Virus record (IMG/VR): IMGVR_UViG_3300033997_000478
Location: 1-64,000 of that record
Strand: one strand, 5' to 3'
Length of the DNA: 64,000 nt
The notes under the pieces were generated by a model. It was not told the origin of the DNA, searched no databases, and saw only the letters and a list, made by a program, of their open reading frames with translations. Shown here piece by piece: positions 1 to 64,000 of this stretch. Within the stretch, counting starts at the first letter, position 1; each line of letters starts with the position of its first letter. Made by a program: the position numbers and the translations under genes.

Positions 1-2895
1 GAGATCACCATCGTGGTGGAGAACTACGCACTGCTCAACCACCTCTACCGCTACCCGATCAACTACTTCCGCCAGTACTACATGTGGTGGAACGTGCAGG
101 CAGCACTGTGGAAGAACGTTGGCCGCATCACTGACTCCTACCCGCAACGGAATCAGTACCTGCGTGTCAACCTGCCCACCATCCTGCCGCCGATGAACAT
201 CCTGCGTCGCGGCGAAGGTGAGATGACCCGCACCCTGCTGCCCAACTTCGTTGAGCCAGAAGCGCTGTTCATTCTGGAGATCTGGAAGTGGCTGGGCGAG
301 CGCCGTGAGAACTCGGTACTGTCCAAGGTCTCCCCGGAATCGCTGCGTCAGATGAACATCATGTTCGTCGATGGCGACCGCTGGATCATGCTCAACCTGG
401 GACTGCTGGATCAGTGGCGTAAGGCACCGGGTGCTGAACTCACTGAAGACAGCGATCCGTCCAAGGTCAAGGGCGTGCTCGATGCAGTGCCGCTGCAGAA
501 GCGTTTCCTGCGCATGCTGATGACCTTGATGGACAACCGTCTGTCCAAGGAAGAAGCTGCTCAGGTCACCGCACAGATCGACACGGCAGCGGTGCCCACC
601 GAGATCCCGGCTGATAGCCCGGCCGGTGAACCGGTACAGACCGACATCGTCACTGCACGTGCCGAACCGGTCAAGCTGGACATCACCAATGCCGACGGCA
701 GCGTCTCCAAGGTCAAGCTCACCTCGAGCCTGAATCTGGATCGCCTGCCCGAGCAGCTGATCGAAGAAACCGAAGCCAATGCCAAGCGCATTGACGAGGC
801 CATTACCCGCGACCTGGAAGCACTGGAGCACATCGCTGCGCGCTACCAGGAAACCCGTACGGCCGAAGGTGCTGAAGACGCCCCCGAGGCGGTGGAACCC
901 AGCACTGAGGCTGGTAGTTTCATCAAGTACGATCCGGAAGACCGTACGCTCACCTCCGGGGTGATGAACATCGTCAATCAGCAAGCTGACGCCGGCATGA
1001 TCTCTGGTGCCGAGTACCGTCGCATGCAGGCGCTGGCCGATGCGTACACCCGCCTGCCCAATCCCTTCGGTGAGGGTCAGCTGGTGGATATGCTGGACAT
1101 CCCCAAGGATGATCTGGTTCTGCATCCGGAAGAAGTGGCGCCGAATCTGCCGACCGTGCCGGACAAGTCCATGCTCTCCTCGGTGGTGGCCTCCTATGAC
1201 CGCCAGTACCTGCGCAACGTACTGCCCAAGGACATCGTTCGTTCGGTGTTGTCGGTGCAGAATGCAGGCGTGGCCGTTACCGGTTTCCAGATGGAGGAGT
1301 ACCGTGACGCGCTGAGTAACTATCAGCAGTTCTCGGTCAACCTGACCCCGGTGGTGGGCAAGCCTTCCACGGTTCACTTCAAGCTGCCGGTCGTTGATGA
1401 CGATGGCACCTACACCGATAACGGCACCCGTCTGCGTCTGCGCAAGCAGCGCGGTGACATGCCGATCCGTAAGGTGGCGCCCAACCGCGTGGCGCTGACC
1501 AGCTACTACAACAAGGTCTTCATCAATCGAAGCGAGAAGAAGGCGTACACCTATTCGGATTGGTTGCTCAACCAAGTCGCTGCGCGCGCAGCCGACGAAG
1601 AGAACCCCTCCATCGTTTCGGCGATGATGGCCGATGTGTGTGACCACACCATCCTCTTGCCGCGACTGTACATGATCTTCGCCAGTCGTTTCCGCTCGTT
1701 CACCGTCTTCCACGAAGAGCGTCCGCTCAACTTCTTCTTCGACTACCATGCCCGCAAGGCTATGTTCGGCGAAGACGCGGTCGCCGCAGCGGAAAGTAAT
1801 GGTCTGGTGGTCTGTGGTCGCGTGGGCGACAACCTGCTGGTCATCGACAACACCGGAGCTGTCTACGAATCGCAAGGTCTGGAAACCCGTACCTTGGGTC
1901 CGCTGACCACCCTGCTGGACATTACCGGCAAGGCTCCGACGGAGATGGCCGAGATCAAGGTCTTGGGCAAGCTGATCCCGCTGGGTGTTGTACTGGCTTA
2001 CTACCTGGGTCTGAACGAACTGCTGCGCCTGCTGGGCGTGACGCCACGTCGCATCCCCACCGGTACCCGTGCTTATCTGGCCGATGATGAAATCGCCCTG
2101 CGCTTTGAAGATGAGATGTTGGCCATCCCGGCTGACAACGGCGTGCGTTCGATGTTGCTGACCGGCCTGGCTGCTTTTGAAAAGAGCACCCGTAACTACC
2201 CGGTCGCCCTGTTCAATCGCCGCGAGATCTACTTCAACGTGCTGGAGCAGTCCGGCTACGGCGGCCGCTACCTGCGTGAACTGGATCTGCTGCGCGACAT
2301 GTTCGTTGATCCGATCACCGCTGAGCTGCTGGAGGAAATGAAGGAGCCGACCGAGTGGATTGGTCTGCTGCTGCGTTCGTGCCAGTTGCTGGAAACGGAG
2401 TGGGCTCCGGATGAAACCGACATGGCCTACATGCGCATCAAGGGCTACGAGCGTTTTGCTGGCGCCATCTATGGCGAGCTGGTCAAGGCGATCCGTGTCC
2501 AGCGTTCGCGTGGTTCGGTAGCGCGTGCCAAGATCGACATGCACCCCCATGCGGTGTGGACCTCACTGCGCGAAGACCCGGCGGTGAAGATGGTGGAAGA
2601 ATCCAATCCCGTGCACAACCTGCGCGAGCGTGAGGAAGTCACCTTCTCCGGCACCGGTGGTCGTTCCAATCGTTCGATGGTTGGTCGTGCGCGCGTGTTC
2701 CATGAAAACGACATCGGCCTGATCTCTGAGTCCACCAAGGACTCCGGCGACGTGGCCATCACCACTTTCATGACTGCCAACCCGACCCTGATCAACGTGC
2801 GCGGCACCAGCCGCCGTTTTGAAGAAGGTAAGGACGGTGCTGCTTCGATCATGTCTTCACCGGCAATCCTCTCGCCGTGTGCGGATAACGATGAT
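1..2895 (+). CDS. Virion RNA polymerase beta-like subunit (phiKZ gp178-like), exon 1; gene begins upstream of the window
   Basis: Frame is open from base 1. RpoB-like motifs near the end (REEVTFSGTGGRS, GLISESTKDSGDV, SPCADNDD). Joined to 4226 it reads PCADNDD-GKRVNF, matching bacterial RpoB PFLEHDDANRALM. It lies upstream of the head protease, as in phiKZ. Confidence 0.92.
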
Positions 2896-4225
2896 TAATG
2901 GTTCTATTGAATACCTGTTAAGTTAACACTCCTATCTTATGGATGAGAGGAGATTGAGAGATGAAAAATTTGAGGTTCTTGCCGGGGTTGAGTAAATACG
3001 GCTTTAGCGAAAGTGGCCGTATATTCAGCTTCCGCACACACCGGTGGTTGAAGTACAGTAAAGACACAAATGGGTACTTCACCCTACTGCTGATAAATGA
3101 TGACGGGGTTTCATCCCGATACCTCCGACATCGGTTACTGGCACGACTATTTTTGGGCGAACCCAATTCACCCGAATTGCTAGTTAATCACAAAAACGGC
3201 ATAAAGGGCGATGATCGCATCGATAATCTTGAGTGGGTATCACCAACCGAGAATGTCGAGCATGCGGGGGCAATGGGCCTCACACCCAAATGCTTTCCTA
3301 TTTCTGTTCGCCATGTATCAGACGGCACGATCCACCACTACCCAAGCGCTGTCGCAGCGGCGCGCGCTCTCGGCATGAGTAAAGATGCGATCCTGTGGAG
3401 GATTCATGGCGACCCCGACGCCGTCTATCCTGAAGGACGTCAGTATCGTAAGCGCGATGATAATGCAACCTGGTTAACCGGACCTCGTAAAAATGGGCGA
3501 TCGGTGGTTACCCTCATGCGCGACATTCAAACCGGTGACGTTCTACGTTTCGAGCAGCAGGGGAAAGTGGCTGAGTTACTCTCATTGAGTTTGGCGGCCG
3601 TCAACAAGGCAGCCGGCGATGGGAGGCAGCGGTTACTTCATTCTAGGTATCTCTTGAAGCTAGAGGGAGATCCGACCCCATGGCGCGAGATCTCCAACCC
3701 AATGTTGGAAGGGGTGGGGTGTTGTGTGGTTGTCACACACGCTTCAACCGGCAATACACAGACCTTTAACACAGCCAAGGAGTGCGCTGAGGTGATGGGT
3801 CTGAAAGCAACAACTCTCAATGAACGACTTAACAAGGGCGGGCAACGTATCTATGCCGACGGGTACAGCTACAGCCGCCTGTAGAATCCTAGTCCATCTT
3901 CTAGGCGACTAGAAGAATGAATGTCCTTTAATTGCTGGAAACCCCTTAGAGCCACGCTACCACTGCGAGACGAAAGTCAAAGCCACTCCGTAAGGAGGTA
4001 CCCGTCCGTCAGGGCGAGTATGGTTAGAAAAGTGCGTGGATTGGGCAATCAGCAGCCAAGCTCCGTGTAGGAGAAGGTTCAACGACTAAGGCCTTATCAG
4101 CCTGTAGGGTCAAGTGGCCCGAAATGGGGACCCTCTCTCGAAGAGGAAGATATAGTCTCGTCTGCATGGAAACATGCAGCCGCCTTAGGGCGGGTGGTGT
4201 CTAACGAACACCATCGAAGATAACG
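2896..4225 (+). mobile_element. Group I intron in the vRNAP beta gene (boundaries +/-1 nt)
   Basis: Exon ends in U followed by an in-frame TAA. Core elements: AATTGCTGGAAAC (~3930), GGCAATCAGCAG (~4044), GTTCAACGACTA (~4077), AAGATATAGTCT (~4147); GACTA/TAGTC can pair as P7. GNRA-capped hairpin TCTTCTAG-GCGA-CTAGAAGA at ~3897-3916. Intron ends in G (ATAACG). Removing it restores the reading frame. Confidence 0.93.
2961..3884 (+). CDS. Intron-encoded HNH homing endonuclease (NUMOD4-like N-terminus, HNH core, NUMOD1-like repeats)
   Basis: VNHKNGIKGDDRIDNLEWVSPTENVEHA HNH motif; three repeats of the type YPSAVAAARALG / FEQQGKVAELLS / FNTAKECAEVMG; AGGAG RBS; codon usage less biased than the host gene. 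Confidence 0.92.
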   Translation: MKNLRFLPGLSKYGFSESGRIFSFRTHRWLKYSKDTNGYFTLLLINDDGVSSRYLRHRLLARLFLGEPNSPELLVNHKNGIKGDDRIDNLEWVSPTENVEHAGAMGLTPKCFPISVRHVSDGTIHHYPSAVAAARALGMSKDAILWRIHGDPDAVYPEGRQYRKRDDNATWLTGPRKNGRSVVTLMRDIQTGDVLRFEQQGKVAELLSLSLAAVNKAAGDGRQRLLHSRYLLKLEGDPTPWREISNPMLEGVGCCVVVTHASTGNTQTFNTAKECAEVMGLKATTLNERLNKGGQRIYADGYSYSRL

Positions 4226-5350
4226 GGCAAGCGCGTGAACTTCATTCCGATCCAGCACTCCTCCGGTACGTTCTGCAAGGGCGCCAAGCCCACGCCGCTG
4301 CATACCGGTGCCGACATGGTCATGGCCCACCGCACCGATCGTGCGTTCTCGGTGCCGGCCATCAAGGACGGTGTGGTGACCTCGCTGAATGAACGCGGCA
4401 TGGTGGTGACCTACGAAGACGGTACGACCGAGAACATCGCCCTGGGCCGTCGTTACGGCAAGGCGCAAGGTCTGTACTTCCCGCAGAACCTGACCACCCA
4501 GCTGGAGTTGAACCAGCCGGTCAAGGTGGGTGACATCATCGCCTACAACGACCGCTACTTCCAGCCGGACCGCATGGTCAAGAACCAAGTGGTGTGGAAG
4601 GCGGGTCTGTTGGTGCTCACCGCACTGATGGAAACTCCCGACACCCTGGAAGACTCCTCGGTGATCTCCGCCGAAGTGGCGAAGGAACTGGAGACTGAAA
4701 TCACCTACATTCGCGACATCACTGTGCAGTTCAAACAGGCCGTTCATGGCCTGGTAGAACCGGGCCAGGTGGTGGACATCAACAGTATCCTATGTACGAT
4801 TGAGGACGCTGTGACGGCCGAAAATCAGCTGTTCGACGAGCCTTCGTTGGACATGTTGCGTCTGCTGTCGTCCAACACGCCGCGAGCCAAGTACAAGGGT
4901 GTGGTCGAAAAGGTCGAAGTGCTCTACCACGGTGACATGGACGATATGTCCGACACCCTGCAAGAGATCACTGCCCTGTCCGATCGTGAGCGTAAGCGAG
5001 CCGCCCGTGCCCTCCAACAACCGGCCGTTCTCGGCCGCGTCAACGAGTCGGCACGTATCCAAGGTAAGCCTCTGCCGGTGGATTCCTTGGTCATTCGCGT
5101 GTACATCACCAGCCCCACGGCTGCCGGTGTCGGCGATAAGGGCGTGTTCGCCAACCAGATGAAGACCATCTTCGGCCGCGTCATGAATGGGCGCAACGAA
5201 ACTGCCGATGGTCGTCCGCTGGGTGCGATCTTCAGTTACCAGAGTCTGTCCAACCGTATCGTGCTCTCCCCAGAGAAGATCGGTTTGACCAATTCGCTTC
5301 TGATTGAAATTTCCAAACGCGCCGCCAAGGCGTATCGAGGCAACCGATGA
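4226..5350 (+). CDS. Virion RNA polymerase beta-like subunit, exon 2
   Basis: GKRVNFIPIQH continues exon 1; RpoB-like motifs LEDSSVIS and GVGDKGVFANQMK. Confidence 0.92.
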   Translation, partial: GKRVNFIPIQHSSGTFCKGAKPTPLHTGADMVMAHRTDRAFSVPAIKDGVVTSLNERGMVVTYEDGTTENIALGRRYGKAQGLYFPQNLTTQLELNQPVKVGDIIAYNDRYFQPDRMVKNQVVWKAGLLVLTALMETPDTLEDSSVISAEVAKELETEITYIRDITVQFKQAVHGLVEPGQVVDINSILCTIEDAVTAENQLFDEPSLDMLRLLSSNTPRAKYKGVVEKVEVLYHGDMDDMSDTLQEITALSDRERKRAARALQQPAVLGRVNESARIQGKPLPVDSLVIRVYITSPTAAGVGDKGVFANQMKTIFGRVMNGRNETADGRPLGAIFSYQSLSNRIVLSPEKIGLTNSLLIEISKRAAKAYRGNR

Positions 5351-5568
5351 GTGACTTCAAACAATCCCTGATCCGTGCCAACACGCCCATCATTGCCAAT
5401 GCCCTGGAACTGGGTGCTGCGGCTATCATGGACGTTTCGGGCAACGAGATTTCCAACCACGTGGACGGCCGGGAAGTGACCCCGGCCTTCCTGCAATCGG
5501 CGCTGGGTCGTAGCCTGAAGCACAACCTGCTTCACCACAACCCCAAGCCCACCAAGAGCTGGAGCTGA
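5347..5568 (+). CDS. Hypothetical protein, 73 aa
   Basis: ATGA overlap with the upstream gene; core-like codon bias. Confidence 0.75.
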   Translation: MSDFKQSLIRANTPIIANALELGAAAIMDVSGNEISNHVDGREVTPAFLQSALGRSLKHNLLHHNPKPTKSWS

Positions 5569-5571
5569 TCG

Positions 5572-6996
5572 ATGTCGCTGACCAAAACCTCCCTGGGCCT
5601 GGCCCACATGATCGCCAGCTCCCTGGCCGATCAGAACGTGGAACTGGGTACCGTGCCCAACACCAGTGTGGACGAGCTGACCCGCCTGTCCACCGGCGTG
5701 CTGGAGATGCAGGAAAGCATCCATCCGGCAGGCCGTGCCAACGTCACCATGCTGTCCATGGCTGACGCACTGGAAGCCGGCGCTTCGGCCACCACCGATG
5801 AAGAGCACTACCCGCACAGCGGCGCGATGGCACGCTTTGCCCAGAACGCCGGCCGTGTCCTGGCCTCGACCCTGGACCTGACCCAGAACAAGGTCACCCC
5901 GATGATCGGCCGTGTGGTCGAAGCCATCAACCAGACCGTGACTGAGCGCCTGCAAGGCATGGACTCCCCGCTGACCTTGGTCGAGCGTAAGGACGATCCG
6001 ATGCTGTCCTCGCATTACCTGCAGGAGAACGTGGCACGCTACGCCGGCTATCCGAGCGGCATGCGTCTGCGCAACTTCGGCCTGGGTGCATGCAGCTGGA
6101 ACCTGGCCGCCACCGGCCACTCGGGCATGGACAGCGAAGTGGCTGAGTTCACCAACCGCGTCGGTCAGGAAAAGATCAACTGGGTGTGCAACGCACTGTT
6201 CAACGGTGGCGCTGCCAACAGCTCGGAGATCTACGGCCTGGCTGATCAGTTCGAGAACTCGGTCATCGCCTACTTCCTGGCCATCCAGGGCCTGACCAAC
6301 GTTCCGGACGGCATCAACTGCTCGCTGGAAGAGTGGAACAGCTACTGCTCGCAGATCGTCAGCACCGCCGGTGCGGCCATCTCTTACGTGATGTCCCGTC
6401 GCGACAAGGTCAACTCCACCGGTCTGCTGGTCGTGAGCGCCCCGCTCAGCGGCGCCACCAGTGGCGTGATCGAAGTCAATGCTGCCCGCTACGCCGACTA
6501 CCTGGCTCAAGGCGGTACCGTCGAAGCGCTGTACGGCTCGTTCTACGAGCGCGGCAACTTCGAGCCGGGTTACCTGCTGGCCAACCAGGAACGGCTGACC
6601 AAGGACTGGGAGAACAGCCTGGCCCTGTGGAAGACCCAGCTGGTCGGTGCTCGCCTGGACGCCATGATCGCCGCCACCACTGCCGTGCTCACCGCCGAGA
6701 TCAACGCGATCCCGGAAGAAGAACTGGTCGGTTCGCGTGAAGCCTACCACGCTCGCCTGCGCGAGCGCATGGGTCATGCCAAGGCGCGCGACTTCGACAA
6801 CATGTGGCACTTCGCTCGCAAGGCGGTCTGCCGCGTGATCTTCCCGCACACCGACGCCGAAGTGCTGCTGCTGGGCGTTGAGCAGCAGGAGAAGATCTAT
6901 CCGGGTACTCCGGTGCGTGAGCTGGCCCTGCGTGCGGCCGTGGACCTGATGGGTGCATGGCTGGCTGAGCAGATCGTCACCACGGTCGTCAAGTAA
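5572..6996 (+). CDS. Probable virion structural protein (phiKZ gp177-like by position)
   Basis: 474 aa, strong codon bias, between the vRNAP gene and the protease; function inferred from synteny only. Confidence 0.6.
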   Translation: MSLTKTSLGLAHMIASSLADQNVELGTVPNTSVDELTRLSTGVLEMQESIHPAGRANVTMLSMADALEAGASATTDEEHYPHSGAMARFAQNAGRVLASTLDLTQNKVTPMIGRVVEAINQTVTERLQGMDSPLTLVERKDDPMLSSHYLQENVARYAGYPSGMRLRNFGLGACSWNLAATGHSGMDSEVAEFTNRVGQEKINWVCNALFNGGAANSSEIYGLADQFENSVIAYFLAIQGLTNVPDGINCSLEEWNSYCSQIVSTAGAAISYVMSRRDKVNSTGLLVVSAPLSGATSGVIEVNAARYADYLAQGGTVEALYGSFYERGNFEPGYLLANQERLTKDWENSLALWKTQLVGARLDAMIAATTAVLTAEINAIPEEELVGSREAYHARLRERMGHAKARDFDNMWHFARKAVCRVIFPHTDAEVLLLGVEQQEKIYPGTPVRELALRAAVDLMGAWLAEQIVTTVVK

Positions 6997-7006
6997 GGCC
7001 TGAGTC

Positions 7007-7732
7007 GTGAATCCCTCGACTTGGGTGCGCGATTGGGACAAGGTGAAGAAATGCCTTGTCACCAATGCCGACAAGTCGGTGATGACCACCAAGGCAGTCA
7101 AGATCTATATCCCGGAGCGATACCGGGAGAAGTCGCTGGCTGAAATCGGAACCGATACGTACATCCTTGGGATGTACGCCTTGGTGGTGGAAGACAAGTA
7201 CTACGCGGTGAGCAATGTCTGTGGCATGGTGCGAATCAAGCCCAGCTCCATTGCCACCGTGAAGTACGAGGGGGAGTCCTACTTGGAGTTCTCCTTTGAT
7301 CCGGGCAGTGTGGTCATTGCGACCACCTCCCTGGTGCGCGATGACGTTCTGGTCTACCGCATCTTCCACTACTTCATCGCCGGCGGTCGTGTTCCGTTCT
7401 ACATGGACTACGACGATGCCTGCCAGCTGTTCAAGACAGCCGACAAGCACGCCAACGTCCGGCTTGCCCGCTCCCGCCCCATTCTGGAAATGTTTGCTGC
7501 CACGATCTCCCGAGATCCGAAGAAGCGAACTGAGTACTACCGCCATTCGTTGCCGCAGGGCACTGAAGCGCCGACCTTTGGTCCGGCCTTTGTGGCCATG
7601 CGCGACGTAACCATGGGTCCGACCAACACGACAGCACGCCTGCAAGGTGCGTACTGGAATGATGCTCTGACCTCCGCGCTCGTCAACCCCAGCTCCCGAC
7701 CGGAGCGGTTCGAGCAACTTCTGCGCGCTTAA
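7007..7732 (+). CDS. Conserved jumbo-phage protein (gp176-like by position)
   Basis: 241 aa, immediately upstream of the protease. Confidence 0.6.
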   Translation: MNPSTWVRDWDKVKKCLVTNADKSVMTTKAVKIYIPERYREKSLAEIGTDTYILGMYALVVEDKYYAVSNVCGMVRIKPSSIATVKYEGESYLEFSFDPGSVVIATTSLVRDDVLVYRIFHYFIAGGRVPFYMDYDDACQLFKTADKHANVRLARSRPILEMFAATISRDPKKRTEYYRHSLPQGTEAPTFGPAFVAMRDVTMGPTNTTARLQGAYWNDALTSALVNPSSRPERFEQLLRA

Positions 7733-7744
7733 GGAAACAGGTCC

Positions 7745-8524
7745 ATGAGTTTTTCTCTTTCCTGTACCGCGCTGGTGGGCACCAACAAAGCTGGCACCCT
7801 CAAGCCGGATGCAGATGGCTATTACCAAGTGGTTCTGGGCGCACTGGACGTTTACAACAACACCGGTGCGTTCTACCCCGAGGCCACGGCCCGTCAACTG
7901 TTCCAAGCGTCCTCCTCGCTGATGCGCCGCATCGCCTCGGGTAACCTCCGCGGCGAGTACGGTCACCCCACCCCGGAACCGGGCATGTCCATGGATGCCT
8001 TCGTTGCGCGCGTTCGCCGCATCGACGAAGACCGCATCTGCATGCACATCCGCAAGGTGTGGATCGATTACTCCTTCAAGAACCTGAAGGGGCAGCCGAT
8101 CATTGCGATCCTCGGTGAAATCCGTCCGTCCGGCCCGCGTGGTCCGGCACTGAAGGACCAGCTGGAGAATCGCTTCGAGGACGTGTGTTTCTCCATTCGT
8201 TCGCTGACCCACGACTTCAACTCCGGTGGTCGCCTGACGAAGAACTTCAAGATGATCGTGACGTGGGACTACGTCAACGAACCGGGCCTGGATGTTGCAC
8301 GCAAGTGGAACTCCCCGGCCATGGAAAGTCTGAAGGAGCCAGTACTGGCCAAGCAGCTGGAAGAGCGTTTCATCATGCCCTTCCAGATCGCCAACATGGC
8401 CAAGACCCAAGGGCCGAACATGCTCGGCATGGAAAGCAACGGCGGCGTCTCGCTGGAGGAGATGGCCGAAGTCATGTCCGAAGTCGAGAAGGAAACCACC
8501 CCTCCGGCCTGGATGAATTGGTAA
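7745..8524 (+). CDS. Prohead (head maturation) serine protease, phiKZ gp175-like
   Basis: GEYGHP (His) and FSIRS (Ser) motifs, and VTWDYVNEPG, typical of T4 gp21/phiKZ gp175 proteases. Confidence 0.9.
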   Translation: MSFSLSCTALVGTNKAGTLKPDADGYYQVVLGALDVYNNTGAFYPEATARQLFQASSSLMRRIASGNLRGEYGHPTPEPGMSMDAFVARVRRIDEDRICMHIRKVWIDYSFKNLKGQPIIAILGEIRPSGPRGPALKDQLENRFEDVCFSIRSLTHDFNSGGRLTKNFKMIVTWDYVNEPGLDVARKWNSPAMESLKEPVLAKQLEERFIMPFQIANMAKTQGPNMLGMESNGGVSLEEMAEVMSEVEKETTPPAWMNW

Positions 8525-8608
8525 GGGCATTTCTGAAAAGAAATACACACCCTTACTATCTGAGTGAACTGTCATCCCGATAGACGCTCACCAACCAAGG
8601 AGCAACCC

Positions 8609-8887
8609 ATGCAGGACACCACCAGCTTCATCGAACGCGACGGCATGATCAGCGACAAGGACACCATGGCCGGTCAGACCACCGGTGATTGGATCGACCG
8701 CGAAGTCGTCGGCGGCTTCATCCGTGACAACGACACCCAGGCTGGCACGGCCGTGGGTGAAGGCATCAGCCTGGCCACCGAAACCATCGTCGACAACGGC
8801 GTCGAAGGCCTGAGTAACGGCTACGACGAAGGTATCACCGGCGTCGAAGATGTCATCAAGAACGACGCCTTCAACGTCGGCGGTTAA
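8609..8887 (+). CDS. Small acidic protein, 92 aa
   Basis: AAGGAG RBS before ATG 8609; strong codon bias; followed by a hairpin. Confidence 0.8.
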   Translation: MQDTTSFIERDGMISDKDTMAGQTTGDWIDREVVGGFIRDNDTQAGTAVGEGISLATETIVDNGVEGLSNGYDEGITGVEDVIKNDAFNVGG

Positions 8888-8895
8888 CCGCGCCT

Positions 8896-8938
8896 GCATA
8901 TCGCCCAGCTCCTGTTAAGGGAGCTGGGCTTTATGTCG
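8896..8938. terminator. GC hairpin flanked by GCATA ... TTATGTCG
   Basis: Stem GCCCAGCTCC/GGAGCTGGGC directly after the stop at 8887. Confidence 0.7.
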
Positions 8939-9007
8939 TCAAGTCGTCAATCTTTACACCGGGGTCTGATAGCTTGAACCATCCCCAACCACCAAGGAGT
9001 CATCTGA

Positions 9008-9427
9008 ATGGCATCTCTCAGCCGCCACGAAGTCAAAGAGCTGATCGCGAAGTTCAAGGAAAAGCACTTCCCCAAGTACAAGCCGGGGACCCAGTTGGTC
9101 GATCACATCGGTAACGGCGATACGCTGTACCCCGAGATCGGTCCACTGGAACACGAGCTGGACCACACCACCGGCCCGCTGGGTCCGTGTGTCAAGAACC
9201 GGGCGCGCATCCTCAAGCACTTCATCGAGATGCCGGCCGGGCCCGAGGTGTTGCAGATGTTCAACTTCGCCATGCATCGTGTCCGCTACGAAGGCGATGC
9301 CACGCGCGTGATCAAGCGCTTGCGCATCGACTGGACTGCGCACAAGAAGCAGCAGGACGAGCAGCTCAAGAAGCTGCCGAAGGTGATGGCCGAGATCAAC
9401 GAGGCCGAACGCCGCCTGTCGGCCTGA
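9008..9427 (+). CDS. Hypothetical protein, 139 aa
   Basis: AAGGAG RBS; biased codons; followed by a hairpin. Confidence 0.8.
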   Translation: MASLSRHEVKELIAKFKEKHFPKYKPGTQLVDHIGNGDTLYPEIGPLEHELDHTTGPLGPCVKNRARILKHFIEMPAGPEVLQMFNFAMHRVRYEGDATRVIKRLRIDWTAHKKQQDEQLKKLPKVMAEINEAERRLSA

Positions 9428-9476
9428 ACCACGGGCGGGAGGGCAACCTCCCGCTCTTATGCTCGCAAGGAATGAC

Positions 9477-9935
9477 ATGATTATCTCGGAACAACGGGAA
9501 GATCTGTTTCGGTGCCGTATGCAATGCCTGATATGTAGTGTTAATACGATCGGCGCCATGGGCAAGGGCATTGCAGTGGAGTTCCGCAATCGCGTACCGG
9601 GTCTCTACCGTTTCTACCAAGGCATCTACAACGACATCCCGCCCAACTACCACAAGATCCATCGTCTGGAAGTGTTTGACGTGGATGACAAGCGTAAGGT
9701 GTTGTTGTTTCCCACCAAAGACAACTGGCGCTTTCCGTCCAAGCTGCCAATGATCGATGCGAACCTGCGACAGCTCGCAGAACGCTACGAAGAATTCGGC
9801 ATCACCTCCATCGGCCTGCCCCTGATCGGGTGTGGGCACAACACCGGTCAGCTCAACTGGGAACAGCAGGTTCGTCCATTGGTTTATCAGCACTTGGACC
9901 CACTTCCCATTCCAGTCAAGATCTGCATCGGATAA
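9477..9935 (+). CDS. Macrodomain protein of the DarG/TARG1/Poa1p-like class (ADP-ribosyl hydrolase)
   Basis: Motifs VNTIGAMGKGIAVEF, LFPTKDNW, SIGLPLIGCG...LNW; AAGGA RBS 6 nt before ATG 9477. Confidence 0.85.
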   Translation: MIISEQREDLFRCRMQCLICSVNTIGAMGKGIAVEFRNRVPGLYRFYQGIYNDIPPNYHKIHRLEVFDVDDKRKVLLFPTKDNWRFPSKLPMIDANLRQLAERYEEFGITSIGLPLIGCGHNTGQLNWEQQVRPLVYQHLDPLPIPVKICIG

Positions 9936-9948
9936 CAAGGATTCAGCA

Positions 9949-10851
9949 ATGAGCAATATCGTCAGCCTTGACAAGTTCAAAACCGGTCGTAACTTGGACT
10001 CCGTGACGGCCTGGTTCGAGCAGTTTGCAACCGGTCCGGTATTCATGGAAATCATCCGCGGTGCTTTCGAAGCCCACTCAGATATTGACGGTGAGTATAC
10101 CCTACCGTTTAGCATCAGCGCACCGCGCATGGTGGCCGGTCAGTCACTTGACATGTGTTTCTATCGGGACGATCAGGAGTTCAGCAGTCTCACTCTAGGT
10201 TGGATGGCGGCGCCGGCGTTCGCCACTTTCGGTGTGATCCAATCCATGACACCGACCCTGGTGGAAACCACCGATCAAAGCAAGGCTTACCTGCAAAAAA
10301 CTATCGGTGAAATGCTGCTGTCCCTGAACGTCTATACCAACTTCGGTGGTGTGGGCAACTTGCTTTCCATGGCAGTTTGCCTGCTCACCGAAATGGTCAA
10401 GAGAACCGGGATGATCCACGAATACGTGGCGCCGGATGGGGATCATTTCTTCACCGCTTTCGTCACGGAGGACGGGGCTGATCCGAATGACGTAGAGCCG
10501 GAAGTTCTCACGCTGCGCATCAAGCATCAAGAATACAATCTGGTCAAGGGCCGCTTGCGGGCGCTGATGAAAACGCAGATGCCCGCAAGAGGTCCTAGCT
10601 GGGAAAATGTCGAGGGCGGCAAGATTCGTGCCAAGATTGTTTCCAGTAAGAAGCCTGAGAGTCCCCTCTTCAAGAGAGGCAAGGACAAACAAATCAACAA
10701 GTGGATCGGCGAAATCCTTACCGAGGAGATCGTCGGTAATGATCGCACTGCGATGGAGCGGTATGTCCGCAACCTTCTGTGCTGGCACGAACACTACGCC
10801 ACTTACTACAACATCGAAGGATGGTCCTATGAAGTTTCTTGGAAGGGATGA
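9949..10851 (+). CDS. Hypothetical protein
   Basis: AAGGA RBS before ATG 9949; atypical codon usage. Confidence 0.75.
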   Translation: MSNIVSLDKFKTGRNLDSVTAWFEQFATGPVFMEIIRGAFEAHSDIDGEYTLPFSISAPRMVAGQSLDMCFYRDDQEFSSLTLGWMAAPAFATFGVIQSMTPTLVETTDQSKAYLQKTIGEMLLSLNVYTNFGGVGNLLSMAVCLLTEMVKRTGMIHEYVAPDGDHFFTAFVTEDGADPNDVEPEVLTLRIKHQEYNLVKGRLRALMKTQMPARGPSWENVEGGKIRAKIVSSKKPESPLFKRGKDKQINKWIGEILTEEIVGNDRTAMERYVRNLLCWHEHYATYYNIEGWSYEVSWKG

Positions 10852-11809
10852 AGTCGTGACGTTAGCTGAGGTTCAAAAGTCTGCGGACGACCTACGCGTC
10901 ACATTCGATTTCTTTTCCACCGACGTGGGGAAGCTGCAGGAGAAATTGCAGAATAACCCGCTTTGGTTAGTCGAGACCATGTGGCGACTTCGCAAGAATG
11001 TTGGGACCGTAACGAATGAACGCGGGTTGTCTCCGGCGGCATTGGCGCGTGTCATCGGGTTATCGTTGGATCTGGAGTATCTTGAAGATCGAGTAAAGGA
11101 CTTTGCCGAACTTCTACCGGATTTCGTCAACTCCCAGGCCGAGGTAGAGTACAGGGAACTCAATGCCTTCCTGATCTCAGCTGAGAGTTCGTTTAGCATT
11201 TACGAGTTGATCATCCAGACAGCAATGATGGGCGTGTCCATTGAGAGTGAGGATCTCCCCTCGCTTTTGGACATGGAGAAGGAGGTACGGGACTACATCG
11301 ATCGGCTCGAAAAAGTTACAGTGAGCCCGAAATCGTTCTTCATGTCGATTCGGCTTATCAAGCTTCGACATCAATACGAATCCCTCTTGATGCAGTTTGA
11401 CTACGTCTCAGATCTGCAAGTCGGGTTGGAGAAAAAGCAACTCAAGAAAGCAGCCGAGCAAGCCAAGCTTTATCGCTTCTGTGACGCGCAGTCAGCAGTA
11501 GCTGCCGTCTGTCGCAAGGCCAGAGACTGGCTGGAGCAGACCTCCGACGAGCACTACGAGGAATGTTGTCGTGCTCTGGCATATGAAGTGCGGCGCGCCA
11601 TGAGTGAGTTGGGGGCGGCCACCATCGAACTTCAAGACCATCCAGGTTACGGTAAATATCGTAGCGAGTATGACGCGGCCAGTTTGACTTCCAAGTCGGT
11701 ATTGGCTTCCATCGACAAGGCTGTGCAGCATCACCAAAACAGCTTGACGCGGTGGGGACGGTTTGCCAACTGGATCGATAAGTGTCTCAGGACCAAGGAA
11801 CCCATGTGA
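10829..11809 (+). CDS. Hypothetical alpha-helical protein with an amphipathic C-terminal segment
   Basis: ATG 10829 overlaps the end of the upstream gene; helical heptad character; ends TRWGRFANWIDKCLR. Confidence 0.72.
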   Translation: MKFLGRDEVVTLAEVQKSADDLRVTFDFFSTDVGKLQEKLQNNPLWLVETMWRLRKNVGTVTNERGLSPAALARVIGLSLDLEYLEDRVKDFAELLPDFVNSQAEVEYRELNAFLISAESSFSIYELIIQTAMMGVSIESEDLPSLLDMEKEVRDYIDRLEKVTVSPKSFFMSIRLIKLRHQYESLLMQFDYVSDLQVGLEKKQLKKAAEQAKLYRFCDAQSAVAAVCRKARDWLEQTSDEHYEECCRALAYEVRRAMSELGAATIELQDHPGYGKYRSEYDAASLTSKSVLASIDKAVQHHQNSLTRWGRFANWIDKCLRTKEPM

Positions 11810-12246
11810 CTACAATTCCAGTTAAGCTTTTCAAGGATCAAATCGAAGAGTTGCACGACAAGGCCTTGGAGTTGAGCAAACATCTCGATGCCCTCGATAA
11901 TGCGTGCGATGATTCGGGGCGGAGCTTGGAGGAGCTCAAGAAGTCGATGGCACGTGCCATCGAACTGAGGGAGATCGGCAAGGCTTTGCAGCAGGAAGCC
12001 AATGAGATCACCTGCAGGGCACCGACGGCGATCTTCGAAGTCTCCGAGAGCGTGCGGCCAGCACTGAGTGCTTACTCACGGCAGGTGTACACGCTGTGCT
12101 TGACCATCTGCGCTCGAGCCGAGACTCTGTGTATGTTGACCGAGGCTCTTGTTGAGGAACACCAGATGTTCCATATCACACCGACCCGTCGATTCCGCAA
12201 TTGGCTGGGTGGGCTCTTCAGTCGAAAGGTGGCTCATCATGGTTGA
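11806..12246 (+). CDS. Hypothetical coiled-coil protein with an amphipathic C-terminus
   Basis: GTGA overlap and AAGGA RBS; ends TRRFRNWLGGLFSRK. Confidence 0.72.
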   Translation: MTTIPVKLFKDQIEELHDKALELSKHLDALDNACDDSGRSLEELKKSMARAIELREIGKALQQEANEITCRAPTAIFEVSESVRPALSAYSRQVYTLCLTICARAETLCMLTEALVEEHQMFHITPTRRFRNWLGGLFSRKVAHHG

Positions 12247-12664
12247 TGAACAAAAGCAAGTTCTTCAAGACAGCCAAATGCTTCTCATTGAAGCCAACGG
12301 TCTGGTCGAGCAAGCTCGCTACCTCCTGAACATCGCGGAAAGGAAATTGCCCCAGCGGGCAGATTGGCTGGAGTCCACCGCCCATCGACTCCGCGAGGAA
12401 GCCTGTAAGTTGATCGCAGATCACGGTGAGCTGCTCAATCGTCGTGAACCACCTGTGGACATCTACGCTCAGGCGTATTGGCGACACGCCACTGAACAAG
12501 TGGTGAATGCGCGTGAGACGGTCAGCAAGGCTTGGGTGGCAGCCACAAGCTACGCAGTGGAGCTGCGTTACCCACCAGGACCCAAGGGGTGGTGGTACGC
12601 CCTGTTGCGCGGTCTGGGGCTTCGTAAGGGCATTGACCGCAAATCGCTGGATGGTCAAACCTAG
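12239..12664 (+). CDS. Hypothetical helical protein with an amphipathic C-terminus
   Basis: Coupled to the upstream gene; ends KGWWYALLRGLGLRK. Confidence 0.72.
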   Translation: MVDEQKQVLQDSQMLLIEANGLVEQARYLLNIAERKLPQRADWLESTAHRLREEACKLIADHGELLNRREPPVDIYAQAYWRHATEQVVNARETVSKAWVAATSYAVELRYPPGPKGWWYALLRGLGLRKGIDRKSLDGQT

Positions 12665-12684
12665 ATAAACGCATTACAACCCTG

Positions 12685-12690
12685 TACTAT
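12685..12690 (+). promoter_or_regulatory. TACTAT phage-promoter-like element
   Basis: The same hexamer recurs in AT-rich intergenic DNA upstream of genes at 8554, 46881, 47001, 51324 and 62551. Confidence 0.5.
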
Positions 12691-12840
12691 CCCTTTGCAC
12701 ACAGCTGGAACAAAGCTGTTGCACCGGTGCAACACTTCGCAACACCCCTTGAATCTGCAGTAAATAGTTACCGACGAGGGTAGCTGTTATGCAGAACACG
12801 CAAAAGTTCCATTCCAACGCAACCACGAGGTTAGAACAAG

Positions 12841-13338
12841 ATGTCCACCGCAACCGAAACCAAGAAGACCACCAAGGCCGCCGCCGAAGACAACCCCCAC
12901 GGCATCTCCGACACCGTGCTGTCGCTGGCCAAGCTGATGCAGCAGAGCGGCGAACTGAAGGACGGCAAGTTCGAGCTGAACGCCGACTTCGTCAAGGACA
13001 ACCTGCCGCCGGACGTCAGCGAAGCCAGCTTCAAGCGCCACTCCCAGGTCCGTGCCGAACTCATCGCCGCCGGCGCCCTCGCGCTGTCCAACGTGGCCGG
13101 CCAGGACTTCAAGAAGCACAAAGACCACGACACCGCCTCGCTGCGCTTCAAGCTGGGCCGTGACACCGTCGACATCGACTACGACCGCGTGCGCGAGTTC
13201 AACGATGGCAAGGGCGGCAAGGTCAAGAAGCTGGGCCACGTGTCGGTGGGCTTCACCGCGGCCGGCGCCACGCCGACCGGCGACCTGGGCAAGGTCCGCA
13301 AGCACTCCAACGACGAAGCCACCCGCCTGTTCGGTTGA
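12841..13338 (+). CDS. Probably highly expressed hypothetical protein, 165 aa, Lys-rich
   Basis: Extreme C/G-ending codon bias; own upstream TACTAT element and downstream hairpin. Confidence 0.85.
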   Translation: MSTATETKKTTKAAAEDNPHGISDTVLSLAKLMQQSGELKDGKFELNADFVKDNLPPDVSEASFKRHSQVRAELIAAGALALSNVAGQDFKKHKDHDTASLRFKLGRDTVDIDYDRVREFNDGKGGKVKKLGHVSVGFTAAGATPTGDLGKVRKHSNDEATRLFG

Positions 13339-13368
13339 TCTTCGCGCCTTGCCGGCGCCACTAGGCGC

Positions 13369-13409
13369 CATACGGCAGAGGCCCATTCGTGGGCCTCTGC
13401 TGGTTATGC
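13369..13409. terminator. Hairpin flanked by CATA ... TTATGC
   Basis: Stem GCAGAGGCCCA-TTCG-TGGGCCTCTGC. Confidence 0.7.
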
Positions 13410-13441
13410 AGTACATCTTTTTTAGCTGTAGGGGGTACGTA

Positions 13442-13618
13442 GTGAATGATCTGACCTCAAGTCCGACGGCACTGATGATGATTCGTCAGTACTTGGATCG
13501 AGGCTACACGGCCGAGACCATCGCACGTGAGCTAGGGGCACCGATCAAGCGCATCAATGCGCTGGTCCACGAAGTAGAGCGTCAAGTAGCAGAGCAGAAG
13601 AATTCCACGCAAGGATAG
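13442..13618 (+). CDS. Small helix-turn-helix protein, 58 aa
   Basis: GTG start after AGGGGG; RGYTAETIARELGAPIKRINALV resembles an HTH. Confidence 0.6.
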   Translation: MNDLTSSPTALMMIRQYLDRGYTAETIARELGAPIKRINALVHEVERQVAEQKNSTQG

Positions 13619-13622
13619 GTGT

Positions 13623-14150
13623 ATGTCCGAACAACATGTCGTGCGGCTTTTCAGTATCCAAATGGGGAAGTGGCGTTTGGCCAAAGATCACGGCATCGAT
13701 CTGGTGGACACCACGCACGCTTCTCGGTTCCAACTGTTCTCACCAGTACGTGAGGCAGTGTACGCGTACAAGAACGGTACGATCGATGAGGAGGAGTACT
13801 CCAAGATCTATCGTCAGACCTTGATCAACTCTTGGCAGTCTAAGCGCCAGAACTGGATGGACTTCTTGCAGGCTGCGCCGATGAGTGCCATGGCTTGCTA
13901 CTGTGCTCCGGATAAGTTCTGTCATCGCCACCTGTTGATCAAATTCCTCGAACAGCTGTGCAAGCAGCTGAACATTCCCTTCGAATACTACGGTGAGCTT
14001 ACCGATGTTGAAAGTGCTTCGAAAACTGTGGCCGTCGTCCCCGAAGGAAAACCGCCCAGCCGGGGAACCGATCCCCAGCCAACCCCTGGCCCTGAAGCCG
14101 ACCTCCCTCAACAGCCTGCTGGTGCTGACGGAGATCCGTGGCCTCTGTGA
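13623..14150 (+). CDS. DUF488-like protein
   Basis: ACYCAPDKFCHRHLL motif after a helical segment (EEYSKIYRQTL), characteristic of DUF488-type proteins. Confidence 0.65.
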   Translation: MSEQHVVRLFSIQMGKWRLAKDHGIDLVDTTHASRFQLFSPVREAVYAYKNGTIDEEEYSKIYRQTLINSWQSKRQNWMDFLQAAPMSAMACYCAPDKFCHRHLLIKFLEQLCKQLNIPFEYYGELTDVESASKTVAVVPEGKPPSRGTDPQPTPGPEADLPQQPAGADGDPWPL

Positions 14151-14412
14151 GTTGCTCAAGCTCGATGAGACCGACCTTCGGACCTACAAGCTCTACAAGC
14201 TGATGGAAGCCGGCGAAAACGTCGCGCTCCATTTCGACGACGTCGATGCCGAAGAAATGTGGTTCCTGCTCCATACTCCGCAGAGCGTTGTCAGTGTGCG
14301 CGAGAAGCTGTGGGAAATGGTGCAGTTCCACGAAGTCGACATCGATTCCATCACAACCGCAATGTCCCAGTACAGCTGGGAACAACTGCGCAATTGGGTA
14401 GCGGCCAAATGA
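14005..14412 (+). CDS. Hypothetical protein overlapping the tail of the upstream gene
   Basis: GGTGAG RBS before ATG 14005; ATGA overlap with the next gene. Confidence 0.65.
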   Translation: MLKVLRKLWPSSPKENRPAGEPIPSQPLALKPTSLNSLLVLTEIRGLCELLKLDETDLRTYKLYKLMEAGENVALHFDDVDAEEMWFLLHTPQSVVSVREKLWEMVQFHEVDIDSITTAMSQYSWEQLRNWVAAK

Positions 14413-15197
14413 ACAACCCCGATGAAATGAATATCCTTCCCCCTTCCGAGGGGGAGGGCATTTATGACGATGAGCCGGAGCGGACCGATCCGCTCGGTGA
14501 AAAGATCAGTCCCGCTCAAGCCCGGCTGATCTATCGCATGACCATGCCGAACCTGATCATGCGGGTGCTGCGCTTCTTGTTGCCCCACGAAGCCGCCAGC
14601 CTGGCTCCAGAAGCCACGGAGAAGCTCCTGAGCGATGACATCATCGAGAAGGTGGTGTTGGGCGAGGGTACGACCTACATGCTTATCTACGAGCGTCTGG
14701 TGGCCCTGGAGGTGATCGAGGACCAGAAGCTGGGTGAGTATGCTTTGGCCTACCTGCGCAATCCCGATCCGTTGCAGGAAAAGATCGATCATAAGCTGGT
14801 CGAAGAAGAGGTGCGCTCTAATCACGCACTTGGCGTAGTTCCCACAGCGCTGACCTTCACCCCCGACGCGCAGCTGTTCAACTTCGATGAAGACAGCTTC
14901 TTGGTCCACGGCTCGCTGGTGGGTCGAGTCAAGCGCAACGGCCACACCTTGATGCGAGCTGTCGACTTCCAGTACATCTACAAGTGCGGCTGTGTGGGTG
15001 CGGTGTCTGATCCGGACGAACGCAAGAAAGTGCGCAGTCAAGCCCTCGGCGTCAGTCGCAGTGTGGTCCTGGAACACCTGCGCGATAACCCGCGTCTGTA
15101 CTTCGGCGTTTATGGCGGCTTGGAGGTGGAGTCGGTCACGTTGATCGATGTGGACATCTTCCGCGCCATGGATCACAAGGGCACCATCTTCATCTAA
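14409..15197 (+). CDS. Hypothetical protein
   Basis: ATGA coupling at 14409; biased codons. Confidence 0.75.
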   Translation: MNNPDEMNILPPSEGEGIYDDEPERTDPLGEKISPAQARLIYRMTMPNLIMRVLRFLLPHEAASLAPEATEKLLSDDIIEKVVLGEGTTYMLIYERLVALEVIEDQKLGEYALAYLRNPDPLQEKIDHKLVEEEVRSNHALGVVPTALTFTPDAQLFNFDEDSFLVHGSLVGRVKRNGHTLMRAVDFQYIYKCGCVGAVSDPDERKKVRSQALGVSRSVVLEHLRDNPRLYFGVYGGLEVESVTLIDVDIFRAMDHKGTIFI

Positions 15198-15212
15198 AGA
15201 AGGAGGTTGTGG

Positions 15213-15602
15213 ATGCAAAACACCGACTGGCTTTTCCTGATCCAAGATCGGAAGAAGACCCACAAGCTCCCGCCGGCGATGGTCTACGTCTGGGGGTCTG
15301 AGTCGAAGATGGCACGCCTACAGGTTGACCGGCGTTTCCCCAACGCAATGCTCCTGATGCAATTGGAAATCAGGGGCTTGGCCAAGCAGGGCCAGCAGTT
15401 CGTGACCCTGCACTGCGGGAAGGACAAATACCACATCGCGGTGGAGCCGGAGAACTACTTCTTCAACACCTTGATGACCGCTTACCGGGAAATGAATCCG
15501 GAGCGGTCTTGTAAGGAGTTCGTCTACGATCTGGTGCAGGCCCGCGTCTTCACCATGTCCCCTGAATCCCACGCCTTCTCAATCACCGAGCACTGGCGTT
15601 GA
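15213..15602 (+). CDS. Hypothetical protein
   Basis: AGGAGG RBS 6 nt before ATG 15213. Confidence 0.78.
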   Translation: MQNTDWLFLIQDRKKTHKLPPAMVYVWGSESKMARLQVDRRFPNAMLLMQLEIRGLAKQGQQFVTLHCGKDKYHIAVEPENYFFNTLMTAYREMNPERSCKEFVYDLVQARVFTMSPESHAFSITEHWR

Positions 15603-15618
15603 CACCCTGAGGAAACGC

Positions 15619-15975
15619 ATGTCAAGTAAAATCATCGCCATCGTCGAAGGCCAGCAGAACGCCAGCGTCCTGCCCAACCTGATCGTCATTCATGGCCATG
15701 TCGACTTCAAGGCACAAGGTGGCAATGAAAAGCCCTTCACTGCCTTGCTCCAGAACGACCAAGCGTGGAAGCTGCAGGATGTCACGCAGGGCTGGAATGA
15801 GGTTACCCCGCAGGTCCTGGAGTGGTTGAACTCTGAAGATCAGATGGTCAGGGTTCTTCTGGGCATCCATCCCGATGCGGCCATCACCTCTGCCAACCTC
15901 CACCTCACCCGTCTCATCATGTCCACGGGCATGACCTACCCCATCCAACGCCGCAAAGAGAAAACCAATGACTGA
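15619..15975 (+). CDS. Hypothetical protein
   Basis: GAGGA RBS; coupled to the next gene. Confidence 0.75.
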   Translation: MSSKIIAIVEGQQNASVLPNLIVIHGHVDFKAQGGNEKPFTALLQNDQAWKLQDVTQGWNEVTPQVLEWLNSEDQMVRVLLGIHPDAAITSANLHLTRLIMSTGMTYPIQRRKEKTND

Positions 15976-16372
15976 CATTACTGCAGGCTGCGCATCCAAC
16001 GTCTTCGCCGTCAACGACATCGAACGCTTCACCCAGCGCATGGCCGAACATCAGCCGGAAGTGGTGATCACTCCCCACTCGCCCAACGAAGCCGGTGTCC
16101 CGATGGTGAAGCTGCACACCGACTATGGTAACTGGCCGGAAGTGGATGAGATGGGCGAGACCCATGCGAACTTCTACCAGATCCTGATCGATCACACCAA
16201 CGATGGTGAAGTTGTGTTGAGCACGGTCAGCATCATGGGGCCGGGTAATATCCACTTCGAGTCCACCCTCGTTCGGCGTGAGGAACTGCTGCCGGGTCTT
16301 TACGAACCGGTGCTGTGCAGCATCCGTCTGGCCGACATCGAACGCCTGCAGGATTTCATCAGCTACCTGTAA
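15968..16372 (+). CDS. Hypothetical protein
   Basis: Overlapping start; followed by a UUCG hairpin. Confidence 0.78.
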   Translation: MTDITAGCASNVFAVNDIERFTQRMAEHQPEVVITPHSPNEAGVPMVKLHTDYGNWPEVDEMGETHANFYQILIDHTNDGEVVLSTVSIMGPGNIHFESTLVRREELLPGLYEPVLCSIRLADIERLQDFISYL

Positions 16373-16380
16373 ACGTGTTG

Positions 16381-16411
16381 CCCCCTGCCTTCGGGCAGGG
16401 GGTTTATGTCG
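16381..16411 (+). terminator. UUCG hairpin followed by TTTATGTCG
   Basis: CCCCCTGCC-TTCG-GGCAGGGGG just after the stop at 16372. Confidence 0.75.
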
Positions 16412-16599
16412 GCTTCTTTCTTTTTTGGTTTCGGCGGCATAAAACCCCGCCCTCTTGCGAGGGCGGGGCGAGGTCCCCAAGGGTAGCGAATCCTTGGATC
16501 GGGTTGCCGTCGGTTGGGGGAGAGCGGTCCCGCGACGGCGCCAGATGCTTTCAACGAGAGATGTCAGCAGATGTCGATGCGCTTCTTACATACCATAGG

Positions 16600-16632
16600 G
16601 CATAAAGCGGGAGGTTTCCCTCCCGCCTATGC
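16600..16632 (-). terminator. Hairpin downstream of the tail tube gene, flanked by GCATAA ... CTATGC
   Basis: GCGGGAGG-TTTC-CCTCCCGC (GAAA loop on the minus strand). Confidence 0.7.
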
Positions 16633-16647
16633 TTGGTACGGTTGTCC

Positions 16648-17529
16648 TTACGGACGCGGAACGGTGTTGCCGCTGGTGGCGACGCGACGCGCCTGCTCCA
16701 TGTAGCCGTTCGGCACATCGGCCACGTACGGGTCGATGCGGCTGGTGAAGGCGTTCTGGGTCAGGTACGGGTTCATGCCGGTCATGACCATCGCGCTCAG
16801 ACGCTCCTGCGCGAAGTCGATGACACGCTGGCCGACCTGGGTCAGGGCGGTGAACTCGACGTTGTAGTCGAGCGACTCGCCTGCCTGGGTCAGATCACGG
16901 CGACCGGTGGTCTCGGCGATCTGGTTGTTCGGCCGCATGTTGGTGCACAGCCATGCTTCCTGGACCTTGGTGAAGGTCGGATCCGGCTCGAAGAAGAGCA
17001 CGGTCATGGCGGTGTAGTCGGGCAGCAGGTCGTTCGGACGGCGGCCGGAGGCGATGATGCCAGGTGCCTTGGTGATGGGATCCATCATCAGCATCTGGAC
17101 CCAGCCGTTCAGGAAGGCCTTGATCGGCTTGCCGTACTTTTCGGTCCAGGTGAAGGCCGGCACCGAACGGGTGCGGGTCACGTTGGACAGGTCCTGCTGC
17201 ATTTCGCCAGCGCCACCCACAGCGTTCTCGACGTGCTCGACGTTCAGGGTCGAGTTGAGGCCGTCGATGGACTTCGGGTGGACCTCGACCAGGGCCTTCA
17301 GAGTCTGTTCCCAGATCTCCGGATTGTCCAGGTCGCGGAAGCCGCGCGGAGCGGCGATCAGCAGGGCGATGATGTTCCGACGCACGTAGGCCGCGTTGTT
17401 CACGTAGGCCGCGAAGTCGGTCATGATGCCCATCTGGCCGCCGATGGCCGGATTCAGCATCGGAGCCTGGGTCTGCTTGCCGAAGGCGTTGCTACCCAGG
17501 ATCGTGCCTTGGATGCGAGTGTTGCTCAT
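16648..17529 (-). CDS. Tail tube protein (phiKZ gp30-like)
   Basis: 293 aa, directly downstream of the sheath gene; strong codon bias; size and position as in phiKZ-like phages. Confidence 0.8.
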   Translation of the reverse strand: MSNTRIQGTILGSNAFGKQTQAPMLNPAIGGQMGIMTDFAAYVNNAAYVRRNIIALLIAAPRGFRDLDNPEIWEQTLKALVEVHPKSIDGLNSTLNVEHVENAVGGAGEMQQDLSNVTRTRSVPAFTWTEKYGKPIKAFLNGWVQMLMMDPITKAPGIIASGRRPNDLLPDYTAMTVLFFEPDPTFTKVQEAWLCTNMRPNNQIAETTGRRDLTQAGESLDYNVEFTALTQVGQRVIDFAQERLSAMVMTGMNPYLTQNAFTSRIDPYVADVPNGYMEQARRVATSGNTVPRP

Positions 17530-17574
17530 TGTCTTAGTTTCCTCGAGTCGTAGTCAGACTGTGGTGAGGGCCCA

Positions 17575-19686
17575 TTACTGGGCCAGCACCAGATCAGCCG
17601 TGTCATGGGCCACGACGGAGTACGTGCCGACGGTACGCATCTGTTCACCGTACATGTGGATGTCGGTCTTCCAGCTGTACCCACGCTGCTCGTCGGCGAC
17701 GGTGAAGTAGGTATCCGGCTTGATGGTCACACGGCCGTCGTACTTACCTTCGGTGCGGCTGGTGATCAGCTCGTTCGACTTGGCGATGAACTGACCCTGG
17801 GTCAGCTTGCCACTCGAACCGGTCAGATCGGCCCAGGCGCGCTGCGCAACCTTCCACAGGTCCACCGCGATGGCGACGTTGAAGAAGTTGTTCAGGATCG
17901 AGGTGTCGTCGTCGTAGACGGTCTGCAGGCCGGGCCAGAACTGGCTCAGCATGTCGTAGTCCTGCGCCCAGACCAAGCCATTGCGCCAGTCATTCAGACG
18001 GGCGTTGGCGCCCTTGTCGGTGATGTTGACGTTCTTGAACTTGCTGATCTGGTTGTTCGGCGACTCGTCGAAGGCGGCGTTCGAATTCCAGATGCCGGTG
18101 CCGGCGCCCATGTAGGCGGCGCACTTGGCAGCGAACTCGATGGTCAGCGGCAGCTGGTTGTTCTGCGGACCGCGGTACTTGGAGTTCAGCAGCTGGCCGG
18201 AGTGACCCACGACCACCGCACGGCAGACCTTGGTACCGAAGATTTCCGACTCCGGATACAGGCGAGCGGCGTTCTTCAGGTTGATGGCCATGGACGATTC
18301 CTTGGCGCCATCGTTCTGCGGCTGGCTGATGTCCTGGGTGGACAGCACCGAGATCACGTCCTTGCGCACGCCGATCGGCCGGAGGAAGGCCAGCTTGGTG
18401 TCCAGGGTGAAGCCGGAGTCGTAGTAGAACGACACCGGGTACTTGGCCCAGTTCTCCATCTTCGCTTCCAGCTGGCCGTAGTTGGTCAGCTCGTTGCGCA
18501 CCGCGCTGTCGAAGGCGGTGAAGGACTGGGTACCGTCAGCACCACCCACAGCCCACTGCGCCGAAGCGTCGGACAGCAGGATGCCACCCTGGGCCGGACC
18601 CAGCAGCTCGTAGCTGTAGTACGGGGTGCCGTACTGGTCGGTTGCGCCCAGCAGGTTCACCATGTACAGGTACTGCGAATTGGCGTCCATGGTCAGTTCC
18701 GGCAGCAGACCCGCCGGGGCTTCCTTGGCGCCGATCATGGCCAGCACTTCCTTGATGTTGTCCTCGTAGATGTGGACATCACCGAAGGCGCCGTACACCG
18801 GGCTCATGCCCGAGGACGGGTCGGCCGCCTCGTAGGCGTCCTTGAAGGTGCGGGCCAGGTAGATCTCGGAATCGTTGCTGGTGTCGATCGCATCGGGCTT
18901 CAGCGAGAAGTCCAGCGTCGGGCTGCCCAGCAGGGTGTTGATGACGTTGGTCGTCGAATCCGGGTCGTTGCGCTTGACCAGCTGCAGGCGGTAGATGTAC
19001 GACTTGGTCTGGGAGACCAGGTTGTCGTTGATCGGGTTGCCCGACTGGGTGGTCGGCACGCTGAAGCGGGTGCCCTTGTTGTTGCCGGCATTGCCGAACC
19101 AACGGGCCGGCAGTTCGATCAGCGGGATCACCTGCGACTGCACGTCGGTGCTGGAGGTCAGACCACCAGCCTTCTTGCTGACCAGGCCGAACTCCTCGAC
19201 GGTGTTGCCCAGGGTCCAGTCGTTCAGGACCAGACGGGCACGGTGGCCGGGGATCTTGGCGCCGGAGCCGGTCACCGGGATCTTGGCACCGCTTTCGTCG
19301 CGCTTGAAGGTCTTGTCGTCGTTACGCTCGTACTGCTGCACGTCGTCAGCAACGATGTCCAGCGACAGCAGCAAGCGGGCTTCCTTACCGTCGGCCGGAC
19401 GAATGCGCTGCGCCATGATGGCGTTGCCTGCGCCCATGATCTGGGAGGCCAGCTCCGAGGCATGGTTGTAATACGGGGAACGGGTGTCCAGCGTCTTGGC
19501 GCCGTACAGGGTGGAGAAGGCGGCACCGGAAGCCAGGTGCGGCAGGGTGGGGCCGTCTTCGGCGTACAGGTACACGTGCGCCAGGTGGGTCGGCAGCGCC
19601 AGCGGTTCACGCACAGGAGCATTTCCGGAGTCGTCCAGAATACCCTGCATGTGAATGGCCGGAGCAGCGCTGAGGATGTTGCTCAT
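17575..19686 (-). CDS. Contractile tail sheath protein (phiKZ gp29-like)
   Basis: About 703 aa from ATG 19686 with an AGGAG RBS; N-terminal IHMQGILDDSG...PTHLAHVYLYA; YDSGFTLDTK motif; transcribed divergently from the gp28-gp25-like block. Confidence 0.85.
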   Translation of the reverse strand: MSNILSAAPAIHMQGILDDSGNAPVREPLALPTHLAHVYLYAEDGPTLPHLASGAAFSTLYGAKTLDTRSPYYNHASELASQIMGAGNAIMAQRIRPADGKEARLLLSLDIVADDVQQYERNDDKTFKRDESGAKIPVTGSGAKIPGHRARLVLNDWTLGNTVEEFGLVSKKAGGLTSSTDVQSQVIPLIELPARWFGNAGNNKGTRFSVPTTQSGNPINDNLVSQTKSYIYRLQLVKRNDPDSTTNVINTLLGSPTLDFSLKPDAIDTSNDSEIYLARTFKDAYEAADPSSGMSPVYGAFGDVHIYEDNIKEVLAMIGAKEAPAGLLPELTMDANSQYLYMVNLLGATDQYGTPYYSYELLGPAQGGILLSDASAQWAVGGADGTQSFTAFDSAVRNELTNYGQLEAKMENWAKYPVSFYYDSGFTLDTKLAFLRPIGVRKDVISVLSTQDISQPQNDGAKESSMAINLKNAARLYPESEIFGTKVCRAVVVGHSGQLLNSKYRGPQNNQLPLTIEFAAKCAAYMGAGTGIWNSNAAFDESPNNQISKFKNVNITDKGANARLNDWRNGLVWAQDYDMLSQFWPGLQTVYDDDTSILNNFFNVAIAVDLWKVAQRAWADLTGSSGKLTQGQFIAKSNELITSRTEGKYDGRVTIKPDTYFTVADEQRGYSWKTDIHMYGEQMRTVGTYSVVAHDTADLVLAQ

Positions 19687-19899
19687 GGTTGGAAGCTCCT
19701 GAAAACTGGGACCAGTTTTTGCTTGCGGCAACGAAATCTCGGGACGCGACTCCGAAATTAAACGTGGTTGACACAGGCAGTGCTGACTAATGCTATAGCA
19801 ATGGAGTGATGTCGCGCATCATAGTAATAAATAACTCACACATCATCTATCTCCGATGCGCAACCTTTTGACCCAAACAACCTCCGCTGGAGTGGCAAG

Positions 19900-20835
19900 A
19901 TGATTGATTCTGCATACCAAACCACGGCAGCCTCGGCAGCTGCTGCGGCCACCAAGCCGATCCAGATGGCGCTCAAGCAAGCGTTCATCCATGGCGATCT
20001 GGCACCGGCCAAATCGCTCAAGGGTGAGATCATTGAGGGGGTCTACATCGTACCTCCATACCTTAAGGGGGTGGCCCCCTTCACTATGCCGTTGGAATTT
20101 GAAACGGCCCAAGGTGAAGCAATCGCCGTCGATGCCCGTGGCTTCATGCGCGGCAACGATGCTGACTCGCTGAAGGTGGTCCAACCCGGTGAATACGAAG
20201 GCGCCGTCCTGCAAGCGGCCCTGACCCGCATCTGGCGTCGCAACGGTGCCACCGAAATGCGCCGCTGGAATGATCTGGCCGCCAAGGTCTACATCCGTCT
20301 GGTCTCTGAAACGTTGGTGCGCGTGCTGCACCTGAGCGCCTACGACCAGCAGCCGCTGGCGGTGCTGACCGGCTACTTCTACTACACCCTGTTCATCGGT
20401 AACCGGGAGATCCTGCGAACCGATGCGATCACTCACGAAGAGCGTGAGAAGATCATCGTGGCCGTCTCGCGCATCACCCGAGTCAATCCGAGCAAGGTCG
20501 AAGAGATCATTCGCGAAGATCTGACCCGACCGTACACCCTGCAAGACTTCGCCGAGATGCTCAAGCGCGAGATCCCGACCCCGCGTCTGGAAAAGCTCTC
20601 CGATGCGCTGATCATGCAGATGCTCGGTGGCATCTGGTACGGTGGCAACGCCCGCCAGCTGGTGGCCGTGGCCCTGGAGTTCCCGCCGGCGTGGCTGACC
20701 ATGATCTTCCAGGCGGTCAATGATCGCGGCTTCCGCGGTGCAGGTCTGACCAAGATGGTCGAAGACAACAACAAGCAAGATGCCGGCGCACGCTTCACGC
20801 GCGACGTGCTCAATGCGCTGGAGGACTTTGGATGA
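19900..20835 (+). CDS. Virion structural protein (gp28-like by synteny)
   Basis: 311 aa, divergent from the sheath gene. Confidence 0.6.
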   Translation: MIDSAYQTTAASAAAAATKPIQMALKQAFIHGDLAPAKSLKGEIIEGVYIVPPYLKGVAPFTMPLEFETAQGEAIAVDARGFMRGNDADSLKVVQPGEYEGAVLQAALTRIWRRNGATEMRRWNDLAAKVYIRLVSETLVRVLHLSAYDQQPLAVLTGYFYYTLFIGNREILRTDAITHEEREKIIVAVSRITRVNPSKVEEIIREDLTRPYTLQDFAEMLKREIPTPRLEKLSDALIMQMLGGIWYGGNARQLVAVALEFPPAWLTMIFQAVNDRGFRGAGLTKMVEDNNKQDAGARFTRDVLNALEDFG

Positions 20836-23435
20836 GCAACACTGACGATTACCTCGTCCGCCATGCGTTGAAGAACGTATGGTGCAGTCCTCGCCAGGAC
20901 TTGCAGGTGATCTACACGCCTCGTCGCATTTCGAACCCGCGTGGTGAGCGGGTCTCGATCAACCACCTTTGGGGGTCGGTGATGCTGCCCACCAACACCG
21001 ATGTCTATCATGTCTATCAGATCGGTCAGTACGCACCGCATCTGGTTGGTCTGAAGGCTGAGCGTGGGGTGTGGCACCATGTTCCGACCATGATGCACGA
21101 TGAAGAACTCATCGTGGACATCTATACCAGCAATGGTGTCAACGTGGCGCGGCTGTACACCTGGATCATGATCACTCCGGACAAGGACATCCTGGTCGCT
21201 GTGCGCGATCAGCCGCAGGTGGTCAATCTTCGTACCACGCCGATCCATGTGCGGTTGTACTCCAACTCGTTCTTCTCCTCGGTTCGCAGTGACGACTTCC
21301 AGCACCAGATCTACAGCTGGGGCCGGCGTTGCCTGACCCCGGCACATCAACTGGAAGTGCAGCGCGCCTACCACGAGTACATGCTCAAGCGTGGTCACAC
21401 CTGGCTCTACGTCAACGGCATCTACCGCGACGACTACACCCCCTCGATGTTCGTCTCCGGCGACATCGTCGAGTTCGTCTACGACAGCACGGTCAAGGCA
21501 GTCAAGGAATGGAAGGTCAAGGACCTGGACTACTTTGACAGCGATCGCGACAACAAGCGCAAGTACTTCCTGCATTATGCTGGCGACCAAGTCGGCGGGC
21601 AGATCATCGACTATCAAGATGACATTGATGTCTTCCTGATCAAGCGTCGTGCGTCCAACAACGATCGCTTCGACGGTCTGTACTACCACAAGAACAATGT
21701 CGATGGCGATGCGATGCGCATGGTCACCCACCGTGACTATTCGATTGTGGTCGACTACGTGGTCAGTCTGCAGCAGTCGCGTGTGGCGCAGTGGCCGACG
21801 GTGGAAGATCTGTCGGTGCAGCTGTTCATCCGCGAAGGCGGCTACTCCCGTCCGTTGGTGTTTGAACATCACCGCATCCAAGAGCTGTACAAGCTCAAGG
21901 AACCGGATCTGTATCAGGCCATGGTCGGTGTAGACTCCTCGGTCCACTGGTGGCGGGCCAACGAGCTGGAGAATTCCCTCTACGTCAAGATCATGGGCAT
22001 GAACCCGCACGTGATCACCAACGACGTGGTGCGCGACGCCTACGGCTACAACGCCATCGCCAAGCTGATTGGCGACACGCCCAAGTACGTGGTGGACATC
22101 AACGGTCGCAAGGTCGTGCCGATGCCCTACGGCTTGCAGGTGGATTCGACGGTCTACGAGCTGGATGCCAACGGGCTGCTGATTGCCCCGTACGTTCATC
22201 GGGCCGGCGTGGAGTACACCCCGTTCAACGCTAGCTGTCGTTCGATCGAAGCCATCGGTGGTATCGGTGGGGGTCGACTGGATCTGAGTCTGGCCATGGA
22301 CGATGTGGCCTTGCAACCCAACGCCAGCTATCGCTTCTACGTGGCCCCGATCCTGCATGATGTCATCCAGTGGAATGACTGGGAAGATGTCACCGGCGAT
22401 GAGACCAAGTACACCATCATCGACGGCAAGATCAAGTGGCTGGTGGACCCGCGCTTCTTCTACACCGCGGTCAAGTCCGACACCATGTTCCTGAGCTATG
22501 AACTGGATCTGGCCCCGGACAACGGGTTGCTGCGATTCTCGGTCAATGGCCAGTACACCGAAAAGGGCGTGGTCAAGTCGGGCATCATGTACATCCCGCC
22601 GGGTCGTCTGGACATCTGGCTCAACAGCCATGCCCTGATCGAAGGTCTGGACTACTACGTGCAGTGGCCGCAGGTGGTGATCTGCAACAAGGAGTTCCTG
22701 GTCGACGGCAAGGCGCAGAAGCTGCGCATCCGTGGTACGGGCTTCTGCAATCCGGACATGTCCTTGGTCCAACCCAAGGAAGTGGGCTTTGTCAAGTACG
22801 GCAAGCTTTCCCACAACAGCCGCTTTGACCTGCGCGATGACCGCGTCATCCGTCTGGTAGTGCGCGGTGGTACCTACAACCGCGACAAGCTGTTGTTCAA
22901 CGAGGACACTCCGGACCTGTGGATGGACAACGTCCCCAACGGTTCACCGTACACCATGGAAGACCTGGTCGTACCGCTGCGCGGGATCGTCAATGGCGAT
23001 ACCTACGATCTGATGGAGAGGTCGCGTGAGGTGGATGCGGCCGTGTCGGCATACCTGACGCAGTACCTGCCTGAGCCGGTGCCGGAAAACCCGGACCCGA
23101 TTCCGGAGCGGTACACGATCTACAGTCCCTTCGCCTCCACGGTCATGTACGATTTGCTCAATGGTCGTCTGAGCTATCAGCAGTTCATGGGGCAGTACTC
23201 GGATCAGAAGCTGCGCGAGTTCTTGGCAAGTTACGAATGGCTGCTGGATTACGATCCGTGCATCCGTGACAATGTCGATCTGCGCTACGTCTGTGTGCAC
23301 CCGCACGACCGGACGGTGACGTTCGATCTGAACATCTACCAGTACAACATGCTCCGGCGTGCGATCAGGATCTTCCTGAACGATAAGGTGGACATCTCGC
23401 ACTTCGTCCGTATCAAGGACTCCTACGTCGATTAA
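20832..23435 (+). CDS. Virion structural protein (gp27-like; probable baseplate component)
   Basis: 867 aa; DDYLVRHALKNVWCSPRQD N-terminus; ATGA coupling; synteny. Confidence 0.65.
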   Translation: MSNTDDYLVRHALKNVWCSPRQDLQVIYTPRRISNPRGERVSINHLWGSVMLPTNTDVYHVYQIGQYAPHLVGLKAERGVWHHVPTMMHDEELIVDIYTSNGVNVARLYTWIMITPDKDILVAVRDQPQVVNLRTTPIHVRLYSNSFFSSVRSDDFQHQIYSWGRRCLTPAHQLEVQRAYHEYMLKRGHTWLYVNGIYRDDYTPSMFVSGDIVEFVYDSTVKAVKEWKVKDLDYFDSDRDNKRKYFLHYAGDQVGGQIIDYQDDIDVFLIKRRASNNDRFDGLYYHKNNVDGDAMRMVTHRDYSIVVDYVVSLQQSRVAQWPTVEDLSVQLFIREGGYSRPLVFEHHRIQELYKLKEPDLYQAMVGVDSSVHWWRANELENSLYVKIMGMNPHVITNDVVRDAYGYNAIAKLIGDTPKYVVDINGRKVVPMPYGLQVDSTVYELDANGLLIAPYVHRAGVEYTPFNASCRSIEAIGGIGGGRLDLSLAMDDVALQPNASYRFYVAPILHDVIQWNDWEDVTGDETKYTIIDGKIKWLVDPRFFYTAVKSDTMFLSYELDLAPDNGLLRFSVNGQYTEKGVVKSGIMYIPPGRLDIWLNSHALIEGLDYYVQWPQVVICNKEFLVDGKAQKLRIRGTGFCNPDMSLVQPKEVGFVKYGKLSHNSRFDLRDDRVIRLVVRGGTYNRDKLLFNEDTPDLWMDNVPNGSPYTMEDLVVPLRGIVNGDTYDLMERSREVDAAVSAYLTQYLPEPVPENPDPIPERYTIYSPFASTVMYDLLNGRLSYQQFMGQYSDQKLREFLASYEWLLDYDPCIRDNVDLRYVCVHPHDRTVTFDLNIYQYNMLRRAIRIFLNDKVDISHFVRIKDSYVD

Positions 23436-23533
23436 CGGGTTACATGCGGCACTGCCGTGAACAGCACGCTCGGCTACTACAAGTCCATGGCAGTGCCGCC
23501 TCTCCCGTTGCCTTTTCAACATCAGGAAATCTC

Positions 23534-25210
23534 ATGTCCAATACCATCCCCGGTAACGGTGTGACGTTCATCGTCGACCCGAACCGTCGTTTCACCAGCT
23601 GGCACATCAGCGAAATCTACAAGCCCGGTGGCGATCCGGAAGTGGCCAAGTACGTTCCCAACAAGAACGACGAAGTCCGCGACTGGGACAGCGGTACCTA
23701 CCGGGTCACCGATGTGGATTACACCACCGGCATCTCGATCCTGACCAAGTGGAAGGAGCCGACCACGCCGGGCGAGGTGGAGAACGTCGACGTCCTGCTT
23801 GCTGCAGGTCCCGGTCATGTCTCCGAGTCCTACCGCTGCTACATCGATGACAGCGTGATCCCGCACACCCTGTGCGTGGATGCGCGTGCGCACGTCTACG
23901 GCACCACCGTCACCAGCTTCAAGATCTTCCTGGGTTCGGACATCGGTCAGAACGGGGAGATCATCTCCAGCCTCTACGACAACGCCGGCAATCTGCTGGG
24001 CGAGAACATCCCGTTCGAAGTGGTGGCCATGGATGACATCAACAACATCGCCATCAAGGCTCCGATGGTGGGCCACACCAACCGCAAGCTCAAGGACGGC
24101 GAGCAGCTTACGCTGGTGGCCTACGATGCTTCCGGTCAGCCGCGCTCGCAGGTGCTGTTGGTGGTCAAGAACACCCGCTTCATCCGTCGCCATGATGCGT
24201 CGCTGAAGTACGTGCTGGGCATCAGCCTGGAGACCCCGTTCCTGAATCCTTCCGATCCGACGGTGGTGGAATACCCGATCAACATGCCGGTGGCGGGCCT
24301 GAACCTGATGGGTCGTGTGACCTATTCGGACGGCACCTCGCTGAGCATGCCGGTGGACGGTACCAAGTTCTCCATCGCAGGCCTGACCAACTACGTGGCC
24401 ACCATCCAGGGCCAGCCGGCGCCGCTGATGCTGTTCTACCAGCTCAGTGATGGCGAGGTCGCTTACCTCGATACCCCGGCACCGAATCGCAAGATTCCCA
24501 AGCCGTACACCGCCCGCACCAAGGAGCGCGATGGCGCTTACTCGGTCAAACTGTACGTGGTTCCGACCTGGGTGGACGTGCTCACCGGCTACCGCCTGAA
24601 CTACTTCCTGTACGATCTTGACCGCAAAACGGTCTATGATGTGACGTCCCACGTCGAGTTCGGCGTTAACAGCCCGGCTTTCCGCCCCACCGAATACGGT
24701 GTGGTGCAAAACCTGGTAGTGCGTCTGAACATGCAGAAGGTCAATCCGCAGTTCGAACAATGGGCTCACACCCAGACCTTCGCGCTGACTCTGCTGCGTC
24801 GTGGTGACCAGGACGTTGGCACCAACTGGACCATCGCGTACGATCCGGGCCAGAACCCGCCGTACGGCGAAGCGCTCAAGGCTGCCTACAAGTTCATCAA
24901 CGTCGGCAATTACCAGCTCAACGTTTCCTCCGGTGCCCTCACCCAGGAAGAATGGCTGGATCGCCTGTACTACCGTTCCAAGCCGCTGTTCGATGCACGC
25001 AGCGAATCGGCGCCGCTGGTTCCGACCCACTTCACCGTGGTCACCGGTACCCAGAGCATCGACCTGCCGATCTCGGCCTGGAACCAAACCATCACCGCCA
25101 CGGCCATCCCGGCCGAAGGTCGTCCGGTCTACATCCGCTTCATCCGGCGGATGGCAGACAACGACCTGCAACTGGCGTTGGCAGGTTTGATTACCCACCA
25201 AACCCCATAA
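23534..25210 (+). CDS. Virion structural protein (gp26-like)
   Basis: AGGAA RBS before ATG 23534; directly upstream of the terminase gene. Confidence 0.65.
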   Translation: MSNTIPGNGVTFIVDPNRRFTSWHISEIYKPGGDPEVAKYVPNKNDEVRDWDSGTYRVTDVDYTTGISILTKWKEPTTPGEVENVDVLLAAGPGHVSESYRCYIDDSVIPHTLCVDARAHVYGTTVTSFKIFLGSDIGQNGEIISSLYDNAGNLLGENIPFEVVAMDDINNIAIKAPMVGHTNRKLKDGEQLTLVAYDASGQPRSQVLLVVKNTRFIRRHDASLKYVLGISLETPFLNPSDPTVVEYPINMPVAGLNLMGRVTYSDGTSLSMPVDGTKFSIAGLTNYVATIQGQPAPLMLFYQLSDGEVAYLDTPAPNRKIPKPYTARTKERDGAYSVKLYVVPTWVDVLTGYRLNYFLYDLDRKTVYDVTSHVEFGVNSPAFRPTEYGVVQNLVVRLNMQKVNPQFEQWAHTQTFALTLLRRGDQDVGTNWTIAYDPGQNPPYGEALKAAYKFINVGNYQLNVSSGALTQEEWLDRLYYRSKPLFDARSESAPLVPTHFTVVTGTQSIDLPISAWNQTITATAIPAEGRPVYIRFIRRMADNDLQLALAGLITHQTP

Positions 25211-25274
25211 GCCAAAACCAGCCAGAGGGGGAGCGAAGGCTCCCTCTCTGGTCGGCGATGGCAAAGGATTCTTT

Positions 25275-27572
25275 ATGATTCTGTTTCACAGTGATTGGGA
25301 TTACTATCCCGACGCCATCGCTGATTTTCAAACCACCAACCAGAGCTTCGTGCGTCTGGCTCAGCTGTACGCTGATATGGGCGTTGAGAACAACGTCTTC
25401 CATCTGGCGCTGCATAACCCGGACCTGCAGGGCGTTGACCCATTCTCCCCCAACCTGACCGTCGAGCAGATGGTCGACATCGGTTTGGAGTGCGCGGAAA
25501 ACCCGTGGTACTTCTTCCGAGAAATCATTCGCGTTCCCGCGGCTGGTGGTAGCGAGCATCCTCGCTTGATTGCTAACCGTGGCAACATTGGCATGTATTG
25601 GTGCTTCTTCAACCACGTCGACGTTGCGCTGATCCAGCCACGTCAGACCGGTAAGTCGGTGTCCACGGACTGCTTGATGGTGAACCTGGTTCACTTCGCA
25701 ACCGACCACACCTACATCACGATGATCACCAAGGACAACAGCCTGCGCACCAAGAACGTCGAGCGTCTGAAGAAGATGCGCGACCTGCTACCTAAGTACC
25801 TGTTGGAGATGCGCCCGGACGATGCGGACAACCAGATCGAGCTAACCTACAAGTCGCGCGACAACGGCTACTCCACCGCCGTGGCCCAGAACTCCGAGGC
25901 CGGTGCGAACAACGTGGGTCGTGGTTTGACCTCCCCGGTTCTGCATTCGGACGAAGGTCCGTTCACCAGCTTCATCAACATCATTCTGCCGGCAGCACTG
26001 GCAGCAGGTACGGCTGCTCGTAACAACGCCAAGAAGGACGGCCAGCCCTACGGTAACATCTTCACTACCACGGCCGGTAAGAAGGACAACCGCGAAGGTA
26101 AGTTCATGTACGAACTGATCTTCGGTGGCATGACTTGGGATGAGCGCATGGTGTTTGATGCGGCCAACCAAGAAGAGCTGCACCGTCGTATCAAGAAGAA
26201 CTGTACCGGTGTGGTGGGTCCGGGTGGTAAGAAGGTCGACGATGACATGAAGCGTGCGCTGGTGAACATCACCTTGTCGCATCGTCAGCTCGGTTACACT
26301 GACCGCTGGCTCAAGGAGGCTATGGCCAACGCCGGTGGTACGCCGGAGTCGCTGGCTCGAGACTTCCTGAACTTCTGGTCGTCCGGTTCGCTGTCCTCGC
26401 CGCTGAGTCAGAAGCTCAACGAACGCATCCGCGATTCGATGCGCAAGGCCGATTACCTGGAATGGTCCAAGGACAACTACTGTCTGAACTGGTACATCCC
26501 GGAAAACCAGATTGCCAAGCGCATGGCCGAAGGTCGCTTCATCGCCGGTTTGGATACCTCCGAAGCGGTCGGCCGCGATACCATCGCGCTGGTGATCATC
26601 GACGTGGAAGATCTGTCGGTAGTGGCTACCGGTACTTACAACGAAACCAACCTGATCAAGTTCTGTAACTATCTGGGTAATATCCTGATCCGTTACCCGA
26701 ACATCACCTTGGTGCCGGAACGCAAGTCCACCGGTGGCATGATCATCGACTACCTGATCCTGCAGTTGACTCGCGCCGGTCAAGATCCGTTCAAGCGCAT
26801 CTTCAACCGCATCGTGGACAACGCCTCCACCGATCCGGAATCGTTCAAGGAAATCCAGACCAGCCTGCTCTCGCGTCTGGAAAACTTCTACGATACCCGC
26901 AAGGCCACCTTCGGCTTCAACACCAATGCCGAAAACCGCAGCCTGCTGTACACCACGGTGTTGCAGAACGGTGCCAAGAACGGCGGCGACAAGGTGCACA
27001 GCGAAAAGCTGGTCACCGAGCTGCTGGGTCTGGTGGTCAAGAACGATCGCATTGATCACAGTGCCTCCGGGCACGATGACCATGTCATTGCTTGGCTGTT
27101 GGGTCACTGGTTCGTGGCTCACGCCCGTAACCTGGCTTACTACGGCATCCCCAATGGTCTAGCCATGTCGGCGGTGGCCAAGTTCTCCTTGGAAGAGGAG
27201 ACGGTGGAGCAGCAGTACCAGCGCCAGCAACAACAGCGCCTGCTCAACGAAGTGGCCAGCCTGCTGGAGCAGCTCAATGACTTCCAGCAAGACCCGATGA
27301 GCGTGGCCAAGTTGGAAGGTCGACTGCGCGCCATCTCCGGTCGCTTGGTGGATGACACTGATGTCTCCTACGTGCAGACCATCGATGCGGCTATCCGTGA
27401 GTCGCAGGAAACGCGTATGCAGCGCATGCGCATGCGGGGTCGCAACGCAGGCGGTTACCGACCGCTGGAAGGGGTGGGTTGGAACTCGCCGTCTTCGATG
27501 GCTGGAACGTCGGCCTACAACCCGTACAGCTCGCTCATTGGCGGGCCGAGCCACAACATCACCTTTGCATGA
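25275..27572 (+). CDS. terL: Terminase large subunit
   Basis: Walker A PRQTGKS, Walker B LHSDEGPF, nuclease motifs GLDTSEAVGRD and HDDHVIAWL. Confidence 0.93.
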   Translation: MILFHSDWDYYPDAIADFQTTNQSFVRLAQLYADMGVENNVFHLALHNPDLQGVDPFSPNLTVEQMVDIGLECAENPWYFFREIIRVPAAGGSEHPRLIANRGNIGMYWCFFNHVDVALIQPRQTGKSVSTDCLMVNLVHFATDHTYITMITKDNSLRTKNVERLKKMRDLLPKYLLEMRPDDADNQIELTYKSRDNGYSTAVAQNSEAGANNVGRGLTSPVLHSDEGPFTSFINIILPAALAAGTAARNNAKKDGQPYGNIFTTTAGKKDNREGKFMYELIFGGMTWDERMVFDAANQEELHRRIKKNCTGVVGPGGKKVDDDMKRALVNITLSHRQLGYTDRWLKEAMANAGGTPESLARDFLNFWSSGSLSSPLSQKLNERIRDSMRKADYLEWSKDNYCLNWYIPENQIAKRMAEGRFIAGLDTSEAVGRDTIALVIIDVEDLSVVATGTYNETNLIKFCNYLGNILIRYPNITLVPERKSTGGMIIDYLILQLTRAGQDPFKRIFNRIVDNASTDPESFKEIQTSLLSRLENFYDTRKATFGFNTNAENRSLLYTTVLQNGAKNGGDKVHSEKLVTELLGLVVKNDRIDHSASGHDDHVIAWLLGHWFVAHARNLAYYGIPNGLAMSAVAKFSLEEETVEQQYQRQQQQRLLNEVASLLEQLNDFQQDPMSVAKLEGRLRAISGRLVDDTDVSYVQTIDAAIRESQETRMQRMRMRGRNAGGYRPLEGVGWNSPSSMAGTSAYNPYSSLIGGPSHNITFA

Positions 27573-27610
27573 CGGCATAAGCCCCCTCCCAAACGGGAGG
27601 GGGCGTTATG
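27573..27610. terminator. Bidirectional hairpin between convergent genes, CGGCATAA ... TTATG
   Basis: GCCCCCTCCC-AAAC-GGGAGGGGGC between stops at 27572 (+) and 27616 (-). Confidence 0.8.
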
Positions 27611-27615
27611 TTGGT

Positions 27616-27975
27616 TCAGCCGATCTTGCGGTGGTCGGCCATGGCCTGACGCTTTTGCTGGATGACCACATCCAGCAGCTTCATGACCGTCATGTCGCGG
27701 GCGCGATTGAAGTCATCGTCGGGCAACACCACGCTGACGCGAATGGGTTCGCCGGTCAGGGTTTCGGCCGTACCGTCCATGGCCCACACACGATTGACTT
27801 CTTGGGCAACCCAGGGGAAGACGAAGTCGCGACGCAGCACGATCTTTCGACCACCCACCATGACCTTACGCAGGTGGCCCTTCAGGCGCGCCGCTTCGAT
27901 CGGGGTGAACTGGATGTACTCGGAGAAACCGGTGCTCACCGAGGACGGACCCCGGAGCCATTTGGGAAGTTTCAT
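27616..27975 (-). CDS. Hypothetical protein, about 119 aa
   Basis: ATG 27975 overlaps the stop of the upstream gene by 4 nt. Confidence 0.72.
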   Translation of the reverse strand: MKLPKWLRGPSSVSTGFSEYIQFTPIEAARLKGHLRKVMVGGRKIVLRRDFVFPWVAQEVNRVWAMDGTAETLTGEPIRVSVVLPDDDFNRARDMTVMKLLDVVIQQKRQAMADHRKIG

Positions 27976-28373
27976 AGTTCTCGTTGGTTTGTCAGATGCA
28001 CGCCAGGCACCCGGTCCAAGAACGCACGCATCACGTACGCCTGCGGATAGCGGGTGTGGCGCAGCAGAGGGTTGCACAGCATCGGGAAAGTGATGCGCTC
28101 AAAGAACCGTGGATCGATGTACGGTTTCTCTGCCTCCGAGGCAAAGGCCTTGACTTCGAACAACACAAACAGTCGGTCGGGAATCCACCATCGGACAAAG
28201 CGGGTCCTGTAGGTGCGCTGGCGAATTTCCAAGCCCAGCTCGATTTCCTTTTTGTCGGTATCAGTGCGGTAGGTTACCGTGGGGTAGAGCACCTTTTCGA
28301 AGGTCTCCTCGGTCCGTCGTTCCCCCAGCAGGTTATCCCACAGCAGACCCAGTTGCAAGAGCAGCCATTGCAT
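27972..28373 (-). CDS. Hypothetical protein, 133 aa
   Basis: Co-oriented and coupled with its neighbours. Confidence 0.7.
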   Translation of the reverse strand: MQWLLLQLGLLWDNLLGERRTEETFEKVLYPTVTYRTDTDKKEIELGLEIRQRTYRTRFVRWWIPDRLFVLFEVKAFASEAEKPYIDPRFFERITFPMLCNPLLRHTRYPQAYVMRAFLDRVPGVHLTNQREL

Positions 28374-28388
28374 AGGAGTCTCCCTGAC

Positions 28389-29645
28389 TCACGAGGTCTT
28401 GATGAACTGGGCGGTGTTGTTCTGGTAGTACTGCATGGCCATGGCCCTGATCACCAGATACAACTGAACACCCGTCTTGACCGAAGCAATGACGGACTCG
28501 TTTCGAGACTTGATCGAATGTCGTACAACCCGCTCGGCCAGTTCCTTGGTCTTGAGCAGGGTCGGATCGGCCATACGCGAGGCCATGTACATGGCGCGCA
28601 GTTTGGTGATCAGCGGCATCAGGCCGCCACGGGGGTTGTAGAGCTCACGATCGGAGGTGATCATGCCAAAGGCGTAGATCAGCGTTTCGTTGGCCAGCTC
28701 AGTGATGTACTCATGGCCCTTGGTCTGCTTGAACCGGGACATCCAGGTCAAGGCATCACGCAGGTCATTGGGATTCATCGAACGCATGCCATCACTGACC
28801 ACCTCAATCAGCTCTTCGATCACAAAGCTGCGGGGGTCGTCCATCACCTCGTTCAGGTAACGGATGAAAGTGGTGAACTGACGCGTTCGGTCTTGCATGA
28901 CCACCGAGCCGTCCACCTCGGTGCGCACGCTTTTCTGCACGACGACTTTCTTGCCTTCTTCGTGCAGCTTGTAGAAGATCTTGTTGATGGACTTGATCAG
29001 CTCGCGGATACGGTTTTGGATGTCGGAGATCATGTAGATCACATCCTTGTCGTTCTTCATCTCCATGTAAGCCCGGCGGTAGACGCTTCGGGGGGAGATG
29101 ATTTCCGCGGCTCGCTTTTCGATCAGGTCGCCCCAGTTCTTGTGGGTCTTGATCAGGAACTTACGGCTCATCGCGTTCAGGGCTGCCTGCGCCGTGCCTT
29201 CGTCGGCCGGGTAGGGGTAGCTGCGCGAGAGCACCGAACCGAGGTACTTGTAGAGCAGGGCTCGGATGGTCAGTTCCGCACCTTCCTGGCGCAGGGCCGG
29301 GGAGATGTGTTCGGCAGTCATAAGCCGGTGGACCAGCCACACTGCCGATTGGTTGAAGGTATCGTTGGCTCGCACCCAGTCTTTGGGGATGTCGAGTTTG
29401 GCAACGCCTTCTTCGACTGCGCCCTCGTCCACATCCCGCAGGATTTCGACGAACCACTTTTCGCGGTCGGAGGGACGGAAGCGCATGGGGTGGACGCCAG
29501 TAAGCTGGCCGCCGAAGAAAGCGATGTGGTCCTCGTTACGGGACGTGAAGCTGTGGTCAAACTCACGCAGCCGCTTGATCAGGTCGAGGTCGACCTTGAA
29601 GTCAGGCGCAGCTGCGTCGAAGACCGATTTGATGTTAGGGGACAT
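28389..29645 (-). CDS. Conserved jumbo-phage protein (phiKZ gp32-like, probably virion-associated)
   Basis: 418 aa; HIAFFGGQLTGVHPMRF motif; identity from recollection and synteny. Confidence 0.6.
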   Translation of the reverse strand: MSPNIKSVFDAAAPDFKVDLDLIKRLREFDHSFTSRNEDHIAFFGGQLTGVHPMRFRPSDREKWFVEILRDVDEGAVEEGVAKLDIPKDWVRANDTFNQSAVWLVHRLMTAEHISPALRQEGAELTIRALLYKYLGSVLSRSYPYPADEGTAQAALNAMSRKFLIKTHKNWGDLIEKRAAEIISPRSVYRRAYMEMKNDKDVIYMISDIQNRIRELIKSINKIFYKLHEEGKKVVVQKSVRTEVDGSVVMQDRTRQFTTFIRYLNEVMDDPRSFVIEELIEVVSDGMRSMNPNDLRDALTWMSRFKQTKGHEYITELANETLIYAFGMITSDRELYNPRGGLMPLITKLRAMYMASRMADPTLLKTKELAERVVRHSIKSRNESVIASVKTGVQLYLVIRAMAMQYYQNNTAQFIKTS

Positions 29646-29728
29646 TGCGCGCCTTTAGGAAGTGAAGAGGGCTCAAGAATTCTTGGAATCTATACCATCT
29701 TGTTGAAAACCTAAAGGAACTTCAAGAC

Positions 29729-30289
29729 ATGACATCACATGGCATGAGTTACACGGCGGAATATTCAGCTTGGCGAGAAGCGAAATACCGGTGCATTCGA
29801 GCAACCCACCAGAACTATCCACATTACGGAGGCCGGGGTATTCGGATGTGTGAACGGTGGTTGGAATCTTTCGAGGCCTTCTTCGCAGACATGGGTCCCC
29901 GCCCCAGTGAAGACCATTCCCTCAATCGAATCAATAACGATGGTGACTATGAGCCGGGGAATTGTGAATGGGCTACTCTCAAAGAGCAGGCTCGCAATAA
30001 AACCAACAATCGCAAATTCCACCACGATGGGATCGACAAGACGGTAGCTCAGTTGGCCGAGGAACGTGGCCTGAGTCCCCATCGCGTTTTCCAGCGGCTG
30101 GATCAACAAGGCGATTCGCTTGAACGGGCCCTAAGACCGGTCAAGGTCCGACCTGTCTATAGTCACGATGGGAAGTCTTTAACGCTCAGCGAGTGGTCAA
30201 AGGTGACAGGTATTCGGACATCTACTCTTCATCGAAGAATTCACGATCTCGGCTGGTCTGTAAGCAAAGCGCTCACCACTCCGACTTGA
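29729..30289 (+). CDS. Free-standing HNH-family endonuclease-like protein with two C-terminal HTH-like repeats
   Basis: YGGRGIRMCERW...DMGPRPSEDHSLNRINNDGDYEPGNCEWAT. Confidence 0.8.
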   Translation: MTSHGMSYTAEYSAWREAKYRCIRATHQNYPHYGGRGIRMCERWLESFEAFFADMGPRPSEDHSLNRINNDGDYEPGNCEWATLKEQARNKTNNRKFHHDGIDKTVAQLAEERGLSPHRVFQRLDQQGDSLERALRPVKVRPVYSHDGKSLTLSEWSKVTGIRTSTLHRRIHDLGWSVSKALTTPT

Positions 30290-30702
30290 TGTTTTCCACG
30301 AGGAGAGCTCCAGGAGGATCGAAAGAGTAGGCTACACAATTACACCGATCCTCTGAGCATATCCTCTAGAGTCTGCTGTAAGATTTCAGTGAAGCCCTTG
30401 TTCACAGGCCCATTTCTGGGCCTTCACAGGCTTACGTAATTCTTAACGTAAGTGACTGTATCTCGTAGTAGATATTTAACAGTAGTACCTACGGTACTAC
30501 TATACTACTTGTTATATTTGCTTCTATTGGGACTACTAGAAAAATTTGGGACCAAGCCCAGGCCCGTAGGGCTGGGCGTTAAGGTCCAAAAAAGAAATTT
30601 CGTTTAGGACGCGAGGGCCCCAAGCCCTCGCTTATGACGTTGAGTAGAAAAGCACACAAGCTCCTATGTCTATGTAACCTATCCCTCTTAGAGATCCTTC
30701 AC

Positions 30703-31179
30703 ATGACTGAAAACGCTTCGACCTCCACGCCGCGCGTTGCGGTCTTCGCGACTGTCTCGATGGAATCACGTCTGCGCGGTCTTGAGACCCGCGCTGAGCT
30801 CATCTTCCCGGAAGGCTCGCAGGTTTCCATGGAAACCCAGCAGCTGGAAGAGAAGGAAAAGATCGACAACCTGGTTGATCAGCACGAACGTCTTCGTGCC
30901 CTGCTCAAGGACGAACGTACTACCGGCGCCGCCCACCTGTACATCCTCGAACCCGAAGCGCTGGCTCACTCCGATCCGGCGGCGCAGTCGACCCTGCAGG
31001 CGTTGACCAACGCCCAGCTTTCGGACAAGACCTCCATCGTGGCGGCCATGCTGCCTCCGACCACCGGCTACACCGACGCCGGTCTGGCCGCCCTGGATCT
31101 GCTCAAGCCGGATCTGGAAAACGGCAAGGTCGTCACCGTCGAATCCTTCGACGACCTGCTGGCGTTGCTCAACCGCTAA
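30703..31179 (+). CDS. Hypothetical protein
   Basis: Biased codons from ATG 30703; followed by a hairpin. Confidence 0.78.
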   Translation: MTENASTSTPRVAVFATVSMESRLRGLETRAELIFPEGSQVSMETQQLEEKEKIDNLVDQHERLRALLKDERTTGAAHLYILEPEALAHSDPAAQSTLQALTNAQLSDKTSIVAAMLPPTTGYTDAGLAALDLLKPDLENGKVVTVESFDDLLALLNR

Positions 31180-31180
31180 G

Positions 31181-31217
31181 CGGCATACGGCCCCACCTTC
31201 GGGTGGGGTCTTTATGC
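31181..31217. terminator. UUCG hairpin flanked by CGGCATA ... TTTATGC
   Basis: GGCCCCACC-TTCG-GGTGGGGTC. Confidence 0.75.
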
Positions 31218-31288
31218 AGGCAATACGATGACTAATGAAAAACCTTTCAGGACTATAATACCGAAGGGAGATACACCCACGATAAAGG

Positions 31289-31876
31289 ATGGCTTCAATG
31301 GTTGCAAAGATCAAAGACATGACCGGTGAGCGGTTTGGTCTACTGACGGTGATCGGAATGCATCCGCACCGCAACAGATTCAAGCAGGTCATGTGGGACT
31401 GCCGCTGCGATTGCGGCAACATGATCGCCTACAGCGGATGCCTGCTGCGGATCAACAACATCGTCCACTGCGGCAAATGCCCCTATCGCATCCTGGGTTA
31501 CGCCAAGGGGTCGATCCGCTTGGCATGGCTGGAGGTTCTCAAGGACCTGCACAAGGTGTACATCGACCCCAAGTGGGTTATGTCGATCATCGAGTTCTAC
31601 AAAGACGTTGGCGACCGACCCAGCGCAGATCACGCGCTGGAGCGCATCGATCCTAAAGGTCCATACGTCAAGAACAACATGCGGTGGGTAGACGGTCTGG
31701 CCCACCGGCGCCAGCCGCGTTACCTGTTCATGGGCGAGAGCGTGTCGTGTGCGGAGCTGGCTCGTAAGTTTGGCATTACTCGACAGGCGATGAGTCAAGG
31801 CTTGAAGTCTGGCTGGACGATGGCCCAGCTCGAAAAGCGCTACCGCAAACAGCAAGCCGAAATGAGCAGCAAATAA
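31289..31876 (+). CDS. Degenerate HNH-family endonuclease-like protein
   Basis: KDMTGERFGLLTV...WDCRCDCGN N-terminus; DVGDRPSADHALERIDPKGPYVKNNMRW; lacks the YGGRGI motif. Confidence 0.7.
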   Translation: MASMVAKIKDMTGERFGLLTVIGMHPHRNRFKQVMWDCRCDCGNMIAYSGCLLRINNIVHCGKCPYRILGYAKGSIRLAWLEVLKDLHKVYIDPKWVMSIIEFYKDVGDRPSADHALERIDPKGPYVKNNMRWVDGLAHRRQPRYLFMGESVSCAELARKFGITRQAMSQGLKSGWTMAQLEKRYRKQQAEMSSK

Positions 31877-32026
31877 AAGAAATTCAGAACTATACTACTC
31901 CTACGACAGGTGCCCTGTAATTTCTCTTCGCTCTATGGTGGGGCAGTCAGTGCCCACGGTCTAGTTAGCCCCCTGGTCGTGGGGTGCGCGCTGGCTGTCT
32001 CACCACCCTATTCTCAAGGAACTGCA

Positions 32027-32515
32027 ATGAAAGATGAATCCAAGCGTTTGGAAATGAAGATCAACAAACCCACCACCGATGGCTACTGTCGCATCATTGT
32101 TACCCTCGATGCCGCTGTACCCATGGTCGGAAAGAGGACGATCGACAAGGCCCCCAACGGGCGCCTCAACGAGCTGCTCCCCATGGCGAAGATCCGTAAC
32201 TACAACAAAAGCGATACGGACTTCCACAAGGACGCCGGTGTTGTCATTTGTGCAACCGTGAAGTTCGGTCGCGTGATCAACGCCGACGATCGTCCGGATG
32301 GTAGTTACTCGACTTTCGAAACTACCGTGACCATCCACAGCTCCGAGCACGGCTCGGCCGATCTTGACATAGCGCTGGCGCAGTACAAGGCGCAGATCGC
32401 TCGCACCGAACCGATCATCGTCCACGCACTCGGCGCGCTCACTACCGATGAAGCCGAGGCCGATCTGCTGTTCTCCTCCATCATGCACGCCATAACTCCG
32501 AAAGAAGTCAACTAA
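32027..32515 (+). CDS. Hypothetical protein
   Basis: AAGGAA RBS before ATG 32027. Confidence 0.75.
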   Translation: MKDESKRLEMKINKPTTDGYCRIIVTLDAAVPMVGKRTIDKAPNGRLNELLPMAKIRNYNKSDTDFHKDAGVVICATVKFGRVINADDRPDGSYSTFETTVTIHSSEHGSADLDIALAQYKAQIARTEPIIVHALGALTTDEAEADLLFSSIMHAITPKEVN

Positions 32516-32547
32516 CCTACCGCTTCAACAACCCCAAGGAATCTGCA

Positions 32548-33093
32548 ATGAACGCTCTGAACAAGATGATCCGCAACATCTCCGACTCGCTGTTCTTCCG
32601 CAGCCGCAATCCCCATCAGGTGCACCGCAACGGCCACCACCTGCACAACGAATACCGCCGGATCCTGACGGCACCTGATCTGGCCGTCGAAGTACTGATG
32701 ACCATCGCACTGAAGGACGAACACTTCCGCGACCTGCTGCCCAAGAACGAGGGTCCGGGCCTGGTGCGTCTGGCCGTGGTCGGCAACTTCCTGTACGCCA
32801 ACGTTTTCGAACTGCACGAATTCCCCGGCGGTCCGATGGAACATCCGTTCAACGAAGACTGGCGCAAGGACAGCATCATCGACTACCTGGTCGCCACCGA
32901 AGTCAGCTACAACGACAAGGGCCGGCCGGAATCGTTCATCCATTCGCTCGAACCGATCGTTCGCCACTACCACACCCACCACAGCTTCGATCCCGACGAA
33001 CCGATCCACTCCTACGCTCTGACCTTGAACAAGGAAGAGCTGGAGCAGATCAACCGCCTCAGTGTATCCCACCATCGCCGCAAAGCGGCATAA
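32548..33093 (+). CDS. Hypothetical protein
   Basis: AAGGAA RBS; biased codons. Confidence 0.78.
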   Translation: MNALNKMIRNISDSLFFRSRNPHQVHRNGHHLHNEYRRILTAPDLAVEVLMTIALKDEHFRDLLPKNEGPGLVRLAVVGNFLYANVFELHEFPGGPMEHPFNEDWRKDSIIDYLVATEVSYNDKGRPESFIHSLEPIVRHYHTHHSFDPDEPIHSYALTLNKEELEQINRLSVSHHRRKAA

Positions 33094-33103
33094 AGGAACT
33101 ACC

Positions 33104-33736
33104 GTGAACAAGATCCTGATCAGCTCCATCCTGGTTGCGGCCCTGGTGGGTTGCAGCAAGGCTGAACCGGCGCAGACCACTACCACTGTCAAGGAGGTGG
33201 CTGCTGCTGAAACCGCACAGGCCCTGGCGGCCGAGGTGACTGCACTCCGGCAGGAGCTGGCAGCCAAGGACGTACAGGCCGCCACTGAAGCGGCCAAGTA
33301 CGTGGACGTCGACCCGGCGCTGTGGTCGCAGATTCCCAACAACCAGGCTCAGGCCGATGCATCCAAGGCAGCTGCCAAGGAACACATCGAATCGGGCAAG
33401 GCGTGGGACTACCTGCCCTCACAGCACGTCCAGGTCGATGGCTACCCGGTCTTTGACACGGTGACCTGTGACTTTGACGCTTTGCCCAACGCCTCCCTGT
33501 GCGAAGTCAACGGCAACGAAGCCGTCGATGAGTACTGGGTCAGCCTGCACACCACCGTAGTGGACAACCGTGACTTCTTCCGCAAGGACTGGATCTGCGG
33601 TCGCGTCTGCTTCGATGGCGCCGGCAACCTCGTCGGCTCGGTGAGCGAAGAGATGGTCAACTGGGTTACCGCCCAGTGCGACTGGTCTGTTTACACTGCG
33701 CCGGACTGCACCATCAACCGCAAGAAGAACCACTAG
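33104..33736 (+). CDS. Predicted lipoprotein
   Basis: AAGGAA RBS, GTG start, signal peptide MNKILISSILVAALVG-C with an LVGC lipobox. Confidence 0.8.
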   Translation: MNKILISSILVAALVGCSKAEPAQTTTTVKEVAAAETAQALAAEVTALRQELAAKDVQAATEAAKYVDVDPALWSQIPNNQAQADASKAAAKEHIESGKAWDYLPSQHVQVDGYPVFDTVTCDFDALPNASLCEVNGNEAVDEYWVSLHTTVVDNRDFFRKDWICGRVCFDGAGNLVGSVSEEMVNWVTAQCDWSVYTAPDCTINRKKNH

Positions 33737-33747
33737 GAAAGCAATCA

Positions 33748-34215
33748 ATGTACAAAGAGAAGATCAACTACTTCGCCGGCACGATCATCCCCAAGTCTGC
33801 GGTGGATGGTTTTGAAGATACGCTGCGCGACCTGATCACCTTCGATGGTGTGGAGCGTAAGCTCCAGCGTATCGCCAACCGTGAAAGTGACAGCCGAGCA
33901 CGGGCCGGGCTGAAGAAGCCGGTAACCATTGCCGGCGAAGTAGTGGTCGACCTGAGGGGTGAGAATAAGCCGAACTTCTTCTTCACCGCCAAGTACGAGT
34001 TCGAGGCTGACGAGCTGGACTACAACGTCATCCTGCGCATCTCGGCGGAGCGCAGTGCGATCTTCAACGACATCTATCGGGAAGGCCTGATTCGCATGCG
34101 CGATCTGACTGACCTCAAGCCGCATTACAAGCCCGAAGATGCCGATAGGTTGGAGATGTTGGAGCAGACGATCGCCACGTTCCTCCATGACCTGTCATCC
34201 ATCCTCCCGCACTAG
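33748..34215 (+). CDS. Hypothetical protein
   Basis: AGGAAA RBS before ATG 33748. Confidence 0.75.
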   Translation: MYKEKINYFAGTIIPKSAVDGFEDTLRDLITFDGVERKLQRIANRESDSRARAGLKKPVTIAGEVVVDLRGENKPNFFFTAKYEFEADELDYNVILRISAERSAIFNDIYREGLIRMRDLTDLKPHYKPEDADRLEMLEQTIATFLHDLSSILPH

Positions 34216-34223
34216 GAGTCGTC

Positions 34224-34652
34224 ATGAAGTTCAAAGAGAAGATCACCATCACTCTCCCACCGACTTCACCAGGCGCTTACGACTCCAAGGCCTATGGTGA
34301 GGAGTTCGTGGGTGGGATGATCCGTGAAGCGGTGGCGGTCTTGGATCGTCACGCCAAACCACCTGAGATTGAGGTGAAGGTGTACGACCAGCCCCCACGA
34401 ACCCCGTCGGGATTCATGGAGATCGAGTACTCGGTCGAGTTTGAGTACATCTCCCTGTGCAATGTCAGTCAAGACCGGGTCCAGCAGTTTGATCGGGAGC
34501 GGACCAGCACTCAAGATGTGGTGGACGCGGTGATGACCATGCGGGCAGCTTCGATCGGGCAGATACTGCTGAACGCCATCCAGCATCCGGTCATCTACGG
34601 AAATTCGGACGTGATGATCGATATGATCGAGCTGCTTCCCAAGCAGATCTAA
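34224..34652 (+). CDS. Hypothetical protein
   Basis: AGGAG RBS; followed by a hairpin. Confidence 0.75.
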   Translation: MKFKEKITITLPPTSPGAYDSKAYGEEFVGGMIREAVAVLDRHAKPPEIEVKVYDQPPRTPSGFMEIEYSVEFEYISLCNVSQDRVQQFDRERTSTQDVVDAVMTMRAASIGQILLNAIQHPVIYGNSDVMIDMIELLPKQI

Positions 34653-34744
34653 CGGCATAGCCCCTCCTCCCGATCGGGAGGAGGGGCGGATAGGGTGCTT
34701 TTCTTTTTCGCTATTTTGTGGATACCAACACAGAGGAAACATCC

Positions 34745-35131
34745 ATGCAGTTCTACGAAGGTCTGGTCATCACGCGTAACGCCAACATGACCGACGACGG
34801 TGCCGACTGGACCGCCGACCTGGTCGCCCATTGCTCCGGTGATGGTGCGGTCAACCTCGGCGCCCAGCTGGTGGTCAGCGATGACCCGGATGCTCCGAAC
34901 TACTCGGTGGTCTACATCGCCGGCGTGCAAGCCGCACCGACCCTGGGCAACGAACGCCACGAACAGCCGCCGATCGAGTCGGATGTTCTGGACCAAGCGA
35001 TGGTCGAGAAGATCGCCAACCTGCGTGCCCGTGTCGTGGCTCGTCTGCTGTACATCGCCATTCGTCATGACGACCTGCTGTACATGGACAACCTGGAAAC
35101 CCTGCGAAACACCATCTCCCCGTCGTACTGA
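34745..35131 (+). CDS. Hypothetical protein
   Basis: GAGGAA RBS before ATG 34745. Confidence 0.75.
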   Translation: MQFYEGLVITRNANMTDDGADWTADLVAHCSGDGAVNLGAQLVVSDDPDAPNYSVVYIAGVQAAPTLGNERHEQPPIESDVLDQAMVEKIANLRARVVARLLYIAIRHDDLLYMDNLETLRNTISPSY

Positions 35132-35168
35132 CGGCATAGCCCCTCCCCATTTGGGGAGGGGCCTTATG
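35132..35168. terminator. Bidirectional hairpin, CGGCATAG ... TTATG
   Basis: GCCCCTCCCC-ATTT-GGGGAGGGGC between convergent stops. Confidence 0.78.
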
Positions 35169-35172
35169 ATGC

Positions 35173-35973
35173 TTAGTTGTTTCCCCCCGTTAGGGTCCGC
35201 AGTGCTCTTTCGTAGCCCTTGCGATCGTCCATGAACATCACCTTTTGCCAGACTTCATCGATGTAGTCCAGATACATCTGGTTGGCGTCAGAGTAGCTGT
35301 CGATGATCTCGCGGTAACGACCCAGTTCCATACCACCGACCAGACGATTCATGCCGGTGGGGATGACCTGGTTGTTGTAGATGTAGGCCTTGGTTGCCAA
35401 CTCTACCAACTTGGAGAACGGGCGGTAGGTGGTCGGCTGGAGCGTGTTGAACTCGTCGTCGTATTCCAGATAGCAGCGCAGGAAGCAGGTGCGCGGCATC
35501 GACAGCACATCGCTGACCAGCAGGACGTTGTCACCGACCAGACGGATGTAGGCGGTGGAGACGATCGGGATACCCATCTGCGCATTCATCATGCCTTGGG
35601 CGGCATCGAGGATTTGCGAGTAGCCATTGACACCCATGTACGAGTTGTTCATCGTGTTGCTCGGACCGATGGTCAGCGAGACGACACGGGAGATCTTGCG
35701 GTTCTGGGTGAGGTTGGCCGGAATGCGGTAGATGTAGCGCGCGGTGTCGATTTGCTCAGCCGGCACGTTGTCCAGCGGGATCTCGATCATGTTGCCGCCG
35801 GCCAGATTGCAGTCGGGGATCACGCGCTCGTTGATCACCTTCTCCCGGATCATGGCATCCAGTGAAACCGGCATTGGAGTCCGGTTGAACTCCTTGCGGA
35901 TAAAGACCTCCTCAAGGATCTCTCGAGGAATGGCGAACTTGACGTCTTGGATCGCCTTTTGAAGAGCGCCCAT
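35173..35973 (-). CDS. Conserved jumbo-phage protein, probably virion structural
   Basis: 266 aa; N-terminal ALQKAIQDVKFAIPREILEEVF; divergent from the phuZ unit; TATG on the minus strand about 24 nt upstream. Confidence 0.6.
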   Translation of the reverse strand: MGALQKAIQDVKFAIPREILEEVFIRKEFNRTPMPVSLDAMIREKVINERVIPDCNLAGGNMIEIPLDNVPAEQIDTARYIYRIPANLTQNRKISRVVSLTIGPSNTMNNSYMGVNGYSQILDAAQGMMNAQMGIPIVSTAYIRLVGDNVLLVSDVLSMPRTCFLRCYLEYDDEFNTLQPTTYRPFSKLVELATKAYIYNNQVIPTGMNRLVGGMELGRYREIIDSYSDANQMYLDYIDEVWQKVMFMDDRKGYERALRTLTGGNN

Positions 35974-36122
35974 GAAGGACTCCTATGTAGATTCTCATAG
36001 ACTAATCCATCAATAGACCAACTTTCAAAACTACAATATCTCCTTGAGTCAGCTACGTGAAGACGTAAAAAATCCCACTAGCTAACTCATCGTTTGATAA
36101 CCCCGCCATTGAGGCTTCTCTC

Positions 36123-36590
36123 ATGTCCCGTTCTTTCGCAGCAAATCACAGTTGGGTGGTCCATCGCGACTTGCGGTACATCAGTCGCAATCTTACCCCG
36201 GAAGACCACGACAGGCTGGCCCTGTACGTTGTCAGTCGAGATCCCGAGTTGTATGGGATCCACGCCACCGTCAACTACCAGCCAATGCTGGGGGTAGTTG
36301 TGGGTAAGCGCACGATCCACGTTCGGGTCTATGACCTGGATGCGATGAAGAAGAAGCCTGACATGTTGGCCAGCCGCTTGGGGCTGATCGACAATGCCAG
36401 CTATATCCTGTTCGATCACAGAGGTGAGCCGTATGTGGTTCACGGTGAACAACGGTATGTAGCCAGCGGCGAGTCACCGGAGTTCGTTGCGGAGAAGTAT
36501 CTGAGCCCCGCAGCTGTTGTTGCACTGGACAATGCACTGGTCCAACAGCAGAAAATCGAACCCTCCCGACCACTGGCGGCGGTTAGCTAA
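36123..36590 (+). CDS. Hypothetical protein upstream of phuZ
   Basis: GAGG RBS; 155 aa. Confidence 0.68.
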   Translation: MSRSFAANHSWVVHRDLRYISRNLTPEDHDRLALYVVSRDPELYGIHATVNYQPMLGVVVGKRTIHVRVYDLDAMKKKPDMLASRLGLIDNASYILFDHRGEPYVVHGEQRYVASGESPEFVAEKYLSPAAVVALDNALVQQQKIEPSRPLAAVS

Positions 36591-36623
36591 ACGCACTACC
36601 CACATCCCATTTCGAGGAAGAGC

Positions 36624-37607
36624 ATGAGTATCGAAGAGACCCCGCGCGGCAAGATCAGCCTGTACGGCGCCGGCGGCGCTGGCATCAACCTGGTCAGCAG
36701 CTGGAACGACGCGCACAACGACCACGCCACGGGGCAGGCTCTGCTGCAGGTGTCCTACGTGGACACCTCCAAGTCCAACCTCCCCGCCAGCGTCAATCCG
36801 GAAACCGTGTACGTGCTCGATGGCGTGGACGGCTCGGGCAAGATCCGCAGCGAGAACCACGTGGAAATCTCGCGCAACATCCGCAGCGTGCTGCAGAAGC
36901 ATGCGCCGGGTGACCTGAGCGTGGTGGTGTTCTCCGCCTCCGGCGGTTCTGGTTCGGTGTTCGGCCCGCTGCTGATCGCCGAACTGATCAGCACCGGCAA
37001 TCCGGTGGTGGGCGTGGTGGTGGGTTCGGAAGAATCCAAGATCACCACCGAGAACACCCTCAAGACCCTGAAGACCCTGGAACACATCGCCCAGTCCAAG
37101 GGCGTGCCGGTGGTCATCAGCTACCACCACAACAAGGCCGGCACCAAGCGCTCGGACAACGACAAGGCAGCCCGCCGCGTCATGGCCACCCTGAGCGTGC
37201 TGGCTTCGCGCCGCAACACGGCGTTGGACACCAAGGACATCGCCAACTGGCTCGAATACACCCGCGTGGCCCCGGCCATCAAGCCGCAGCTGTCGCTGCT
37301 GCACGTGTACGACCAGATCGACGACGTCCAGAATGCCACCCGGCCGATCTCCATCGCCGCGCTGCTGAAGGACCCGGACGAGCCGACCTTCGACGTGCCC
37401 TGCGAATACGAGACCACCGGCTACCCCAAGAACTGGCCGGACGGCTTCAACCAGCTGTTCTTCGTCATCAACGTCGATGGCGTGCCGGTCGTGGAGAAGA
37501 TGGTCAAGGACCGTCTGGAAGGTCTGGAGAAGGCCAGCGCTTCGCGCGTGACGCGTGACTCCATGGTCGACGGCAAGGACAACATCGTCGGCGACCTGAT
37601 CCTGTAA
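36624..37607 (+). CDS. phuZ: PhuZ phage tubulin
   Basis: YGAGGAGINL, VDTSKSN, DGSGKIRSEN and the tubulin signature SASGGSGS; acidic-hydrophobic C-terminal tail (DNIVGDLIL). Confidence 0.95.
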   Translation: MSIEETPRGKISLYGAGGAGINLVSSWNDAHNDHATGQALLQVSYVDTSKSNLPASVNPETVYVLDGVDGSGKIRSENHVEISRNIRSVLQKHAPGDLSVVVFSASGGSGSVFGPLLIAELISTGNPVVGVVVGSEESKITTENTLKTLKTLEHIAQSKGVPVVISYHHNKAGTKRSDNDKAARRVMATLSVLASRRNTALDTKDIANWLEYTRVAPAIKPQLSLLHVYDQIDDVQNATRPISIAALLKDPDEPTFDVPCEYETTGYPKNWPDGFNQLFFVINVDGVPVVEKMVKDRLEGLEKASASRVTRDSMVDGKDNIVGDLIL

Positions 37608-37651
37608 CCGACAACGCCCCCTCCCTTCGGGGAGGGGGTTATGGAACCCCC

Positions 37652-37846
37652 ATGAACGATACCTTTGTCTGCGACACCTGCGGCTGCATCGATCAACTCG
37701 AGCTGGCCGGAATCACCAACCCCTGCGGGAATCTCCAATGCACCCAATGCGCTTCCGGGACGTGGCACGATCTGTTTCCGAGGAGGCAGTACAATCCGAT
37801 CACCGATTTGGTCGTGAACCGACCCAACGGCATCGGGATCGGGTAG
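37652..37846 (+). CDS. Small zinc-ribbon-like protein
   Basis: CDTC...CTQC motifs in 64 aa. Confidence 0.6.
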   Translation: MNDTFVCDTCGCIDQLELAGITNPCGNLQCTQCASGTWHDLFPRRQYNPITDLVVNRPNGIGIG

Positions 37847-38313
37847 CCAACCAAAACCCGGCCATCACCATCCTCGTTCCGTGGGAGGACCCTGAGTTCT
37901 TCGACGAAGACGATCGACTGGCCTGCGATGAACTGACCATCGACCTCAACTACCTGTTCGTTGAGGCCGCAGGGTTCATGCCCTTGTTGGAGGTGGAGTA
38001 TCACTCCACCCAATTCATGGCCGTACTGGACATGAACTACAACGTGGTCTGGGATTGCCTGTGGAACATGTTCGAGGCGTGCGCCGACGACCAGCGGGTC
38101 ATGTCGCGCGATGCTTACATCGGACTGGCCGAACAGCACATCCACACACTGGTCCATACCACCGGCCGGATCATGGAGTGGATGGCGTGGCGGTGCAGTA
38201 ATTTCGCCGCTCCTCGTGAAGGTATGCATCCGCTCCACACGTACATCGACAATGCCGAATGGCGGCCGGGGGTGGGCGTATACATCTCCTTTGACTTCAG
38301 CGATGCGTATTAA
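37738..38313 (+). CDS. Array member 1 (hypothetical; start uncertain)
   Basis: Coding-like from about 37850 (ITILVPWEDPEF) to the stop at 38313. Confidence 0.65.
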   Translation: MHPMRFRDVARSVSEEAVQSDHRFGREPTQRHRDRVANQNPAITILVPWEDPEFFDEDDRLACDELTIDLNYLFVEAAGFMPLLEVEYHSTQFMAVLDMNYNVVWDCLWNMFEACADDQRVMSRDAYIGLAEQHIHTLVHTTGRIMEWMAWRCSNFAAPREGMHPLHTYIDNAEWRPGVGVYISFDFSDAY

Positions 38314-38324
38314 GGATAGTTGAA

Positions 38325-38747
38325 ATGAACCAACCCAAAGGCTTGACTGTCCATTTTGATCCGGCTGAGTTTGCTGGACCGCAGGACAGGCAGTTGCTGG
38401 AAAGCTTGAATCTGGCGATGGCTGATCTGGTCAACGTGGTACTCTGGGTGTGGCCTTCCTTCAAAGACGACCCCAGTCGCACCTATGAGGTGATCGTCGA
38501 TGAAATCGCCGAGATGGTGATGGGCGACGTCGAAGACCATCGGGCCACGGCGCTGTGCGAAGGAGCCGATCAGGTGGTAGATTTGTGCACCCGGATCTAC
38601 AGCCACCTAGAGCCGTCCATCAGGGACCTACCCGATCAGCTGTACGATGCAGTCAATAGCGGACTGCGCTCGGACCTGGACAGCGGAATCATGCATGTAC
38701 TGCGCGAGGTCCCGCAGGGCAAGATGCTGCTCTTGTCGATGGATTAA
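38325..38747 (+). CDS. Array member 2 (hypothetical)
   Basis: AAGGA RBS; 140 aa. Confidence 0.75.
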   Translation: MNQPKGLTVHFDPAEFAGPQDRQLLESLNLAMADLVNVVLWVWPSFKDDPSRTYEVIVDEIAEMVMGDVEDHRATALCEGADQVVDLCTRIYSHLEPSIRDLPDQLYDAVNSGLRSDLDSGIMHVLREVPQGKMLLLSMD

Positions 38748-38901
38748 CATACGGCCCGGCCTCGCCGGGCTTTATGCCGCTAAAAGCCCCTCAGACGCGT
38801 TCTGAGGCCCGTACGTTATTTGCCACACCGTTCCGTAATCTAGTGTATGGAAAGGCCGCCAAGGCGCGCCTGTTGGCCTTCCCTTCAAAGAGACATTTTC
38901 C

Positions 38902-39294
38902 ATGAACCCTCAGACGCGCCAATATCCGAGTAAGTTCGTGCTCTCAATAGCCAATATCGAGACCGAACTGATGGCTTTGACCGAAGCCACAATGCAGCAG
39001 ATGGGCCGCAACAAAGATGACGAACCATTCCGCGATCAACTGATCCGGGCGTGGGTGGTGCATCAGTTGCAGCGTGAGCTGTATCTGACCTTCGATCGAG
39101 ATCGCACGTACAACGAAGCACAGACCATGTTCTTCGAGACCCCGCCGTCGTACTTCAACACCCACCGACACCTGATTGATCAGTTTGTCGGCCAAGTCCG
39201 CCCCGTGCTGAGCGTGGGACCGGACATCCCTTACAACGAGCGCATCTGTACGGTGGAGTTCTGGCTCCCCAACCTGACGCTCAAGTTCCTATAA
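38902..39294 (+). CDS. Array member 3 (hypothetical)
   Basis: 130 aa ORF in the run. Confidence 0.72.
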   Translation: MNPQTRQYPSKFVLSIANIETELMALTEATMQQMGRNKDDEPFRDQLIRAWVVHQLQRELYLTFDRDRTYNEAQTMFFETPPSYFNTHRHLIDQFVGQVRPVLSVGPDIPYNERICTVEFWLPNLTLKFL

Positions 39295-39302
39295 AGAGAA
39301 AA

Positions 39303-40025
39303 GTGACCGCCATGGCAAATCTGCCTGAAAGTAAGTACTTCATCATCTCCATCGCCGAGGAGGTGGATGTGCTGATGATGAGTATCGAGGAAATGGCGGC
39401 AGGCATGTTCGACAACAACCCTCTGCGCCAGCAGTTGCTGCCGGCAGTATCGGAGGAGACGAAGGGGTTCAACCCCGTGACGTGCGCAGAGCTGGCCAAA
39501 GCGTACTACCTGAACTGTCTGCAGGAAACCGCCCTGTGGATGGAAAAGGCCGGTACCAAACAGGACTACGTGGTGGACCAGCTGGGGGTGATGATCCCGA
39601 TGTGGAATGATGTCGATTCCAAGACGCAAGATGACATCGTCCGTTTTGTTGAGGCAGCCTTTGCCGAAACGGCCAACGACAATCTGGTGCTGTTCGATGG
39701 CCCAGATCCGAATTGGCGTGTGTGGGCCGCACGCACGCTCAGCACCAATGCACTGGTGTTGGAGAATGTGGGCGACTTCCGCATTCTGGATTGGGAGCGC
39801 CGAATGGGCCTGACCGAACAGGCCGAGAAGGACGGCGTGGAAGTTTCCGAAGATGCGTGGGATGTGGATGAGGATATGCGTACCTTCGCCCAGCTCAACA
39901 GCATCCGGGCCAGCAAGTCGACCTCGGTCCGGTTGTATGCGGTGGATGTACTGGATCATCGCAAGGCCAAGGCTCAAGGTCGCGGTAGCAGGATCGTCGC
40001 CCGTGCAGTCCGCCACGACCTCTAA
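39303..40025 (+). CDS. Array member 4 (hypothetical, C-terminally extended)
   Basis: 240 aa; an alternative ATG lies at 39312. Confidence 0.75.
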   Translation: MTAMANLPESKYFIISIAEEVDVLMMSIEEMAAGMFDNNPLRQQLLPAVSEETKGFNPVTCAELAKAYYLNCLQETALWMEKAGTKQDYVVDQLGVMIPMWNDVDSKTQDDIVRFVEAAFAETANDNLVLFDGPDPNWRVWAARTLSTNALVLENVGDFRILDWERRMGLTEQAEKDGVEVSEDAWDVDEDMRTFAQLNSIRASKSTSVRLYAVDVLDHRKAKAQGRGSRIVARAVRHDL

Positions 40026-40038
40026 ACTACCCCCCTCG

Positions 40039-40500
40039 TTGCGACAGACCAATGCGCAACGTCGCTTCAACCCCAAACCACGGCACATCATCGTCGACCT
40101 GAAATGGTTCGGCGAACGGATCGAGACCACCATTGAGCATTACTTGGGAACGGCCTCGTTCGTGGACTACTCCGTGTTGGCAGACTTCATCGCTGGCGGG
40201 CTGGAACAGATTTTTTACGGGGCAGCATTTACTGGTGAGGCCACGCTGGAAGGTCTGTTGGCTGAGTACCGAGTTCCCCGTGACGTAGCCCGTCAATTGC
40301 TCGATGAATTGGACATCGCAGTCCAGCGGTATTTCGACCAGGAGTTCGGTGGTCGAGATTCAGCCAACGAATACAACTTCCGCCTACTCTCGGCCAATAC
40401 GGTGATCCTCACCGAAAGCCAGCCGGTTCCAGAGTTTCGGAAGGGCTACCTACTTACGGAGTCACCGCATGACCTTTACATCGAGGTACCAACTCTCTGA
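40039..40500 (+). CDS. Array member 5 (hypothetical; start uncertain)
   Basis: In-frame TTG at 40039; HIIVDLKWF ... YNFRLLSANTVIL. Confidence 0.65.
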   Translation: MRQTNAQRRFNPKPRHIIVDLKWFGERIETTIEHYLGTASFVDYSVLADFIAGGLEQIFYGAAFTGEATLEGLLAEYRVPRDVARQLLDELDIAVQRYFDQEFGGRDSANEYNFRLLSANTVILTESQPVPEFRKGYLLTESPHDLYIEVPTL

Positions 40501-40984
40501 TCACGAGGATGACCGCGCGGTCGACTACACCAACGTGATCATCCCCATCGAAGATGTGTGGCATGAGCTCTATCAAGATTACCGACTCTTCTCACATCTG
40601 GAGTTGGACCCAAGCGAAGTGATCAAAGCGGCCATCGCCTACGCAATCGCTGGCACCCGCACTGATGACAGTCCGTTGGTCTTCACCAACGCCTTCGCTC
40701 GTGTCAACGCCCACATGCAGGCCTATCAGCTGATCGTCGACCGGGCGCAGTATCCGGACGAGGTGATGCAAGAGGGAGCTTCGCATCTAGACGTCCATCG
40801 GTTGGTGGACATTATCGGTAAGGTCGCTTATCGTCTGACCGAGGCACTGCTGCTCAACCTTGGCACTGTGCCACTGCAAACCCGTCTTCACCGATTCCTC
40901 GGCCGAGACATCATTCTTCTGATACCAACCGAGGTACACCGTGGGCATGAACGTAATCTTGCCCGTTCGAATTCCCGACTCTGA
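40469..40984 (+). CDS. Array member 6 (hypothetical)
   Basis: Overlaps its neighbours; VIIPIE ... RLHRFLGRDIILL. Confidence 0.72.
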   Translation: MTFTSRYQLSDHEDDRAVDYTNVIIPIEDVWHELYQDYRLFSHLELDPSEVIKAAIAYAIAGTRTDDSPLVFTNAFARVNAHMQAYQLIVDRAQYPDEVMQEGASHLDVHRLVDIIGKVAYRLTEALLLNLGTVPLQTRLHRFLGRDIILLIPTEVHRGHERNLARSNSRL

Positions 40985-41369
40985 TCGAGTTGCGGTAGAA
41001 CGGGCCATGGAAGCATGCCGGAACAAGCTGGACTTCACCGACTTTCTGATGCTCGCCTTCGAGTATTGGGATCTGGGCGATGACGGCCAGTATTCCGGGA
41101 TGCAGGACGACGCTCTCCGAGATGTCTTGCGCGGCCACCTGAACAAGGTGCTGCCTAAGATCGTCCATACTTACGCCCAGCTGGAACAGCTGACGGCGTT
41201 GGTGATGCACGCAGTGACGGTATTCCGTACCGCCGCTTACACTTCACTGGGCCCCATCGTGGAGTCCCTCAACGCACCGGTGACGATGTACTTCGTGCGC
41301 TATTTGGCACAAGACGTCATGGTGCGGATCGAACCGGAATGGGAGGCTACGTCTCATGAGCAGGAATGA
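40941..41369 (+). CDS. Array member 7 (hypothetical)
   Basis: VILPVR ... YFVRYLAQDVMVR. Confidence 0.72.
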   Translation: MGMNVILPVRIPDSDRVAVERAMEACRNKLDFTDFLMLAFEYWDLGDDGQYSGMQDDALRDVLRGHLNKVLPKIVHTYAQLEQLTALVMHAVTVFRTAAYTSLGPIVESLNAPVTMYFVRYLAQDVMVRIEPEWEATSHEQE

Positions 41370-41835
41370 ACGAGACCGCGCCTACCTGGTCTTCAATGGC
41401 CGGGAGATCATCGGTGAGATCAAGCCGTCCTCGACCTTGCTGGAAACCCTGGAGCTCACCCCGCGTACGGTCGTGCGTGAGATCTTGGAGGTGGTGTTTA
41501 GCGCCAACAAGTACCAGCATATCCAGCCGCCGATTGCCGCAGCCCACATCCCCGGTGCTGGCCAGTTGATCCGCGCCACCTACGCAGTGCAGGAGATGAT
41601 CGAATCCAACTGGATGGAGCAGCTGGAAGAGACCTCTGAGATCGCCCGCCGAGCTCGGGAGGACATAGCCGCCCTGCGTCAGCTGTTGTATTCGATCTGG
41701 ACTCTGATCAGTGATGAGCTGATCTATCTGATTGAAGCCTTCAAGCTCAGTGACGCTGAGATCCGCGATCTGCGTTTTGAACGCTGGATCGATGAGGACT
41801 TCATCGTGTCCATTCCATCCCGCCGGAGGAAGTAA
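41356..41835 (+). CDS. Array member 8 (hypothetical)
   Basis: GGAGG RBS; YLVFNGRE ... LRFERWIDEDFIVS. Confidence 0.75.
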   Translation: MSRNERDRAYLVFNGREIIGEIKPSSTLLETLELTPRTVVREILEVVFSANKYQHIQPPIAAAHIPGAGQLIRATYAVQEMIESNWMEQLEETSEIARRAREDIAALRQLLYSIWTLISDELIYLIEAFKLSDAEIRDLRFERWIDEDFIVSIPSRRRK

Positions 41836-42350
41836 TGCAGAAACCCAAGACGATCGCCCGCTACGGGCAGATCAGGCCGGCCAGGCTGATCTTGGACCCG
41901 CAACTGAGTGACGAGCAGATCATCGCCCTGAATCAGTTCACCTACGAATGCGATGCCACGTTGACGGGCACGGCGAAAGCGCCGGTGTGGATGATGGTGG
42001 CACAAGGCATTTTGGATGTGGTGTGTCGCCATGAACGCGACCATGTCACTGCCGTGGACACAGCAGCAATGCTGGGCAGTCAACCCAAGCCCGCACGACC
42101 GCAGGTCGACCCCAGCGAGTTGTGTGATCACGTCTATGGCTTGTTCGAGTCATTGCCGATTCCGATGCTCAATGCCGAACGGGTCTACGACGAACCGATG
42201 CGTACGTTGCTGGTCCATCTGTACGAAGCAATGCAGCAGTACGTCCCGCAGCTGCTCGGTACTTCGATGTGGTCTCGTTTCGAGAACTTCATCCAAGTCG
42301 AACGTTTCGGCTCGCGTATGCTGGAGCTGCACTTTACGAGGCCGGTGTGA
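41835..42350 (+). CDS. Array member 9 (hypothetical)
   Basis: TAATG coupling; RLILDP ... IQVERFGSRMLEL. Confidence 0.75.
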   Translation: MQKPKTIARYGQIRPARLILDPQLSDEQIIALNQFTYECDATLTGTAKAPVWMMVAQGILDVVCRHERDHVTAVDTAAMLGSQPKPARPQVDPSELCDHVYGLFESLPIPMLNAERVYDEPMRTLLVHLYEAMQQYVPQLLGTSMWSRFENFIQVERFGSRMLELHFTRPV

Positions 42351-42727
42351 GTTACTCACTCCCGACTCGGGTGGTCCTCTCCGGCCGCGAGGCCGGAGTG
42401 CGACCGCAATCCTTGATTAACGGCATGATCCAGCGCCCCATGGACCTCAATGCCTACGGCGACATGATGGTCCAGATGATGCGGGCAGTGCACGACAACT
42501 GGTCAATTGCCCAGCGCTCAGAACTGGCGATGTATTTCCTGCGTGGCTTCGAATTGAAGGACGTGGAAGACCCCGGCTTTGACCAACGCATCATGTTGGA
42601 AGCGGTCAACTTCGGTGCACTGATGTTCCTTGAGAACTGGCGCGCAGCAGTGCCGAGCTGGGTACCTCTGAACCAGTACCATTTCGATCGCTGGATTGGC
42701 TGGGACTTGGTCCTGGTCAGGCAGTAA
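42347..42727 (+). CDS. Array member 10 (hypothetical)
   Basis: GTGA coupling; RVVLSGRE ... YHFDRWIGWDLVLV. Confidence 0.72.
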   Translation: MSYSLPTRVVLSGREAGVRPQSLINGMIQRPMDLNAYGDMMVQMMRAVHDNWSIAQRSELAMYFLRGFELKDVEDPGFDQRIMLEAVNFGALMFLENWRAAVPSWVPLNQYHFDRWIGWDLVLVRQ

Positions 42728-42761
42728 GGTATGACACCTTTCTTTTTTGTAGGCGCATGCC

Positions 42762-43169
42762 ATGCTCAATCAATCTGACATCGTCCTGGGCACGACCGTC
42801 ACTTTCGATCTGTACCCGTTTGCCCTGTTCGGCACGACCATCAAGAATGCGAAGGTCCTCTCGCTGCTCGATGGTCAAACCGCCCAGGTGCTAGGCTACG
42901 ACCCCCGTAGCCTGCATGTACAGGTCTACCCGACCCTGCCGCCCGGTACGCCCGACGGCTTTGACAAGTACTTCTACCTCCAGGTGCTGCTGCCCTCCGG
43001 TCAGCGCGCCGTCTACGGCCTGCCGTGGATCAAGAGCGAGACGTACAAGACTGAAGTGATGCGCGACATCATGATCCGCTTGAACGGGGTCACCCCGGAC
43101 AAGGAAAATCAGATCCGTCGCGCCCTGGCCAACATCGACCAGCCGATCACTTCGCTTGATGTAGTGTGA
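42762..43169 (+). CDS. Conserved jumbo-phage protein upstream of the DNA polymerase (gp49-like by position)
   Basis: 135 aa, beta-rich; VTFDLYP ... VYGLPWIK. Confidence 0.65.
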   Translation: MLNQSDIVLGTTVTFDLYPFALFGTTIKNAKVLSLLDGQTAQVLGYDPRSLHVQVYPTLPPGTPDGFDKYFYLQVLLPSGQRAVYGLPWIKSETYKTEVMRDIMIRLNGVTPDKENQIRRALANIDQPITSLDVV

Positions 43170-43322
43170 ACGACCGGTTTTTTCTCACAGACAAGCAGCT
43201 ATAGTGTGGATGACATCGGCGGGTGGCATCCATCAGCCACGGCGTTTTTCGGTTTCGACGTGGCGCTTCGGAATGGTGTCTGTGACACTAACCATTTGGC
43301 GCTCTGCCTGTGCGACGATGGT

Positions 43323-43360
43323 GGGAGGTCCCGTTTGGGGCCTCCCTTCTTTTTATGCCG
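43323..43360 (+). terminator. Hairpin followed by a U-tract and TTATGCCG
   Basis: GGGAGGTCCC-GTTT-GGGGCCTCCC-TTCTTTTTATGCCG. Confidence 0.75.
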
Positions 43361-43422
43361 TTTAGGTGTGATTTGCTTTTTTATCAGCGAGTATAATGGA
43401 GTAGGTAGGAAGTGGATAGAAC

Positions 43423-45642
43423 ATGCATCATTTCGTAAATCCGGCTGACACGTACGTCCGCAAAGTCGACATTCGACGCACGTATGTCGAGGACACAGCG
43501 CGTTACCTGTCGCTGATGACCAAGCAGCCCTATGACTACTGCTTGAATTTCGTATCAACCCTGGTCGGCCCCGGCGGCACCATGGAGATGAAAGACCCGG
43601 AAGTCATGGTGCTACGCCGTGGCGAGAACGGGGACCGCGAGAAGATCTTCACCACGTTCGGGGGATTCCTGCAATCGGTGTATTCCGAGAACCAGATGCT
43701 GTCCCCGTCGATGACCGCTTATATCCACCCGGACAAGCAGAAGTCGATCCTGGCTCTGTACATTGACGGCAACTTGCAGCTTCGTAAAGAGGCCAAGCAT
43801 GAGATGTTCGTCGCCCAGATGGCCGGTGATGAGATCAAGCGCAAGATCCAGAACTCCAAGCAGACCACGTTCAAGATCAAGAACAACTCGCTGTCGGGCG
43901 CGCACAGCTCGCCGTACACGATCCTGTGGAATAAGTCCAGCCACTCCACGCTGACCTCCACCTGCCGTGTTGCCGTGTCCTACGGCAACACCAACAACGA
44001 GAAGTTCCTGTACGGTAACCGGCATTACTGGTGCCCGGACGTGGCCCGCAATAACATCATCTCCATCATCAACCACACCGATCTGGAGAAGGTCGCTGCG
44101 GTAATGACCAAGTACGGCCTGAAGGCGCCCAGCGTGGAGCTGGTGATGTCGTTGCTGGAACGCTCCACGGAGAACTACTGGCGCAGTACCGAGGAAATGG
44201 CCCGCCTGCGACTGCTGGTGGAGGCACTGGACGATACCCAGCGTTCGGCCTTCGCCTACGTCTCAGATCTGTACCACCTGTCGCTGGGTAACGATGAGTT
44301 CGTTCGCGAGTTCTTCCGTCGCATGTCCAAGCATGACCTTGAACCCATCACCGATATGGACGAGGCCGACAAGTGGACCAGCAAGAAGATGATGGACGAC
44401 AACCTGCTGGCCTTCGTTGGCATGTTGTGCTCGGAAGAGCTGGGTGGCGGTACGCTCAATAACGTCCACGGCGATAACACCAACCTGAAGCTGAAGGACG
44501 TTCGTCCCAAGGACTATGGCGTGTTCGCAGCCACGGTGCGCAACGTCCATGAAACGCTGGACTACTACGAAGATTTCATCCGTGCATTCTGGGTCACCCC
44601 CAACCTGCCGGCTTCGGTCTTCCAAGCGCCGAGCATCATCCGTCGTGGCGCCATTGCCTCGGATACCGACTCGACCATCTTCACCGTGCAGCACTGGACC
44701 ATGTGGTATCGTGGCCAGCTGGACTTCACCAAGGAGTCTGAGGACGTCGCATCGACTGCGGTGTATCTGGCCGGTCAGCTGATCCGTCACGTTCTGGCAA
44801 CCACCTCCGGTGCAATGGGTGTGGCCAAGCAGTTCGTTAACAAGCTGTCGATGAAGAACGAGTTCTACTTCAAGGTGTTCTTCTTGACCTCCCGTGCCAA
44901 GCACTACTACGCCTATCAGGCAGCACAGGAAGGTAACGTCTTTAAGAAGATGAAGAAGGAGATCAAGGGTGTTGCACTGCGCAACTCCAACATCCCGCCT
45001 TCAATCACCAAGAAGTCCAACGCGCTGCTGACCTACGTGATGGATTCGGCACTGCGACTGGAAGAGATCGATCCGCGTCGTCTGCTGCGTTACGTGGCCA
45101 AGGTGGAAGATTCCATCCGTTCTGAAGTGTACCGTGGTTCTTACGACCTGCTGGCAACGGTGGGTATCAAGGCACCTGATGCGTACAAGAAGGGCGAGGA
45201 CACCCCGGCTTATCAGCACTACCTGATGTGGGAGGAGGTCTTTGCCACCACCTACGGTCATGCCCCGCCACCGCCCTACGGTGCGGTCAAGGTTCCGGTC
45301 AAGCTCGAGAAGAAGATCGAGATGAAGGAATGGCTGGACAACATGGAAGACCAAGTGATCGCAGATAAGTTGCGCGCTTGGAATGCCAACACAAAGGGCA
45401 CGATGGCTGTCATGTACCTGCCCGAGCAGGTGTTGGGTATGACAGGTATCCCCAAGGAAATCATCGCCGCGGTGGACATCCGTCCGCTGATTGCGCAGAT
45501 GATGGAAGCGTTCTACCTGATCCTTGAGTCGGTGGGCCTTTTCATGAAGAACGCAGACAACACCCGTCTGGTCTCCGATGAAAAGTGGCTGCTGCGTGAG
45601 GACTGGCCGCTTCCGGAACTGGACATCGACCATTTGGGTTAA
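43423..45642 (+). CDS. Family B DNA polymerase, polymerase domain (phiKZ gp50-like)
   Basis: KIKNNSLSGA (motif B-like) and ASDTDSTIF (motif C); no exonuclease domain, consistent with the split polymerase of phiKZ-like phages. Confidence 0.9.
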   Translation: MHHFVNPADTYVRKVDIRRTYVEDTARYLSLMTKQPYDYCLNFVSTLVGPGGTMEMKDPEVMVLRRGENGDREKIFTTFGGFLQSVYSENQMLSPSMTAYIHPDKQKSILALYIDGNLQLRKEAKHEMFVAQMAGDEIKRKIQNSKQTTFKIKNNSLSGAHSSPYTILWNKSSHSTLTSTCRVAVSYGNTNNEKFLYGNRHYWCPDVARNNIISIINHTDLEKVAAVMTKYGLKAPSVELVMSLLERSTENYWRSTEEMARLRLLVEALDDTQRSAFAYVSDLYHLSLGNDEFVREFFRRMSKHDLEPITDMDEADKWTSKKMMDDNLLAFVGMLCSEELGGGTLNNVHGDNTNLKLKDVRPKDYGVFAATVRNVHETLDYYEDFIRAFWVTPNLPASVFQAPSIIRRGAIASDTDSTIFTVQHWTMWYRGQLDFTKESEDVASTAVYLAGQLIRHVLATTSGAMGVAKQFVNKLSMKNEFYFKVFFLTSRAKHYYAYQAAQEGNVFKKMKKEIKGVALRNSNIPPSITKKSNALLTYVMDSALRLEEIDPRRLLRYVAKVEDSIRSEVYRGSYDLLATVGIKAPDAYKKGEDTPAYQHYLMWEEVFATTYGHAPPPPYGAVKVPVKLEKKIEMKEWLDNMEDQVIADKLRAWNANTKGTMAVMYLPEQVLGMTGIPKEIIAAVDIRPLIAQMMEAFYLILESVGLFMKNADNTRLVSDEKWLLREDWPLPELDIDHLG

Positions 45643-45652
45643 AAATCGACTG

Positions 45653-45700
45653 ACGGCATAAGCCCCCTAGCACTCCTCACGGGGCGCTAGGGGGTGGTGC
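45653..45700. terminator. Hairpin between convergent genes, preceded by CGGCATAA
   Basis: CCCCCTAGC...GCTAGGGGG. Confidence 0.72.
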
Positions 45701-45701
45701 C

Positions 45702-46790
45702 TTACAGGTACGGCTTGATGCCGCGGTCGATCAACATCATGATCTCATCAAAGGTCTGCGCAGACAGCGCGTTGCGCAAAGCGCCGTTACCTTCGATGTA
45801 TTGCAGATGTCGACGGATGTAGTTCAGGTACTGGTAGTTGCGTTGGTTGTCGGTGTTCCGGTTGAACTGGACCAAGAAGGCAATCAGCATTACACGAGCC
45901 AACAACACTGCCCAGGAGATCTGGGTAGAGTAGGCCTGTTCCGGCAACCGTAGTGTCTCGTGTAAATCTTCAGAGGAAACCGTAGGAATGTGAGACACCA
46001 ACGTGTCAAAGTCCCACCGCTTGGAACTGGCCAGCATCAGCCAGCGTTCCAACAGGCTGTCCACCTCTTTATCCCAGTTGGTGACGAAGAAGGTGTGGTG
46101 ACGTTCAGTATCGCGGGGTGATTCAATCCCGAAGTACAGATTCGTCAGGCGGTTGAGGATGGCGATGTCAGCGTAGGAGTCGAGCATGTTGGGCAGCGGG
46201 TACGCTTGCAGGAACTGACCAACCGTTCGTGGGGATTCGTCCACCACGCTGTTGGCCCGGCGCCACGCACGGTACTGACTGGCCAGCATGGGGATATTGA
46301 TCGAGATGACAGCAATGCCACTTTCAGTTGACGCGAACTGATCGTCGGCCACTGGCATATTAAGGGATGTCATCGGATGGTACAGGTAGCGAATGGGACT
46401 TAGCTCCTCCCATCGCTCCAGTCCCGCCTTGACGTCCCATTGATCGGTATCGGCAATGATGACTTCTTGTACCTTATTGCCCAAGAAAGGTCCAGGACGC
46501 CAGAGTTGTCCACGAGAGAGAGCCGAGGTCATCTTCAGGCTCTGCGTGAACAGAAGTGCGACGTCGGAAATCTTGTCGTTGAAGACCTGATCGGTAGGTC
46601 CATTCGAATAGGGAATCGAACCCATCAGCCGCAACAGCAGATGGCCACCCGTGATGTTGCGGGGATTCTCCCGACGGTACTTCTTGACACGTTCCACCGT
46701 CAGGCGCAGTCCATCACGGACACGCCTGAACTCAGGAAAGGTCATGCCGCCTCCAAAGTTCAGAGGCGACTGGTTCAGCAGTTGGTACAT
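45702..46790 (-). CDS. Conserved jumbo-phage protein (gp52-like by position)
   Basis: 362 aa between the DNA polymerase and chimallin genes, on the opposite strand. Confidence 0.62.
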   Translation of the reverse strand: MYQLLNQSPLNFGGGMTFPEFRRVRDGLRLTVERVKKYRRENPRNITGGHLLLRLMGSIPYSNGPTDQVFNDKISDVALLFTQSLKMTSALSRGQLWRPGPFLGNKVQEVIIADTDQWDVKAGLERWEELSPIRYLYHPMTSLNMPVADDQFASTESGIAVISINIPMLASQYRAWRRANSVVDESPRTVGQFLQAYPLPNMLDSYADIAILNRLTNLYFGIESPRDTERHHTFFVTNWDKEVDSLLERWLMLASSKRWDFDTLVSHIPTVSSEDLHETLRLPEQAYSTQISWAVLLARVMLIAFLVQFNRNTDNQRNYQYLNYIRRHLQYIEGNGALRNALSAQTFDEIMMLIDRGIKPYL

Positions 46791-46880
46791 TTCGCCTCCA
46801 CGGGAGATGGGTCACGGCTGTAAGGTTGGGGTCATAATATCCCGCCCAGATAACTCTTGAGTAATTCTTTACGACAATTG

Positions 46881-47006
46881 TACTATGTTGTAGGAGATGT
46901 ACGCTCCAGACCGCTCTTCGGAGAGGTCTGCAACCTGGAGGGTATATTCTCGACCGGTGGTAAGGGACAGAAAAACCGATTCAACCATTCTGAATCCCCT
47001 TACTAT
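46881..47006 (+). promoter_or_regulatory. Two TACTAT elements upstream of chimallin
   Basis: TACTAT at 46881 and at 47001 in a 300-nt AT-richer intergenic region. Confidence 0.5.
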
Positions 47007-47090
47007 CTACTTGACACTGGAGGAGAGCGTTCTTTCCGGTGTTCGCGCGAACATCCACGATTTATCAAAGGCAACCGAGGTTTTTAAGAA

Positions 47091-49019
47091 ATGGCCACCA
47101 ACACCCCGAACGACAACAACAACGAAACCGGCACCACCAGCGCAGAAGCCATCTTCAACCGCAACTCCGGCAACACCGCCGGTGCCCAGAACGCCGGTGG
47201 CAGCCAGAGCGGCGGCTTCAACCGCAATGCCGGCCGCGCTGCCCGTCCGGGCCTGACCGCTCGCCTGAGCGGCGCACGTGGCGTGGTCTCGCGCCGCCGT
47301 CCGGGTGCCGAACTGGAAGTCATGCGCAAGGCCTTCGAAGAGGCCCTGAGCCAGTTCCACACCTCCGGCCGCCTGCAGGGCGGTGAGAACCTGAAGCTGA
47401 TGCTGATCGATCGCCAGGAACTGGACCGCAAGGTCGAGCTGCTGGTTGCCTACATCCCGATGACCGTCGACAACCAGCTGCACGTGTCGATCTACACCGT
47501 GATCCTGGCCGACCAGAGCGAGAACCTGGACAGCATCAAGTTCCAGGGCACCGGCGGCCGCAACTTCGCCTACACCGTGACCGCAGGCGACGCCTGGGAT
47601 CGCAACCTGTGGGTGAAGGTCGCAGCGATCGTGCAGGAAAACATGGGCGCTGTCGCCATCCAGCACAACGCCGGCGCGCAGGTCATCCCGGCCGAAACCG
47701 ACGTCACCGACAAGGGCCTGATCCACGGCCTGGCGTTCTTCGTCTCCGAAGGCCTGACCCGCACCATCACCGACAAGATCCTGAAGTCCACCGATGACGT
47801 GATCTCGGTCGCCGACATCGGCGACGACGAAATCGTCGAAGGCAAGCTGGTCTACAGCACCCTGCCGCTGACCACCGCCGCCGGCCTGCCGCTGCGTGGT
47901 GACATCCAGGCCAAGCTGAGCTACAGCCAGCGCGGCAACGAGGGTGACCAGCGTGAACGTGCCTTCAGCCTGGACAACAGCCGTCCGCTGGCCGGCGCCG
48001 CCGGCTTCATCGACCTGGGCTGGGAAGACCCGCAGCAGCCGGCCTTCGGCCAGCAGCCGGCCACCCAGCGCTACCGTGCACGCTTCGTCATGACCCGCCT
48101 GGACACCGAAGGTGACTGGATCACCCCGGAACTGCAGCTGCTGTCGCTGGCCGGCGCCACCCTGGTGGCACGTCAGATGGCCTGGGCTCGCATCTGGTCG
48201 CAGGAGTTCCGTACCAAGGAACACGACATCGGCGTGATCGGCTACGAGCTGGCTCCGGGTGGCGAAGCTGAGCGCATCAACACCTCGGCCGCAGCCTTCA
48301 CCAACGAAGCGCTGTACCAGCTGGTGTCGGCGACCATCTACCCGGACATCCTGTTCCAGCTGGACATCGAAGAAGTCGGCGAGCTGTCGTTCCAGAACCG
48401 CGTGCTGCTCGACGCTGCCAACAACAACGCCGATGCGCAGGACGCCGTGATCGCGGCCGCCAACAACCTGACCAACAACGAGTTCACCCGTCTGTGGCAG
48501 GCCGGCACCCCGTTCGTCATGAACGATGGCAACCGCATCCACCTGGGCTACTACGAAGCCAACGACGGTCAGCGTCGTGACATCCGTGACCTGGACTACC
48601 TGTTCATGCTGGAGCGCTTCGGCGCGCAGGATCCGAAGATGGTCGAGCGCTGGCAGGCGACCTTCGACGACGTCGAACGCGACGAAGTCGAGCGTGTGGC
48701 TGAGCGTGAAGACATGATCCGCAAGATCCTGGGCCCGACGGTGACCATCACCGGCTACGCTCGTCGCGTGACCTTCCACCCGCAGGCCCTGGACGTCCTG
48801 CTGGCCGCTTGCGGCGCAGCCGGCCTGACCATCCGTCAGGACTCGCAGTCCTACGGCTTCACCGGTTCGGCCGCTCGCGGTCGTGCTTCGGGCGGTGCCT
48901 TCGCCTTCGGCGGCGGCGCTACGAACAACCTGTTCAGCTCGGGCGTCACCGGCAGCCGTGGTCGCGGCTTCGGCTCCACCTTCACCGGTGGTTCGACCTG
49001 GCGTGGTCGCGGTAACTGA
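47091..49019 (+). CDS. chmA: Chimallin, phage nuclear shell protein (phiKZ gp54 / 201phi2-1 gp105-like)
   Basis: 642 aa, among the strongest codon bias in the window, disordered N- and C-tails, directly upstream of the nvRNAP beta' gene; followed by a strong terminator. Called from size, synteny and family resemblance. Confidence 0.85.
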   Translation: MATNTPNDNNNETGTTSAEAIFNRNSGNTAGAQNAGGSQSGGFNRNAGRAARPGLTARLSGARGVVSRRRPGAELEVMRKAFEEALSQFHTSGRLQGGENLKLMLIDRQELDRKVELLVAYIPMTVDNQLHVSIYTVILADQSENLDSIKFQGTGGRNFAYTVTAGDAWDRNLWVKVAAIVQENMGAVAIQHNAGAQVIPAETDVTDKGLIHGLAFFVSEGLTRTITDKILKSTDDVISVADIGDDEIVEGKLVYSTLPLTTAAGLPLRGDIQAKLSYSQRGNEGDQRERAFSLDNSRPLAGAAGFIDLGWEDPQQPAFGQQPATQRYRARFVMTRLDTEGDWITPELQLLSLAGATLVARQMAWARIWSQEFRTKEHDIGVIGYELAPGGEAERINTSAAAFTNEALYQLVSATIYPDILFQLDIEEVGELSFQNRVLLDAANNNADAQDAVIAAANNLTNNEFTRLWQAGTPFVMNDGNRIHLGYYEANDGQRRDIRDLDYLFMLERFGAQDPKMVERWQATFDDVERDEVERVAEREDMIRKILGPTVTITGYARRVTFHPQALDVLLAACGAAGLTIRQDSQSYGFTGSAARGRASGGAFAFGGGATNNLFSSGVTGSRGRGFGSTFTGGSTWRGRGN

Positions 49020-49060
49020 TCCTCAAGTCGCAATGACCTGAGCCGCGCAACCCGCGGATA

Positions 49061-49097
49061 AGAGAGAGCCACCCTTCGGGGTGGCTCTCTTTTTTTG
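49061..49097 (+). terminator. Canonical intrinsic terminator after chmA
   Basis: AGAGAGCCACCC-TTCG-GGGTGGCTCTCT followed by a T-run. Confidence 0.9.
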
Positions 49098-49306
49098 CCG
49101 TTAAGACGTAATTTGCAACACAATAGAGAGATCTATTGAGCACTGTCTTTTGGGTGGCAGTGTGAAAACGACAAACCGAAAACCCAAGCAGAAACGAGGG
49201 CTGTGTCATAGACACTCAACTACCAGATGTTGGTGAAAACCCATATCGTGCTGTCCCACGCATCCCCGTAGGACTGGGGCGTAAGTTCGATGGTATCGGT
49301 ATCGGG

Positions 49307-50743
49307 TTGGTGGATTTCGATGCGCTGTTTGAGCAGGCAACGACTCCCCCGGTGATTCTCAACACATTCAACGTCGATACGGTGGATGACAAGACGTTGC
49401 TGGACTCGATGGTGTACACTTACTACGACGGCGATTCGCTGAACGTGGTACCGATGTGTGAATGCCAGCGCACCACTGGTGCCGGCATGATCAATCAGCG
49501 ATGTAGCTTCTGCGGTACGACCGTTCTCCCGCTGAGCGAGCGTCCGCTGGAATCGCTGCTGTGGATGGAACCTCCGGCAGGTGTGGAGACGTTCATCAAT
49601 CCGCAGGTGTGGACCATGCTGTCCAAGGCCATGACCCATGGTGGGATCAATGGTCTGTTGTGGTTGGTGGATCCTCTGGCCATCGTAGGGCCGGAACCGC
49701 ACAAGGAAATTCGACGCCTGATGGATCTGGGCATCGATCGCGGCATCAATCACTTCTACAAGAACTTCGACCAGATCATCGAGCTGCTGTTCAATACGCA
49801 GGTGATCGCCGGTGGCAACCGCCATCAGCGTGAAGAGCTGTGGCAGTTCATCCAGTGCAATCGGCACAAGATCTTCGCCAAGCGACTGCCGGTCCCCTCG
49901 CGTATGGGCTTTGTGGCCGAGCGTACCGTCACCGGTACGTTTGCAGATAAGACCATGAAGCCGATGCTCGATGCGATCCGCACGATCTCCTCGGCAGTGC
50001 ATTCGCAGACGCCACTGGACATCCGCAAGCTCCAGTCGCGCACGATGCTGGCCAATGACCTGGTGGCAACCTACTCCCAGGACTTCATGGCCGCAACGCT
50101 GACCTCCAAGCGGGGTTGGCTGCGTAAGCACGTGTACGGCAATCCGCTGTTCTTCACCTTCCGTGGTGTGATCAGCTCGATGTCCGAGCGCCACGAGTAC
50201 GACGAACTGCACGTGCCGTGGGGCATCTGCATGTCGACCTACTCCAAGCACTTGGAGAACAAGCTCTACAAGACGGCGATCAATGAGCGTGGACGTCCGT
50301 TCACTCCCAACGAAGCTATCGGGCTCATCGAAAGCCATACCCTGCGGTACCACCCGGTCCTCCACAGCTTGTTCAATGAGCTGATCGAGGAATCCCCGCA
50401 CAAGGGCCTGCCGGTGCTGTTCAACCGCAACCCGTCGCTGGACCGTGGTTCGATCCAGGAGTTCTTCATTACCAAGGTGATCGAAGACCCCGAGATCAAC
50501 GCCATCGCAATGTCGGTTCTGTGCCTGAAGGCGCCGAATGCTGACTTCGACGGCGATGCCCTCAACGGCATGGCGATTCTGGACAACCGTTCTGAACGCC
50601 ACTTCGCTGCACTGGCCCCGCACTTCGGTGCACTGGACCTGGATCATCCGCGCCGGATGTCCAACAACCAGGCTTTCCCGCCTCCGGTTGCTGGCGCCAT
50701 CGCGAACATGGTTCATCGCAGCGATCGTACTGTGGTACAATGA
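49307..50743 (+). CDS. Non-virion RNA polymerase beta'-like catalytic subunit (phiKZ gp55-56.1-like); start uncertain
   Basis: Zn finger CEC...CSFC; FNRNPSL; catalytic APNADFDGD; uninterrupted. Confidence 0.93.
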   Translation: MVDFDALFEQATTPPVILNTFNVDTVDDKTLLDSMVYTYYDGDSLNVVPMCECQRTTGAGMINQRCSFCGTTVLPLSERPLESLLWMEPPAGVETFINPQVWTMLSKAMTHGGINGLLWLVDPLAIVGPEPHKEIRRLMDLGIDRGINHFYKNFDQIIELLFNTQVIAGGNRHQREELWQFIQCNRHKIFAKRLPVPSRMGFVAERTVTGTFADKTMKPMLDAIRTISSAVHSQTPLDIRKLQSRTMLANDLVATYSQDFMAATLTSKRGWLRKHVYGNPLFFTFRGVISSMSERHEYDELHVPWGICMSTYSKHLENKLYKTAINERGRPFTPNEAIGLIESHTLRYHPVLHSLFNELIEESPHKGLPVLFNRNPSLDRGSIQEFFITKVIEDPEINAIAMSVLCLKAPNADFDGDALNGMAILDNRSERHFAALAPHFGALDLDHPRRMSNNQAFPPPVAGAIANMVHRSDRTVVQ

Positions 50744-50803
50744 CCGGCATAAGGGGAGGAGCTTCGGCTCCTCCTTCTTGTGCTCTACCCTGGAGAGTGT
50801 TCA

Positions 50804-51301
50804 ATGCAACATAGTCTTCCGAAACTGATCATCCGCAATGGCGGCGAAGGTGGCGATACCTTCGGTCCCATCATTGCTGGGCCCAATCCCTACAACCGTC
50901 CATCCTTCCGCGTGGATGGGGAGTTCAAGTTCAAACGCGTTTACAAGGCCAGCGAAGGCAACTTGACCTTGGTCTCCACAGTGGGTCTGGGTGGCGATGC
51001 GGTGATCAGCCACTACGCCATCGATCATGAACTGCCCGGCCACTTCGCCGGATACGTGAATGATTTCATCGACCGCCTGATCACCACCCTGAAAGTGCAG
51101 AACTACCGGGACAAGGAGAACCTGTGGTTGGTGGAAGTGCACTGGCGTGATCTGGCTGGCGAGCATGGTCATCGGCAGGTGACGTTGGAACCGTGGGAGC
51201 GCATGCTTCATGACATGCTCTCCATGGACGTCTTCAACTTCCAGTCCTACCTGACGATCGCCGAAGCTCAAGCAATCGATCATCCGCCCGGCCAAGAATA
51301 A
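50804..51301 (+). CDS. Hypothetical protein
   Basis: GGAG RBS before ATG 50804. Confidence 0.72.
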   Translation: MQHSLPKLIIRNGGEGGDTFGPIIAGPNPYNRPSFRVDGEFKFKRVYKASEGNLTLVSTVGLGGDAVISHYAIDHELPGHFAGYVNDFIDRLITTLKVQNYRDKENLWLVEVHWRDLAGEHGHRQVTLEPWERMLHDMLSMDVFNFQSYLTIAEAQAIDHPPGQE

Positions 51302-51371
51302 CAAGAAAAGTCCTTCAGGACTGTACTATTCAATTGCAACATCCGCCTACACAACAAGAAAGGTAAAACCG

Positions 51372-51704
51372 ATGAGCACCGAAGAACAGACCAAGGAAAT
51401 CGTGGACGCAGCCCTGGCCAAGCAGGTCACGGCCAACGGCGATCTCGCTCAGGCCACTGCCGTGGCGCTGCGTGGTGTCCTGCCGTACGCGCGTCAGGAA
51501 GTGCTGAGCATCCATGAAGTGGCCCGCCGTGATGGCGATGAAGTGGCCGCCAGCGAAGCAGCTGCCGGCGATGTCGCCATCGAACGTGCCGACAAGGTGC
51601 TGCGTGCGATCGACAAGTCGCACCTGCCGATCAGCGCGTTGAAGGATGACCACTTCGACAACCACATCAACACCTACCTGGACGAAAGCGCCGGCGAGGA
51701 GTGA
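51372..51704 (+). CDS. Small acidic hypothetical protein
   Basis: TACTAT at 51324; AAGGT RBS; strong codon bias. Confidence 0.8.
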   Translation: MSTEEQTKEIVDAALAKQVTANGDLAQATAVALRGVLPYARQEVLSIHEVARRDGDEVAASEAAAGDVAIERADKVLRAIDKSHLPISALKDDHFDNHINTYLDESAGEE

Positions 51705-51707
51705 TCG

Positions 51708-52055
51708 ATGGAGCTGACCCCACTTGAAATCTTCATCATCGACAATCTGGTCAAGGGCGGAGCGTCGGTCTATCTTTCTCACCGCAGGGAGATCGTGCTG
51801 AAGTTTAAGCGAGTCGCCGACGGTGAGGAGACGGAGATGAGTTTCACCATTCCGGCGCTGACGACCTACGTTCACTGGACCATTCACGGGTTCTTGGAAC
51901 GTGTTGCATCGGCCAGCAAAGAGGAGTTCCTGATAACGGAAGTCCATCTGGACTGGCGTGACGTGGTGGGGTCATGGAAGGAAGGTGAGGATTGGGAGGC
52001 ATTCATCGCTCCCATCCGCGCCAAGGTCGTCAATCCCTACCAGAAGATCCAATAG
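51708..52055 (+). CDS. Hypothetical protein, similar to the C-terminal half of 50804..51301
   Basis: GAGGAG RBS; shares an EVH-x(0-2)-WRD motif. Confidence 0.72.
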   Translation: MELTPLEIFIIDNLVKGGASVYLSHRREIVLKFKRVADGEETEMSFTIPALTTYVHWTIHGFLERVASASKEEFLITEVHLDWRDVVGSWKEGEDWEAFIAPIRAKVVNPYQKIQ

Positions 52056-52101
52056 ATTTTTACAGGGCTTTGCTACCTTATAGAGCCTCAGAGGAATTCA
52101 G

Positions 52102-52722
52102 ATGTCAGGAATCATTGACGGCGGCCGTCTCGCCTTCAGAGCGATGGCCTTCGGTCGACCATCGCAGCAGAAGATTGAGTTTCTGCAGCGTCAGTTCGAT
52201 GACCCGAGTCGAGCGTTGAACTTTGCCAACCGCTCGTTCTTCGAGCGATCCCGGCAACTGTTCGAGAACAACTTCAGTGAAGATGTGATGTACCAGTACG
52301 ATCGTGTACTGGAAAGTCACAACCGGACGTGGGACGAAGACAGCATCCGTCCGCTGCGCACGCTGGAAGATTTCCAGTTTGCCAAGCCGCAGATGCAGCG
52401 TTGGATGATGGCCAATCCGCGCCTTCGTCAGTTGCAGCGCCAAGGTCGCATCAGCGGCTGGGCCGGCAGCTACTTCGACCACTCGCCCAAGATCGACCCA
52501 CGCAAGCATCACGACTACCGTAAGGTCATGTCGGGTTTGGAGCAGGAAGACGAAAACGGCGAGACTGTGTTTATCACTTATATGGACGAGGAACTGCCGG
52601 GCGATAGCCCGCTGTACTTCACCGATAAGAAGATCATTCGCAGTGCTTGGGAGGAGATGGAGCATCTGCTGGATACCCAGCGGAAAGATCCGACCGACAC
52701 CGAAGGGTCCGATTGGGGTTAA
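52102..52722 (+). CDS. Conserved jumbo-phage protein (gp59-like by position)
   Basis: GAGGA RBS; FQFAKPQMQRWMMANP and HHDYRKVMSG motifs. Confidence 0.62.
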   Translation: MSGIIDGGRLAFRAMAFGRPSQQKIEFLQRQFDDPSRALNFANRSFFERSRQLFENNFSEDVMYQYDRVLESHNRTWDEDSIRPLRTLEDFQFAKPQMQRWMMANPRLRQLQRQGRISGWAGSYFDHSPKIDPRKHHDYRKVMSGLEQEDENGETVFITYMDEELPGDSPLYFTDKKIIRSAWEEMEHLLDTQRKDPTDTEGSDWG

Positions 52723-52785
52723 GCATAACAGGGGCCCTTCGGGGCCCCTGCATTCAGCTTTCTTTTTTCTTTGCATGGGCCCATC

Positions 52786-53208
52786 ATGTCCGACACACCG
52801 CGCAAGAAAGCGATCGCTACGCTCAGTACGATCGGCTATGCCACCGACCCCGAGCAACGCTTGGATCGGTTGATGGCATACTACCTGACCAGCTACTACT
52901 CCCAGTCGCTGCTGTTCAGGGGAAACATCATGTCGCTGCAAAAGCAGCTGCGTGAATACGGTCACGACACCACCGAACTGGTCACTCGTGTCACCGATGA
53001 AATGACCAGCTACCTGGCCCAGGAATTCCAGGGCGTCACGGTGCGTATCCGTACCGACATCCCTAACCCCGAAGACCCCGGTCGTATCAACATGACCGTG
53101 GAGGCAGTCGTCTCGGTGGATGGTAAGAACTATTCGCTGGCACGCGTGGTGGAAACCCGCAATGCCGTCATCATCGACATCATCAAGATCAACAACGAAG
53201 GCCAGTAA
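52786..53208 (+). CDS. Conserved protein, possibly T4 gp25-like baseplate wedge fold
   Basis: About 140 aa; helical N-terminal half followed by a beta-sheet (VTVRI...INMTVEAVV); low-certainty fold guess. Confidence 0.5.
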   Translation: MSDTPRKKAIATLSTIGYATDPEQRLDRLMAYYLTSYYSQSLLFRGNIMSLQKQLREYGHDTTELVTRVTDEMTSYLAQEFQGVTVRIRTDIPNPEDPGRINMTVEAVVSVDGKNYSLARVVETRNAVIIDIIKINNEGQ

Positions 53209-53209
53209 C

Positions 53210-54013
53210 ATGTCCGAACAGAACGAGGCTGCCACCGAAGCGGCGGCAGTGGAAACCCCGTCCACGCCGGTGGGCACCGAACAACTGCTGAAGTCGCTTC
53301 AGCAAACCGAACATGCGCTGTTCGCACTGATCCAGTCCAATGGCAAGATTGCTGCCCAGCTGGGCAATGCTCTGCGCCGGATCGATCTGCTGGAAAGCGA
53401 AGCCCAGTACCAGGGTACGCTGTTCGGCGACCTCTACCATCACCTGGAACTGGAGCCGCCGGCACGCCCGGTTGTGGTTCACGCCCTGAACGGCAACCTG
53501 ATCCACCCCAGCGATGAAGGCTACGACCCCGTCCAGAATGCCGCCCTGCGCGTCAAGTTCCACAGCGAAGCGCATCCGATCTACGGTTCGTACGAAGTGC
53601 TGGTGACGGACGTCGAAAACGGTGGCTCGCCGGTGGCTCGTCCAATCGAAACCCTGCATCCGCTGGCCCAGCAGCTGATCGCTTCGGAATTCCTGCGCCT
53701 GCGCGAAGAAGGCAAGCTGGACGAGTCCGTGTTCTACGGCACCAACTTCATCGCTCGGACCGAAGCGCCGCTGTCGGACACGTCCACGCCGGCCACCATG
53801 GCCGACCCGCTGCCGGTCGGCGTAACGGCCGATGAACCGGCAGGTGAGTCAGACGTACCACCGGCGCCGGAACCGATCGAAGAAACGCCGCACGTGGAAA
53901 CGGTGAAGGAAGTGTCGGTCGACACCGACGCCTTCGAAGCCGATGGCGAACTGGGTGGCGAAGCACCGCATGCAACGGGTGAAACCAATGCCGACGATTC
54001 CGAACGATCCTGA
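53210..54013 (+). CDS. Hypothetical protein with a coiled coil and an acidic Pro/Ala-rich tail
   Basis: ATG 53210 directly after the upstream stop. Confidence 0.75.
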   Translation: MSEQNEAATEAAAVETPSTPVGTEQLLKSLQQTEHALFALIQSNGKIAAQLGNALRRIDLLESEAQYQGTLFGDLYHHLELEPPARPVVVHALNGNLIHPSDEGYDPVQNAALRVKFHSEAHPIYGSYEVLVTDVENGGSPVARPIETLHPLAQQLIASEFLRLREEGKLDESVFYGTNFIARTEAPLSDTSTPATMADPLPVGVTADEPAGESDVPPAPEPIEETPHVETVKEVSVDTDAFEADGELGGEAPHATGETNADDSERS

Positions 54014-54575
54014 TGCACTCGAACCGGCGTTGGCAGCGCCGGCTCCGACCCCAGCCACGGTCCTGACCGCCTTCAAGCAGCTGGCCAGCATCGAAGCGAC
54101 CGAACTGACCAAGCTGCCCGAGCCGCACTTCCGTGACAAGCTCTTGCCGTTGGTCAAGGCATGGCGCGAGAATCCGGGCAACGTTGACATCTCGACCTAT
54201 CTGGCCGTGGCCGGCGGCCCGCAGCGTCCGATCGATGTCATCGACCACGCAACCGGCGAAGTCCTGTTCCGTGCCCCGCCGCTGCTGGGTACGCTGGATC
54301 TGATGACCAAGGAACATCGCCACATCCACGCAGTGGTCAACCAGGCCGTGCTGGTGGAAGCCAACCAGCACGCGGCGGTGGCTGACCGTGTCCTCTATGA
54401 AGGCCTGTCTCCACACCACCCCACCGCGGTTGGTCGAGTCCGCGATGCCATCGCGCAGTGGAATTTCATTTTCGCGCGCTATGGTCTGGAACCGTCCTTC
54501 GCCGGCAGTTCCTCCCCCACTGAAGCTTTCGATCCCAACCAGACGGCCGAGCCTTTCGACCAGATGGACTTCTAA
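53988..54575 (+). CDS. Conserved hypothetical protein
   Basis: ATG 53988; PIDVID...GEVLFRAPPL motif. Confidence 0.72.
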   Translation: MPTIPNDPDALEPALAAPAPTPATVLTAFKQLASIEATELTKLPEPHFRDKLLPLVKAWRENPGNVDISTYLAVAGGPQRPIDVIDHATGEVLFRAPPLLGTLDLMTKEHRHIHAVVNQAVLVEANQHAAVADRVLYEGLSPHHPTAVGRVRDAIAQWNFIFARYGLEPSFAGSSSPTEAFDPNQTAEPFDQMDF

Positions 54576-54587
54576 AAAAGAGGCAGC

Positions 54588-55730
54588 ATGAAGCCGGAAT
54601 TGTATGGAGCTTCCATCTCTGACGTCCACCTTGGGCATCAGAGAACGAAGACCCGCCATATTGTCGACAACCTGTGGAAGGCATTTCCCAACGCCGAGTC
54701 AACCGGTCAGTTGGATGTCATCTTCTGGGGTGGCGACTTGTTTGACCGGCTTCTGACCTTGGGTGATGAAGCTGTTCCCCAGATTCTCGTATGGGCCTAC
54801 TCCTTCTTGGAGATGGCCAAGGAAAGAAAGATCCATGTGGTGTTCATGGAAGGCACGCCTTCCCATGACTGGGCCCAAACCAAGCTGCTGAAAACCATTG
54901 CAGAATTCGGTAAGGGTAACCCGTACTTCCACTATATCGACACCCTGTCGATCGTTCACTTCGACGATCTGGATGCCGATGTCCTGTTCGTGCCCGATGA
55001 GTGGCGCCCGGAACCGGATGATACCTGGATGGAAGTACGCGAACTGTTGCGAGAAAAGGGACTGGAGAAAGTCGATTTCACCTTGCTTCACGGTGTCTTC
55101 GATCACCAGCTCCCCGATCACGTAAGCGTCCCCACCCATGTGACTGAGCGGTATGTATCGATCACCCGGCACTTCGTGTTCGGGGCGCACGTGCATACGC
55201 CCTCCGTACGAGATAACTTCCCGGCCGATCACGGCCGGCTCTACGTCAATGGCTCCTTTGATCGACTCGCCCACGGCGAGGAGGAATCGAAGGGCCATTG
55301 GCGCTTCCGCTTCCCGACAGACAAACCACCCCAGTGTTGGTTCGTCGTCAATGAAGGGGCCCAGATTTACAAAACGTTGGACTGCACCAAAAAGTCCCTC
55401 GAAGAATCTTTGGCCTTCCTGCAACAGGTCAGCAAGTTGCCTGAGGACAGCAGCATCCGCGTTCAAGCGAACAAGGATGATCCGATCTTGGCCAACTTCG
55501 ATGTCCTGCGTCGGGAGTATCCCCACATTCACTGGTCCTCCAAGCCCAACGAGGCGGTGGAGAAGGACGTGCAGAAGAACCTGCTCGTGGATCTGCGCTC
55601 GGCGTACACCTCTGTGCAGATCACCCGTGATAATCTTGAAGAGCTGTTGATGGAACGTATCGGTCTGCTGACCAACGATCCTGATCAGCTGCAACGATGC
55701 GCTCGCCGCATTCAGGAAGTGGTCCGATGA
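54588..55730 (+). CDS. SbcD/Mre11-like metallophosphoesterase nuclease
   Basis: ISDVHLG, GGDLFD, GTPSHD, LHG and GAHVH motifs. Confidence 0.9.
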   Translation: MKPELYGASISDVHLGHQRTKTRHIVDNLWKAFPNAESTGQLDVIFWGGDLFDRLLTLGDEAVPQILVWAYSFLEMAKERKIHVVFMEGTPSHDWAQTKLLKTIAEFGKGNPYFHYIDTLSIVHFDDLDADVLFVPDEWRPEPDDTWMEVRELLREKGLEKVDFTLLHGVFDHQLPDHVSVPTHVTERYVSITRHFVFGAHVHTPSVRDNFPADHGRLYVNGSFDRLAHGEEESKGHWRFRFPTDKPPQCWFVVNEGAQIYKTLDCTKKSLEESLAFLQQVSKLPEDSSIRVQANKDDPILANFDVLRREYPHIHWSSKPNEAVEKDVQKNLLVDLRSAYTSVQITRDNLEELLMERIGLLTNDPDQLQRCARRIQEVVR

Positions 55731-56578
55731 ACTTCATTCAGCAAGCAGTGGAAGCACGCGAAAAAGGGCAGACCGTACCGGTGTCAATCGGTACGGCTTT
55801 GGCCATCGAAGCCGGCTGTGGCGTCTACCCAGATCGCCCCGAACATCCGGCACCTTTCGTCTTTGTCCAGCAAGTGTGGATCAACTTGCGCACCTTGGTG
55901 CGTAACCTCTACGCCTGTTTGGACAAGGACGTGAAGGATACCGCCCTGCCCGATGATCTCTGGCAGGCGGGTCTGGAAGAAATGCAGATCATCGAAACCG
56001 CCGTGGCCCAAGCCACCGGTAATCGAACCAAGGTGGTGTTCTACGTGTCCGACTACAAGCGGCCGGAGCAACTCTTCCCTGGAGCCATCATCAAGAAGGC
56101 GATCACCCCCAAGCAGATCTTCCAGCTGACCGTGGAAGAGGACACCCTGAAGTTGATGCTGCAGAACAACCAGCAAAACCACATGGTGCACTTCTACGAG
56201 TTCATGATCGAGGGGAATCACCCCGCCAGTCTGATCATTACCCACATGCCGGTTGACTTGCTCGCCCGGTTCAGGTTTGAGCGACTGGAGTTGCTGGAGT
56301 CCCATACCGGCGCTATCAAGAAGCCGGCGCAATGGAACACGAAACTGACCAACGGCAAAGAGTTGACCAACATCCCCTTCAACCGGATGACGTTGCAGCT
56401 GTTTGGGGATAACGGAAACCTGTTTTCGCCCCTGTCCATCACCATTCGTCGAGAGGTGGTGCGACTAGCCGGTATCGACCAGTGGACGGCCGTGACCAGT
56501 ATGGAAAAGGTGCGTGCCACAATCAGTGGGAAGATGGACAACGACGAGCATCGCAAGACCGTGCTCAAGCTGATGTAA
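55727..56578 (+). CDS. Conserved protein (gp66-like), possibly a FEN/T4 RNase H-like fold
   Basis: ATGA coupling; WINLRTLVRN and LIITHMPVDLL loosely resemble PIN/FEN strands; fold assignment is tentative. Confidence 0.55.
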   Translation: MNFIQQAVEAREKGQTVPVSIGTALAIEAGCGVYPDRPEHPAPFVFVQQVWINLRTLVRNLYACLDKDVKDTALPDDLWQAGLEEMQIIETAVAQATGNRTKVVFYVSDYKRPEQLFPGAIIKKAITPKQIFQLTVEEDTLKLMLQNNQQNHMVHFYEFMIEGNHPASLIITHMPVDLLARFRFERLELLESHTGAIKKPAQWNTKLTNGKELTNIPFNRMTLQLFGDNGNLFSPLSITIRREVVRLAGIDQWTAVTSMEKVRATISGKMDNDEHRKTVLKLM

Positions 56579-56630
56579 ATTTTCCCACATCCCGCTTATC
56601 TATTGAGAACCACTCCGGAACACTGAAACC

Positions 56631-57434
56631 ATGTCTGACGGCCAACAGAATCGTACCAACAAACCGCCCATCCTCACCATGGGCGTCCAGAGCCTGAAGC
56701 TCTATGGCGAGAACATCAACGGCGCGACCAAGTCGCCGATGCTCTCGCTGAAGATCAAGCGCAACGAGCCCGTCCTGGCCGTGTCCACCGGTGTGGAAGG
56801 TGACAAGGACTACGGCAAGTTCGAAGTGGCCATCGACTGGCCGACCCTGTTCCAGATCTTCCAGCACGTCGACGACGCTGCCAACAATCCGGAATTCCCC
56901 GGCGCCAAGATCGAGTTCCACCAGAAGCGCTACATGCGTGCCCAGGGTGGGCAGTCGCAGACCCCGATGCTGGAAGGCCAGATCGTCGTCGGCCGCATCG
57001 CCGCTTCGGGCGTGATCTACATCGGCGTGTCGACCTGGGACAACGATCGTCCCAAGTGCAAGTACATCTTCCGTCCGATCATCGATGCACGCAAGAAGGT
57101 CCAGGTCTTCAAGGGCGACGGCACCCCGTGGGGTGAAGGCGAACTGAGCCAGGCCTACGCCAAGGGTTGGGTGCGCATGATGTCGCAGATCGCCGTCATG
57201 ATGGCCAGCCAGGAATACGTGGCACCGGACTACAGCCAGCAGAACGGCGGTGGCGGTCAGCGTCAAGGCGGCGGTGGCGGTAGCTGGGGTAACCGCGGCG
57301 GTGGCAACGGCGGTGGTGGTTACAACCAGAACCGCGGTGGCGGTAATGGTGGTGGCGGCTACCAGCAGAACCAACAGCAGTCCAGTGGCGGCGGTTCGTC
57401 CGGCGGCTGGGGTGATGACGACATCCCCATGTAA
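56631..57434 (+). CDS. gp67-like protein with a G/Q/N-rich linker and an SSB-like acidic tip; candidate ssDNA-binding protein
   Basis: Ends GGSSGGWGDDDIPM; directly upstream of the gp68-like gene. Confidence 0.7.
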   Translation: MSDGQQNRTNKPPILTMGVQSLKLYGENINGATKSPMLSLKIKRNEPVLAVSTGVEGDKDYGKFEVAIDWPTLFQIFQHVDDAANNPEFPGAKIEFHQKRYMRAQGGQSQTPMLEGQIVVGRIAASGVIYIGVSTWDNDRPKCKYIFRPIIDARKKVQVFKGDGTPWGEGELSQAYAKGWVRMMSQIAVMMASQEYVAPDYSQQNGGGGQRQGGGGGSWGNRGGGNGGGGYNQNRGGGNGGGGYQQNQQQSSGGGSSGGWGDDDIPM

Positions 57435-57455
57435 GGGATGCCGAGTTGAGGAACG

Positions 57456-57476
57456 AGGGGGCTTCGGCCCCCTCAA
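57456..57476 (+). terminator. UUCG hairpin after the gp67-like gene
   Basis: GAGGGGGC-TTCG-GCCCCCTC followed by AATTCTT. Confidence 0.65.
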
Positions 57477-57788
57477 TTCTTCCCCTTAAACAAGGCGCTG
57501 AAAAAGGCCTAATCCTATTACGGTGGATAGACATGTCCAAGCAACACATGCAGTGCATCTACTGAACAACCTCAAGACCTCACCGAAGCTCTCAATAGCG
57601 CCAAGGCGTATTGGGGGTTTCGAGGCAACGTAAGTTGCCCCTCCATTCGAGGGGACGTGTGGCGTATAAACAGAATAACCGAATTTCAAACCCACACTAT
57701 CCTTTCGAACACACCTATCAGAAATAGCGCAAGGACTGCGCTCTGGGTAGTTCGCAATAAGAAGTAAAACCGAAGGGAACCCGCCAAG

Positions 57789-59384
57789 ATGAAAATCAGT
57801 GCAATCTCAGCCCCCGGTCAAGGGTTGACGACCGTCATCACCGAACATGGTGGCGAACGACTGACATGGGATGTTAGTCCGACATACGGCCGCAGTAATA
57901 GCCGTGGTGGTAAAGGCAGTATCGCCGATGATGAAATTGACAGCGCCAAGCTGTTTGATGAATTCAACGGCTACGTGGCAACGCTCAGCATGGAACGGCA
58001 GCAGGGTATCTGGGAAGCATTCCAGGACATCTACGCCATCTTCCGTGCGGACTACGAACTGGAAACGGCCACCGAGAAGCTCAAGCAGAAGATCCGCTCG
58101 CTCTACTCGATGATCCCGATGGCAGAGTTGCGCCACTGGCTCCAGTTCTACGGCAACATCAACTATCCGGCCACCGTCAAGGAACGGTTGGATGGGGATG
58201 AAATCACCGACCGCTCTCCCAGCCGTACGTACCTGCGTGCGGACTACTTCGGTCTGGTGGTCTTCACCGTCGCACTGCGACCGATGCTGCCGATCTGGGG
58301 TGAGTACATCGCAGCCACCCGGCGCGACTCGGGCAACAACTACAAGGAGAACCGAGCCTGGGGTCTGCTGTATCACACCGAGCTGCCGCGCTCTCCGGAA
58401 TACGATCGTCTGCTGGAATTCATCACCCACACCAGCCAGAACTTCATCAAGCAGGACGAGACCTTCACTGCAATTCTCGAAGGCCTCAGCACTGCTGAGA
58501 TGCCGAGCTGGATGCTGGCCATCACCGCCGTACGGCGTCTGGTGATCAGTGAAATCCATCCCGATCCGGATCAGCGCAACAAGAACCTGATCGCGATGGT
58601 CCACTTCTTCATTGACAGCAAGATCCTGTCGATGCCCCGCGACTTCGGTCGCAAGTTCGGTGGTCGCATCAGCGACAAGAAGCCGCCAGCCGGCCAGTCC
58701 GAGGAAAGCAACTCCTCGGTGGTGGAGCAGTACAAGATCAAGCCGGACATTCCCGACGGCCACATCGTTTCGCTCAACGTGTACTCCGAAGATCCCCACC
58801 GGATGTTGCTGGTGCGCGATCCCGACGTACCGACGGAACTGCTCGAAAAGTGCCTGAACTCCATCAAGGACATGGCACCGCGCGACATCGACGCCAGCGG
58901 CATGTGGCTCACCCGCTGGGCCATCAGTCCCGTACTGCCGGCCCGAGCCATCGATCTGCTGCTGATCGATTCGCTGAAGAATACCATGGCTGTCTCCCAG
59001 GCAACCCTGTGGCATTGGGGTTTCTACGATCTGGCAGCACTGGTCACTGCAACACCGCAGATCACCAACGATGAAATCATTACCGCTCCGGGTGAATCGC
59101 GTGGTAAGGTCAACAAGGAGATGATGTCTCAGTTGGCCCAGAACTACACGTACCACCCCCAAGTCAAGCGCAGCACTTCGGTCCGTCAGGCCCGAGGCGA
59201 CGTGCGTGCAATCGACGCACTGGCTGATCTGATTTCCCGCAACGACTGGATCCTCAATGCTCCCTCAGAGCTGATCGAGGCCTCCTCCACCATCGGCGAC
59301 TCGCGGTTCATGATGCCGCCGCCGCTGCTGCGTGTCCAGTTGGGGCATCTGCTACTCCACCCGAAGTTCAACAGGATTGATTAA
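57789..59384 (+). CDS. Non-virion RNAP promoter-specificity (sigma-like) subunit, phiKZ gp68-like
   Basis: 531 aa, mostly helical; TYLRADYFGL...LRPMLPIWGEY; position between the gp67-like and gp69-like genes. Confidence 0.75.
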   Translation: MKISAISAPGQGLTTVITEHGGERLTWDVSPTYGRSNSRGGKGSIADDEIDSAKLFDEFNGYVATLSMERQQGIWEAFQDIYAIFRADYELETATEKLKQKIRSLYSMIPMAELRHWLQFYGNINYPATVKERLDGDEITDRSPSRTYLRADYFGLVVFTVALRPMLPIWGEYIAATRRDSGNNYKENRAWGLLYHTELPRSPEYDRLLEFITHTSQNFIKQDETFTAILEGLSTAEMPSWMLAITAVRRLVISEIHPDPDQRNKNLIAMVHFFIDSKILSMPRDFGRKFGGRISDKKPPAGQSEESNSSVVEQYKIKPDIPDGHIVSLNVYSEDPHRMLLVRDPDVPTELLEKCLNSIKDMAPRDIDASGMWLTRWAISPVLPARAIDLLLIDSLKNTMAVSQATLWHWGFYDLAALVTATPQITNDEIITAPGESRGKVNKEMMSQLAQNYTYHPQVKRSTSVRQARGDVRAIDALADLISRNDWILNAPSELIEASSTIGDSRFMMPPPLLRVQLGHLLLHPKFNRID

Positions 59385-59390
59385 TAGCCC

Positions 59391-60863
59391 ATGAAAATTG
59401 TCAAAGTTCTGTTCATGGAAATTGGCGCAAATGACCAGATGTATCTGCGCCCGTTTCAGGCAAACGTGGATGGCGAGGAACTGAACCACCTGCAGGAAGT
59501 CACCCGCAACGGCAAGAACCTGACACCGGCCGCGCTCAGTGGCGTGGGTGCTGACATCATGCGTCCTTCGGCCACGATCTCCAATCCGGTGGACGTGGTG
59601 GGCGGTCTGAACAACGGCCGTCTGGTGTTCATGATGGAAGTGGAATGGCCGGCGCAAGCGGGTCTGGTCACGGTGGAGTACCTCACCGGTTACACCGACT
59701 ACGTCGGCGTCAACGCCACCTTCGGTCGCAACACCTACGACCCGAACATGCGGCTGTACTTCAACAACGTGATCCGCGGTAGCCGTCGTCGCGATCGCAG
59801 CGGCTTTGCTTCCCGCTCCACGGTGCACGTGCAGGATTCCCACCAGATCATCTCCGGTGAGTACCAGCCGGACATCACCAACCTGCACAACGTCCCGCAC
59901 CTGATGCGCCCGCAGGACGTGTTCACCAACGTCTCCATGGCCGAATGCCGGAACCTGATCTCCGGCGACGTCTACGACACCCGCTCCACCCACGGCCCGG
60001 ACAAGCTGCAGGTCAGCGACCGTCGCAACAACATCCCCGGCACCTACCTGTCGCGCCTGCTGACCACGTGGAACGATCACAGCGATCGTGATCACCACGA
60101 CGAGGCGACCATGTACAGCTCGATGGCCTCGGTGGTTGCAGAACCGTCGATCATCAAGCTGCGCACGATCTCCAAGCTGTCCACCATGACCGACCTGCGT
60201 CGCGGTGGTTCGGTCACCTGGGGCGAGCTGAAGGAAGCCGATGAAGTGGGCATGCTCGAAGCCCGCACCACGGCGGCACTGGCGCTCTCCAATGCCACCC
60301 GCAGTCAGCTCAGCCATGTCGGCCAGGGTCAGCACTGGCGCGGTAATGATCACCACACGATCATCGCCACCAGCGTCGCCCAAGCAGTTCCGGGCATCAT
60401 GGCGCAGCTGCTGTTGACCATGGCGCAGTTCACGGCCACCAACATGACCTTGGACGGCAGCTGGATCGTCAACATGATCGACTGGGAGTCCTTCAACGAC
60501 GACCAGGACATGGTGATCGAGCAGGTCAAGCTGTTCCAGCAGCGCATGATCACTGATCTGCTGTTGGGTGTTTCGGCAGGCAACCTGATGCCGATGGCCC
60601 TGACCTGCACGTTCGATGTCATGTCCCAGACCAGCATCGAAGTGGACTTCGACGGCGAAGCTGTACCGTTCTTCGCCCCGAGCTTCTGCGACGGCCTGTT
60701 CTCCAACATCCGCGCACCCGGCACCAACGCTTTGGACGATCTGGCTACCAACATCCAGAAGCTGATGCTCTCCATGCATCAGGACAACTCGGCCAAGCAC
60801 ACCGCCTACGAACCAATCGAAATGGGAAATTTCCGTAATGATCAAGCCAACCACTCTCTTTGA
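59391..60863 (+). CDS. picA: Probable PicA/Imp1 nuclear import factor (phiKZ gp69-like)
   Basis: 490 aa directly after the gp68-like gene; YLRPFQAN, YLTGYTDY and MRLYFNNV motifs; assignment rests largely on synteny. Confidence 0.65.
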   Translation: MKIVKVLFMEIGANDQMYLRPFQANVDGEELNHLQEVTRNGKNLTPAALSGVGADIMRPSATISNPVDVVGGLNNGRLVFMMEVEWPAQAGLVTVEYLTGYTDYVGVNATFGRNTYDPNMRLYFNNVIRGSRRRDRSGFASRSTVHVQDSHQIISGEYQPDITNLHNVPHLMRPQDVFTNVSMAECRNLISGDVYDTRSTHGPDKLQVSDRRNNIPGTYLSRLLTTWNDHSDRDHHDEATMYSSMASVVAEPSIIKLRTISKLSTMTDLRRGGSVTWGELKEADEVGMLEARTTAALALSNATRSQLSHVGQGQHWRGNDHHTIIATSVAQAVPGIMAQLLLTMAQFTATNMTLDGSWIVNMIDWESFNDDQDMVIEQVKLFQQRMITDLLLGVSAGNLMPMALTCTFDVMSQTSIEVDFDGEAVPFFAPSFCDGLFSNIRAPGTNALDDLATNIQKLMLSMHQDNSAKHTAYEPIEMGNFRNDQANHSL

Positions 60864-62133
60864 AATGGTTCTGAACTCGGCCGGTGCCGACCACGACGAA
60901 AACGGTCTGGTCAGCATGCGCATGATCGATGAAGAACCGATGCCGTGGAAGATCGGCGGCAAGCGACTGGCCATCCCGTACAAGGAGCTGCTCCGTGAGG
61001 GCGCCTTCAACGAAGATGGTCAGCTGATCGCCTTCCAGCCGTTCAGCGAGAACGTCGTGCTGGACACGTCCCCGGTGCTGGAGTCGTTGAACAACGCCTT
61101 CCTGCATCGCCTGACCACCGTCACCAAGGAGCTGGTCATCCAGCTCTCGGCGGTGGCTGCGGACAAGGACAAGCACCCGAAGATGAAGATGAATGCCCAG
61201 AAGGTGCTCTCGGCCATGCCGGACGCCGACGAGACCATGGCCAAGTCCTTCGCCAAGATCATGCAGGCATCTTCCACCGTCGGCAAGAACCAGCTGCTGT
61301 CGCTGTTCGTGCGCTCCTCCGGCACCTACGGCGGCGAGAAGGTGCATCGCCTGGGCAAGTTCTTCCCGCGCGTGGCCGGTGAGCTCGACGATGGCAACCA
61401 CGAGATCTTCGGCGTAACCCTGCGCAAGAAGAAGGACGTGCCGATGTTCAAGGCACTGCTGGAGTACCTGTTCCCCGGCTACGAGGATCCGGACACCTAC
61501 TCGGCCCCGTCCAACTCGCCGGTGGCACCGACCTTCCACGCGCTGCTCAAGTGCTTTGCCAAGGTGGCTGCTCAGCTGAACAAGATCGTGGACATCCACG
61601 CTCGTCACCTGAACAACCCCGACAGCCTGCGCATCGACATCGACTGGCGGGAAGCGGTGGAAAGCCTGGAACCGTACCGCGACCTGCTCCCGGTACTGCC
61701 GGGCAACGACGGCAAGGAAGGCATCAAGACCCAGCGCGTGCGCGCTGAGAAGAGTACGGCCGCGGCCAACACCGCAGCAGCTGCAGCGCCGGCACCGGTC
61801 CGCAAGGAAGGCGGCGTGAGCGTGACTGACTTCCTCGGCGGCATCCGTCAATCCACTCAGCCGGCAGCGGCCAGTGGTTGGGGACAGCCCGCCAATGCGG
61901 GGGGTCTTCAACCCATGGGTTTCCGCGCTCAACAGCAGGAGCTGATCCGTCGCCAGCGTGAGCTGGAGCAGTTGCCCGATTGGGCTCGTCCGGAGCAGGA
62001 TAATTCCCGCTTCCAGTCCAACACCGGCAGTGGCTGGGGTCGGGACAACGGCACCATCTCTCGGGGTGGTGGGCGAGTCTTCGGTGGTGGCGGTAGCAGC
62101 CGTGGCGGTTGGGGTGGCGGTTCTTCCCTGTAA
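60838..62133 (+). CDS. Conserved protein (gp70-like) with a Gly/Arg-rich disordered C-tail
   Basis: Overlaps the end of the picA-like gene; strong codon bias. Confidence 0.7.
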   Translation: MIKPTTLFEMVLNSAGADHDENGLVSMRMIDEEPMPWKIGGKRLAIPYKELLREGAFNEDGQLIAFQPFSENVVLDTSPVLESLNNAFLHRLTTVTKELVIQLSAVAADKDKHPKMKMNAQKVLSAMPDADETMAKSFAKIMQASSTVGKNQLLSLFVRSSGTYGGEKVHRLGKFFPRVAGELDDGNHEIFGVTLRKKKDVPMFKALLEYLFPGYEDPDTYSAPSNSPVAPTFHALLKCFAKVAAQLNKIVDIHARHLNNPDSLRIDIDWREAVESLEPYRDLLPVLPGNDGKEGIKTQRVRAEKSTAAANTAAAAAPAPVRKEGGVSVTDFLGGIRQSTQPAAASGWGQPANAGGLQPMGFRAQQQELIRRQRELEQLPDWARPEQDNSRFQSNTGSGWGRDNGTISRGGGRVFGGGGSSRGGWGGGSSL

Positions 62134-62135
62134 GG

Positions 62136-62170
62136 CGGCATAAGCGCCAGGCCCCTCCGGGGGCCTGGCA
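62136..62170. terminator. Hairpin between convergent genes, preceded by CGGCATAA
   Basis: GCCAGGCCCC-TCC-GGGGGCCTGGC. Confidence 0.72.
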
Positions 62171-62183
62171 ACTCAGGACATTT

Positions 62184-62522
62184 TCATTTTGCCAAGGACC
62201 GATACACTTGGTACAGGCGATTGAGGGTTTCGGTCGTAGGAATCATGACCGTACCTCGACTGCCATCAAACTCGGTGGGGTTGGTCATGCCATTGACCCG
62301 CAGTGCTACCCAGTGACGCTCAGGTGGGACTCCCAGTTCCAGCAGGGCTCCATCAAAGTCGCCGCGGTACTTGTAACCCAAGTGGTCGTCAATGATCACC
62401 ACGTCCATCTCCGCACTGCTTCGCAGCCATTGGAGATGGTCTTCCACCAGCTTCCTCCATTCGGGGGTGTAGTAAACAGCACCACCGGAAGGGGTAAGCA
62501 GGCCCAAAACCGACATGGTCAT
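62184..62522 (-). CDS. Small conserved protein, possibly T4 gp53-like (LysM-like) baseplate component
   Basis: YRGDFDGALLELGVPPERHWVALRVNGMTNP...IP pattern; AGGAGG RBS. Confidence 0.5.
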   Translation of the reverse strand: MTMSVLGLLTPSGGAVYYTPEWRKLVEDHLQWLRSSAEMDVVIIDDHLGYKYRGDFDGALLELGVPPERHWVALRVNGMTNPTEFDGSRGTVMIPTTETLNRLYQVYRSLAK

Positions 62523-62586
62523 CGCGACCTCCTAAAAAATCTTAGACACATACTATCATGGGGAGAGTACTCCTGGTAGAATTGTA

Positions 62587-63168
62587 ATGCACAAAACCAA
62601 ATCGCCGAATTACCAGCGTTGGGTCATGATGGTGCGCAGATGCACCAATCCCCAAGACCCCTCATACGGAAACTACGGTGCACGTGGTATTCGAGTTTGC
62701 GAAAGGTGGATGTCTTTCGAGAACTTCGACGCCGACATGGGATTGCCACCAACGCCCGATCATTCGATCGAACGTCTTGACGTCAACGGCCATTATGAGC
62801 CGAACAATTGTTGTTGGGCCACTCCCCAGGAACAAGCAAGAAATCGCAGAAGTAACGTTCTGCATGAGCATGACGGGGAGAAACACTTCCTCGATGATCT
62901 GGCTGATAAGAACAACATCCCTAAGCGCACCGTGATCGATAGGATGCGTCGAAAGGGAATGAGTTTGTCCGAAGCACTGACAATGCCGAGGATGCGCGAA
63001 GACGTCTACATTGAAGTGGACGGCGTAAAGGTGAAAAGGGCTGATCTCTTGCGTAACGCCAAGATTTCCATACCCACTTTCAACAAACGACTCAGTCAAG
63101 GAATGTCGGTCGAAGAGGCACTGAAGGCGCCCGTCGTTAGGGGTCGCCCGCGTAAAACACCTAAGTAG
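62587..63168 (+). CDS. Free-standing HNH-family endonuclease-like protein with two C-terminal HTH-like repeats
   Basis: YGARGIRVCERW...DMGLPPTPDHSIERLDVNGHYEPNNCCWAT. Confidence 0.8.
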   Translation: MHKTKSPNYQRWVMMVRRCTNPQDPSYGNYGARGIRVCERWMSFENFDADMGLPPTPDHSIERLDVNGHYEPNNCCWATPQEQARNRRSNVLHEHDGEKHFLDDLADKNNIPKRTVIDRMRRKGMSLSEALTMPRMREDVYIEVDGVKVKRADLLRNAKISIPTFNKRLSQGMSVEEALKAPVVRGRPRKTPK

Positions 63169-63239
63169 GGTCGGTTAGAACTACTGTATCCGCTGCCGCC
63201 GCAGCACGTCGTAAAAGCTACTGGGGTAGAAATAAGACC

Positions 63240-64000
63240 ATGAAACAGGTCAACGAACACCGCGCCGAATTGGCGTCCTCAGCATCGTTCAACCCGTTCA
63301 TCGCCCATGATTCCTCTGCCCGCGTGCAGATGATGGGCTCGCATCTTTCGCAAGCACTCCCCGTCAAGGATTGCCAACCGCGCCGGATTCTTACCGGCAT
63401 GGAACGGGAATTTGGCCGGGCCACGTTCAATGTCGAGATTCCGGTGGATGCGGAAATCATCGACATCATTCACAAGTTCACCGATACAGCCGGTGCAGGT
63501 GGTATTCGCATCAACCCCACCACCGTGATCATCTACATGGATGCTCGCACCAACCAGTTCGATGCCGTGGAGTTCAACAGCTACCACAGCATGCACCAGT
63601 CGTTCGGCTTCAACTTCGTCCGCACCCAGGCCATGCGCAACCTGCGTCCTGAGCAGTCGATCCCGGCCGGCACCGTACTGGGTCGTTCGCCGACACTGGA
63701 TGATCAGGACAACTACCGGATCGGTCTGAACGTCAAGTCGGCGTTCATGTCCATTCCCGGCGTTACCGAGGACGGCTTCATCGTCTCCGAAAGCCTGTGC
63801 AAGCGCATGACCACCACGTGCATCAAGAAGACCAGCTTCAGCTGGGGCAAGACGTGGTATCCGCTGAACTTGTACGGCGATGAGAAGAACTACAAGCCGA
63901 TGCCCGACATCGGTGATCGCATCCGTGACGATGGCCTGATCTGCACCCTGCGCCGCATGGACCAGGATACGGACATCATGTACTATCCGCTGGAGATGTC
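63240..64000 (+). CDS. Non-virion RNA polymerase beta-like subunit, N-terminal part (phiKZ gp71-73-like); runs off the window
   Basis: Not in the supplied ORF track. ATG 63240 gives MKQVNEHRAELASSASFNPFIAHDSSARVQMMGSHLSQA and later GLNVKSAFMSIPGVTEDGFIVSE, both RpoB-like. Confidence 0.9.
   Translation, partial: MKQVNEHRAELASSASFNPFIAHDSSARVQMMGSHLSQALPVKDCQPRRILTGMEREFGRATFNVEIPVDAEIIDIIHKFTDTAGAGGIRINPTTVIIYMDARTNQFDAVEFNSYHSMHQSFGFNFVRTQAMRNLRPEQSIPAGTVLGRSPTLDDQDNYRIGLNVKSAFMSIPGVTEDGFIVSESLCKRMTTTCIKKTSFSWGKTWYPLNLYGDEKNYKPMPDIGDRIRDDGLICTLRRMDQDTDIMYYPLEM

What the first reader, a model, noticed from the sequence alone, without database searches (positions are those of the whole stretch)
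2881..4245. Group I intron with homing endonuclease inside the virion RNAP beta gene, at the conserved HDDxxR motif
Seen: splicing 2896-4225 gives PCADNDD|GKRVNF. Shifting both sites by 1 nt (2897-4226) gives DD-C-KR, so the junction is ambiguous. The HNH ORF lies 5' of the P2/P3 core, i.e. in the P1-P2 region. Established: intron-encoded HNH enzymes in jumbo-phage RNAP genes can act as weapons against co-infecting relatives (phiPA3 gp210), and the well-known cases are in non-virion RNAP genes. Here the packaged vRNAP depends on self-splicing, while the nvRNAP beta' gene (49307-50743) is uninterrupted.
Basis: partly seen in the sequence, partly recalled or inferred. Interest (0 to 1): 0.6.

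Follow-up and report, generated by a model that had tools for sequence, protein, structure and literature searches.

The report
Mobile intron in phage polymerase gene
A giant nucleus-forming phage carries a self-splicing group I intron, with its own DNA-nicking enzyme, in the gene for its packaged RNA polymerase; it sits at the same spot as the intron already studied in Pseudomonas phage PhiPA3, so it is a new example of a known thing.

Summary
Window 2896-4225 (1330 nt) is a group I intron (Rfam RF00028, 74 bits, E 6e-17). It splits the virion RNA polymerase beta gene, the phiKZ gp178 orthologue, between ...NDD and GKR... The intron carries an intact I-HmuI-type HNH endonuclease gene (2961-3884).

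Comparison with nine related introns resolves the 1-nt junction ambiguity. The 5' splice site follows U2895, which forms a U.G wobble with G3892. The terminal G is G4225, giving DD|GKR.

The endonuclease ORF sits in the terminal loop of a long-range P1 helix, so the internal guide sequence lies about 1 kb downstream of the splice site.

The PhiPA3 gp210 intron lies in the vRNAP beta gene, directly after the same two aspartates. The window's enzyme is a full-length gp210 homologue (36% identity).

The same intron lineage occurs sporadically in Serratia, Vibrio and Pseudomonas chimalliviruses and in uncultured ones. Close Xanthomonas-phage relatives lack it.

In two strain variants from metagenomes the intron is several-fold less diverged than its exons, which suggests recent lateral spread.

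No spliced RNA could be shown, because the public runs held only unspliced contigs. Verdict: a new member of a known kind.

The parts
1..2895 (+). Exon 1 of the virion RNA polymerase beta-subunit gene (phiKZ gp178 / PhiPA3 gp211 orthologue). Its 5' end is cut by the window edge. It ends ...CADNDD.
   Evidence: PHROG 3148, E 5e-286, profile positions 115-1050. tblastn to chimallivirus beta genes. Synteny with gp177-, gp176- and gp175-like genes downstream.
2896..4225 (+). Group I intron, 1330 nt. It starts with an in-frame TAA (2896-2898) and ends with the terminal G at 4225.
   Evidence: Rfam RF00028. Alignment with six homologous introns puts the terminal G in one column. GC is 0.51 against 0.59-0.60 in the exons.
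2893..2907 (+). 5' strand of P1 and its extension. Exon bases G2893, A2894, U2895, then intron U2896, A2897 and G2900-U2907.
   Evidence: RNAduplex optimum of -14.2 kcal/mol, with the U2895.G3892 wobble at the splice site. The same pairing is seen in PhiPA3 and 2050HW (in HPP-Temi the optimum takes the other GAU of the GAUGAU repeat), and a compact version in ORF-less L121.
2929..2952 (+). Hairpin that pairs the endonuclease Shine-Dalgarno sequence (AGGAG, 2948-2952) with CUCCU (2929-2933). The ATG is at 2961.
   Evidence: MFE fold. Equivalent SD-containing hairpins with different stem sequences occur in PhiPA3, 2050HW and L011. On its own the fold is not significant (z -0.7).
2961..3884 (+). 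Homing endonuclease gene: 307 aa, I-HmuI-type HNH with NUMOD domains. The catalytic His equivalent to gp210 H82 is H77.
   Evidence: Pfam HNH_3, NUMOD1/4 and I-HmuI_NUMOD-like. PHROG 59. 36% identity over the full length to PhiPA3 gp210, E 2e-66. PDB 1U3E.
3881..3894 (+). 3' strand of P1 and its extension, including the internal guide sequence G3892-U3893-C3894. The endonuclease stop codon UAG (3882-3884) lies inside this helix.
   Evidence: 'GUC(C)' lies immediately 5' of P2 in all relatives. In Vibrio phage C-ZP2022 the exon GACGAU pairs with GUCGUC.
3897..3916 (+). P2 hairpin with a GCGA tetraloop.
   Evidence: All seven P2 pairs show compensatory changes among relatives.
3923..4215 (+). 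Ribozyme core. P3 3923-3928/4126-4131; P4 3933-3938/4049-4054; P5 3943-3945/4043-4045; P6 4055-4064/4070-4078; P8 4132-4136/4142-4146; P9 4162-4168/4173-4179; P9.x 4193-4199/4209-4215. P7 is inferred as 4084-4088/4153-4157.
   Evidence: RNAalifold on seven homologues gives 57 pairs, 35 of them with double-sided changes. P7 is invariant, so it is assigned only by analogy.
4226..5350 (+). Exon 2 of the vRNAP beta gene (PhiPA3 gp209 equivalent). It begins GKRVNF; the stop codon is at 5348-5350.
   Evidence: PHROG 3148, E 4e-148, profile positions 1052-1423. tblastn.

Best explanation
This is a mobile group I intron of the PhiPA3 gp210 type, sitting in the virion RNA polymerase beta gene of an uncultured nucleus-forming jumbo phage (324 kb, chimallin-encoding, nearest to Xanthomonas phages).

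Proposed mechanism. The gene is transcribed as a precursor. The intron folds with a long-range P1 helix in which the last exon bases G-A-U (2893-2895) pair with G-U-C at 3892-3894, about 1 kb downstream, so the endonuclease ORF is enclosed in the P1 loop. Guanosine-initiated cleavage follows U2895 and exon ligation follows G4225. The result is a continuous beta subunit reading ...NDD-G-KR... through the active-site motif that corresponds to E. coli HDDANR.

The in-frame TAA at the first intron codon stops ribosomes on unspliced RNA. The endonuclease has its own Shine-Dalgarno sequence, which is sequestered in a hairpin. By homology with I-HmuI and gp210 it is expected to nick intron-less alleles at the DD site. 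That would drive homing into, or interference with, co-infecting relatives.

Shown here:
- the ribozyme match
- core helices supported by covariation
- exact exon continuity
- homology to gp210 and the shared insertion site
- sporadic distribution
- low divergence of the intron compared with its exons

Inferred:
- splicing in vivo
- nicking activity
- any competitive benefit
For: - Ribozyme: Rfam RF00028 over the full model, 74 bits. The consensus fold of seven homologous introns has 35 of 57 pairs with compensatory changes.
- Exon continuity: PHROG 3148 positions 1050 to 1052 run across the junction. Intron-less alleles are contiguous with one codon between DD and KR.
- Splice sites: P1 with a U.G wobble at U2895. 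The C-ZP2022 guide sequence GUCGUC is fully complementary to its exon end GACGAU, while the other exons end GAUGAU. ORF-less L121 has a compact P1. The terminal G aligns in all seven introns.
- Endonuclease: full-length homologue of gp210 with the catalytic His conserved. Pfam and PDB place it with I-HmuI.
- Published precedent: the PhiPA3 intron is in the same gene at the same site, and gp210 nicks the intron-less vRNAP allele (PMC11620839).
- Sporadic distribution: 5 of 56 IMG/VR beta genes carry a DD-site insert, while the nearest relatives LucasX and RTH11 lack it.
- Low intron divergence: in the X4 strain there are at most 5 differences in the 1330-nt intron against at least 28 in 1037 nt of exon (Fisher p 1e-6, worst case). 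X12 shows the same trend.
- Composition: the intron is a GC-poor island.
Against: - No spliced RNA was observed. In four public runs, three of them RNA or possibly RNA and all stored as contigs, no joint skips 2896-4225, and contigs cross both intron-exon borders. Those contigs may be DNA or precursor and cannot show absence of splicing.
- Splicing of the PhiPA3 homologue is itself called 'putative' in the main text of the paper.
- The exon part of P1 is only 3 bp (G-C, A-U, U.G). No convincing P10 was found.
- The SD hairpin is not significant by itself.
- Endonuclease activity, nuclear import and any competitive effect are untested.
Confidence: 0.85

Rival explanations
1. The gene is split with no splicing. 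The two halves of beta are translated separately, as GenBank annotates PhiPA3 gp211/gp209 and the 2050HW, C-ZP2022 and HPP-Temi homologues. The intervening RNA would then be a relic.
For: Database records annotate two CDSs. phiKZ-type RNAPs are already built from split beta and beta' fragments (own knowledge). A GTG at 4235 could start a 371-aa product. No spliced read was found.
Against: The break falls inside an invariant active-site motif and leaves exactly one profile position. About 50 of 56 relatives are continuous through it. The ribozyme core keeps its helices through compensatory changes, which a relic would not. No Shine-Dalgarno sequence is seen before 4235 by reading the sequence. 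The PhiPA3 work treats gp211/209 as one vRNAP subunit.
Confidence: 0.05
2. The intron splices one nucleotide to the right (2897-4226), giving DD-C-KR.
For: The sequence allows it: U2896 and G4226 also fit the U...G rule, and the frame is kept.
Against: The duplex model puts the U.G wobble at U2895 and pairs U2896 with A3891. The terminal G of all seven aligned introns is in the column of G4225. Residues at this position in relatives are P, A, M or G, never C.
Confidence: 0.05
3. The intron still splices but is no longer mobile: the endonuclease is inactive or not imported into the phage nucleus. It would be a vertically inherited passenger with no role in homing or competition.
For: No activity data exist. 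gp210 function depends on nuclear import, which cannot be predicted here. ORF-less derivatives (HPP-Temi, L118, L121) show that the lineage does lose its endonuclease.
Against: The ORF is intact over the full gp210 length with the catalytic His kept. The intron is several-fold less diverged than its exons between strains. The closest relatives lack it. Both observations fit recent movement.
Confidence: 0.2

Closest known systems
PhiPA3 gp210 intron in the vRNAP beta gene gp211/gp209 (Birkholz et al., Science 2024, PMC11620839)
   Same: Same host gene (phiKZ gp178 orthologue) and same insertion point, directly after the two conserved Asp codons GAT GAT. Same layout: leader hairpin, HNH ORF, P2, core, then hairpin-UGAAGAU-N4-G at the 3' end. 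The endonucleases are homologous end to end, and the size is similar (1352 against 1330 nt).
   Different: Only 36% protein identity. The phage lineage differs: about 58% GC, nearest to Xanthomonas phages, and only 47% identity to PhiPA3 in exon 2. The first exon-2 residue is G rather than M. There is an immediate in-frame stop rather than one 16 codons in. There is an extra insertion of about 35 nt in the P5 region and a longer P2. No experimental data exist.
I-HmuI / I-BasI nicking HNH endonucleases of the SPO1 and Bastille DNA polymerase introns
   Same: The HNH_3, NUMOD and I-HmuI NUMOD-like domain set, and a sequence match to PDB 1U3E. They are intron-encoded in an essential phage polymerase gene.
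   Different: A different target gene (DNA polymerase), a different ribozyme context, and a C-terminal half that is longer here.
T4 td / nrdB / sunY group I introns
   Same: Phage group I introns that each carry a homing-endonuclease ORF. The 3' half of the core gives blastn matches of about 72% to T-even nrdB introns. From own knowledge, their endonuclease ribosome-binding sites are also hairpin-sequestered and they carry in-frame stops near the 5' splice site.
   Different: T4 ORFs sit in the P6a or P9.1 loops (own knowledge), whereas here the ORF is in the P1 loop. Their enzymes are GIY-YIG (I-TevI and I-TevII) or a different HNH (I-TevIII).
Group I introns of Pseudomonas Litunavirus (N4-like) phages, e.g. 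Pa_WF01
   Same: The ribozyme core is about 85% identical over roughly 200 nt by megablast (about 70% over the longer blastn match). These introns also interrupt a 'DNA-dependent RNA polymerase' gene.
   Different: The host gene is a single-subunit RNAP, unrelated to the multisubunit beta. The insertion site differs, and the ORF lies downstream of the core.

Membership tests
Group I intron (Rfam RF00028) | Covariance-model score above the curated gathering threshold over the full model | tested here: met
   74.1 bits against 50, model positions 1-253 of 253, E 6e-17.
Group I intron (Rfam RF00028) | Conserved core helices P3-P9 maintained by compensatory substitutions | tested here: met
   Of 57 consensus pairs in seven homologues, 35 have double-sided changes. 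P7 is invariant, so it is uninformative.
Group I intron (Rfam RF00028) | P1 with a U.G wobble at the 5' splice site, and a terminal G at the 3' end | tested here: met
   U2895.G3892 is in the optimal duplex. It is supported by the C-ZP2022 guide sequence GUCGUC, which fully pairs with its exon end GACGAU, and by the compact P1 of L121. G4225 aligns with the terminal G of six relatives. The exon arm of P1 is only 3 bp.
Group I intron (Rfam RF00028) | Guanosine-dependent self-splicing | not testable with these tools
   No spliced joint was found in the public contigs. An in-vitro assay or RT-PCR is needed.
PhiPA3 gp210-type mobile intron | Inserted in the vRNAP beta gene (gp178 orthologue) directly after the conserved DD codons | tested here: met
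PhiPA3 gp210-type mobile intron | Encodes a full-length gp210 homologue with the catalytic His (gp210 H82) | tested here: met
   BLASTP E 2e-66, residues 1-304 of 307; H77 aligns with H82 in the NHKNGIKGDDR block.
PhiPA3 gp210-type mobile intron | The endonuclease nicks the intron-less allele and gives an advantage in co-infection | not testable with these tools
   Only indirect evidence: sporadic distribution and an intron less diverged than its exons.
I-HmuI-like HNH homing endonucleases | HNH_3 nuclease domain plus NUMOD-type DNA-binding modules | tested here: met
   Pfam PF13392 (36 bits against a cut-off of 24.8) and PF22083 (40 bits against 27). NUMOD1 and NUMOD4 fall just below their cut-offs. 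PDB 1U3E matches at E 4e-8.
Intein or translational read-through | The insert is in frame with both flanks and free of stop codons | tested here: not met
   A TAA stands at the first insert codon, the insert is 3n+1 long, and the exons are in different frames.

The most novel reading that the evidence does not exclude
The two catalytic-centre motifs of this phage's packaged RNA polymerase may both be battlegrounds for mobile introns.

Beside the beta-gene intron at NDD|GKR, the same genome has an ORF-less group I intron that splits the beta' catalytic motif ...AD|FDGD... (genome 321,927-322,323). The closest IMG/VR relative carries a different intron only 11 nt downstream of the DD site.

The DD-site intron also belongs to a lineage with the ORF in the P1 loop. 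That lineage moves laterally among chimalliviruses of Pseudomonas, Serratia, Vibrio and Xanthomonas-like hosts, and it appears to have moved recently between strains of this phage, because the intron is at least 7-fold less diverged than its exons.

If this holds, vRNAP active-site codons are a general hot spot of intron-mediated competition in nucleus-forming phages, not a PhiPA3 peculiarity.
Probability: 0.45. Interest if true: 0.55.

Novelty: new member of a known kind. Interest (0 to 1): 0.33.

Why it matters
This extends the one experimentally studied 'weaponised' jumbo-phage intron (PhiPA3 gp210) to a distant, GC-rich, uncultured chimallivirus. It also shows that the same insertion site is used repeatedly across host genera.

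Two practical points follow:
- Annotation pipelines split this essential gene into two 'RNA polymerase beta subunit' CDSs plus an 'endonuclease'. The correct product is a single spliced protein reading NDD-G-KR.
- The family alignment gives a concrete P1 and guide-sequence model, with the ORF in the P1 loop, which can be tested on PhiPA3 itself.

It does not open a new question.

Tried and rejected
- Spliced RNA. Read laying on X12, X16, X19 and X4 found no joint skipping 2896-4225, only contigs crossing both borders. The many joints at about 3950-4040 are other organisms' introns with different P5 inserts. This is uninformative about splicing.
- Intron-less strain variants in JGI metagenomes. 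The 22-mer from the end of exon 1 gave 0 hits. The 20-mer from the start of exon 2 gave 9 hits, all unrelated bacterial genes that happen to encode GKRVNFI.
- A local P1 hairpin using the conserved AUUGAA box just after the splice site. It gave no consistent U.G pairing. In ORF-less HPP-Temi that box instead pairs further down the extended P1 stem.
- RNAalifold on the endonuclease leader predicted nothing because of register shifts in the alignment. The single-sequence hairpin has z -0.7. The SD-sequestering claim therefore rests only on per-sequence folds in relatives.
- Pfam finds no domain in either exon; PHROGs was needed. The mir-9465 hit at 2916-2963 (27 bits against 63) is spurious and merely reflects that hairpin.
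- IMG/VR locus L010/L090 is 100% identical over 5.9 kb, so it gives no independent information.
The exons were searched separately by reference.
Full report
**What is there.** The window comes from an IMG/VR virus record of 324,428 bp with terminal repeats, rated complete. It encodes a nuclear-shell (chimallin) homologue at 47091-49016, so it is a nucleus-forming jumbo phage. The gene order downstream of the locus (gp177-, gp176- and gp175-protease-like) is that of phiKZ and PhiPA3.

The long frame 1-2895 ends ...SPCADNDD, followed at once by TAA. A second frame from 4226 reads GKRVNFIPIQ... to a stop at 5348-5350. Pfam sees nothing in either part. PHROG 3148 'RNA polymerase beta subunit' aligns exon 1 to profile positions 115-1050 and exon 2 residues 2-373 to positions 1052-1423. 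The two pieces therefore abut with exactly one residue to spare.

tblastn shows that the closest phages (Xanthomonas LucasX and RTH11, about 72% aa identity) run straight through this point with one codon between DD and KR. So do Xoo-sp14, Burkholderia FLC9 and Pseudomonas DT01. LucasX reads DRDDPKRVNF.

Between the exons, Rfam's group I intron model matches 3875-4179 over its whole length (74 bits, E 6e-17). ORF 2961-3884 is an HNH endonuclease with NUMOD modules. It matches the I-HmuI structure 1U3E by sequence.

In PhiPA3 the order is gp211 (beta, exon 1), gp210 (endonuclease), gp209 (beta, exon 2), and both flanks are annotated as similar to phiKZ gp178. Birkholz et al. 2024 describe gp210 as encoded in a putative group I intron interrupting the vRNAP beta gene. 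[quoted passage not shown] The 2025 review says the same (PMC12908238).

The window's intron therefore lies in the same gene at the same codon boundary. Its ORF aligns with gp210 from residue 1 to 304 (36% identity, E 2e-66). The NHKNGIKGDDR block and the catalytic His are conserved: gp210 H82 corresponds to H77 here. The 5' leader and the 3' tail are also recognisably alike in the two introns. The supposed contrast with 'non-virion RNAP' cases does not exist.

**A family of introns at this site.** The exon-HNH-exon layout recurs in these phages and contigs:
- Serratia phage 2050HW (intron 1371 nt)
- Vibrio phage C-ZP2022 (1439 nt)
- IMG/VR contigs L011, L013/L116 (1399 nt) and L102 (1305 nt)

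ORF-less versions sit at the same site in Pseudomonas phage HPP-Temi (348 nt), L118 (366 nt) and L121 (335 nt).

In a survey of 56 usable IMG/VR beta genes found with exon 2, five carry a DD-site insert, one of which is a duplicate of this phage. One carries an insert nearby, and fifty are continuous. The distribution is sporadic across hosts, and the nearest relatives lack the intron, as expected for a mobile element.

**Splice sites and architecture.** RNAduplex between the splice-site region and the stretch just upstream of P2 gives one long helix (-14.2 kcal/mol):
- G2893-C3894, A2894-U3893 and U2895.G3892 on the exon side
- U2896-A3891 and A2897-U3890 just inside the intron
- G2900-U2907 paired with G3881-C3888

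The same pairing, with 'GUC(C)' immediately 5' of P2, is found in PhiPA3, 2050HW, L011 and L013. HPP-Temi has the same GUC(C), although its RNAduplex optimum pairs it with the upstream GAU of the GAUGAU repeat. Two observations make this more than a fold prediction:
- In C-ZP2022 the exon ends GACGAU instead of GAUGAU, and the guide sequence reads GUCGUC, a perfect six-pair match.
- In ORF-less L121 the same elements collapse into a compact hairpin, GAU|UA-ACAU-UAGUC.

The endonuclease ORF therefore occupies the terminal loop of an extended P1. The guide sequence lies about 1 kb from the 5' splice site, and the ORF's stop codon (3882-3884) is inside the helix.

At the 3' end all seven aligned introns share a hairpin closed on YUAACGA, then UGAAGAU plus about four bases and a G in one alignment column, followed by X-K-R codons. 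X is G here, M in PhiPA3, P in four relatives and A in C-ZP2022. This fixes the intron at 2896-4225 and the product at DD-G-KR. The shifted reading DD-C-KR is not supported.

The consensus fold of the seven introns recovers P2, P3, P4, P5, P6, P8, P9 and a distal hairpin. Of its 57 pairs, 35 show double-sided changes. P7 is invariant and is assigned only by analogy. The ribozyme is clearly under selection for structure.

**Expression features (inferred).** The first intron codon is an in-frame stop here and in most relatives. The endonuclease Shine-Dalgarno sequence (AGGAG, 2948-2952) is paired in a hairpin. Equivalent hairpins with different stem sequences occur in PhiPA3, 2050HW and L011. 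The single-sequence fold is not significant, however, and RNAalifold failed on the leader alignment. Because these phages transcribe inside a protein nucleus and translate outside it, splicing would be expected before export. This was not tested.

**Signs of recent movement.** The intron is a GC-poor island: 0.51 against 0.59-0.60 in the exons.

In a marine-sediment strain variant (run X4) one contig spans 2000-4366 with 33 differences. At least 28 fall in the 1037 exon bases, and only one listed difference (at most five in all) falls in the 1330 intron bases. Fisher's test gives p about 1e-6 in the worst case.

An independent study (X12) shows the same pattern: at most 2 differences in 950 intron bases against at least 18 in 953 exon bases. 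Differences start within about 30 nt of either junction, so any co-conversion tracts are short. This fits recent lateral transfer of the intron between diverged strains. Localised recombination of the exons is an alternative explanation.

**What could not be shown.** No run yielded a spliced junction. The RNA-type runs are stored as contigs, which cross both borders and may be DNA or precursor. Two metagenome scans for intron-less strain variants found nothing relevant.

**Side observations.** The genome has four group I introns:
- One, ORF-less and 397 nt long, splits the vRNAP beta' gene (gp180/gp212 homologue) at ...LGAD|FDGDTASF..., inside the catalytic NADFDGD motif.
- Two, each with an HNH ORF, lie in the DNA polymerase gene. 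The one at 73.7 kb shares 88% identity with the beta intron over P6-P9.

The closest IMG/VR relative (L138, 66-69% aa) has a different 361-nt intron 11 nt downstream of the DD site. The core is about 85% identical over roughly 200 nt by megablast (about 70% over the longer blastn match) to introns of N4-like Pseudomonas phages, which also sit in an RNA polymerase gene of an unrelated type.

**Verdict.** This is a genuine, well-formed mobile group I intron with an I-HmuI/gp210-type endonuclease in the virion RNAP beta gene. It is a new member of the PhiPA3 gp210 kind, not a new situation.

Noticed in passing
Outside the window: genome 321,927-322,323 (L009:1503-1899): An ORF-less 397-nt group I intron (RF00028, 62.6 bits) splits the vRNAP beta' gene (PHROG 2986; PhiPA3 gp212 / phiKZ gp180 homologue) at ...LGAD|FDGDTASF.... 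That is inside the catalytic NADFDGD motif, which PhiPA3 gp212 reads continuously as TADFDGDTVSF. Both vRNAP catalytic motifs of this phage are therefore occupied by introns.
   Followed up: partly
Outside the window: genome about 71,879-72,180 and 73,668-73,951, minus strand (L008, L007): Two more group I introns, each next to a 380-440-aa HNH ORF (PHROG 59), lie in a gene matching the DNA polymerase PHROG 3011. The 73.7-kb intron is 88% identical to the beta-gene intron over P6-P9 (128 of 146 aligned bases) but differs elsewhere, so the introns look mosaic or paralogous.
   Followed up: partly
L138 (IMGVR_UViG_3300024996_000016), locus about 2239-2599: The closest IMG/VR relative of the beta gene (66-69% aa) has no DD-site intron. 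Instead it carries a different 361-nt ORF-less group I intron 11 nt downstream (DDPKRV|NFIPIQ). An insert there would disrupt the presumed recognition site of a DD-site endonuclease.
   Followed up: partly
window 3924-4164 against L148 (Pseudomonas phage Pa_WF01) and other Litunavirus records: The ribozyme core is about 85% identical over roughly 200 nt by megablast (about 70% over the longer blastn match) to introns of N4-like Pseudomonas podophages. In Pa_WF01 the intron interrupts a 'DNA-dependent RNA polymerase' gene of an unrelated single-subunit type. An 80% match also occurs in E. coli phage nepoznato.
   Followed up: partly
window 2000-5300 (runs X4, X12): Strain variants in a marine-sediment run and in an 'organism A' run differ from the window by about 2-3% in the exons but hardly at all in the intron. 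Near-identical sequence turns up in 12 studies, from subsurface, sediment, soil, freshwater, indoor, wastewater and gut samples.
   Followed up: partly
window about 3985-4019: An insertion of about 35 nt in the P5 region, containing a CUCC-GUAA-GGAG hairpin, is absent from all six other DD-site introns in the alignment.
   Followed up: no
window 47091-49016 and 49307-50743: A chimallin (nuclear shell, PHROG 4795) gene is followed by an uninterrupted RNAP-subunit gene (PHROG 2987, full length). This is the arrangement of phiKZ gp54/gp55 (own knowledge).
   Followed up: partly
GenBank records of PhiPA3, 2050HW, C-ZP2022 and HPP-Temi (L001, L003-L005): All of these records annotate the interrupted vRNAP beta gene as two separate CDSs. 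In HPP-Temi a spurious 'hypothetical protein' is also called inside the ORF-less intron. No intron feature is annotated in any of them.
   Followed up: no

What the first reader, a model, noticed from the sequence alone, without database searches (positions are those of the whole stretch)
8896..62170. Recurrent intergenic module: GC hairpin flanked by (CGG)CATA and/or TTATG(C/T)CG instead of a U-tract
Seen at about 8896, 9435, 13369, 16381, 16435, 16600, 27573, 30611, 31181, 34653, 35132, 37615, 38748, 43323, 45653, 50745, 52723 and 62136. Stems differ in sequence but the flanks are conserved, and the two flanks are reverse complements. Between convergent genes (27.6, 35.1 kb) both flanks are present. 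At 34653, 50745 and 52723 only the minus-oriented flank is clear, although both neighbours are plus-strand genes. Established, as I recall: TATG is the phiKZ nvRNAP late-promoter core. Inference: either a sequence-specific terminator for the phage RNAPs (hairpin plus UUAUG), or a combined terminator and re-initiation cassette. At 9457 the TATG is followed within ~16 nt by an RBS and ATG, and at 37640 by an ATG 11-12 nt later. Similar flanks may exist in other phiKZ-like genomes, so novelty lies in the mechanism.
Basis: partly seen in the sequence, partly recalled or inferred. Interest (0 to 1): 0.62.

Follow-up and report, generated by a model that had tools for sequence, protein, structure and literature searches.

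The report
phiKZ-type terminators with a TTATG box
The recurring GC hairpins flanked by CATAA and TTATG are this jumbo phage's transcription terminators, of a type already mapped by RNA sequencing in phages phiKZ and 201phi2-1, so the pattern is real but mostly known, and only the reason for the TTATG box remains open.

Summary
All 18 listed sites are stable GC hairpins carrying at least one box. Genome-wide (324 kb), TATG lies within 12 nt of 98 of 210 hairpin flanks against 4.7 expected.

The window comes from a nucleus-forming, phiKZ-like jumbo phage. It encodes chimallin, PhuZ and split RNA polymerases, and its nearest relative is Xanthomonas phage RTH11.

The module matches the terminator motif published for phiKZ: a stem-loop followed by YTTATKYYGT. 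Here the consensus is stem-yTTATGCyGy. All eight 201phi2-1 RNA 3' ends printed in the literature fall 1-2 nt after the G of that box, about 8 nt past the stem. The box therefore occupies the position of the U-tract.

The placement fits a terminator:
- Modules sit a median 13 nt after stop codons, but at variable distance from the next start.
- UUCG loops lie on the sense strand.
- 18 of 23 convergent gene junctions carry the box on both strands.
- Syntenic RTH11 modules keep the box while the stems change.

The CATAA flank is the same box on the other strand, and it can also lengthen the stem. Re-initiation from the TATG is not excluded, but it is disfavoured. No RNA data exist for this phage.

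Verdict: a new member of a known kind. The mechanism of the box is still open.

The parts
8903..8938 (+). Terminator module after + gene 8564-8887. Hairpin 8903-8929, box TTTATG at 8930-8935. The upstream CATA (8897-8900) is a weak minus-strand copy.
   Evidence: dG -22.7; syntenic RTH11 module has a different stem and the same box
9435..9461 (+). Terminator module after + gene 9008-9427. Hairpin 9435-9454, box TCTTATG. The macro-domain gene starts at 9477.
13369..13408 (+). Terminator module after + gene 12841-13338. Hairpin 13375-13400 with a UUCG loop, box TGGTTATG, and a weak mirrored CATA at 13369-13372.
16381..16408 (+). Terminator of + gene 15968-16372 at a convergent junction. Hairpin 16381-16402, box TTTATG.
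16435..16468 (-). Second (tandem) terminator of - gene 16648-17529. Hairpin 16445-16468, minus-strand box TTTTATGCCG (16435-16444).
16601..16631 (.). First terminator of - gene 16648-17529, with boxes on both strands. Hairpin 16607-16626.
   Evidence: z -5.2; stem-loop identical in RTH11
27573..27610 (.). Two-way terminator between terminase (+, ends 27572) and - gene 27616-28077. Hairpin 27581-27604, boxes on both strands. It fills the 43-nt gap between the genes.
   Evidence: z -6.4 and -4.8
30611..30636 (+). Hairpin 30611-30631 plus TTATG in a long divergent intergenic region just ahead of gene 30634-31179. Probably a 5'-leader or small-RNA terminator.
   Evidence: the loop is inverted in relatives' contigs
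31184..31216 (.). Terminator after + gene 30634-31179. Hairpin 31191-31208 (UUCG loop), boxes on both strands. It is followed by a promoter-like CTATAATAC at 31254.
34656..34687 (-). Hairpin 34660-34687 carrying only the minus-strand box (CGGCATA on +), between two + genes. It is a near-duplicate of the left half of the module at 35135-35168.
   Evidence: RTH11 has no counterpart of gene 34718-35131
35135..35168 (.). Two-way terminator between + gene 34718-35131 and - gene 35173-35973. Hairpin 35139-35162.
37617..37643 (+). Terminator after the PhuZ tubulin gene 36624-37607. Hairpin 37617-37638 (UUCG loop), box TTATG. The small ORF 37652-37846 starts 9 nt after the G.
38748..38779 (.). Terminator after + gene 38325-38747. 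Hairpin 38754-38770, box TTTATGCCG, and a mirrored CATACG.
43323..43360 (+). Imperfect-stem hairpin 43323-43346 followed by TTCTTTTTATGCCG, ahead of the DNA polymerase gene.
   Evidence: (the tail is identical in RTH11 and the stem differs)
45654..45695 (-). Terminator of - gene 45702-46790 at the convergent junction with the DNA polymerase gene. Imperfect hairpin about 45662-45695, minus-strand box TTATGCCGTCA.
49064..49101 (+). Hairpin after the chimallin gene 47091-49019, followed by a T7 run and then GCCGT. It is the only module in the window with a classical U-tract.
50745..50782 (.). Module after RNA polymerase subunit gene 49307-50743. Hairpin 50755-50774 (UUCG loop on +), perfect minus-strand box, variant TTGTGC on +.
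52724..52750 (-). Hairpin 52729-52750 (UUCG loop on +) carrying only the minus-strand box, between + genes.
62136..62169 (-). Terminator at the convergent junction of + gene 60838-62133 and - gene 62184-62522. Hairpin 62146-62169, box on the minus strand only.

Best explanation
The modules are the factor-independent transcription terminators of a phiKZ-like (chimallivirus) jumbo phage. As the RNA is made, a GC-rich stem-loop forms, usually with a UUCG loop. The next 8 or so nucleotides, (y)UUAUGCyG, take the place of the usual U-tract. By analogy with the mapped ends in 201phi2-1, the RNA is released about 8 nt after the stem, 1-2 nt past the G.

The upstream (CGG)CATAA is the same box written on the other strand. 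One hairpin can therefore stop transcription from both directions, which is what convergent gene pairs need. In the sense RNA it can also pair with UUAUG and lengthen the stem.

Shown here: the anatomy, the statistics, the placement, the conservation across relatives, and the identity with the published motif.

Inferred: that RNA ends form at these sites in this phage, and which polymerase (virion, non-virion or host) reads them.
For: Identity of the phage. PHROG matches to nuclear shell protein, RNA polymerase beta fragments, tail sheath, terminase and DNA polymerase. PhuZ tubulin. A gp123 homologue at genome 248060-249730. Synteny with RTH11.

The motif.
- An alignment of 108 strand-oriented flanks gives stem-yTTATGCyGy, with a spacing of 1-3 nt.
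- PMC10914365 reports 61 phiKZ terminators, mapped by ONT-cappable-seq, with a stem-loop plus BYTTATKYYGT.
- The same module, including the mirrored CATAA, is visible in phiKZ, 201phi2-1, RTH11 and Klebsiella phage Eowyn.

The 3' ends. All 8 TTS coordinates printed in PMC11512511 lie 1-2 nt after the G of the box, the 8th nt after the stem.

Placement.
- The median distance from stop codon to stem is 13 nt, and 21 of 31 are within 21 nt. The distance from the box to the next start ranges from -12 to 486 nt.
- TTCG loops outnumber CGAA 34 to 2 between + genes, and the ratio is reversed between - genes.
- 21 of 23 convergent junctions hold a hairpin, and 18 carry the box on both strands, often filling gaps of 36-62 nt.

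Selection. In 11 syntenic pairs with RTH11, 10 have different stem-loops. All stay stable and keep the box.

The two flanks are independent copies. Their spacers are not correlated and their variable positions do not covary.
Against: There are no RNA 5' or 3' end data for this phage. The only public runs that hold it are contigs, probably DNA, from related phages.

The tail here is less U-rich than in phiKZ or 201phi2-1: a mean of 3.9 U and 5.1 A+U in 8 nt. Simple hybrid weakness therefore explains it less well.

About a third of intergenic hairpins between co-directional genes show no box on the sense strand (29 of 77). Part of that may come from my crude gene calls, which cover about 85% of the genome.

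A few modules between + genes carry only the minus-strand box (34660, 52729, 124923).

Mapped 3' ends in the literature cannot by themselves tell termination from processing.
Confidence: 0.85

Rival explanations
1. Combined terminator and re-initiation cassette. The TATG of the box is also a promoter core for the non-virion polymerase (start at G), so that transcription stops and restarts at the same place.
For: TATG with G as +1 is the phiKZ late-promoter core. [quoted passage not shown] This phage has a gp123 homologue in which all seven pocket positions are kept or conservatively replaced (F, R, H, K, H, W, F). At 9461 and 37643 a gene starts 9-17 nt after the G with no room for another promoter. 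Eight of 31 box-to-start distances lie between 22 and 39 nt.
Against: Boxes point into the opposing gene at 18 convergent junctions. Box-to-start distances are very variable. The box context, T-TATG-C-Y-G, differs from free TATGs and from P119L (TATGTAGA), which has no upstream hairpin. TTATGCYG hardly occurs without a hairpin: 5 of 44. A distinct CTATAATAC motif lies between module and gene at three sites. The G is T, A or C in 11 of 40 sense TTATN boxes, although G is essential in phiKZ promoters. Free TATG is not enriched upstream of genes (39 observed, 38 expected). The published 201phi2-1 sites are RNA 3' ends.
Confidence: 0.12
2. RNA processing or stability element. The 3' ends arise by nuclease cleavage at or after UUAUG followed by trimming back to a protective hairpin, rather than by polymerase release.
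For: Mapped 3' ends cannot separate termination from processing. The hairpins are very stable and carry UUCG loops on the sense strand.
Against: The 201phi2-1 ends sit at a fixed register about 8 nt past the stem, which is the classical release distance rather than the stem base expected after trimming. Eight of them reduced downstream reporter expression in vivo (PMC11512511). The two-way arrangement at convergent genes fits polymerase traffic control.
Confidence: 0.05
3. DNA-level palindromic repeat, such as a REP-like or mobile element, or a binding site for a dimeric DNA-binding protein.
For: The module is symmetric, and five copies share the stem GCCCCCTCCC. One extra gene (34718-35131) sits between two near-duplicate half modules. 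Relatives differ in gene content there and show an inverted loop at 30611.
Against: Stems differ freely between sites and between relatives while pairing is kept. The spacing between the two boxes varies with stem length. The UUCG loop bias follows the sense strand, and the position follows stop codons. All of this points to the RNA.
Confidence: 0.03

Closest known systems
Conserved phiKZ terminator motif (Putzeys et al. 2024, microLife, PMC10914365) and motif A, or A+B, of 201phi2-1 (PMC11512511)
   Same: A GC-rich stem-loop with a C-rich first arm and a tetraloop, followed at once by YTTATKYYGT. It lies in intergenic space after stop codons, is two-way at convergent genes, and occurs in a phage with phiKZ-type split RNA polymerases. 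The mirrored CATAA is also visible in phiKZ and 201phi2-1 DNA.
   Different: Here the genome is 58% GC, so the box is an AT-rich island followed by GCyG. The tail holds only about 4 U in 8 nt. G is preferred over T at the K position. No RNA mapping exists for this phage.
Classical bacterial intrinsic (Rho-independent) terminator
   Same: A GC hairpin, with release expected 7-9 nt after the stem. An upstream complement of the tail makes it two-way, as A-tracts do in bacteria. The 201phi2-1 versions work in uninfected Pseudomonas.
   Different: There is no U-tract. The tail has a fixed order, T-T-A-T-G-C-Y-G, rather than a run of U. Only 27 of 108 tails have 5 or more T in 8, and standard scans miss most of them.
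phiKZ non-virion polymerase late promoter (TATG, G = +1)
   Same: Shares the four bases TATG, and this phage keeps the gp123 pocket residues that read them.
   Different: It is always attached to a hairpin, it is anchored to stop codons rather than starts, and it has a different downstream context. The published equivalents are 3' ends, not 5' ends.

Membership tests
phiKZ-type conserved terminator (stem-loop + TTAT box) | GC-rich stem-loop, mostly with a C-rich 5' arm, a G-rich 3' arm and a tetraloop | tested here: met
   105 intergenic perfect stems. The 5' arm is C-rich in 45 and G-rich in 16, and the loop is TTCG in 27. Fold z-scores are -2.5 to -6.4.
phiKZ-type conserved terminator (stem-loop + TTAT box) | Box YTTATKYYGT directly after the stem | tested here: met
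   The consensus is yTTATGCyGy, 1-3 nt after the stem. TTATG is seen 74 times against 1.7 expected.
phiKZ-type conserved terminator (stem-loop + TTAT box) | Lies after gene ends in the sense direction, and is two-way at convergent genes | tested here: met
   The median stop-to-stem distance is 13 nt. UUCG lies on the sense strand. 18 of 23 convergent junctions have boxes on both strands.
phiKZ-type conserved terminator (stem-loop + TTAT box) | The host genome encodes phiKZ-type virion and non-virion multisubunit RNA polymerases | tested here: met
   PHROG RNA polymerase beta fragments. gp123 homologue, E 4e-79.
phiKZ-type conserved terminator (stem-loop + TTAT box) | RNA 3' ends pile up about 8 nt after the stem | not testable with these tools
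   No raw RNA reads of an infection exist. In 201phi2-1, 8 of 8 printed TTS fit this register.
Classical intrinsic terminator | A U-tract (5 or more U within 8 nt after the stem) | tested here: not met
   27 of 108 boxed tails reach it, with a mean of 3.9 U. Only 3 of 77 sense flanks have a T-run without TTAT.
phiKZ late promoter | TATG placed at a working distance upstream of a gene, with no need for a hairpin, and G as the start site | tested here: inconclusive
   The core is present, but its placement follows stop codons, it faces opposing genes and its context differs. Start sites cannot be tested.
REP-like or mobile palindromic repeats | Near-identical repeated sequence that is independent of transcription direction | tested here: not met
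   Stems differ between sites and relatives. Loop and position follow the sense strand.

The most novel reading that the evidence does not exclude
The TTATG box may not be merely a weak RNA:DNA hybrid. [quoted passage not shown] The polymerase would then be held at a fixed register while the hairpin forms. One protein-DNA contact would serve both to start and to stop transcription, and at a few tightly packed sites (9461, 37643) the same box might also restart it.

Pointers in that direction:
- The order T-A-T-G is kept even in a 58% GC genome where the rest of the tail is GC-rich.
- The release point in 201phi2-1 is fixed 1-2 nt after the G.
- All seven pocket positions are kept in this phage.
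- There is a rough match across nine phages between an intact pocket and use of the box. That match is confounded by relatedness.

Against it: the 201phi2-1 terminators also work in uninfected cells, and the published structure describes the pocket as incomplete in the elongating enzyme.
Probability: 0.13. Interest if true: 0.75.

Novelty: new member of a known kind. Interest (0 to 1): 0.33.

Why it matters
It gives a ready map of transcription-unit ends for an unstudied, high-GC, nucleus-forming jumbo phage. It shows that the phiKZ terminator box is conserved from 37% to 58% GC genomes and in Klebsiella phage Eowyn, but is replaced by ordinary U-tracts, or is absent, in the SPN3US, PCH45 and Vibrio pir03 samples.

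Here the box stands out against a GC-rich tail. This phage is therefore a good natural test of whether the box acts through hybrid weakness or through sequence-specific recognition by the phage polymerases. That question is open for the whole family.

The compact two-way modules of about 40 bp could also serve as insulators in phage engineering.

Tried and rejected
RNA evidence. The look-up of sequencing runs gave no raw-read RNA run of an infection. Read laying showed only contigs of related phages, which cannot show RNA ends.

Supplementary tables of the two ONT-cappable-seq papers are not held. The 2014 phiKZ transcriptome paper is not held either.

Covariance model. Two MAFFT alignments of modules (A1, A2) put the stems in inconsistent registers. 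I therefore dropped the plan to build a model and used a direct hairpin-and-flank scan on fetched stretches of 11 phage genomes instead.

Stem-extension test. If the two flanks were selected to pair, their spacers and variable positions should covary. They do not. The invariant cores can still pair, so this role is neither shown nor excluded.

Search for a TATG promoter class. Free TATG is not enriched upstream of genes. Gene-ward TATGs are seen in divergent regions, but that cannot be told from chance.

My first tblastn suggested the tail sheath lies on the + strand. GC3 and PHROGs show the real gene is 17575-19731 on the - strand.

The window protein 49307-50743 is not the gp123 homologue. 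The homologue lies outside the window.

The chance explanation is rejected.


Full report
WHAT THE WINDOW IS

The window is the first 64 kb of a single 324,428-bp contig with 58% GC. It encodes:
- a nuclear shell protein (47091-49019);
- RNA polymerase beta fragments (13-2898 and 49307-50743);
- a tail sheath (17575-19731, minus strand);
- terminase and DNA polymerase;
- a PhuZ-type tubulin (36624-37607).

It is syntenic with Xanthomonas phage RTH11 at about 67% DNA identity. It is therefore a phiKZ-like, nucleus-forming jumbo phage that should transcribe its genes with its own virion and non-virion polymerases.

CHECK OF THE OBSERVATION

A scan for perfect GC-rich stems (7 bp or more, loop 3-9) finds 105 intergenic hairpins in the genome, 19 of them in the window.

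- TATG lies within 12 nt of 98 of the 210 strand-oriented 3' flanks, against 4.7 expected. TTATG is seen 74 times against 1.7 expected.
- The 8-mer TTATGCYG occurs 10 times in the window, against 2.1 in shuffles.
- In the genome, 39 of its 44 copies directly follow a strong fold.
- Aligning 108 flanks on TATG gives the consensus stem-(y)TTATGC(C/T)G(y)(y), with 1-3 nt between stem and TATG.
- T-runs are rare.

WHAT IS ALREADY KNOWN

ONT-cappable-seq of phiKZ mapped 133 termination sites. [quoted passage not shown]

The 201phi2-1 study found 132 sites. Its commonest motif 'strongly resembles' the phiKZ one. A second motif co-occurs with it and lengthens the hairpin. Fifteen sites are two-way. 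Eight terminators were validated in a reporter in uninfected P. chlororaphis (PMC11512511).

The consensus found here is the same motif. I fetched the eight 201phi2-1 sites whose coordinates are printed in that paper. All eight are a hairpin followed by (T)TTATG, and the mapped RNA end falls 1-2 nt after the G, the 8th nt after the stem. The box is thus the 3' tail of the finished RNA and stands exactly where a U-tract would.

EVIDENCE FROM THIS GENOME

All of this rests on my own rough gene calls: 308 genes covering 85% of the genome.

- Between co-directional genes the modules sit a median 13 nt after the upstream stop codon, but from -12 to 486 nt before the next start.
- The loop reads TTCG on the sense strand 34 times and CGAA twice between plus-strand genes. 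The ratio is reversed between minus-strand genes. Selection therefore acts on the sense RNA.
- Of 23 convergent junctions, 21 hold a perfect-stem hairpin and 18 have the box on both strands. The module often fills a gap of only 36-62 nt, with the two stop codons abutting the boxes, as in TGA-CGGCATAA...TTATGCCG-TCA.
- In 11 syntenic pairs with RTH11, ten stem-loops differ, yet all stay stable and keep the box.

THE UPSTREAM FLANK

The upstream flank carries the whole box, out to GCCGT, on the other strand. In 33 two-box modules the two spacers are not correlated, and the variable positions do not covary. They therefore look like two independent strand-specific copies.

The invariant cores CAUAA and UUAUG do pair in predicted folds, adding 4-8 bp to the stem. 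That agrees with the 201phi2-1 report that longer hairpins terminate better. Both roles may hold.

True minus-only modules between plus-strand genes are few: 34660, 52729 and 124923. Others carry the variants TTGTGC or TTATTCCGT on the sense side. The module at 34660 looks like a duplicated half of the module at 35139, bracketing a gene that RTH11 lacks.

IS THE TATG ALSO A PROMOTER?

TATG with G as +1 is the phiKZ late-promoter core. It is bound on the non-template strand by gp123 (PMC4666361, PMC12809450). This phage has a gp123 homologue (248060-249730, E 4e-79) in which all seven pocket positions are kept or conservatively replaced. TATG recognition is therefore probably conserved.

The box itself is nevertheless unlikely to be a promoter as a rule:
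- It faces opposing genes at convergent junctions.
- Its downstream context is C-Y-G, unlike free TATGs and unlike P119L, which has no hairpin.
- It hardly exists without a hairpin.
- Its G is sometimes T, A or C.
- A separate motif, TTTCA..CTATAATAC, lies between module and gene at three places.

Two sites where a gene starts 9-17 nt after the G (9461 and 37643) keep the idea alive for special cases.

DISTRIBUTION

I sampled 40-50 kb from each phage and counted hairpin flanks with the box.

| Phage | Flanks with box |
|---|---|
| RTH11 | 18 of 48 |
| phiKZ | 14 of 34 |
| 201phi2-1 | 14 of 28 |
| Klebsiella phage Eowyn | 16 of 26 |
| Serratia phage Kodama | 6 of 16 |
| PCH45 | 2 of 24 |
| RSL2 | 2 of 10 |
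| FLC4-4C | 1 of 18 |
| SPN3US | 0 of 42 |
| Vibrio phage pir03 | 0 of 10 |
| RSL1 (unrelated jumbo phage) | 0 of 36 |

PCH45 mostly uses T-runs instead. The four phages with a fully kept gp123 pocket (phiKZ, 201phi2-1, Eowyn and this phage) are heavy users of the box; RTH11's pocket was not examined. This is only a hint, because the phages are related and the alignments are at 23-30% identity.

LIMITS

No RNA end data exist for this phage. The published ends cannot by themselves exclude processing. It is unknown which polymerase reads the box.

VERDICT

It is a new member of a published kind of terminator. The open and interesting part is why the box is T-T-A-T-G rather than a U-tract, and whether that is linked to the TATG pocket of the phage polymerase.

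Noticed in passing
window 2899-4234 (ORF 2961-3884; Rfam hit 3875-4179): The large RNA polymerase beta gene is contiguous in RTH11 (1440 aa). Here it seems to be split into 13-2898 and 4235-5350 by an insert holding an HNH/NUMOD homing endonuclease and a group I intron (RF00028, 74 bits).
   Followed up: partly
window 31254; genome 86727, 156038, 212770, 214946, 237777: A promoter-like motif, (AAG)TTTCA..(G/A)CTATAATAC. All 6 TATAATA and all 9 TATAAT in the genome are intergenic, co-oriented with the next gene and 35-92 nt upstream of its start. Three of them lie just after a terminator module. This is possibly the early (virion polymerase) promoter class.
   Followed up: partly
window 30619-30623: Contigs of related phages in three public runs read the loop of the 30611 hairpin as its reverse complement (CCCAA to TTGGG) with the stem unchanged. 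That means the loop has flipped between the inverted arms. RTH11's syntenic hairpin also has TTGGG.
   Followed up: no
window 34656-35168: Gene 34718-35131 is bracketed by two near-duplicate half modules (ACGGCATAGCCCCTCC...) and has no counterpart in RTH11. Relatives' contigs show replaced segments here. Terminator hairpins may be hot spots for gene gain and loss.
   Followed up: partly
window 16409-16430; genome 144156, 202930, 214868, 263334, 308353 and others: In 11 of 98 boxed flanks a second element, a T-run such as CTTTCTTTTTTG, follows 7-16 nt after the TATG. All 11 are on the + strand, including at convergent junctions. Unexplained.
   Followed up: partly
window 49064-49101: The terminator after the chimallin gene is the only one in the window with a classical T7 run. 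It still ends in GCCGT, like the box.
   Followed up: no
genome-wide; Klebsiella phage Eowyn locus L020: The first arm of the stem is C-rich in 45 boxed hairpins and G-rich in 16 (p 3e-4), as in the phiKZ consensus. In phage Eowyn, most boxed hairpins in the sampled stretch have the G-rich arm first (GGGAGGGC gaaa GCCCTCCC).
   Followed up: no
window 30110-30636: The hairpin plus box at 30611 lies in a long AT-richer divergent region, just ahead of a gene rather than after one, and this is conserved in RTH11. It may end a small RNA or act as a leader terminator, as reported for phiKZ T102.
   Followed up: no
window 37652-37846 and 9477-9935: A 64-aa ORF with two CxxC pairs starts 9 nt after the box at 37643, and a macro-domain gene starts 16 nt after the box at 9461. 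My automatic gene calls missed both.
   Followed up: partly

What the first reader, a model, noticed from the sequence alone, without database searches (positions are those of the whole stretch)
37738..42727. Tandem array of about 10 highly divergent, apparently paralogous genes between phuZ and the DNA polymerase
Seen: ten consecutive, often translationally coupled ORFs, mostly 125-190 aa (one 240 aa), with little overall identity but a shared layout. Each has an N-terminal hydrophobic beta-strand (ITILVP, LTVHFD, FVLSIA, FIISIA, HIIVDL, VIIPIE, VILPVR, YLVFNG, RLILDP, RVVLSG), then a helical core, then a C-terminal beta-hairpin. The hairpin is clearest in members 6-10 (RLHRFLGRDIILL, YFVRYLAQDVMVR, LRFERWIDEDFIVS, IQVERFGSRMLEL, YHFDRWIGWDLVLV) and weaker in 1-5 (e.g. 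YNFRLLSANTVIL, VLREVPQGKMLLL). Inference: one fold has been duplicated and diversified into a hetero-oligomer or a set of specificity adaptors, placed between the spindle and replication genes. As I recall (unverified), some phiKZ genes just upstream of its polymerase were hit in nuclear-import (imp) screens, so these could be cargo adaptors for the phage nucleus. I know of no description of the block as one family.
Basis: partly seen in the sequence, partly recalled or inferred. Interest (0 to 1): 0.78.

Follow-up and report, generated by a model that had tools for sequence, protein, structure and literature searches.

The report
Tandem Imp2-like gene family in jumbo phage
Between the tubulin and DNA polymerase genes of this nucleus-forming jumbo phage lies a row of ten real, fast-evolving small genes; most are diverged copies of one phage-specific fold, and that fold also resembles phiKZ Imp2, a factor needed to bring a specific protein into the phage nucleus.

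Summary
The ten ORFs are real genes. Five close relatives keep the same ten-gene layout, and dN/dS is 0.02-0.4.

Evidence for paralogy, member by member:
- Members 6, 7, 8 and 10 are linked by profile-profile comparison of independent ortholog clusters (12 real pairs at E<1e-4, 0 reversed decoys).
- Member 1 matches member 2 (E 3e-7), and member 2 joins members 6-8 at E about 1e-4 to 1e-3.
- Member 9 has no sequence link, but its AlphaFold model has the same topology as member 8: an N-terminal strand, a helical core and a C-terminal hairpin. It shares 20 of its top 50 BFVD neighbours with member 8.
- Member 4, and probably member 5, correspond to the two halves of phiKZ gp43 and are only weakly tied to the family.
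- Member 3 is unlinked.

The fold has no match in PDB, Pfam or PHROGs. Its structural neighbours are almost all chimallivirus proteins, including four Imp2 (phiKZ gp47) orthologues.

A role as cargo-specific nuclear-import adaptors is inferred, not shown. The one complex prediction gave no answer.

The parts
36624..37607 (+). PhuZ tubulin; upstream boundary of the block
   Evidence: 53-57% identical to the tubulin of Xanthomonas phages RTH11 and LucasX. Pfam Tubulin/TubZ_C on the orthologues.
37617..37638 (+). GC-rich stem-loop just after the PhuZ stop codon
   Evidence: Perfect inverted repeat, kept in five relatives; it remains a stem-loop in L098 despite a substitution. Its function was not tested.
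37652..37846 (+). 64-aa zinc-ribbon ORF (two CxxC pairs). It lies in the block but is not a family member.
   Evidence: Conserved at 39-59% identity in RTH11, LucasX, L011, L004 and L005. Variation is concentrated at third codon positions in the non-overlapped part.
37738..38313 (+). Member 1. The start is uncertain; the region homologous to the family begins near 37861.
   Evidence: Its family profile matches the member-2 family at 93% probability, E 3.1e-7, over 103 columns. dN/dS is 0.02-0.29. The ORF overlaps the zinc-ribbon ORF by 109 nt.
38325..38747 (+). Member 2
   Evidence: hhalign against the member 6, 7 and 8 families gives E 1.5e-4 to 9e-4, against a best reversed decoy of 4.7e-4 in the same screen. 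The member-8 model hits a 146-aa LucasX protein, the length of the member-2 orthologue, at probability 0.95.
38754..38770 (+). Terminator-like hairpin (6-bp GC stem followed by TTTAT) at the start of the conserved 154-nt gap between members 2 and 3
   Evidence: The gap is nearly invariant in relatives whose flanking genes are only 61-82% identical.
38902..39294 (+). Member 3; an ORFan of this phage clade whose family membership is unproven
   Evidence: Orthologues were found only in the window's clade, RTH11 and LucasX. The best profile hit to any other cluster is E 6.8e-3 over 24 columns. dN/dS is 0.13-0.18.
39303..40025 (+). Member 4; homologue of the N-terminal half of phiKZ gp43
   Evidence: hhalign gives 99.9%, E 7e-35. 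Independent clusters give E 1.8e-8. Against the N-half of gp43 alone, E is 5.7e-10.
40003..40500 (+). Member 5 (alternative start at 40039); probably the C-terminal half of gp43
   Evidence: Weak collinear match to gp43 residues about 160-340, E 3.5e-3 to 1e-2, ending in a shared GDY(L/Y)P motif. Weak links to member 4 (E 2.9e-4) and to family cluster c3 (E 8.5e-4).
40469..40984 (+). Member 6
   Evidence: Independent-cluster hhalign to the member-8 family gives 88%, E 3.1e-6, over 141 columns. Recruited full-length by the member-8 profile with no decoys recruited.
40947..41369 (+). Member 7
   Evidence: hhalign to family cluster c15 gives E 3.4e-5 and to member 6 gives E 2.1e-4, both full length.
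41356..41835 (+). Member 8; the family representative that was modelled
   Evidence: AlphaFold2 model with pLDDT 81.8 and pTM 0.73. Strand 8-14, helices, hairpin 140-145/148-154. BFVD neighbours are almost all chimallivirus proteins.
41835..42350 (+). Member 9; fold-level member and the most variable gene of the block
   Evidence: Model with pLDDT 72.5 and pTM 0.72, with the same order of elements. It shares 20 of its top 50 BFVD hits with member 8. No sequence link. It is 74% identical in L094, where its neighbours are 97-100% identical.
42347..42727 (+). Member 10 (126-aa form)
   Evidence: hhalign to cluster c3 gives E 4.3e-7 over 132 columns and to the member-8 family gives E 1.9e-5. Gene calls in relatives give 126 aa.
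42762..43169 (+). SH3DP-domain gene, homologue of phiKZ gp49; not a family member; the conserved end of the block
   Evidence: Found in 71 loci. Pfam PF20287 on the orthologues. No profile link to any of the ten.
43323..43346 (+). Intrinsic-terminator-like hairpin (10 pairs, T-run) between the block and the polymerase gene
   Evidence: Conserved, with compensatory changes, in RTH11 and LucasX. LucasX annotates a terminator at the same place.
43423..45642 (+). DNA polymerase (divDNApol); downstream boundary
   Evidence: 61-66% identical to RTH11, LucasX and L011. Pfam PF20286 on the orthologues.
59391..60863 (+). Homologue of phiKZ gp69 (Imp1/PicA), the proposed partner of the family
   Evidence: E 7e-42, 29% identity over residues 17-534 of gp69.

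Best explanation
The block is an operon-like row of small proteins specific to nucleus-forming (chimallivirus) jumbo phages. Most of them descend by tandem duplication from one domain. That domain has an N-terminal beta-strand, a core of four or five helices and a C-terminal beta-hairpin, which in the models would pack with the first strand into a small three-stranded sheet.

The copies diverge so fast that only profiles and structure models still connect them.

The same fold is predicted for phiKZ Imp2 (gp47), which sits at the syntenic place. Genetics has shown that Imp2 is needed for import of one cargo (Nlp1) into the phage nucleus, and that Imp2 is itself imported through a dedicated surface of Imp1.

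The most likely working model is as follows. Each paralogue is a cargo-specific adaptor or licensing factor. It binds one client protein, or a few, with its variable helical surface, and it presents the client to the Imp1/PicA importer at the ChmA shell. Duplication and divergence then widen or retune the import repertoire.

What is shown: the genes are real, six or seven of the ten are related, and the fold is specific to chimalliviruses. What is inferred: membership of Imp2 in the fold family, and the adaptor function.
For: Genes are real:
- The same ten-gene layout occurs in five relatives.
- dN/dS is 0.02-0.4.

Paralogy:
- A profile seeded on member 8 recruits members 6, 7 and 10 full-length, and 2-4 copies per locus in 44 loci, with no reversed decoy recruited in 15 rounds.
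- Between non-overlapping clusters there are 12 pairs at E<1e-4 against 0 decoys, and 27 against 1 at E<1e-3. One connected component holds members 2, 6, 7, 8 and 10.
- Member 1 matches member 2 at E 3e-7.
- Across the whole 324-kb genome (1281 ORFs), the family HMMs hit only ORFs of this block.

Fold:
- The member 8 and member 9 models share their topology.
- Nearly all named BFVD neighbours are phiKZ-like phages.

Link to Imp2:
- SL2 A0A2D1GRC6 belongs to the 90% cluster of phiKZ gp47. Member 8 hits it at probability 0.90, TM 0.46/0.43.
- The Imp2 orthologues of 201phi2-1, PS119XW and Phabio are also hit, at probability 0.60-0.82.
- Member 9 hits PhiPA3 gp044, at probability 0.35.

Synteny and published genetics: imp2 is orf47 and imp4 is orf48, both described as adaptors, and Imp2 is imported via Imp1.

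An Imp1 homologue is encoded in the window.
Against: - No sequence-level link exists between the family and Imp2, Imp4, gp45 or gp46. The best hhalign E is 0.03, and an alignment search of 5.8 billion proteins returned only close Imp2 relatives.
- All TM scores to Imp2 are below 0.5, and both sides of each comparison are predictions.
- Member 3 has no link at all. Members 4 and 5 are only weakly linked, and they correspond to a conserved protein (gp43) whose function I could not find in the papers searched.
- The complex prediction with the Imp1 homologue gave no answer.
- No localisation or expression data exist for this phage. The RNA-library contigs do not prove transcription.
- Fast divergence and variable copy number would also fit a role at the phage-host interface.
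Confidence: 0.45

Rival explanations
1. The family consists of fast-evolving host-interaction proteins (host takeover or counter-defence). They would bind variable host targets rather than serve import, and the arms race would drive the divergence, the copy-number change and the allele replacement.
For: - The members diverge far faster than their neighbours. In L098, members 1, 2, 6 and 9 are 56-66% identical, against 91-93% for PhuZ and the polymerase.
- Detectable copy number per locus varies from 1 to 5.
- Member 9 looks exchanged between otherwise near-identical genomes: 74% identity and dS 0.68 in L094. Contigs from other samples also break inside it.
- There is no homology to any known function.
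Against: - dN/dS is 0.02-0.4, with no sign of positive selection at whole-gene level.
- The block keeps a fixed position inside a core replication and nucleus gene neighbourhood in all lineages examined. Counter-defence genes usually sit in accessory regions.
- The phiKZ genes at the same positions (orf47, orf48) lack disruptive transposon insertions and have import phenotypes.
Confidence: 0.2
2. The proteins are stoichiometric subunits of one hetero-oligomeric machine tied to replication, the spindle or the nuclear shell. Examples would be a polymerase accessory complex or a shell-associated assembly. They would not be independent adaptors.
For: - The genes are translationally coupled, with overlapping stops and starts. 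This favours equimolar synthesis.
- They appear to be co-transcribed between PhuZ and a strong terminator just before the polymerase gene.
- An exposed small beta-sheet could pair between copies. This is an inference from the models.
Against: - Copy number differs between lineages, which is awkward for a fixed complex.
- In phiKZ, imp2 and imp4 mutants affect different cargos, which argues for separate action.
- No interaction between members was tested successfully. One search scored only the Imp1 homologue and gave no answer.
Confidence: 0.15
3. There is no single ten-member family. Only members 1, 2, 6, 7, 8 and 10 are related. Members 3, 4, 5 and 9 are unrelated small proteins that happen to share a common strand-helices-hairpin pattern.
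For: - Members 3 and 9 have no profile link better than the decoys.
- The two halves of gp43 do not match each other (E 0.2), and their links to the family are at E 1e-3 or worse.
- The BFVD hits of member 9 have TM 0.2-0.4 and a best E of 8e-3.
Against: - Member 9's model has the same order of elements as member 8's, and 20 of its 50 nearest BFVD structures are shared with member 8, out of the whole BFVD library.
- The member-8 model hits a 147-aa LucasX protein, the length of the member-5 orthologue, at probability 0.92. It also hits PhiPA3 gp039, the gp43 homologue.
- The links between member 5 and cluster c3 and between members 5 and 4 (E 3e-4 to 9e-4) lie where decoys are rare: 1 decoy against 27 real pairs.
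Confidence: 0.2

Closest known systems
phiKZ Imp2 (gp47 / orf47) and its PhiPA3 homologue gp044
   Same: - Same genomic place, between the gp43 homologue and gp49/polymerase.
- Similar core size, about 170 aa.
- Same order of elements in the alignment: an N-terminal hydrophobic strand (including a strand-D-I/V-W motif like that of member 6) and a C-terminal hairpin.
- Structural hits from the member 8 and member 9 models.
- No Pfam family.
   Different: - No detectable sequence similarity.
- TM scores are below 0.5.
- Many Imp2 orthologues carry a C-terminal extension of about 100 aa that is absent here.
- The import phenotype is known only for phiKZ and PhiPA3.
phiKZ Imp4 (gp48 / orf48)
   Same: It is the gene immediately upstream of the gp49 homologue, as member 10 is here. 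It is of similar size (127 vs 126 aa).
   Different: No sequence link was found. gp48 links only to the PhiPA3 gp045 group (E 1.2e-6 over 29 columns). Its fold was not compared, and it is not among the listed BFVD hits.
phiKZ gp43 (PhiPA3 gp039, 201phi2-1 gp75)
   Same: Member 4 is a clear homologue of its N-terminal half, including the D-Y-R-I-x-D/E-W/Y motif. Member 5 follows member 4 directly and matches the C-terminal half weakly and collinearly.
   Different: Here it is two genes rather than one 357-aa protein. Member 4 also carries a clade-specific basic tail. I found nothing on the function of gp43 in the papers searched.
Imp1 / PicA (phiKZ gp69)
   Same: It is the proposed partner, and a homologue is encoded at 59391-60863. 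More than 1300 homologue clusters exist in metagenomes.
   Different: It is an unrelated protein of about 490 aa and not part of the array. Binding to the array members is not established.

Membership tests
Member-8-like superfamily defined in this report | Full-length profile-profile similarity between non-overlapping ortholog clusters at E<1e-4, a level that no reversed-alignment decoy reached | tested here: met
   Members 6, 7, 8 and 10 form one component with clusters c3, c10 and c15. There are 12 real pairs against 0 decoys. The decoy-controlled iterative search agrees.
Member-8-like superfamily defined in this report | The same test applied to members 1 and 2 | tested here: met
   Member 1 vs member 2: E 3.1e-7 over 103 columns. 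Member 2 vs members 6, 7 and 8: E 1.5e-4 to 9e-4, a range with 27 real pairs against 1 decoy. This support is weaker than for members 6-8 and 10.
Member-8-like superfamily defined in this report | Sequence-profile link for member 9 | tested here: not met
   The best real hit (E 7e-3) is hardly better than the best decoys (E 0.035).
Member-8-like superfamily defined in this report | Fold of member 9: N-terminal strand, helical core, C-terminal hairpin, and shared structural neighbours | tested here: met
   Model at pLDDT 72.5 with the same order of elements as member 8. It shares 20 of its top 50 BFVD hits with member 8. TM scores are low (0.2-0.4), so the support is moderate.
Member-8-like superfamily defined in this report | Any profile link for member 3 | tested here: not met
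   Best E is 6.8e-3 over 24 columns. The ESM Atlas holds no model of it.
Member-8-like superfamily defined in this report | Profile or fold link for members 4 and 5 | tested here: inconclusive
   Member 5 vs c3: E 8.5e-4. Member 5 vs member 4: E 2.9e-4. Member 4 vs c10: E 1.3e-3. The member-8 model hits a 147-aa LucasX protein at probability 0.92 but TM 0.33, and PhiPA3 gp039 at probability 0.54.
Imp2 (phiKZ gp47) family | Detectable sequence homology to gp47 or PhiPA3 gp044 | tested here: not met
   The best hhalign E is 0.03 to any cluster. A search with a 16-sequence alignment returned only 15 close relatives.
Imp2 (phiKZ gp47) family | Shared three-dimensional fold | tested here: inconclusive
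   Four Imp2 orthologues lie among member 8's best 25 BFVD hits, at probability 0.60-0.90 and TM by query 0.34-0.46. Member 9 hits PhiPA3 gp044 at probability 0.35. All TM scores are below 0.5, and both sides are predicted models.
Imp2 (phiKZ gp47) family | Position in the PhuZ-to-polymerase block, upstream of the gp49 homologue | tested here: met
   Family members always lie 0.5-5.8 kb upstream of the polymerase gene.
Imp2 (phiKZ gp47) family | Required for nuclear import of a specific cargo, and itself imported through Imp1 | not testable with these tools
   The published genetics cover only phiKZ and PhiPA3. The complex prediction with the Imp1 homologue returned 'no answer'.
Imp4 (phiKZ gp48) family | Sequence homology to gp48 or PhiPA3 gp045 | tested here: not met
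   gp48 links only to cluster c5, the PhiPA3 gp045 group. Neither links to the window's families. The fold was not compared.
phiKZ gp43 family | Sequence homology to gp43 | tested here: met
   Member 4 matches at E 7e-35, E 1.8e-8 between independent clusters and E 5.7e-10 to the N-half. Member 5 vs the C-half gives only E 3.5e-3 to 1e-2 and is inconclusive.

The most novel reading that the evidence does not exclude
The whole PhuZ-to-polymerase block of Chimalliviridae would be the phage's adaptor locus. Under this reading, the ten genes here and phiKZ gp43-gp48 (including Imp2 and Imp4) all descend from one ancestral import-adaptor domain. Each paralogue licenses a different cargo through its own surface on Imp1. 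Turnover of copies, such as the exchanged member-9 allele, retunes which phage and host proteins may enter the nucleus. This would be a viral counterpart of the diversified karyopherin/adaptor families of eukaryotes.
Probability: 0.2. Interest if true: 0.85.

Novelty: new variant of a known kind. Interest (0 to 1): 0.63.

Why it matters
The published work describes Imp2, Imp4 and Imp5 as cargo-specific adaptors that, by sequence, are conserved only in Pseudomonas phiKZ-like phages.

If the fold-level link holds, such adaptors are not a Pseudomonas-phage peculiarity. They would belong to a multi-copy family present at one fixed locus in many nucleus-forming phages.

Three consequences would follow:
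- It would give a simple rule for finding candidate import adaptors in any chimallivirus: look just upstream of the gp49/polymerase genes.
- It would explain why sequence searches failed.
- It would make the question of how the phage nucleus chooses its cargo testable in other hosts.

The family also has no counterpart in PDB, Pfam or PHROGs, so it is a candidate new fold.

Tried and rejected
- Pfam and PHROGs scans of the ten proteins found nothing above chance. The same was true for 43 family members and for 16 Imp2 orthologues.
- Pairwise BLAST between members detected only orthologues in other phages, not paralogues.
- Shallow 3-4-sequence profiles gave only E about 3e-4. I therefore fetched 80 more loci.
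- ESM Atlas searches did not help. Member 9's Atlas model is poor (pLDDT 0.41), member 3 has no model, and the shape search with the member-8 model found nothing above TM 0.42.
- PDB sequence searches returned only designed helical repeats for the family profile and nothing for Imp2.
- PDB fold searches found nothing.
- I tried to bridge Imp2 to the family with a deeper Imp2 alignment. No remote hits came back.
- I tested for an internal duplication in gp43. The N and C halves do not match.
- I looked for a shared promoter-like motif in the two conserved intergenic gaps. It is not enriched in the window (4 matches against 2.9 expected).
- RNA-library contigs were laid on the block. Depth is low, several of the runs are probably DNA, and transcription is not shown.
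- The four-chain complex prediction with the Imp1 homologue returned 'no answer'. The score stayed high when member 9 was replaced, so it cannot be assigned to a chain.
- I checked the Avs5 activator JADA as a possible relative. It is gp316 and unrelated to this block.

Full report
WHAT THE WINDOW IS. The window comes from a 324-kb jumbo phage genome with direct terminal repeats. Its nearest annotated relatives are Xanthomonas phages RTH11 and LucasX, whose tubulins are 53-57% identical to the window's PhuZ and whose polymerases are 65-66% identical. The neighbourhood is typical of Chimalliviridae. It holds PhuZ (36624-37607) and a divergent family-B DNA polymerase (43423-45642). Orthologous contigs continue with chimallin and an RNA polymerase subunit. 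An Imp1/PicA homologue lies at 59391-60863. Near-identical DNA occurs in subsurface, soil, fermentation, indoor and wastewater samples.

THE OBSERVATION. The ten ORFs exist as described. They are co-directional and mostly overlap or abut. Five close relatives recovered from public assemblies have exactly the same ten genes, with the same lengths. RTH11, LucasX and a 252-kb metagenome contig (L011) have the positional orthologues at 20-40% identity.

Against the close relatives every gene shows dN/dS of 0.02-0.4, so all ten are coding and under purifying selection. They evolve much faster than their neighbours. In L098, members 1, 2, 6 and 9 are 56-66% identical, against 93% for PhuZ and 91% for the polymerase.

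Some starts need correction. Member 10 is most likely the 126-aa form starting at 42347, member 5 starts at 40003 or 40039, and member 7 starts at 40947. The long ORF of member 1 overlaps it by 109 nt.

ARE THEY PARALOGUES? Pairwise BLAST sees nothing between members. Profiles do.

I fetched 80 further loci holding the polymerase and 10 kb upstream of it and pooled every plus-strand ORF of that region. An iterative HMM search seeded with the member-8 orthologues recruited members 6, 7 and 10 over their full length. It also recruited one to four consecutive genes in 44 loci. No reversed-sequence decoy was recruited in 15 rounds.

To avoid circularity I clustered the pool at E<1e-6 into ortholog groups that share no sequences. 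I then compared 42 groups all against all with hhalign, together with reversed alignments as decoys. There were 12 real pairs at E<1e-4 against 0 decoys, and 27 against 1 at E<1e-3. The best decoy scored E 4.7e-4.

At E<1e-4, members 6, 7, 8 and 10 form one component with three clusters from other lineages. At E<1e-3, member 2 joins that component. With deeper alignments, member 1 matches member 2 at 93% probability, E 3.1e-7, over 103 columns.

In the whole genome (1281 ORFs in six frames), the family HMMs hit only ORFs of this block. This includes HMMs built purely from other phages.

Member 4 is a clear homologue of the N-terminal half of phiKZ gp43. Member 5 follows it and matches the C-terminal half weakly but collinearly, ending in the same GDY(L/Y)P motif. 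So members 4 and 5 look like a split gp43. Their links to the family are borderline, at E 3e-4 to 1.3e-3. Members 3 and 9 have no sequence link. Orthologues of members 1, 3 and 9 were found only in the window's clade, RTH11 and LucasX, and for members 1 and 9 also in L011.

STRUCTURE. Only two structure jobs were available.

Member 8 was modelled with a 43-sequence family alignment. The model has pLDDT 81.8 and pTM 0.73. It shows a strand at residues 8-14, five main helices and a hairpin at 140-145/148-154.

Member 9 was modelled with 11 homologues gathered for the purpose. The model has pLDDT 72.5 and pTM 0.72 and shows the same order of elements.

For member 8, Foldseek against BFVD returned almost only proteins of phiKZ-like jumbo phages. 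The best hits have the lengths of the LucasX orthologues and paralogues:
- 153 aa, E 4e-7
- 129 aa, E 9e-4
- 146 aa, probability 0.95
- 147 aa, probability 0.92
- 122 aa, probability 0.96
Their assignment to LucasX genes rests on length and accession series only.

Member 9's hits are weaker (best E 8e-3), but 20 of its top 50 are also in member 8's top 50.

LINK TO THE IMPORT FACTORS. In phiKZ, PhuZ is gp39 and the polymerase is gp50. Escape mutants of an imported nuclease fusion mapped to orf47 (imp2) and orf48 (imp4). These genes are described as cargo-specific factors, conserved by sequence only in Pseudomonas phages, and Imp2 is itself imported in an Imp1-dependent way. Later work calls them adaptors, and a transposon screen found no disruptive insertions in them.

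gp47 and gp48 lie directly before gp49, whose homologue here is the SH3DP gene at 42762-43169. That places them at the positions of members 9 and 10.

By sequence I could not connect Imp2, Imp4, gp45 or gp46 to the family. By structure, member 8 hits SL2 A0A2D1GRC6 at probability 0.90 and TM 0.46/0.43. An exact look-up places that protein in the 90% cluster of phiKZ gp47. Member 8 also hits the Imp2 orthologues of 201phi2-1 (276 aa), PS119XW and Phabio at probability 0.60-0.82. Member 9 hits PhiPA3 gp044, the homologue in which escape mutations were also found.

The Imp2 alignment shows the same N-terminal strand and C-terminal hairpin. It also shows a strand-D-I/V-W motif like that of member 6 and its RTH11 orthologue. 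I consider Imp2's membership of the fold family likely but not proven.

MECHANISM. The best-supported model is a set of cargo-specific adaptors, or licensed clients, of the Imp1 importer. This rests on the fold-level and positional link to Imp2 and on published genetics. It does not rest on any test in this phage.

A four-chain prediction (Imp1 homologue with members 8, 9 and 10) scored 0.42-0.51, against 0.00 when the Imp1 homologue was replaced by unrelated proteins. It also scored 0.57 when member 9 was replaced. The tool's verdict is 'no answer', and I do not count the job as evidence either way.

DISTRIBUTION AND DYNAMICS. PhuZ lies 3.2-9.8 kb upstream of the polymerase in 58 of the loci. 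Sequence-detectable family copies number 1-5 per locus in 41 of 72 loci, always 0.5-5.8 kb upstream of the polymerase. None is detectable by sequence in the phiKZ, PhiPA3 and 201phi2-1 groups.

Member 9 is a hot spot. In L094 it is 74% identical with dS 0.68, while its neighbours are 97-100% identical. Contigs from other samples break or diverge inside it. This points to allele replacement.

TRANSCRIPTION SIGNALS. A strong terminator-like hairpin at 43323-43346 separates the block from the polymerase gene. It is conserved with compensatory changes. The 154-nt gap between members 2 and 3 is more conserved than the flanking genes and begins with a terminator-like hairpin at 38754-38770. Members 1-2 and members 3-10 may therefore be separate transcription units.

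VERDICT. The family is specific to nucleus-forming phages and is not in the libraries I searched. The proposed link to nuclear import is plausible and now concretely testable, but it remains inferred.

Noticed in passing
window 37652-37846 (+), overlapping 37738-37846: A conserved 64-aa zinc-ribbon ORF (two CxxC pairs) follows PhuZ. Gene callers skipped it in the five close relatives, but LucasX annotates it. The long ORF of member 1 starts at an ATG formed by the Q-C codons of the second CxxC motif, and it is open in the -1 frame across the 3' end of the zinc-ribbon ORF in all four lineages. There is no canonical start codon between the zinc-ribbon stop and member 1's first beta-strand. The real start of member 1 is therefore unresolved: it could be overlapping genes, an unusual start codon or a frameshift fusion.
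   Followed up: partly
window 37617-37638: A perfect GC-rich stem-loop lies directly after the PhuZ stop codon. It is kept in all five close relatives and remains a stem-loop in L098 despite a substitution. It has no T-run, so it may be a stability or attenuation element rather than a terminator.
   Followed up: no
window 38748-38901: The 154-nt gap between members 2 and 3 is almost invariant in relatives whose flanking genes are 61-82% identical. It holds three hairpins, the first terminator-like (38754-38770, followed by TTTAT). Parts are recognisable in RTH11 and LucasX. A motif it shares with the gap before the polymerase gene was not enriched in the window.
   Followed up: partly
window 41835-42350; L094 6697-7212: Member 9 is 74% identical (dS 0.68) in a relative whose neighbouring genes are 97-100% identical. 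Contigs from two other samples skip or diverge inside it. This suggests allele replacement by recombination at this one gene.
   Followed up: partly
window 35173-35973 (-): The DUF7484 gene, the homologue of phiKZ gp42, lies upstream of PhuZ here. In phiKZ and PhiPA3 it lies inside the PhuZ-to-polymerase block. The block has therefore been rearranged between lineages.
   Followed up: no
L002 (LucasX) about 6105-6602: LucasX has an unannotated ORF in the 360-nt gap between LUCX_50 and LUCX_51. It is the orthologue of member 6 (E 1.4e-59 to the family profile).
   Followed up: partly
window 59391-60863 (+): This is the Imp1/PicA homologue. A search of 1.84 billion representative proteins found 1312 clusters of homologues (E<=1e-3), which shows how diverse nucleus-forming phages are in metagenomes.
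   Followed up: no
window 43347-43422: Downstream of the terminator before the polymerase gene lies a conserved T-run followed by a TATAAT-like element (GAGTATAATGG). It may be the polymerase promoter. The sigma-70-type scan did not flag it.
   Followed up: no
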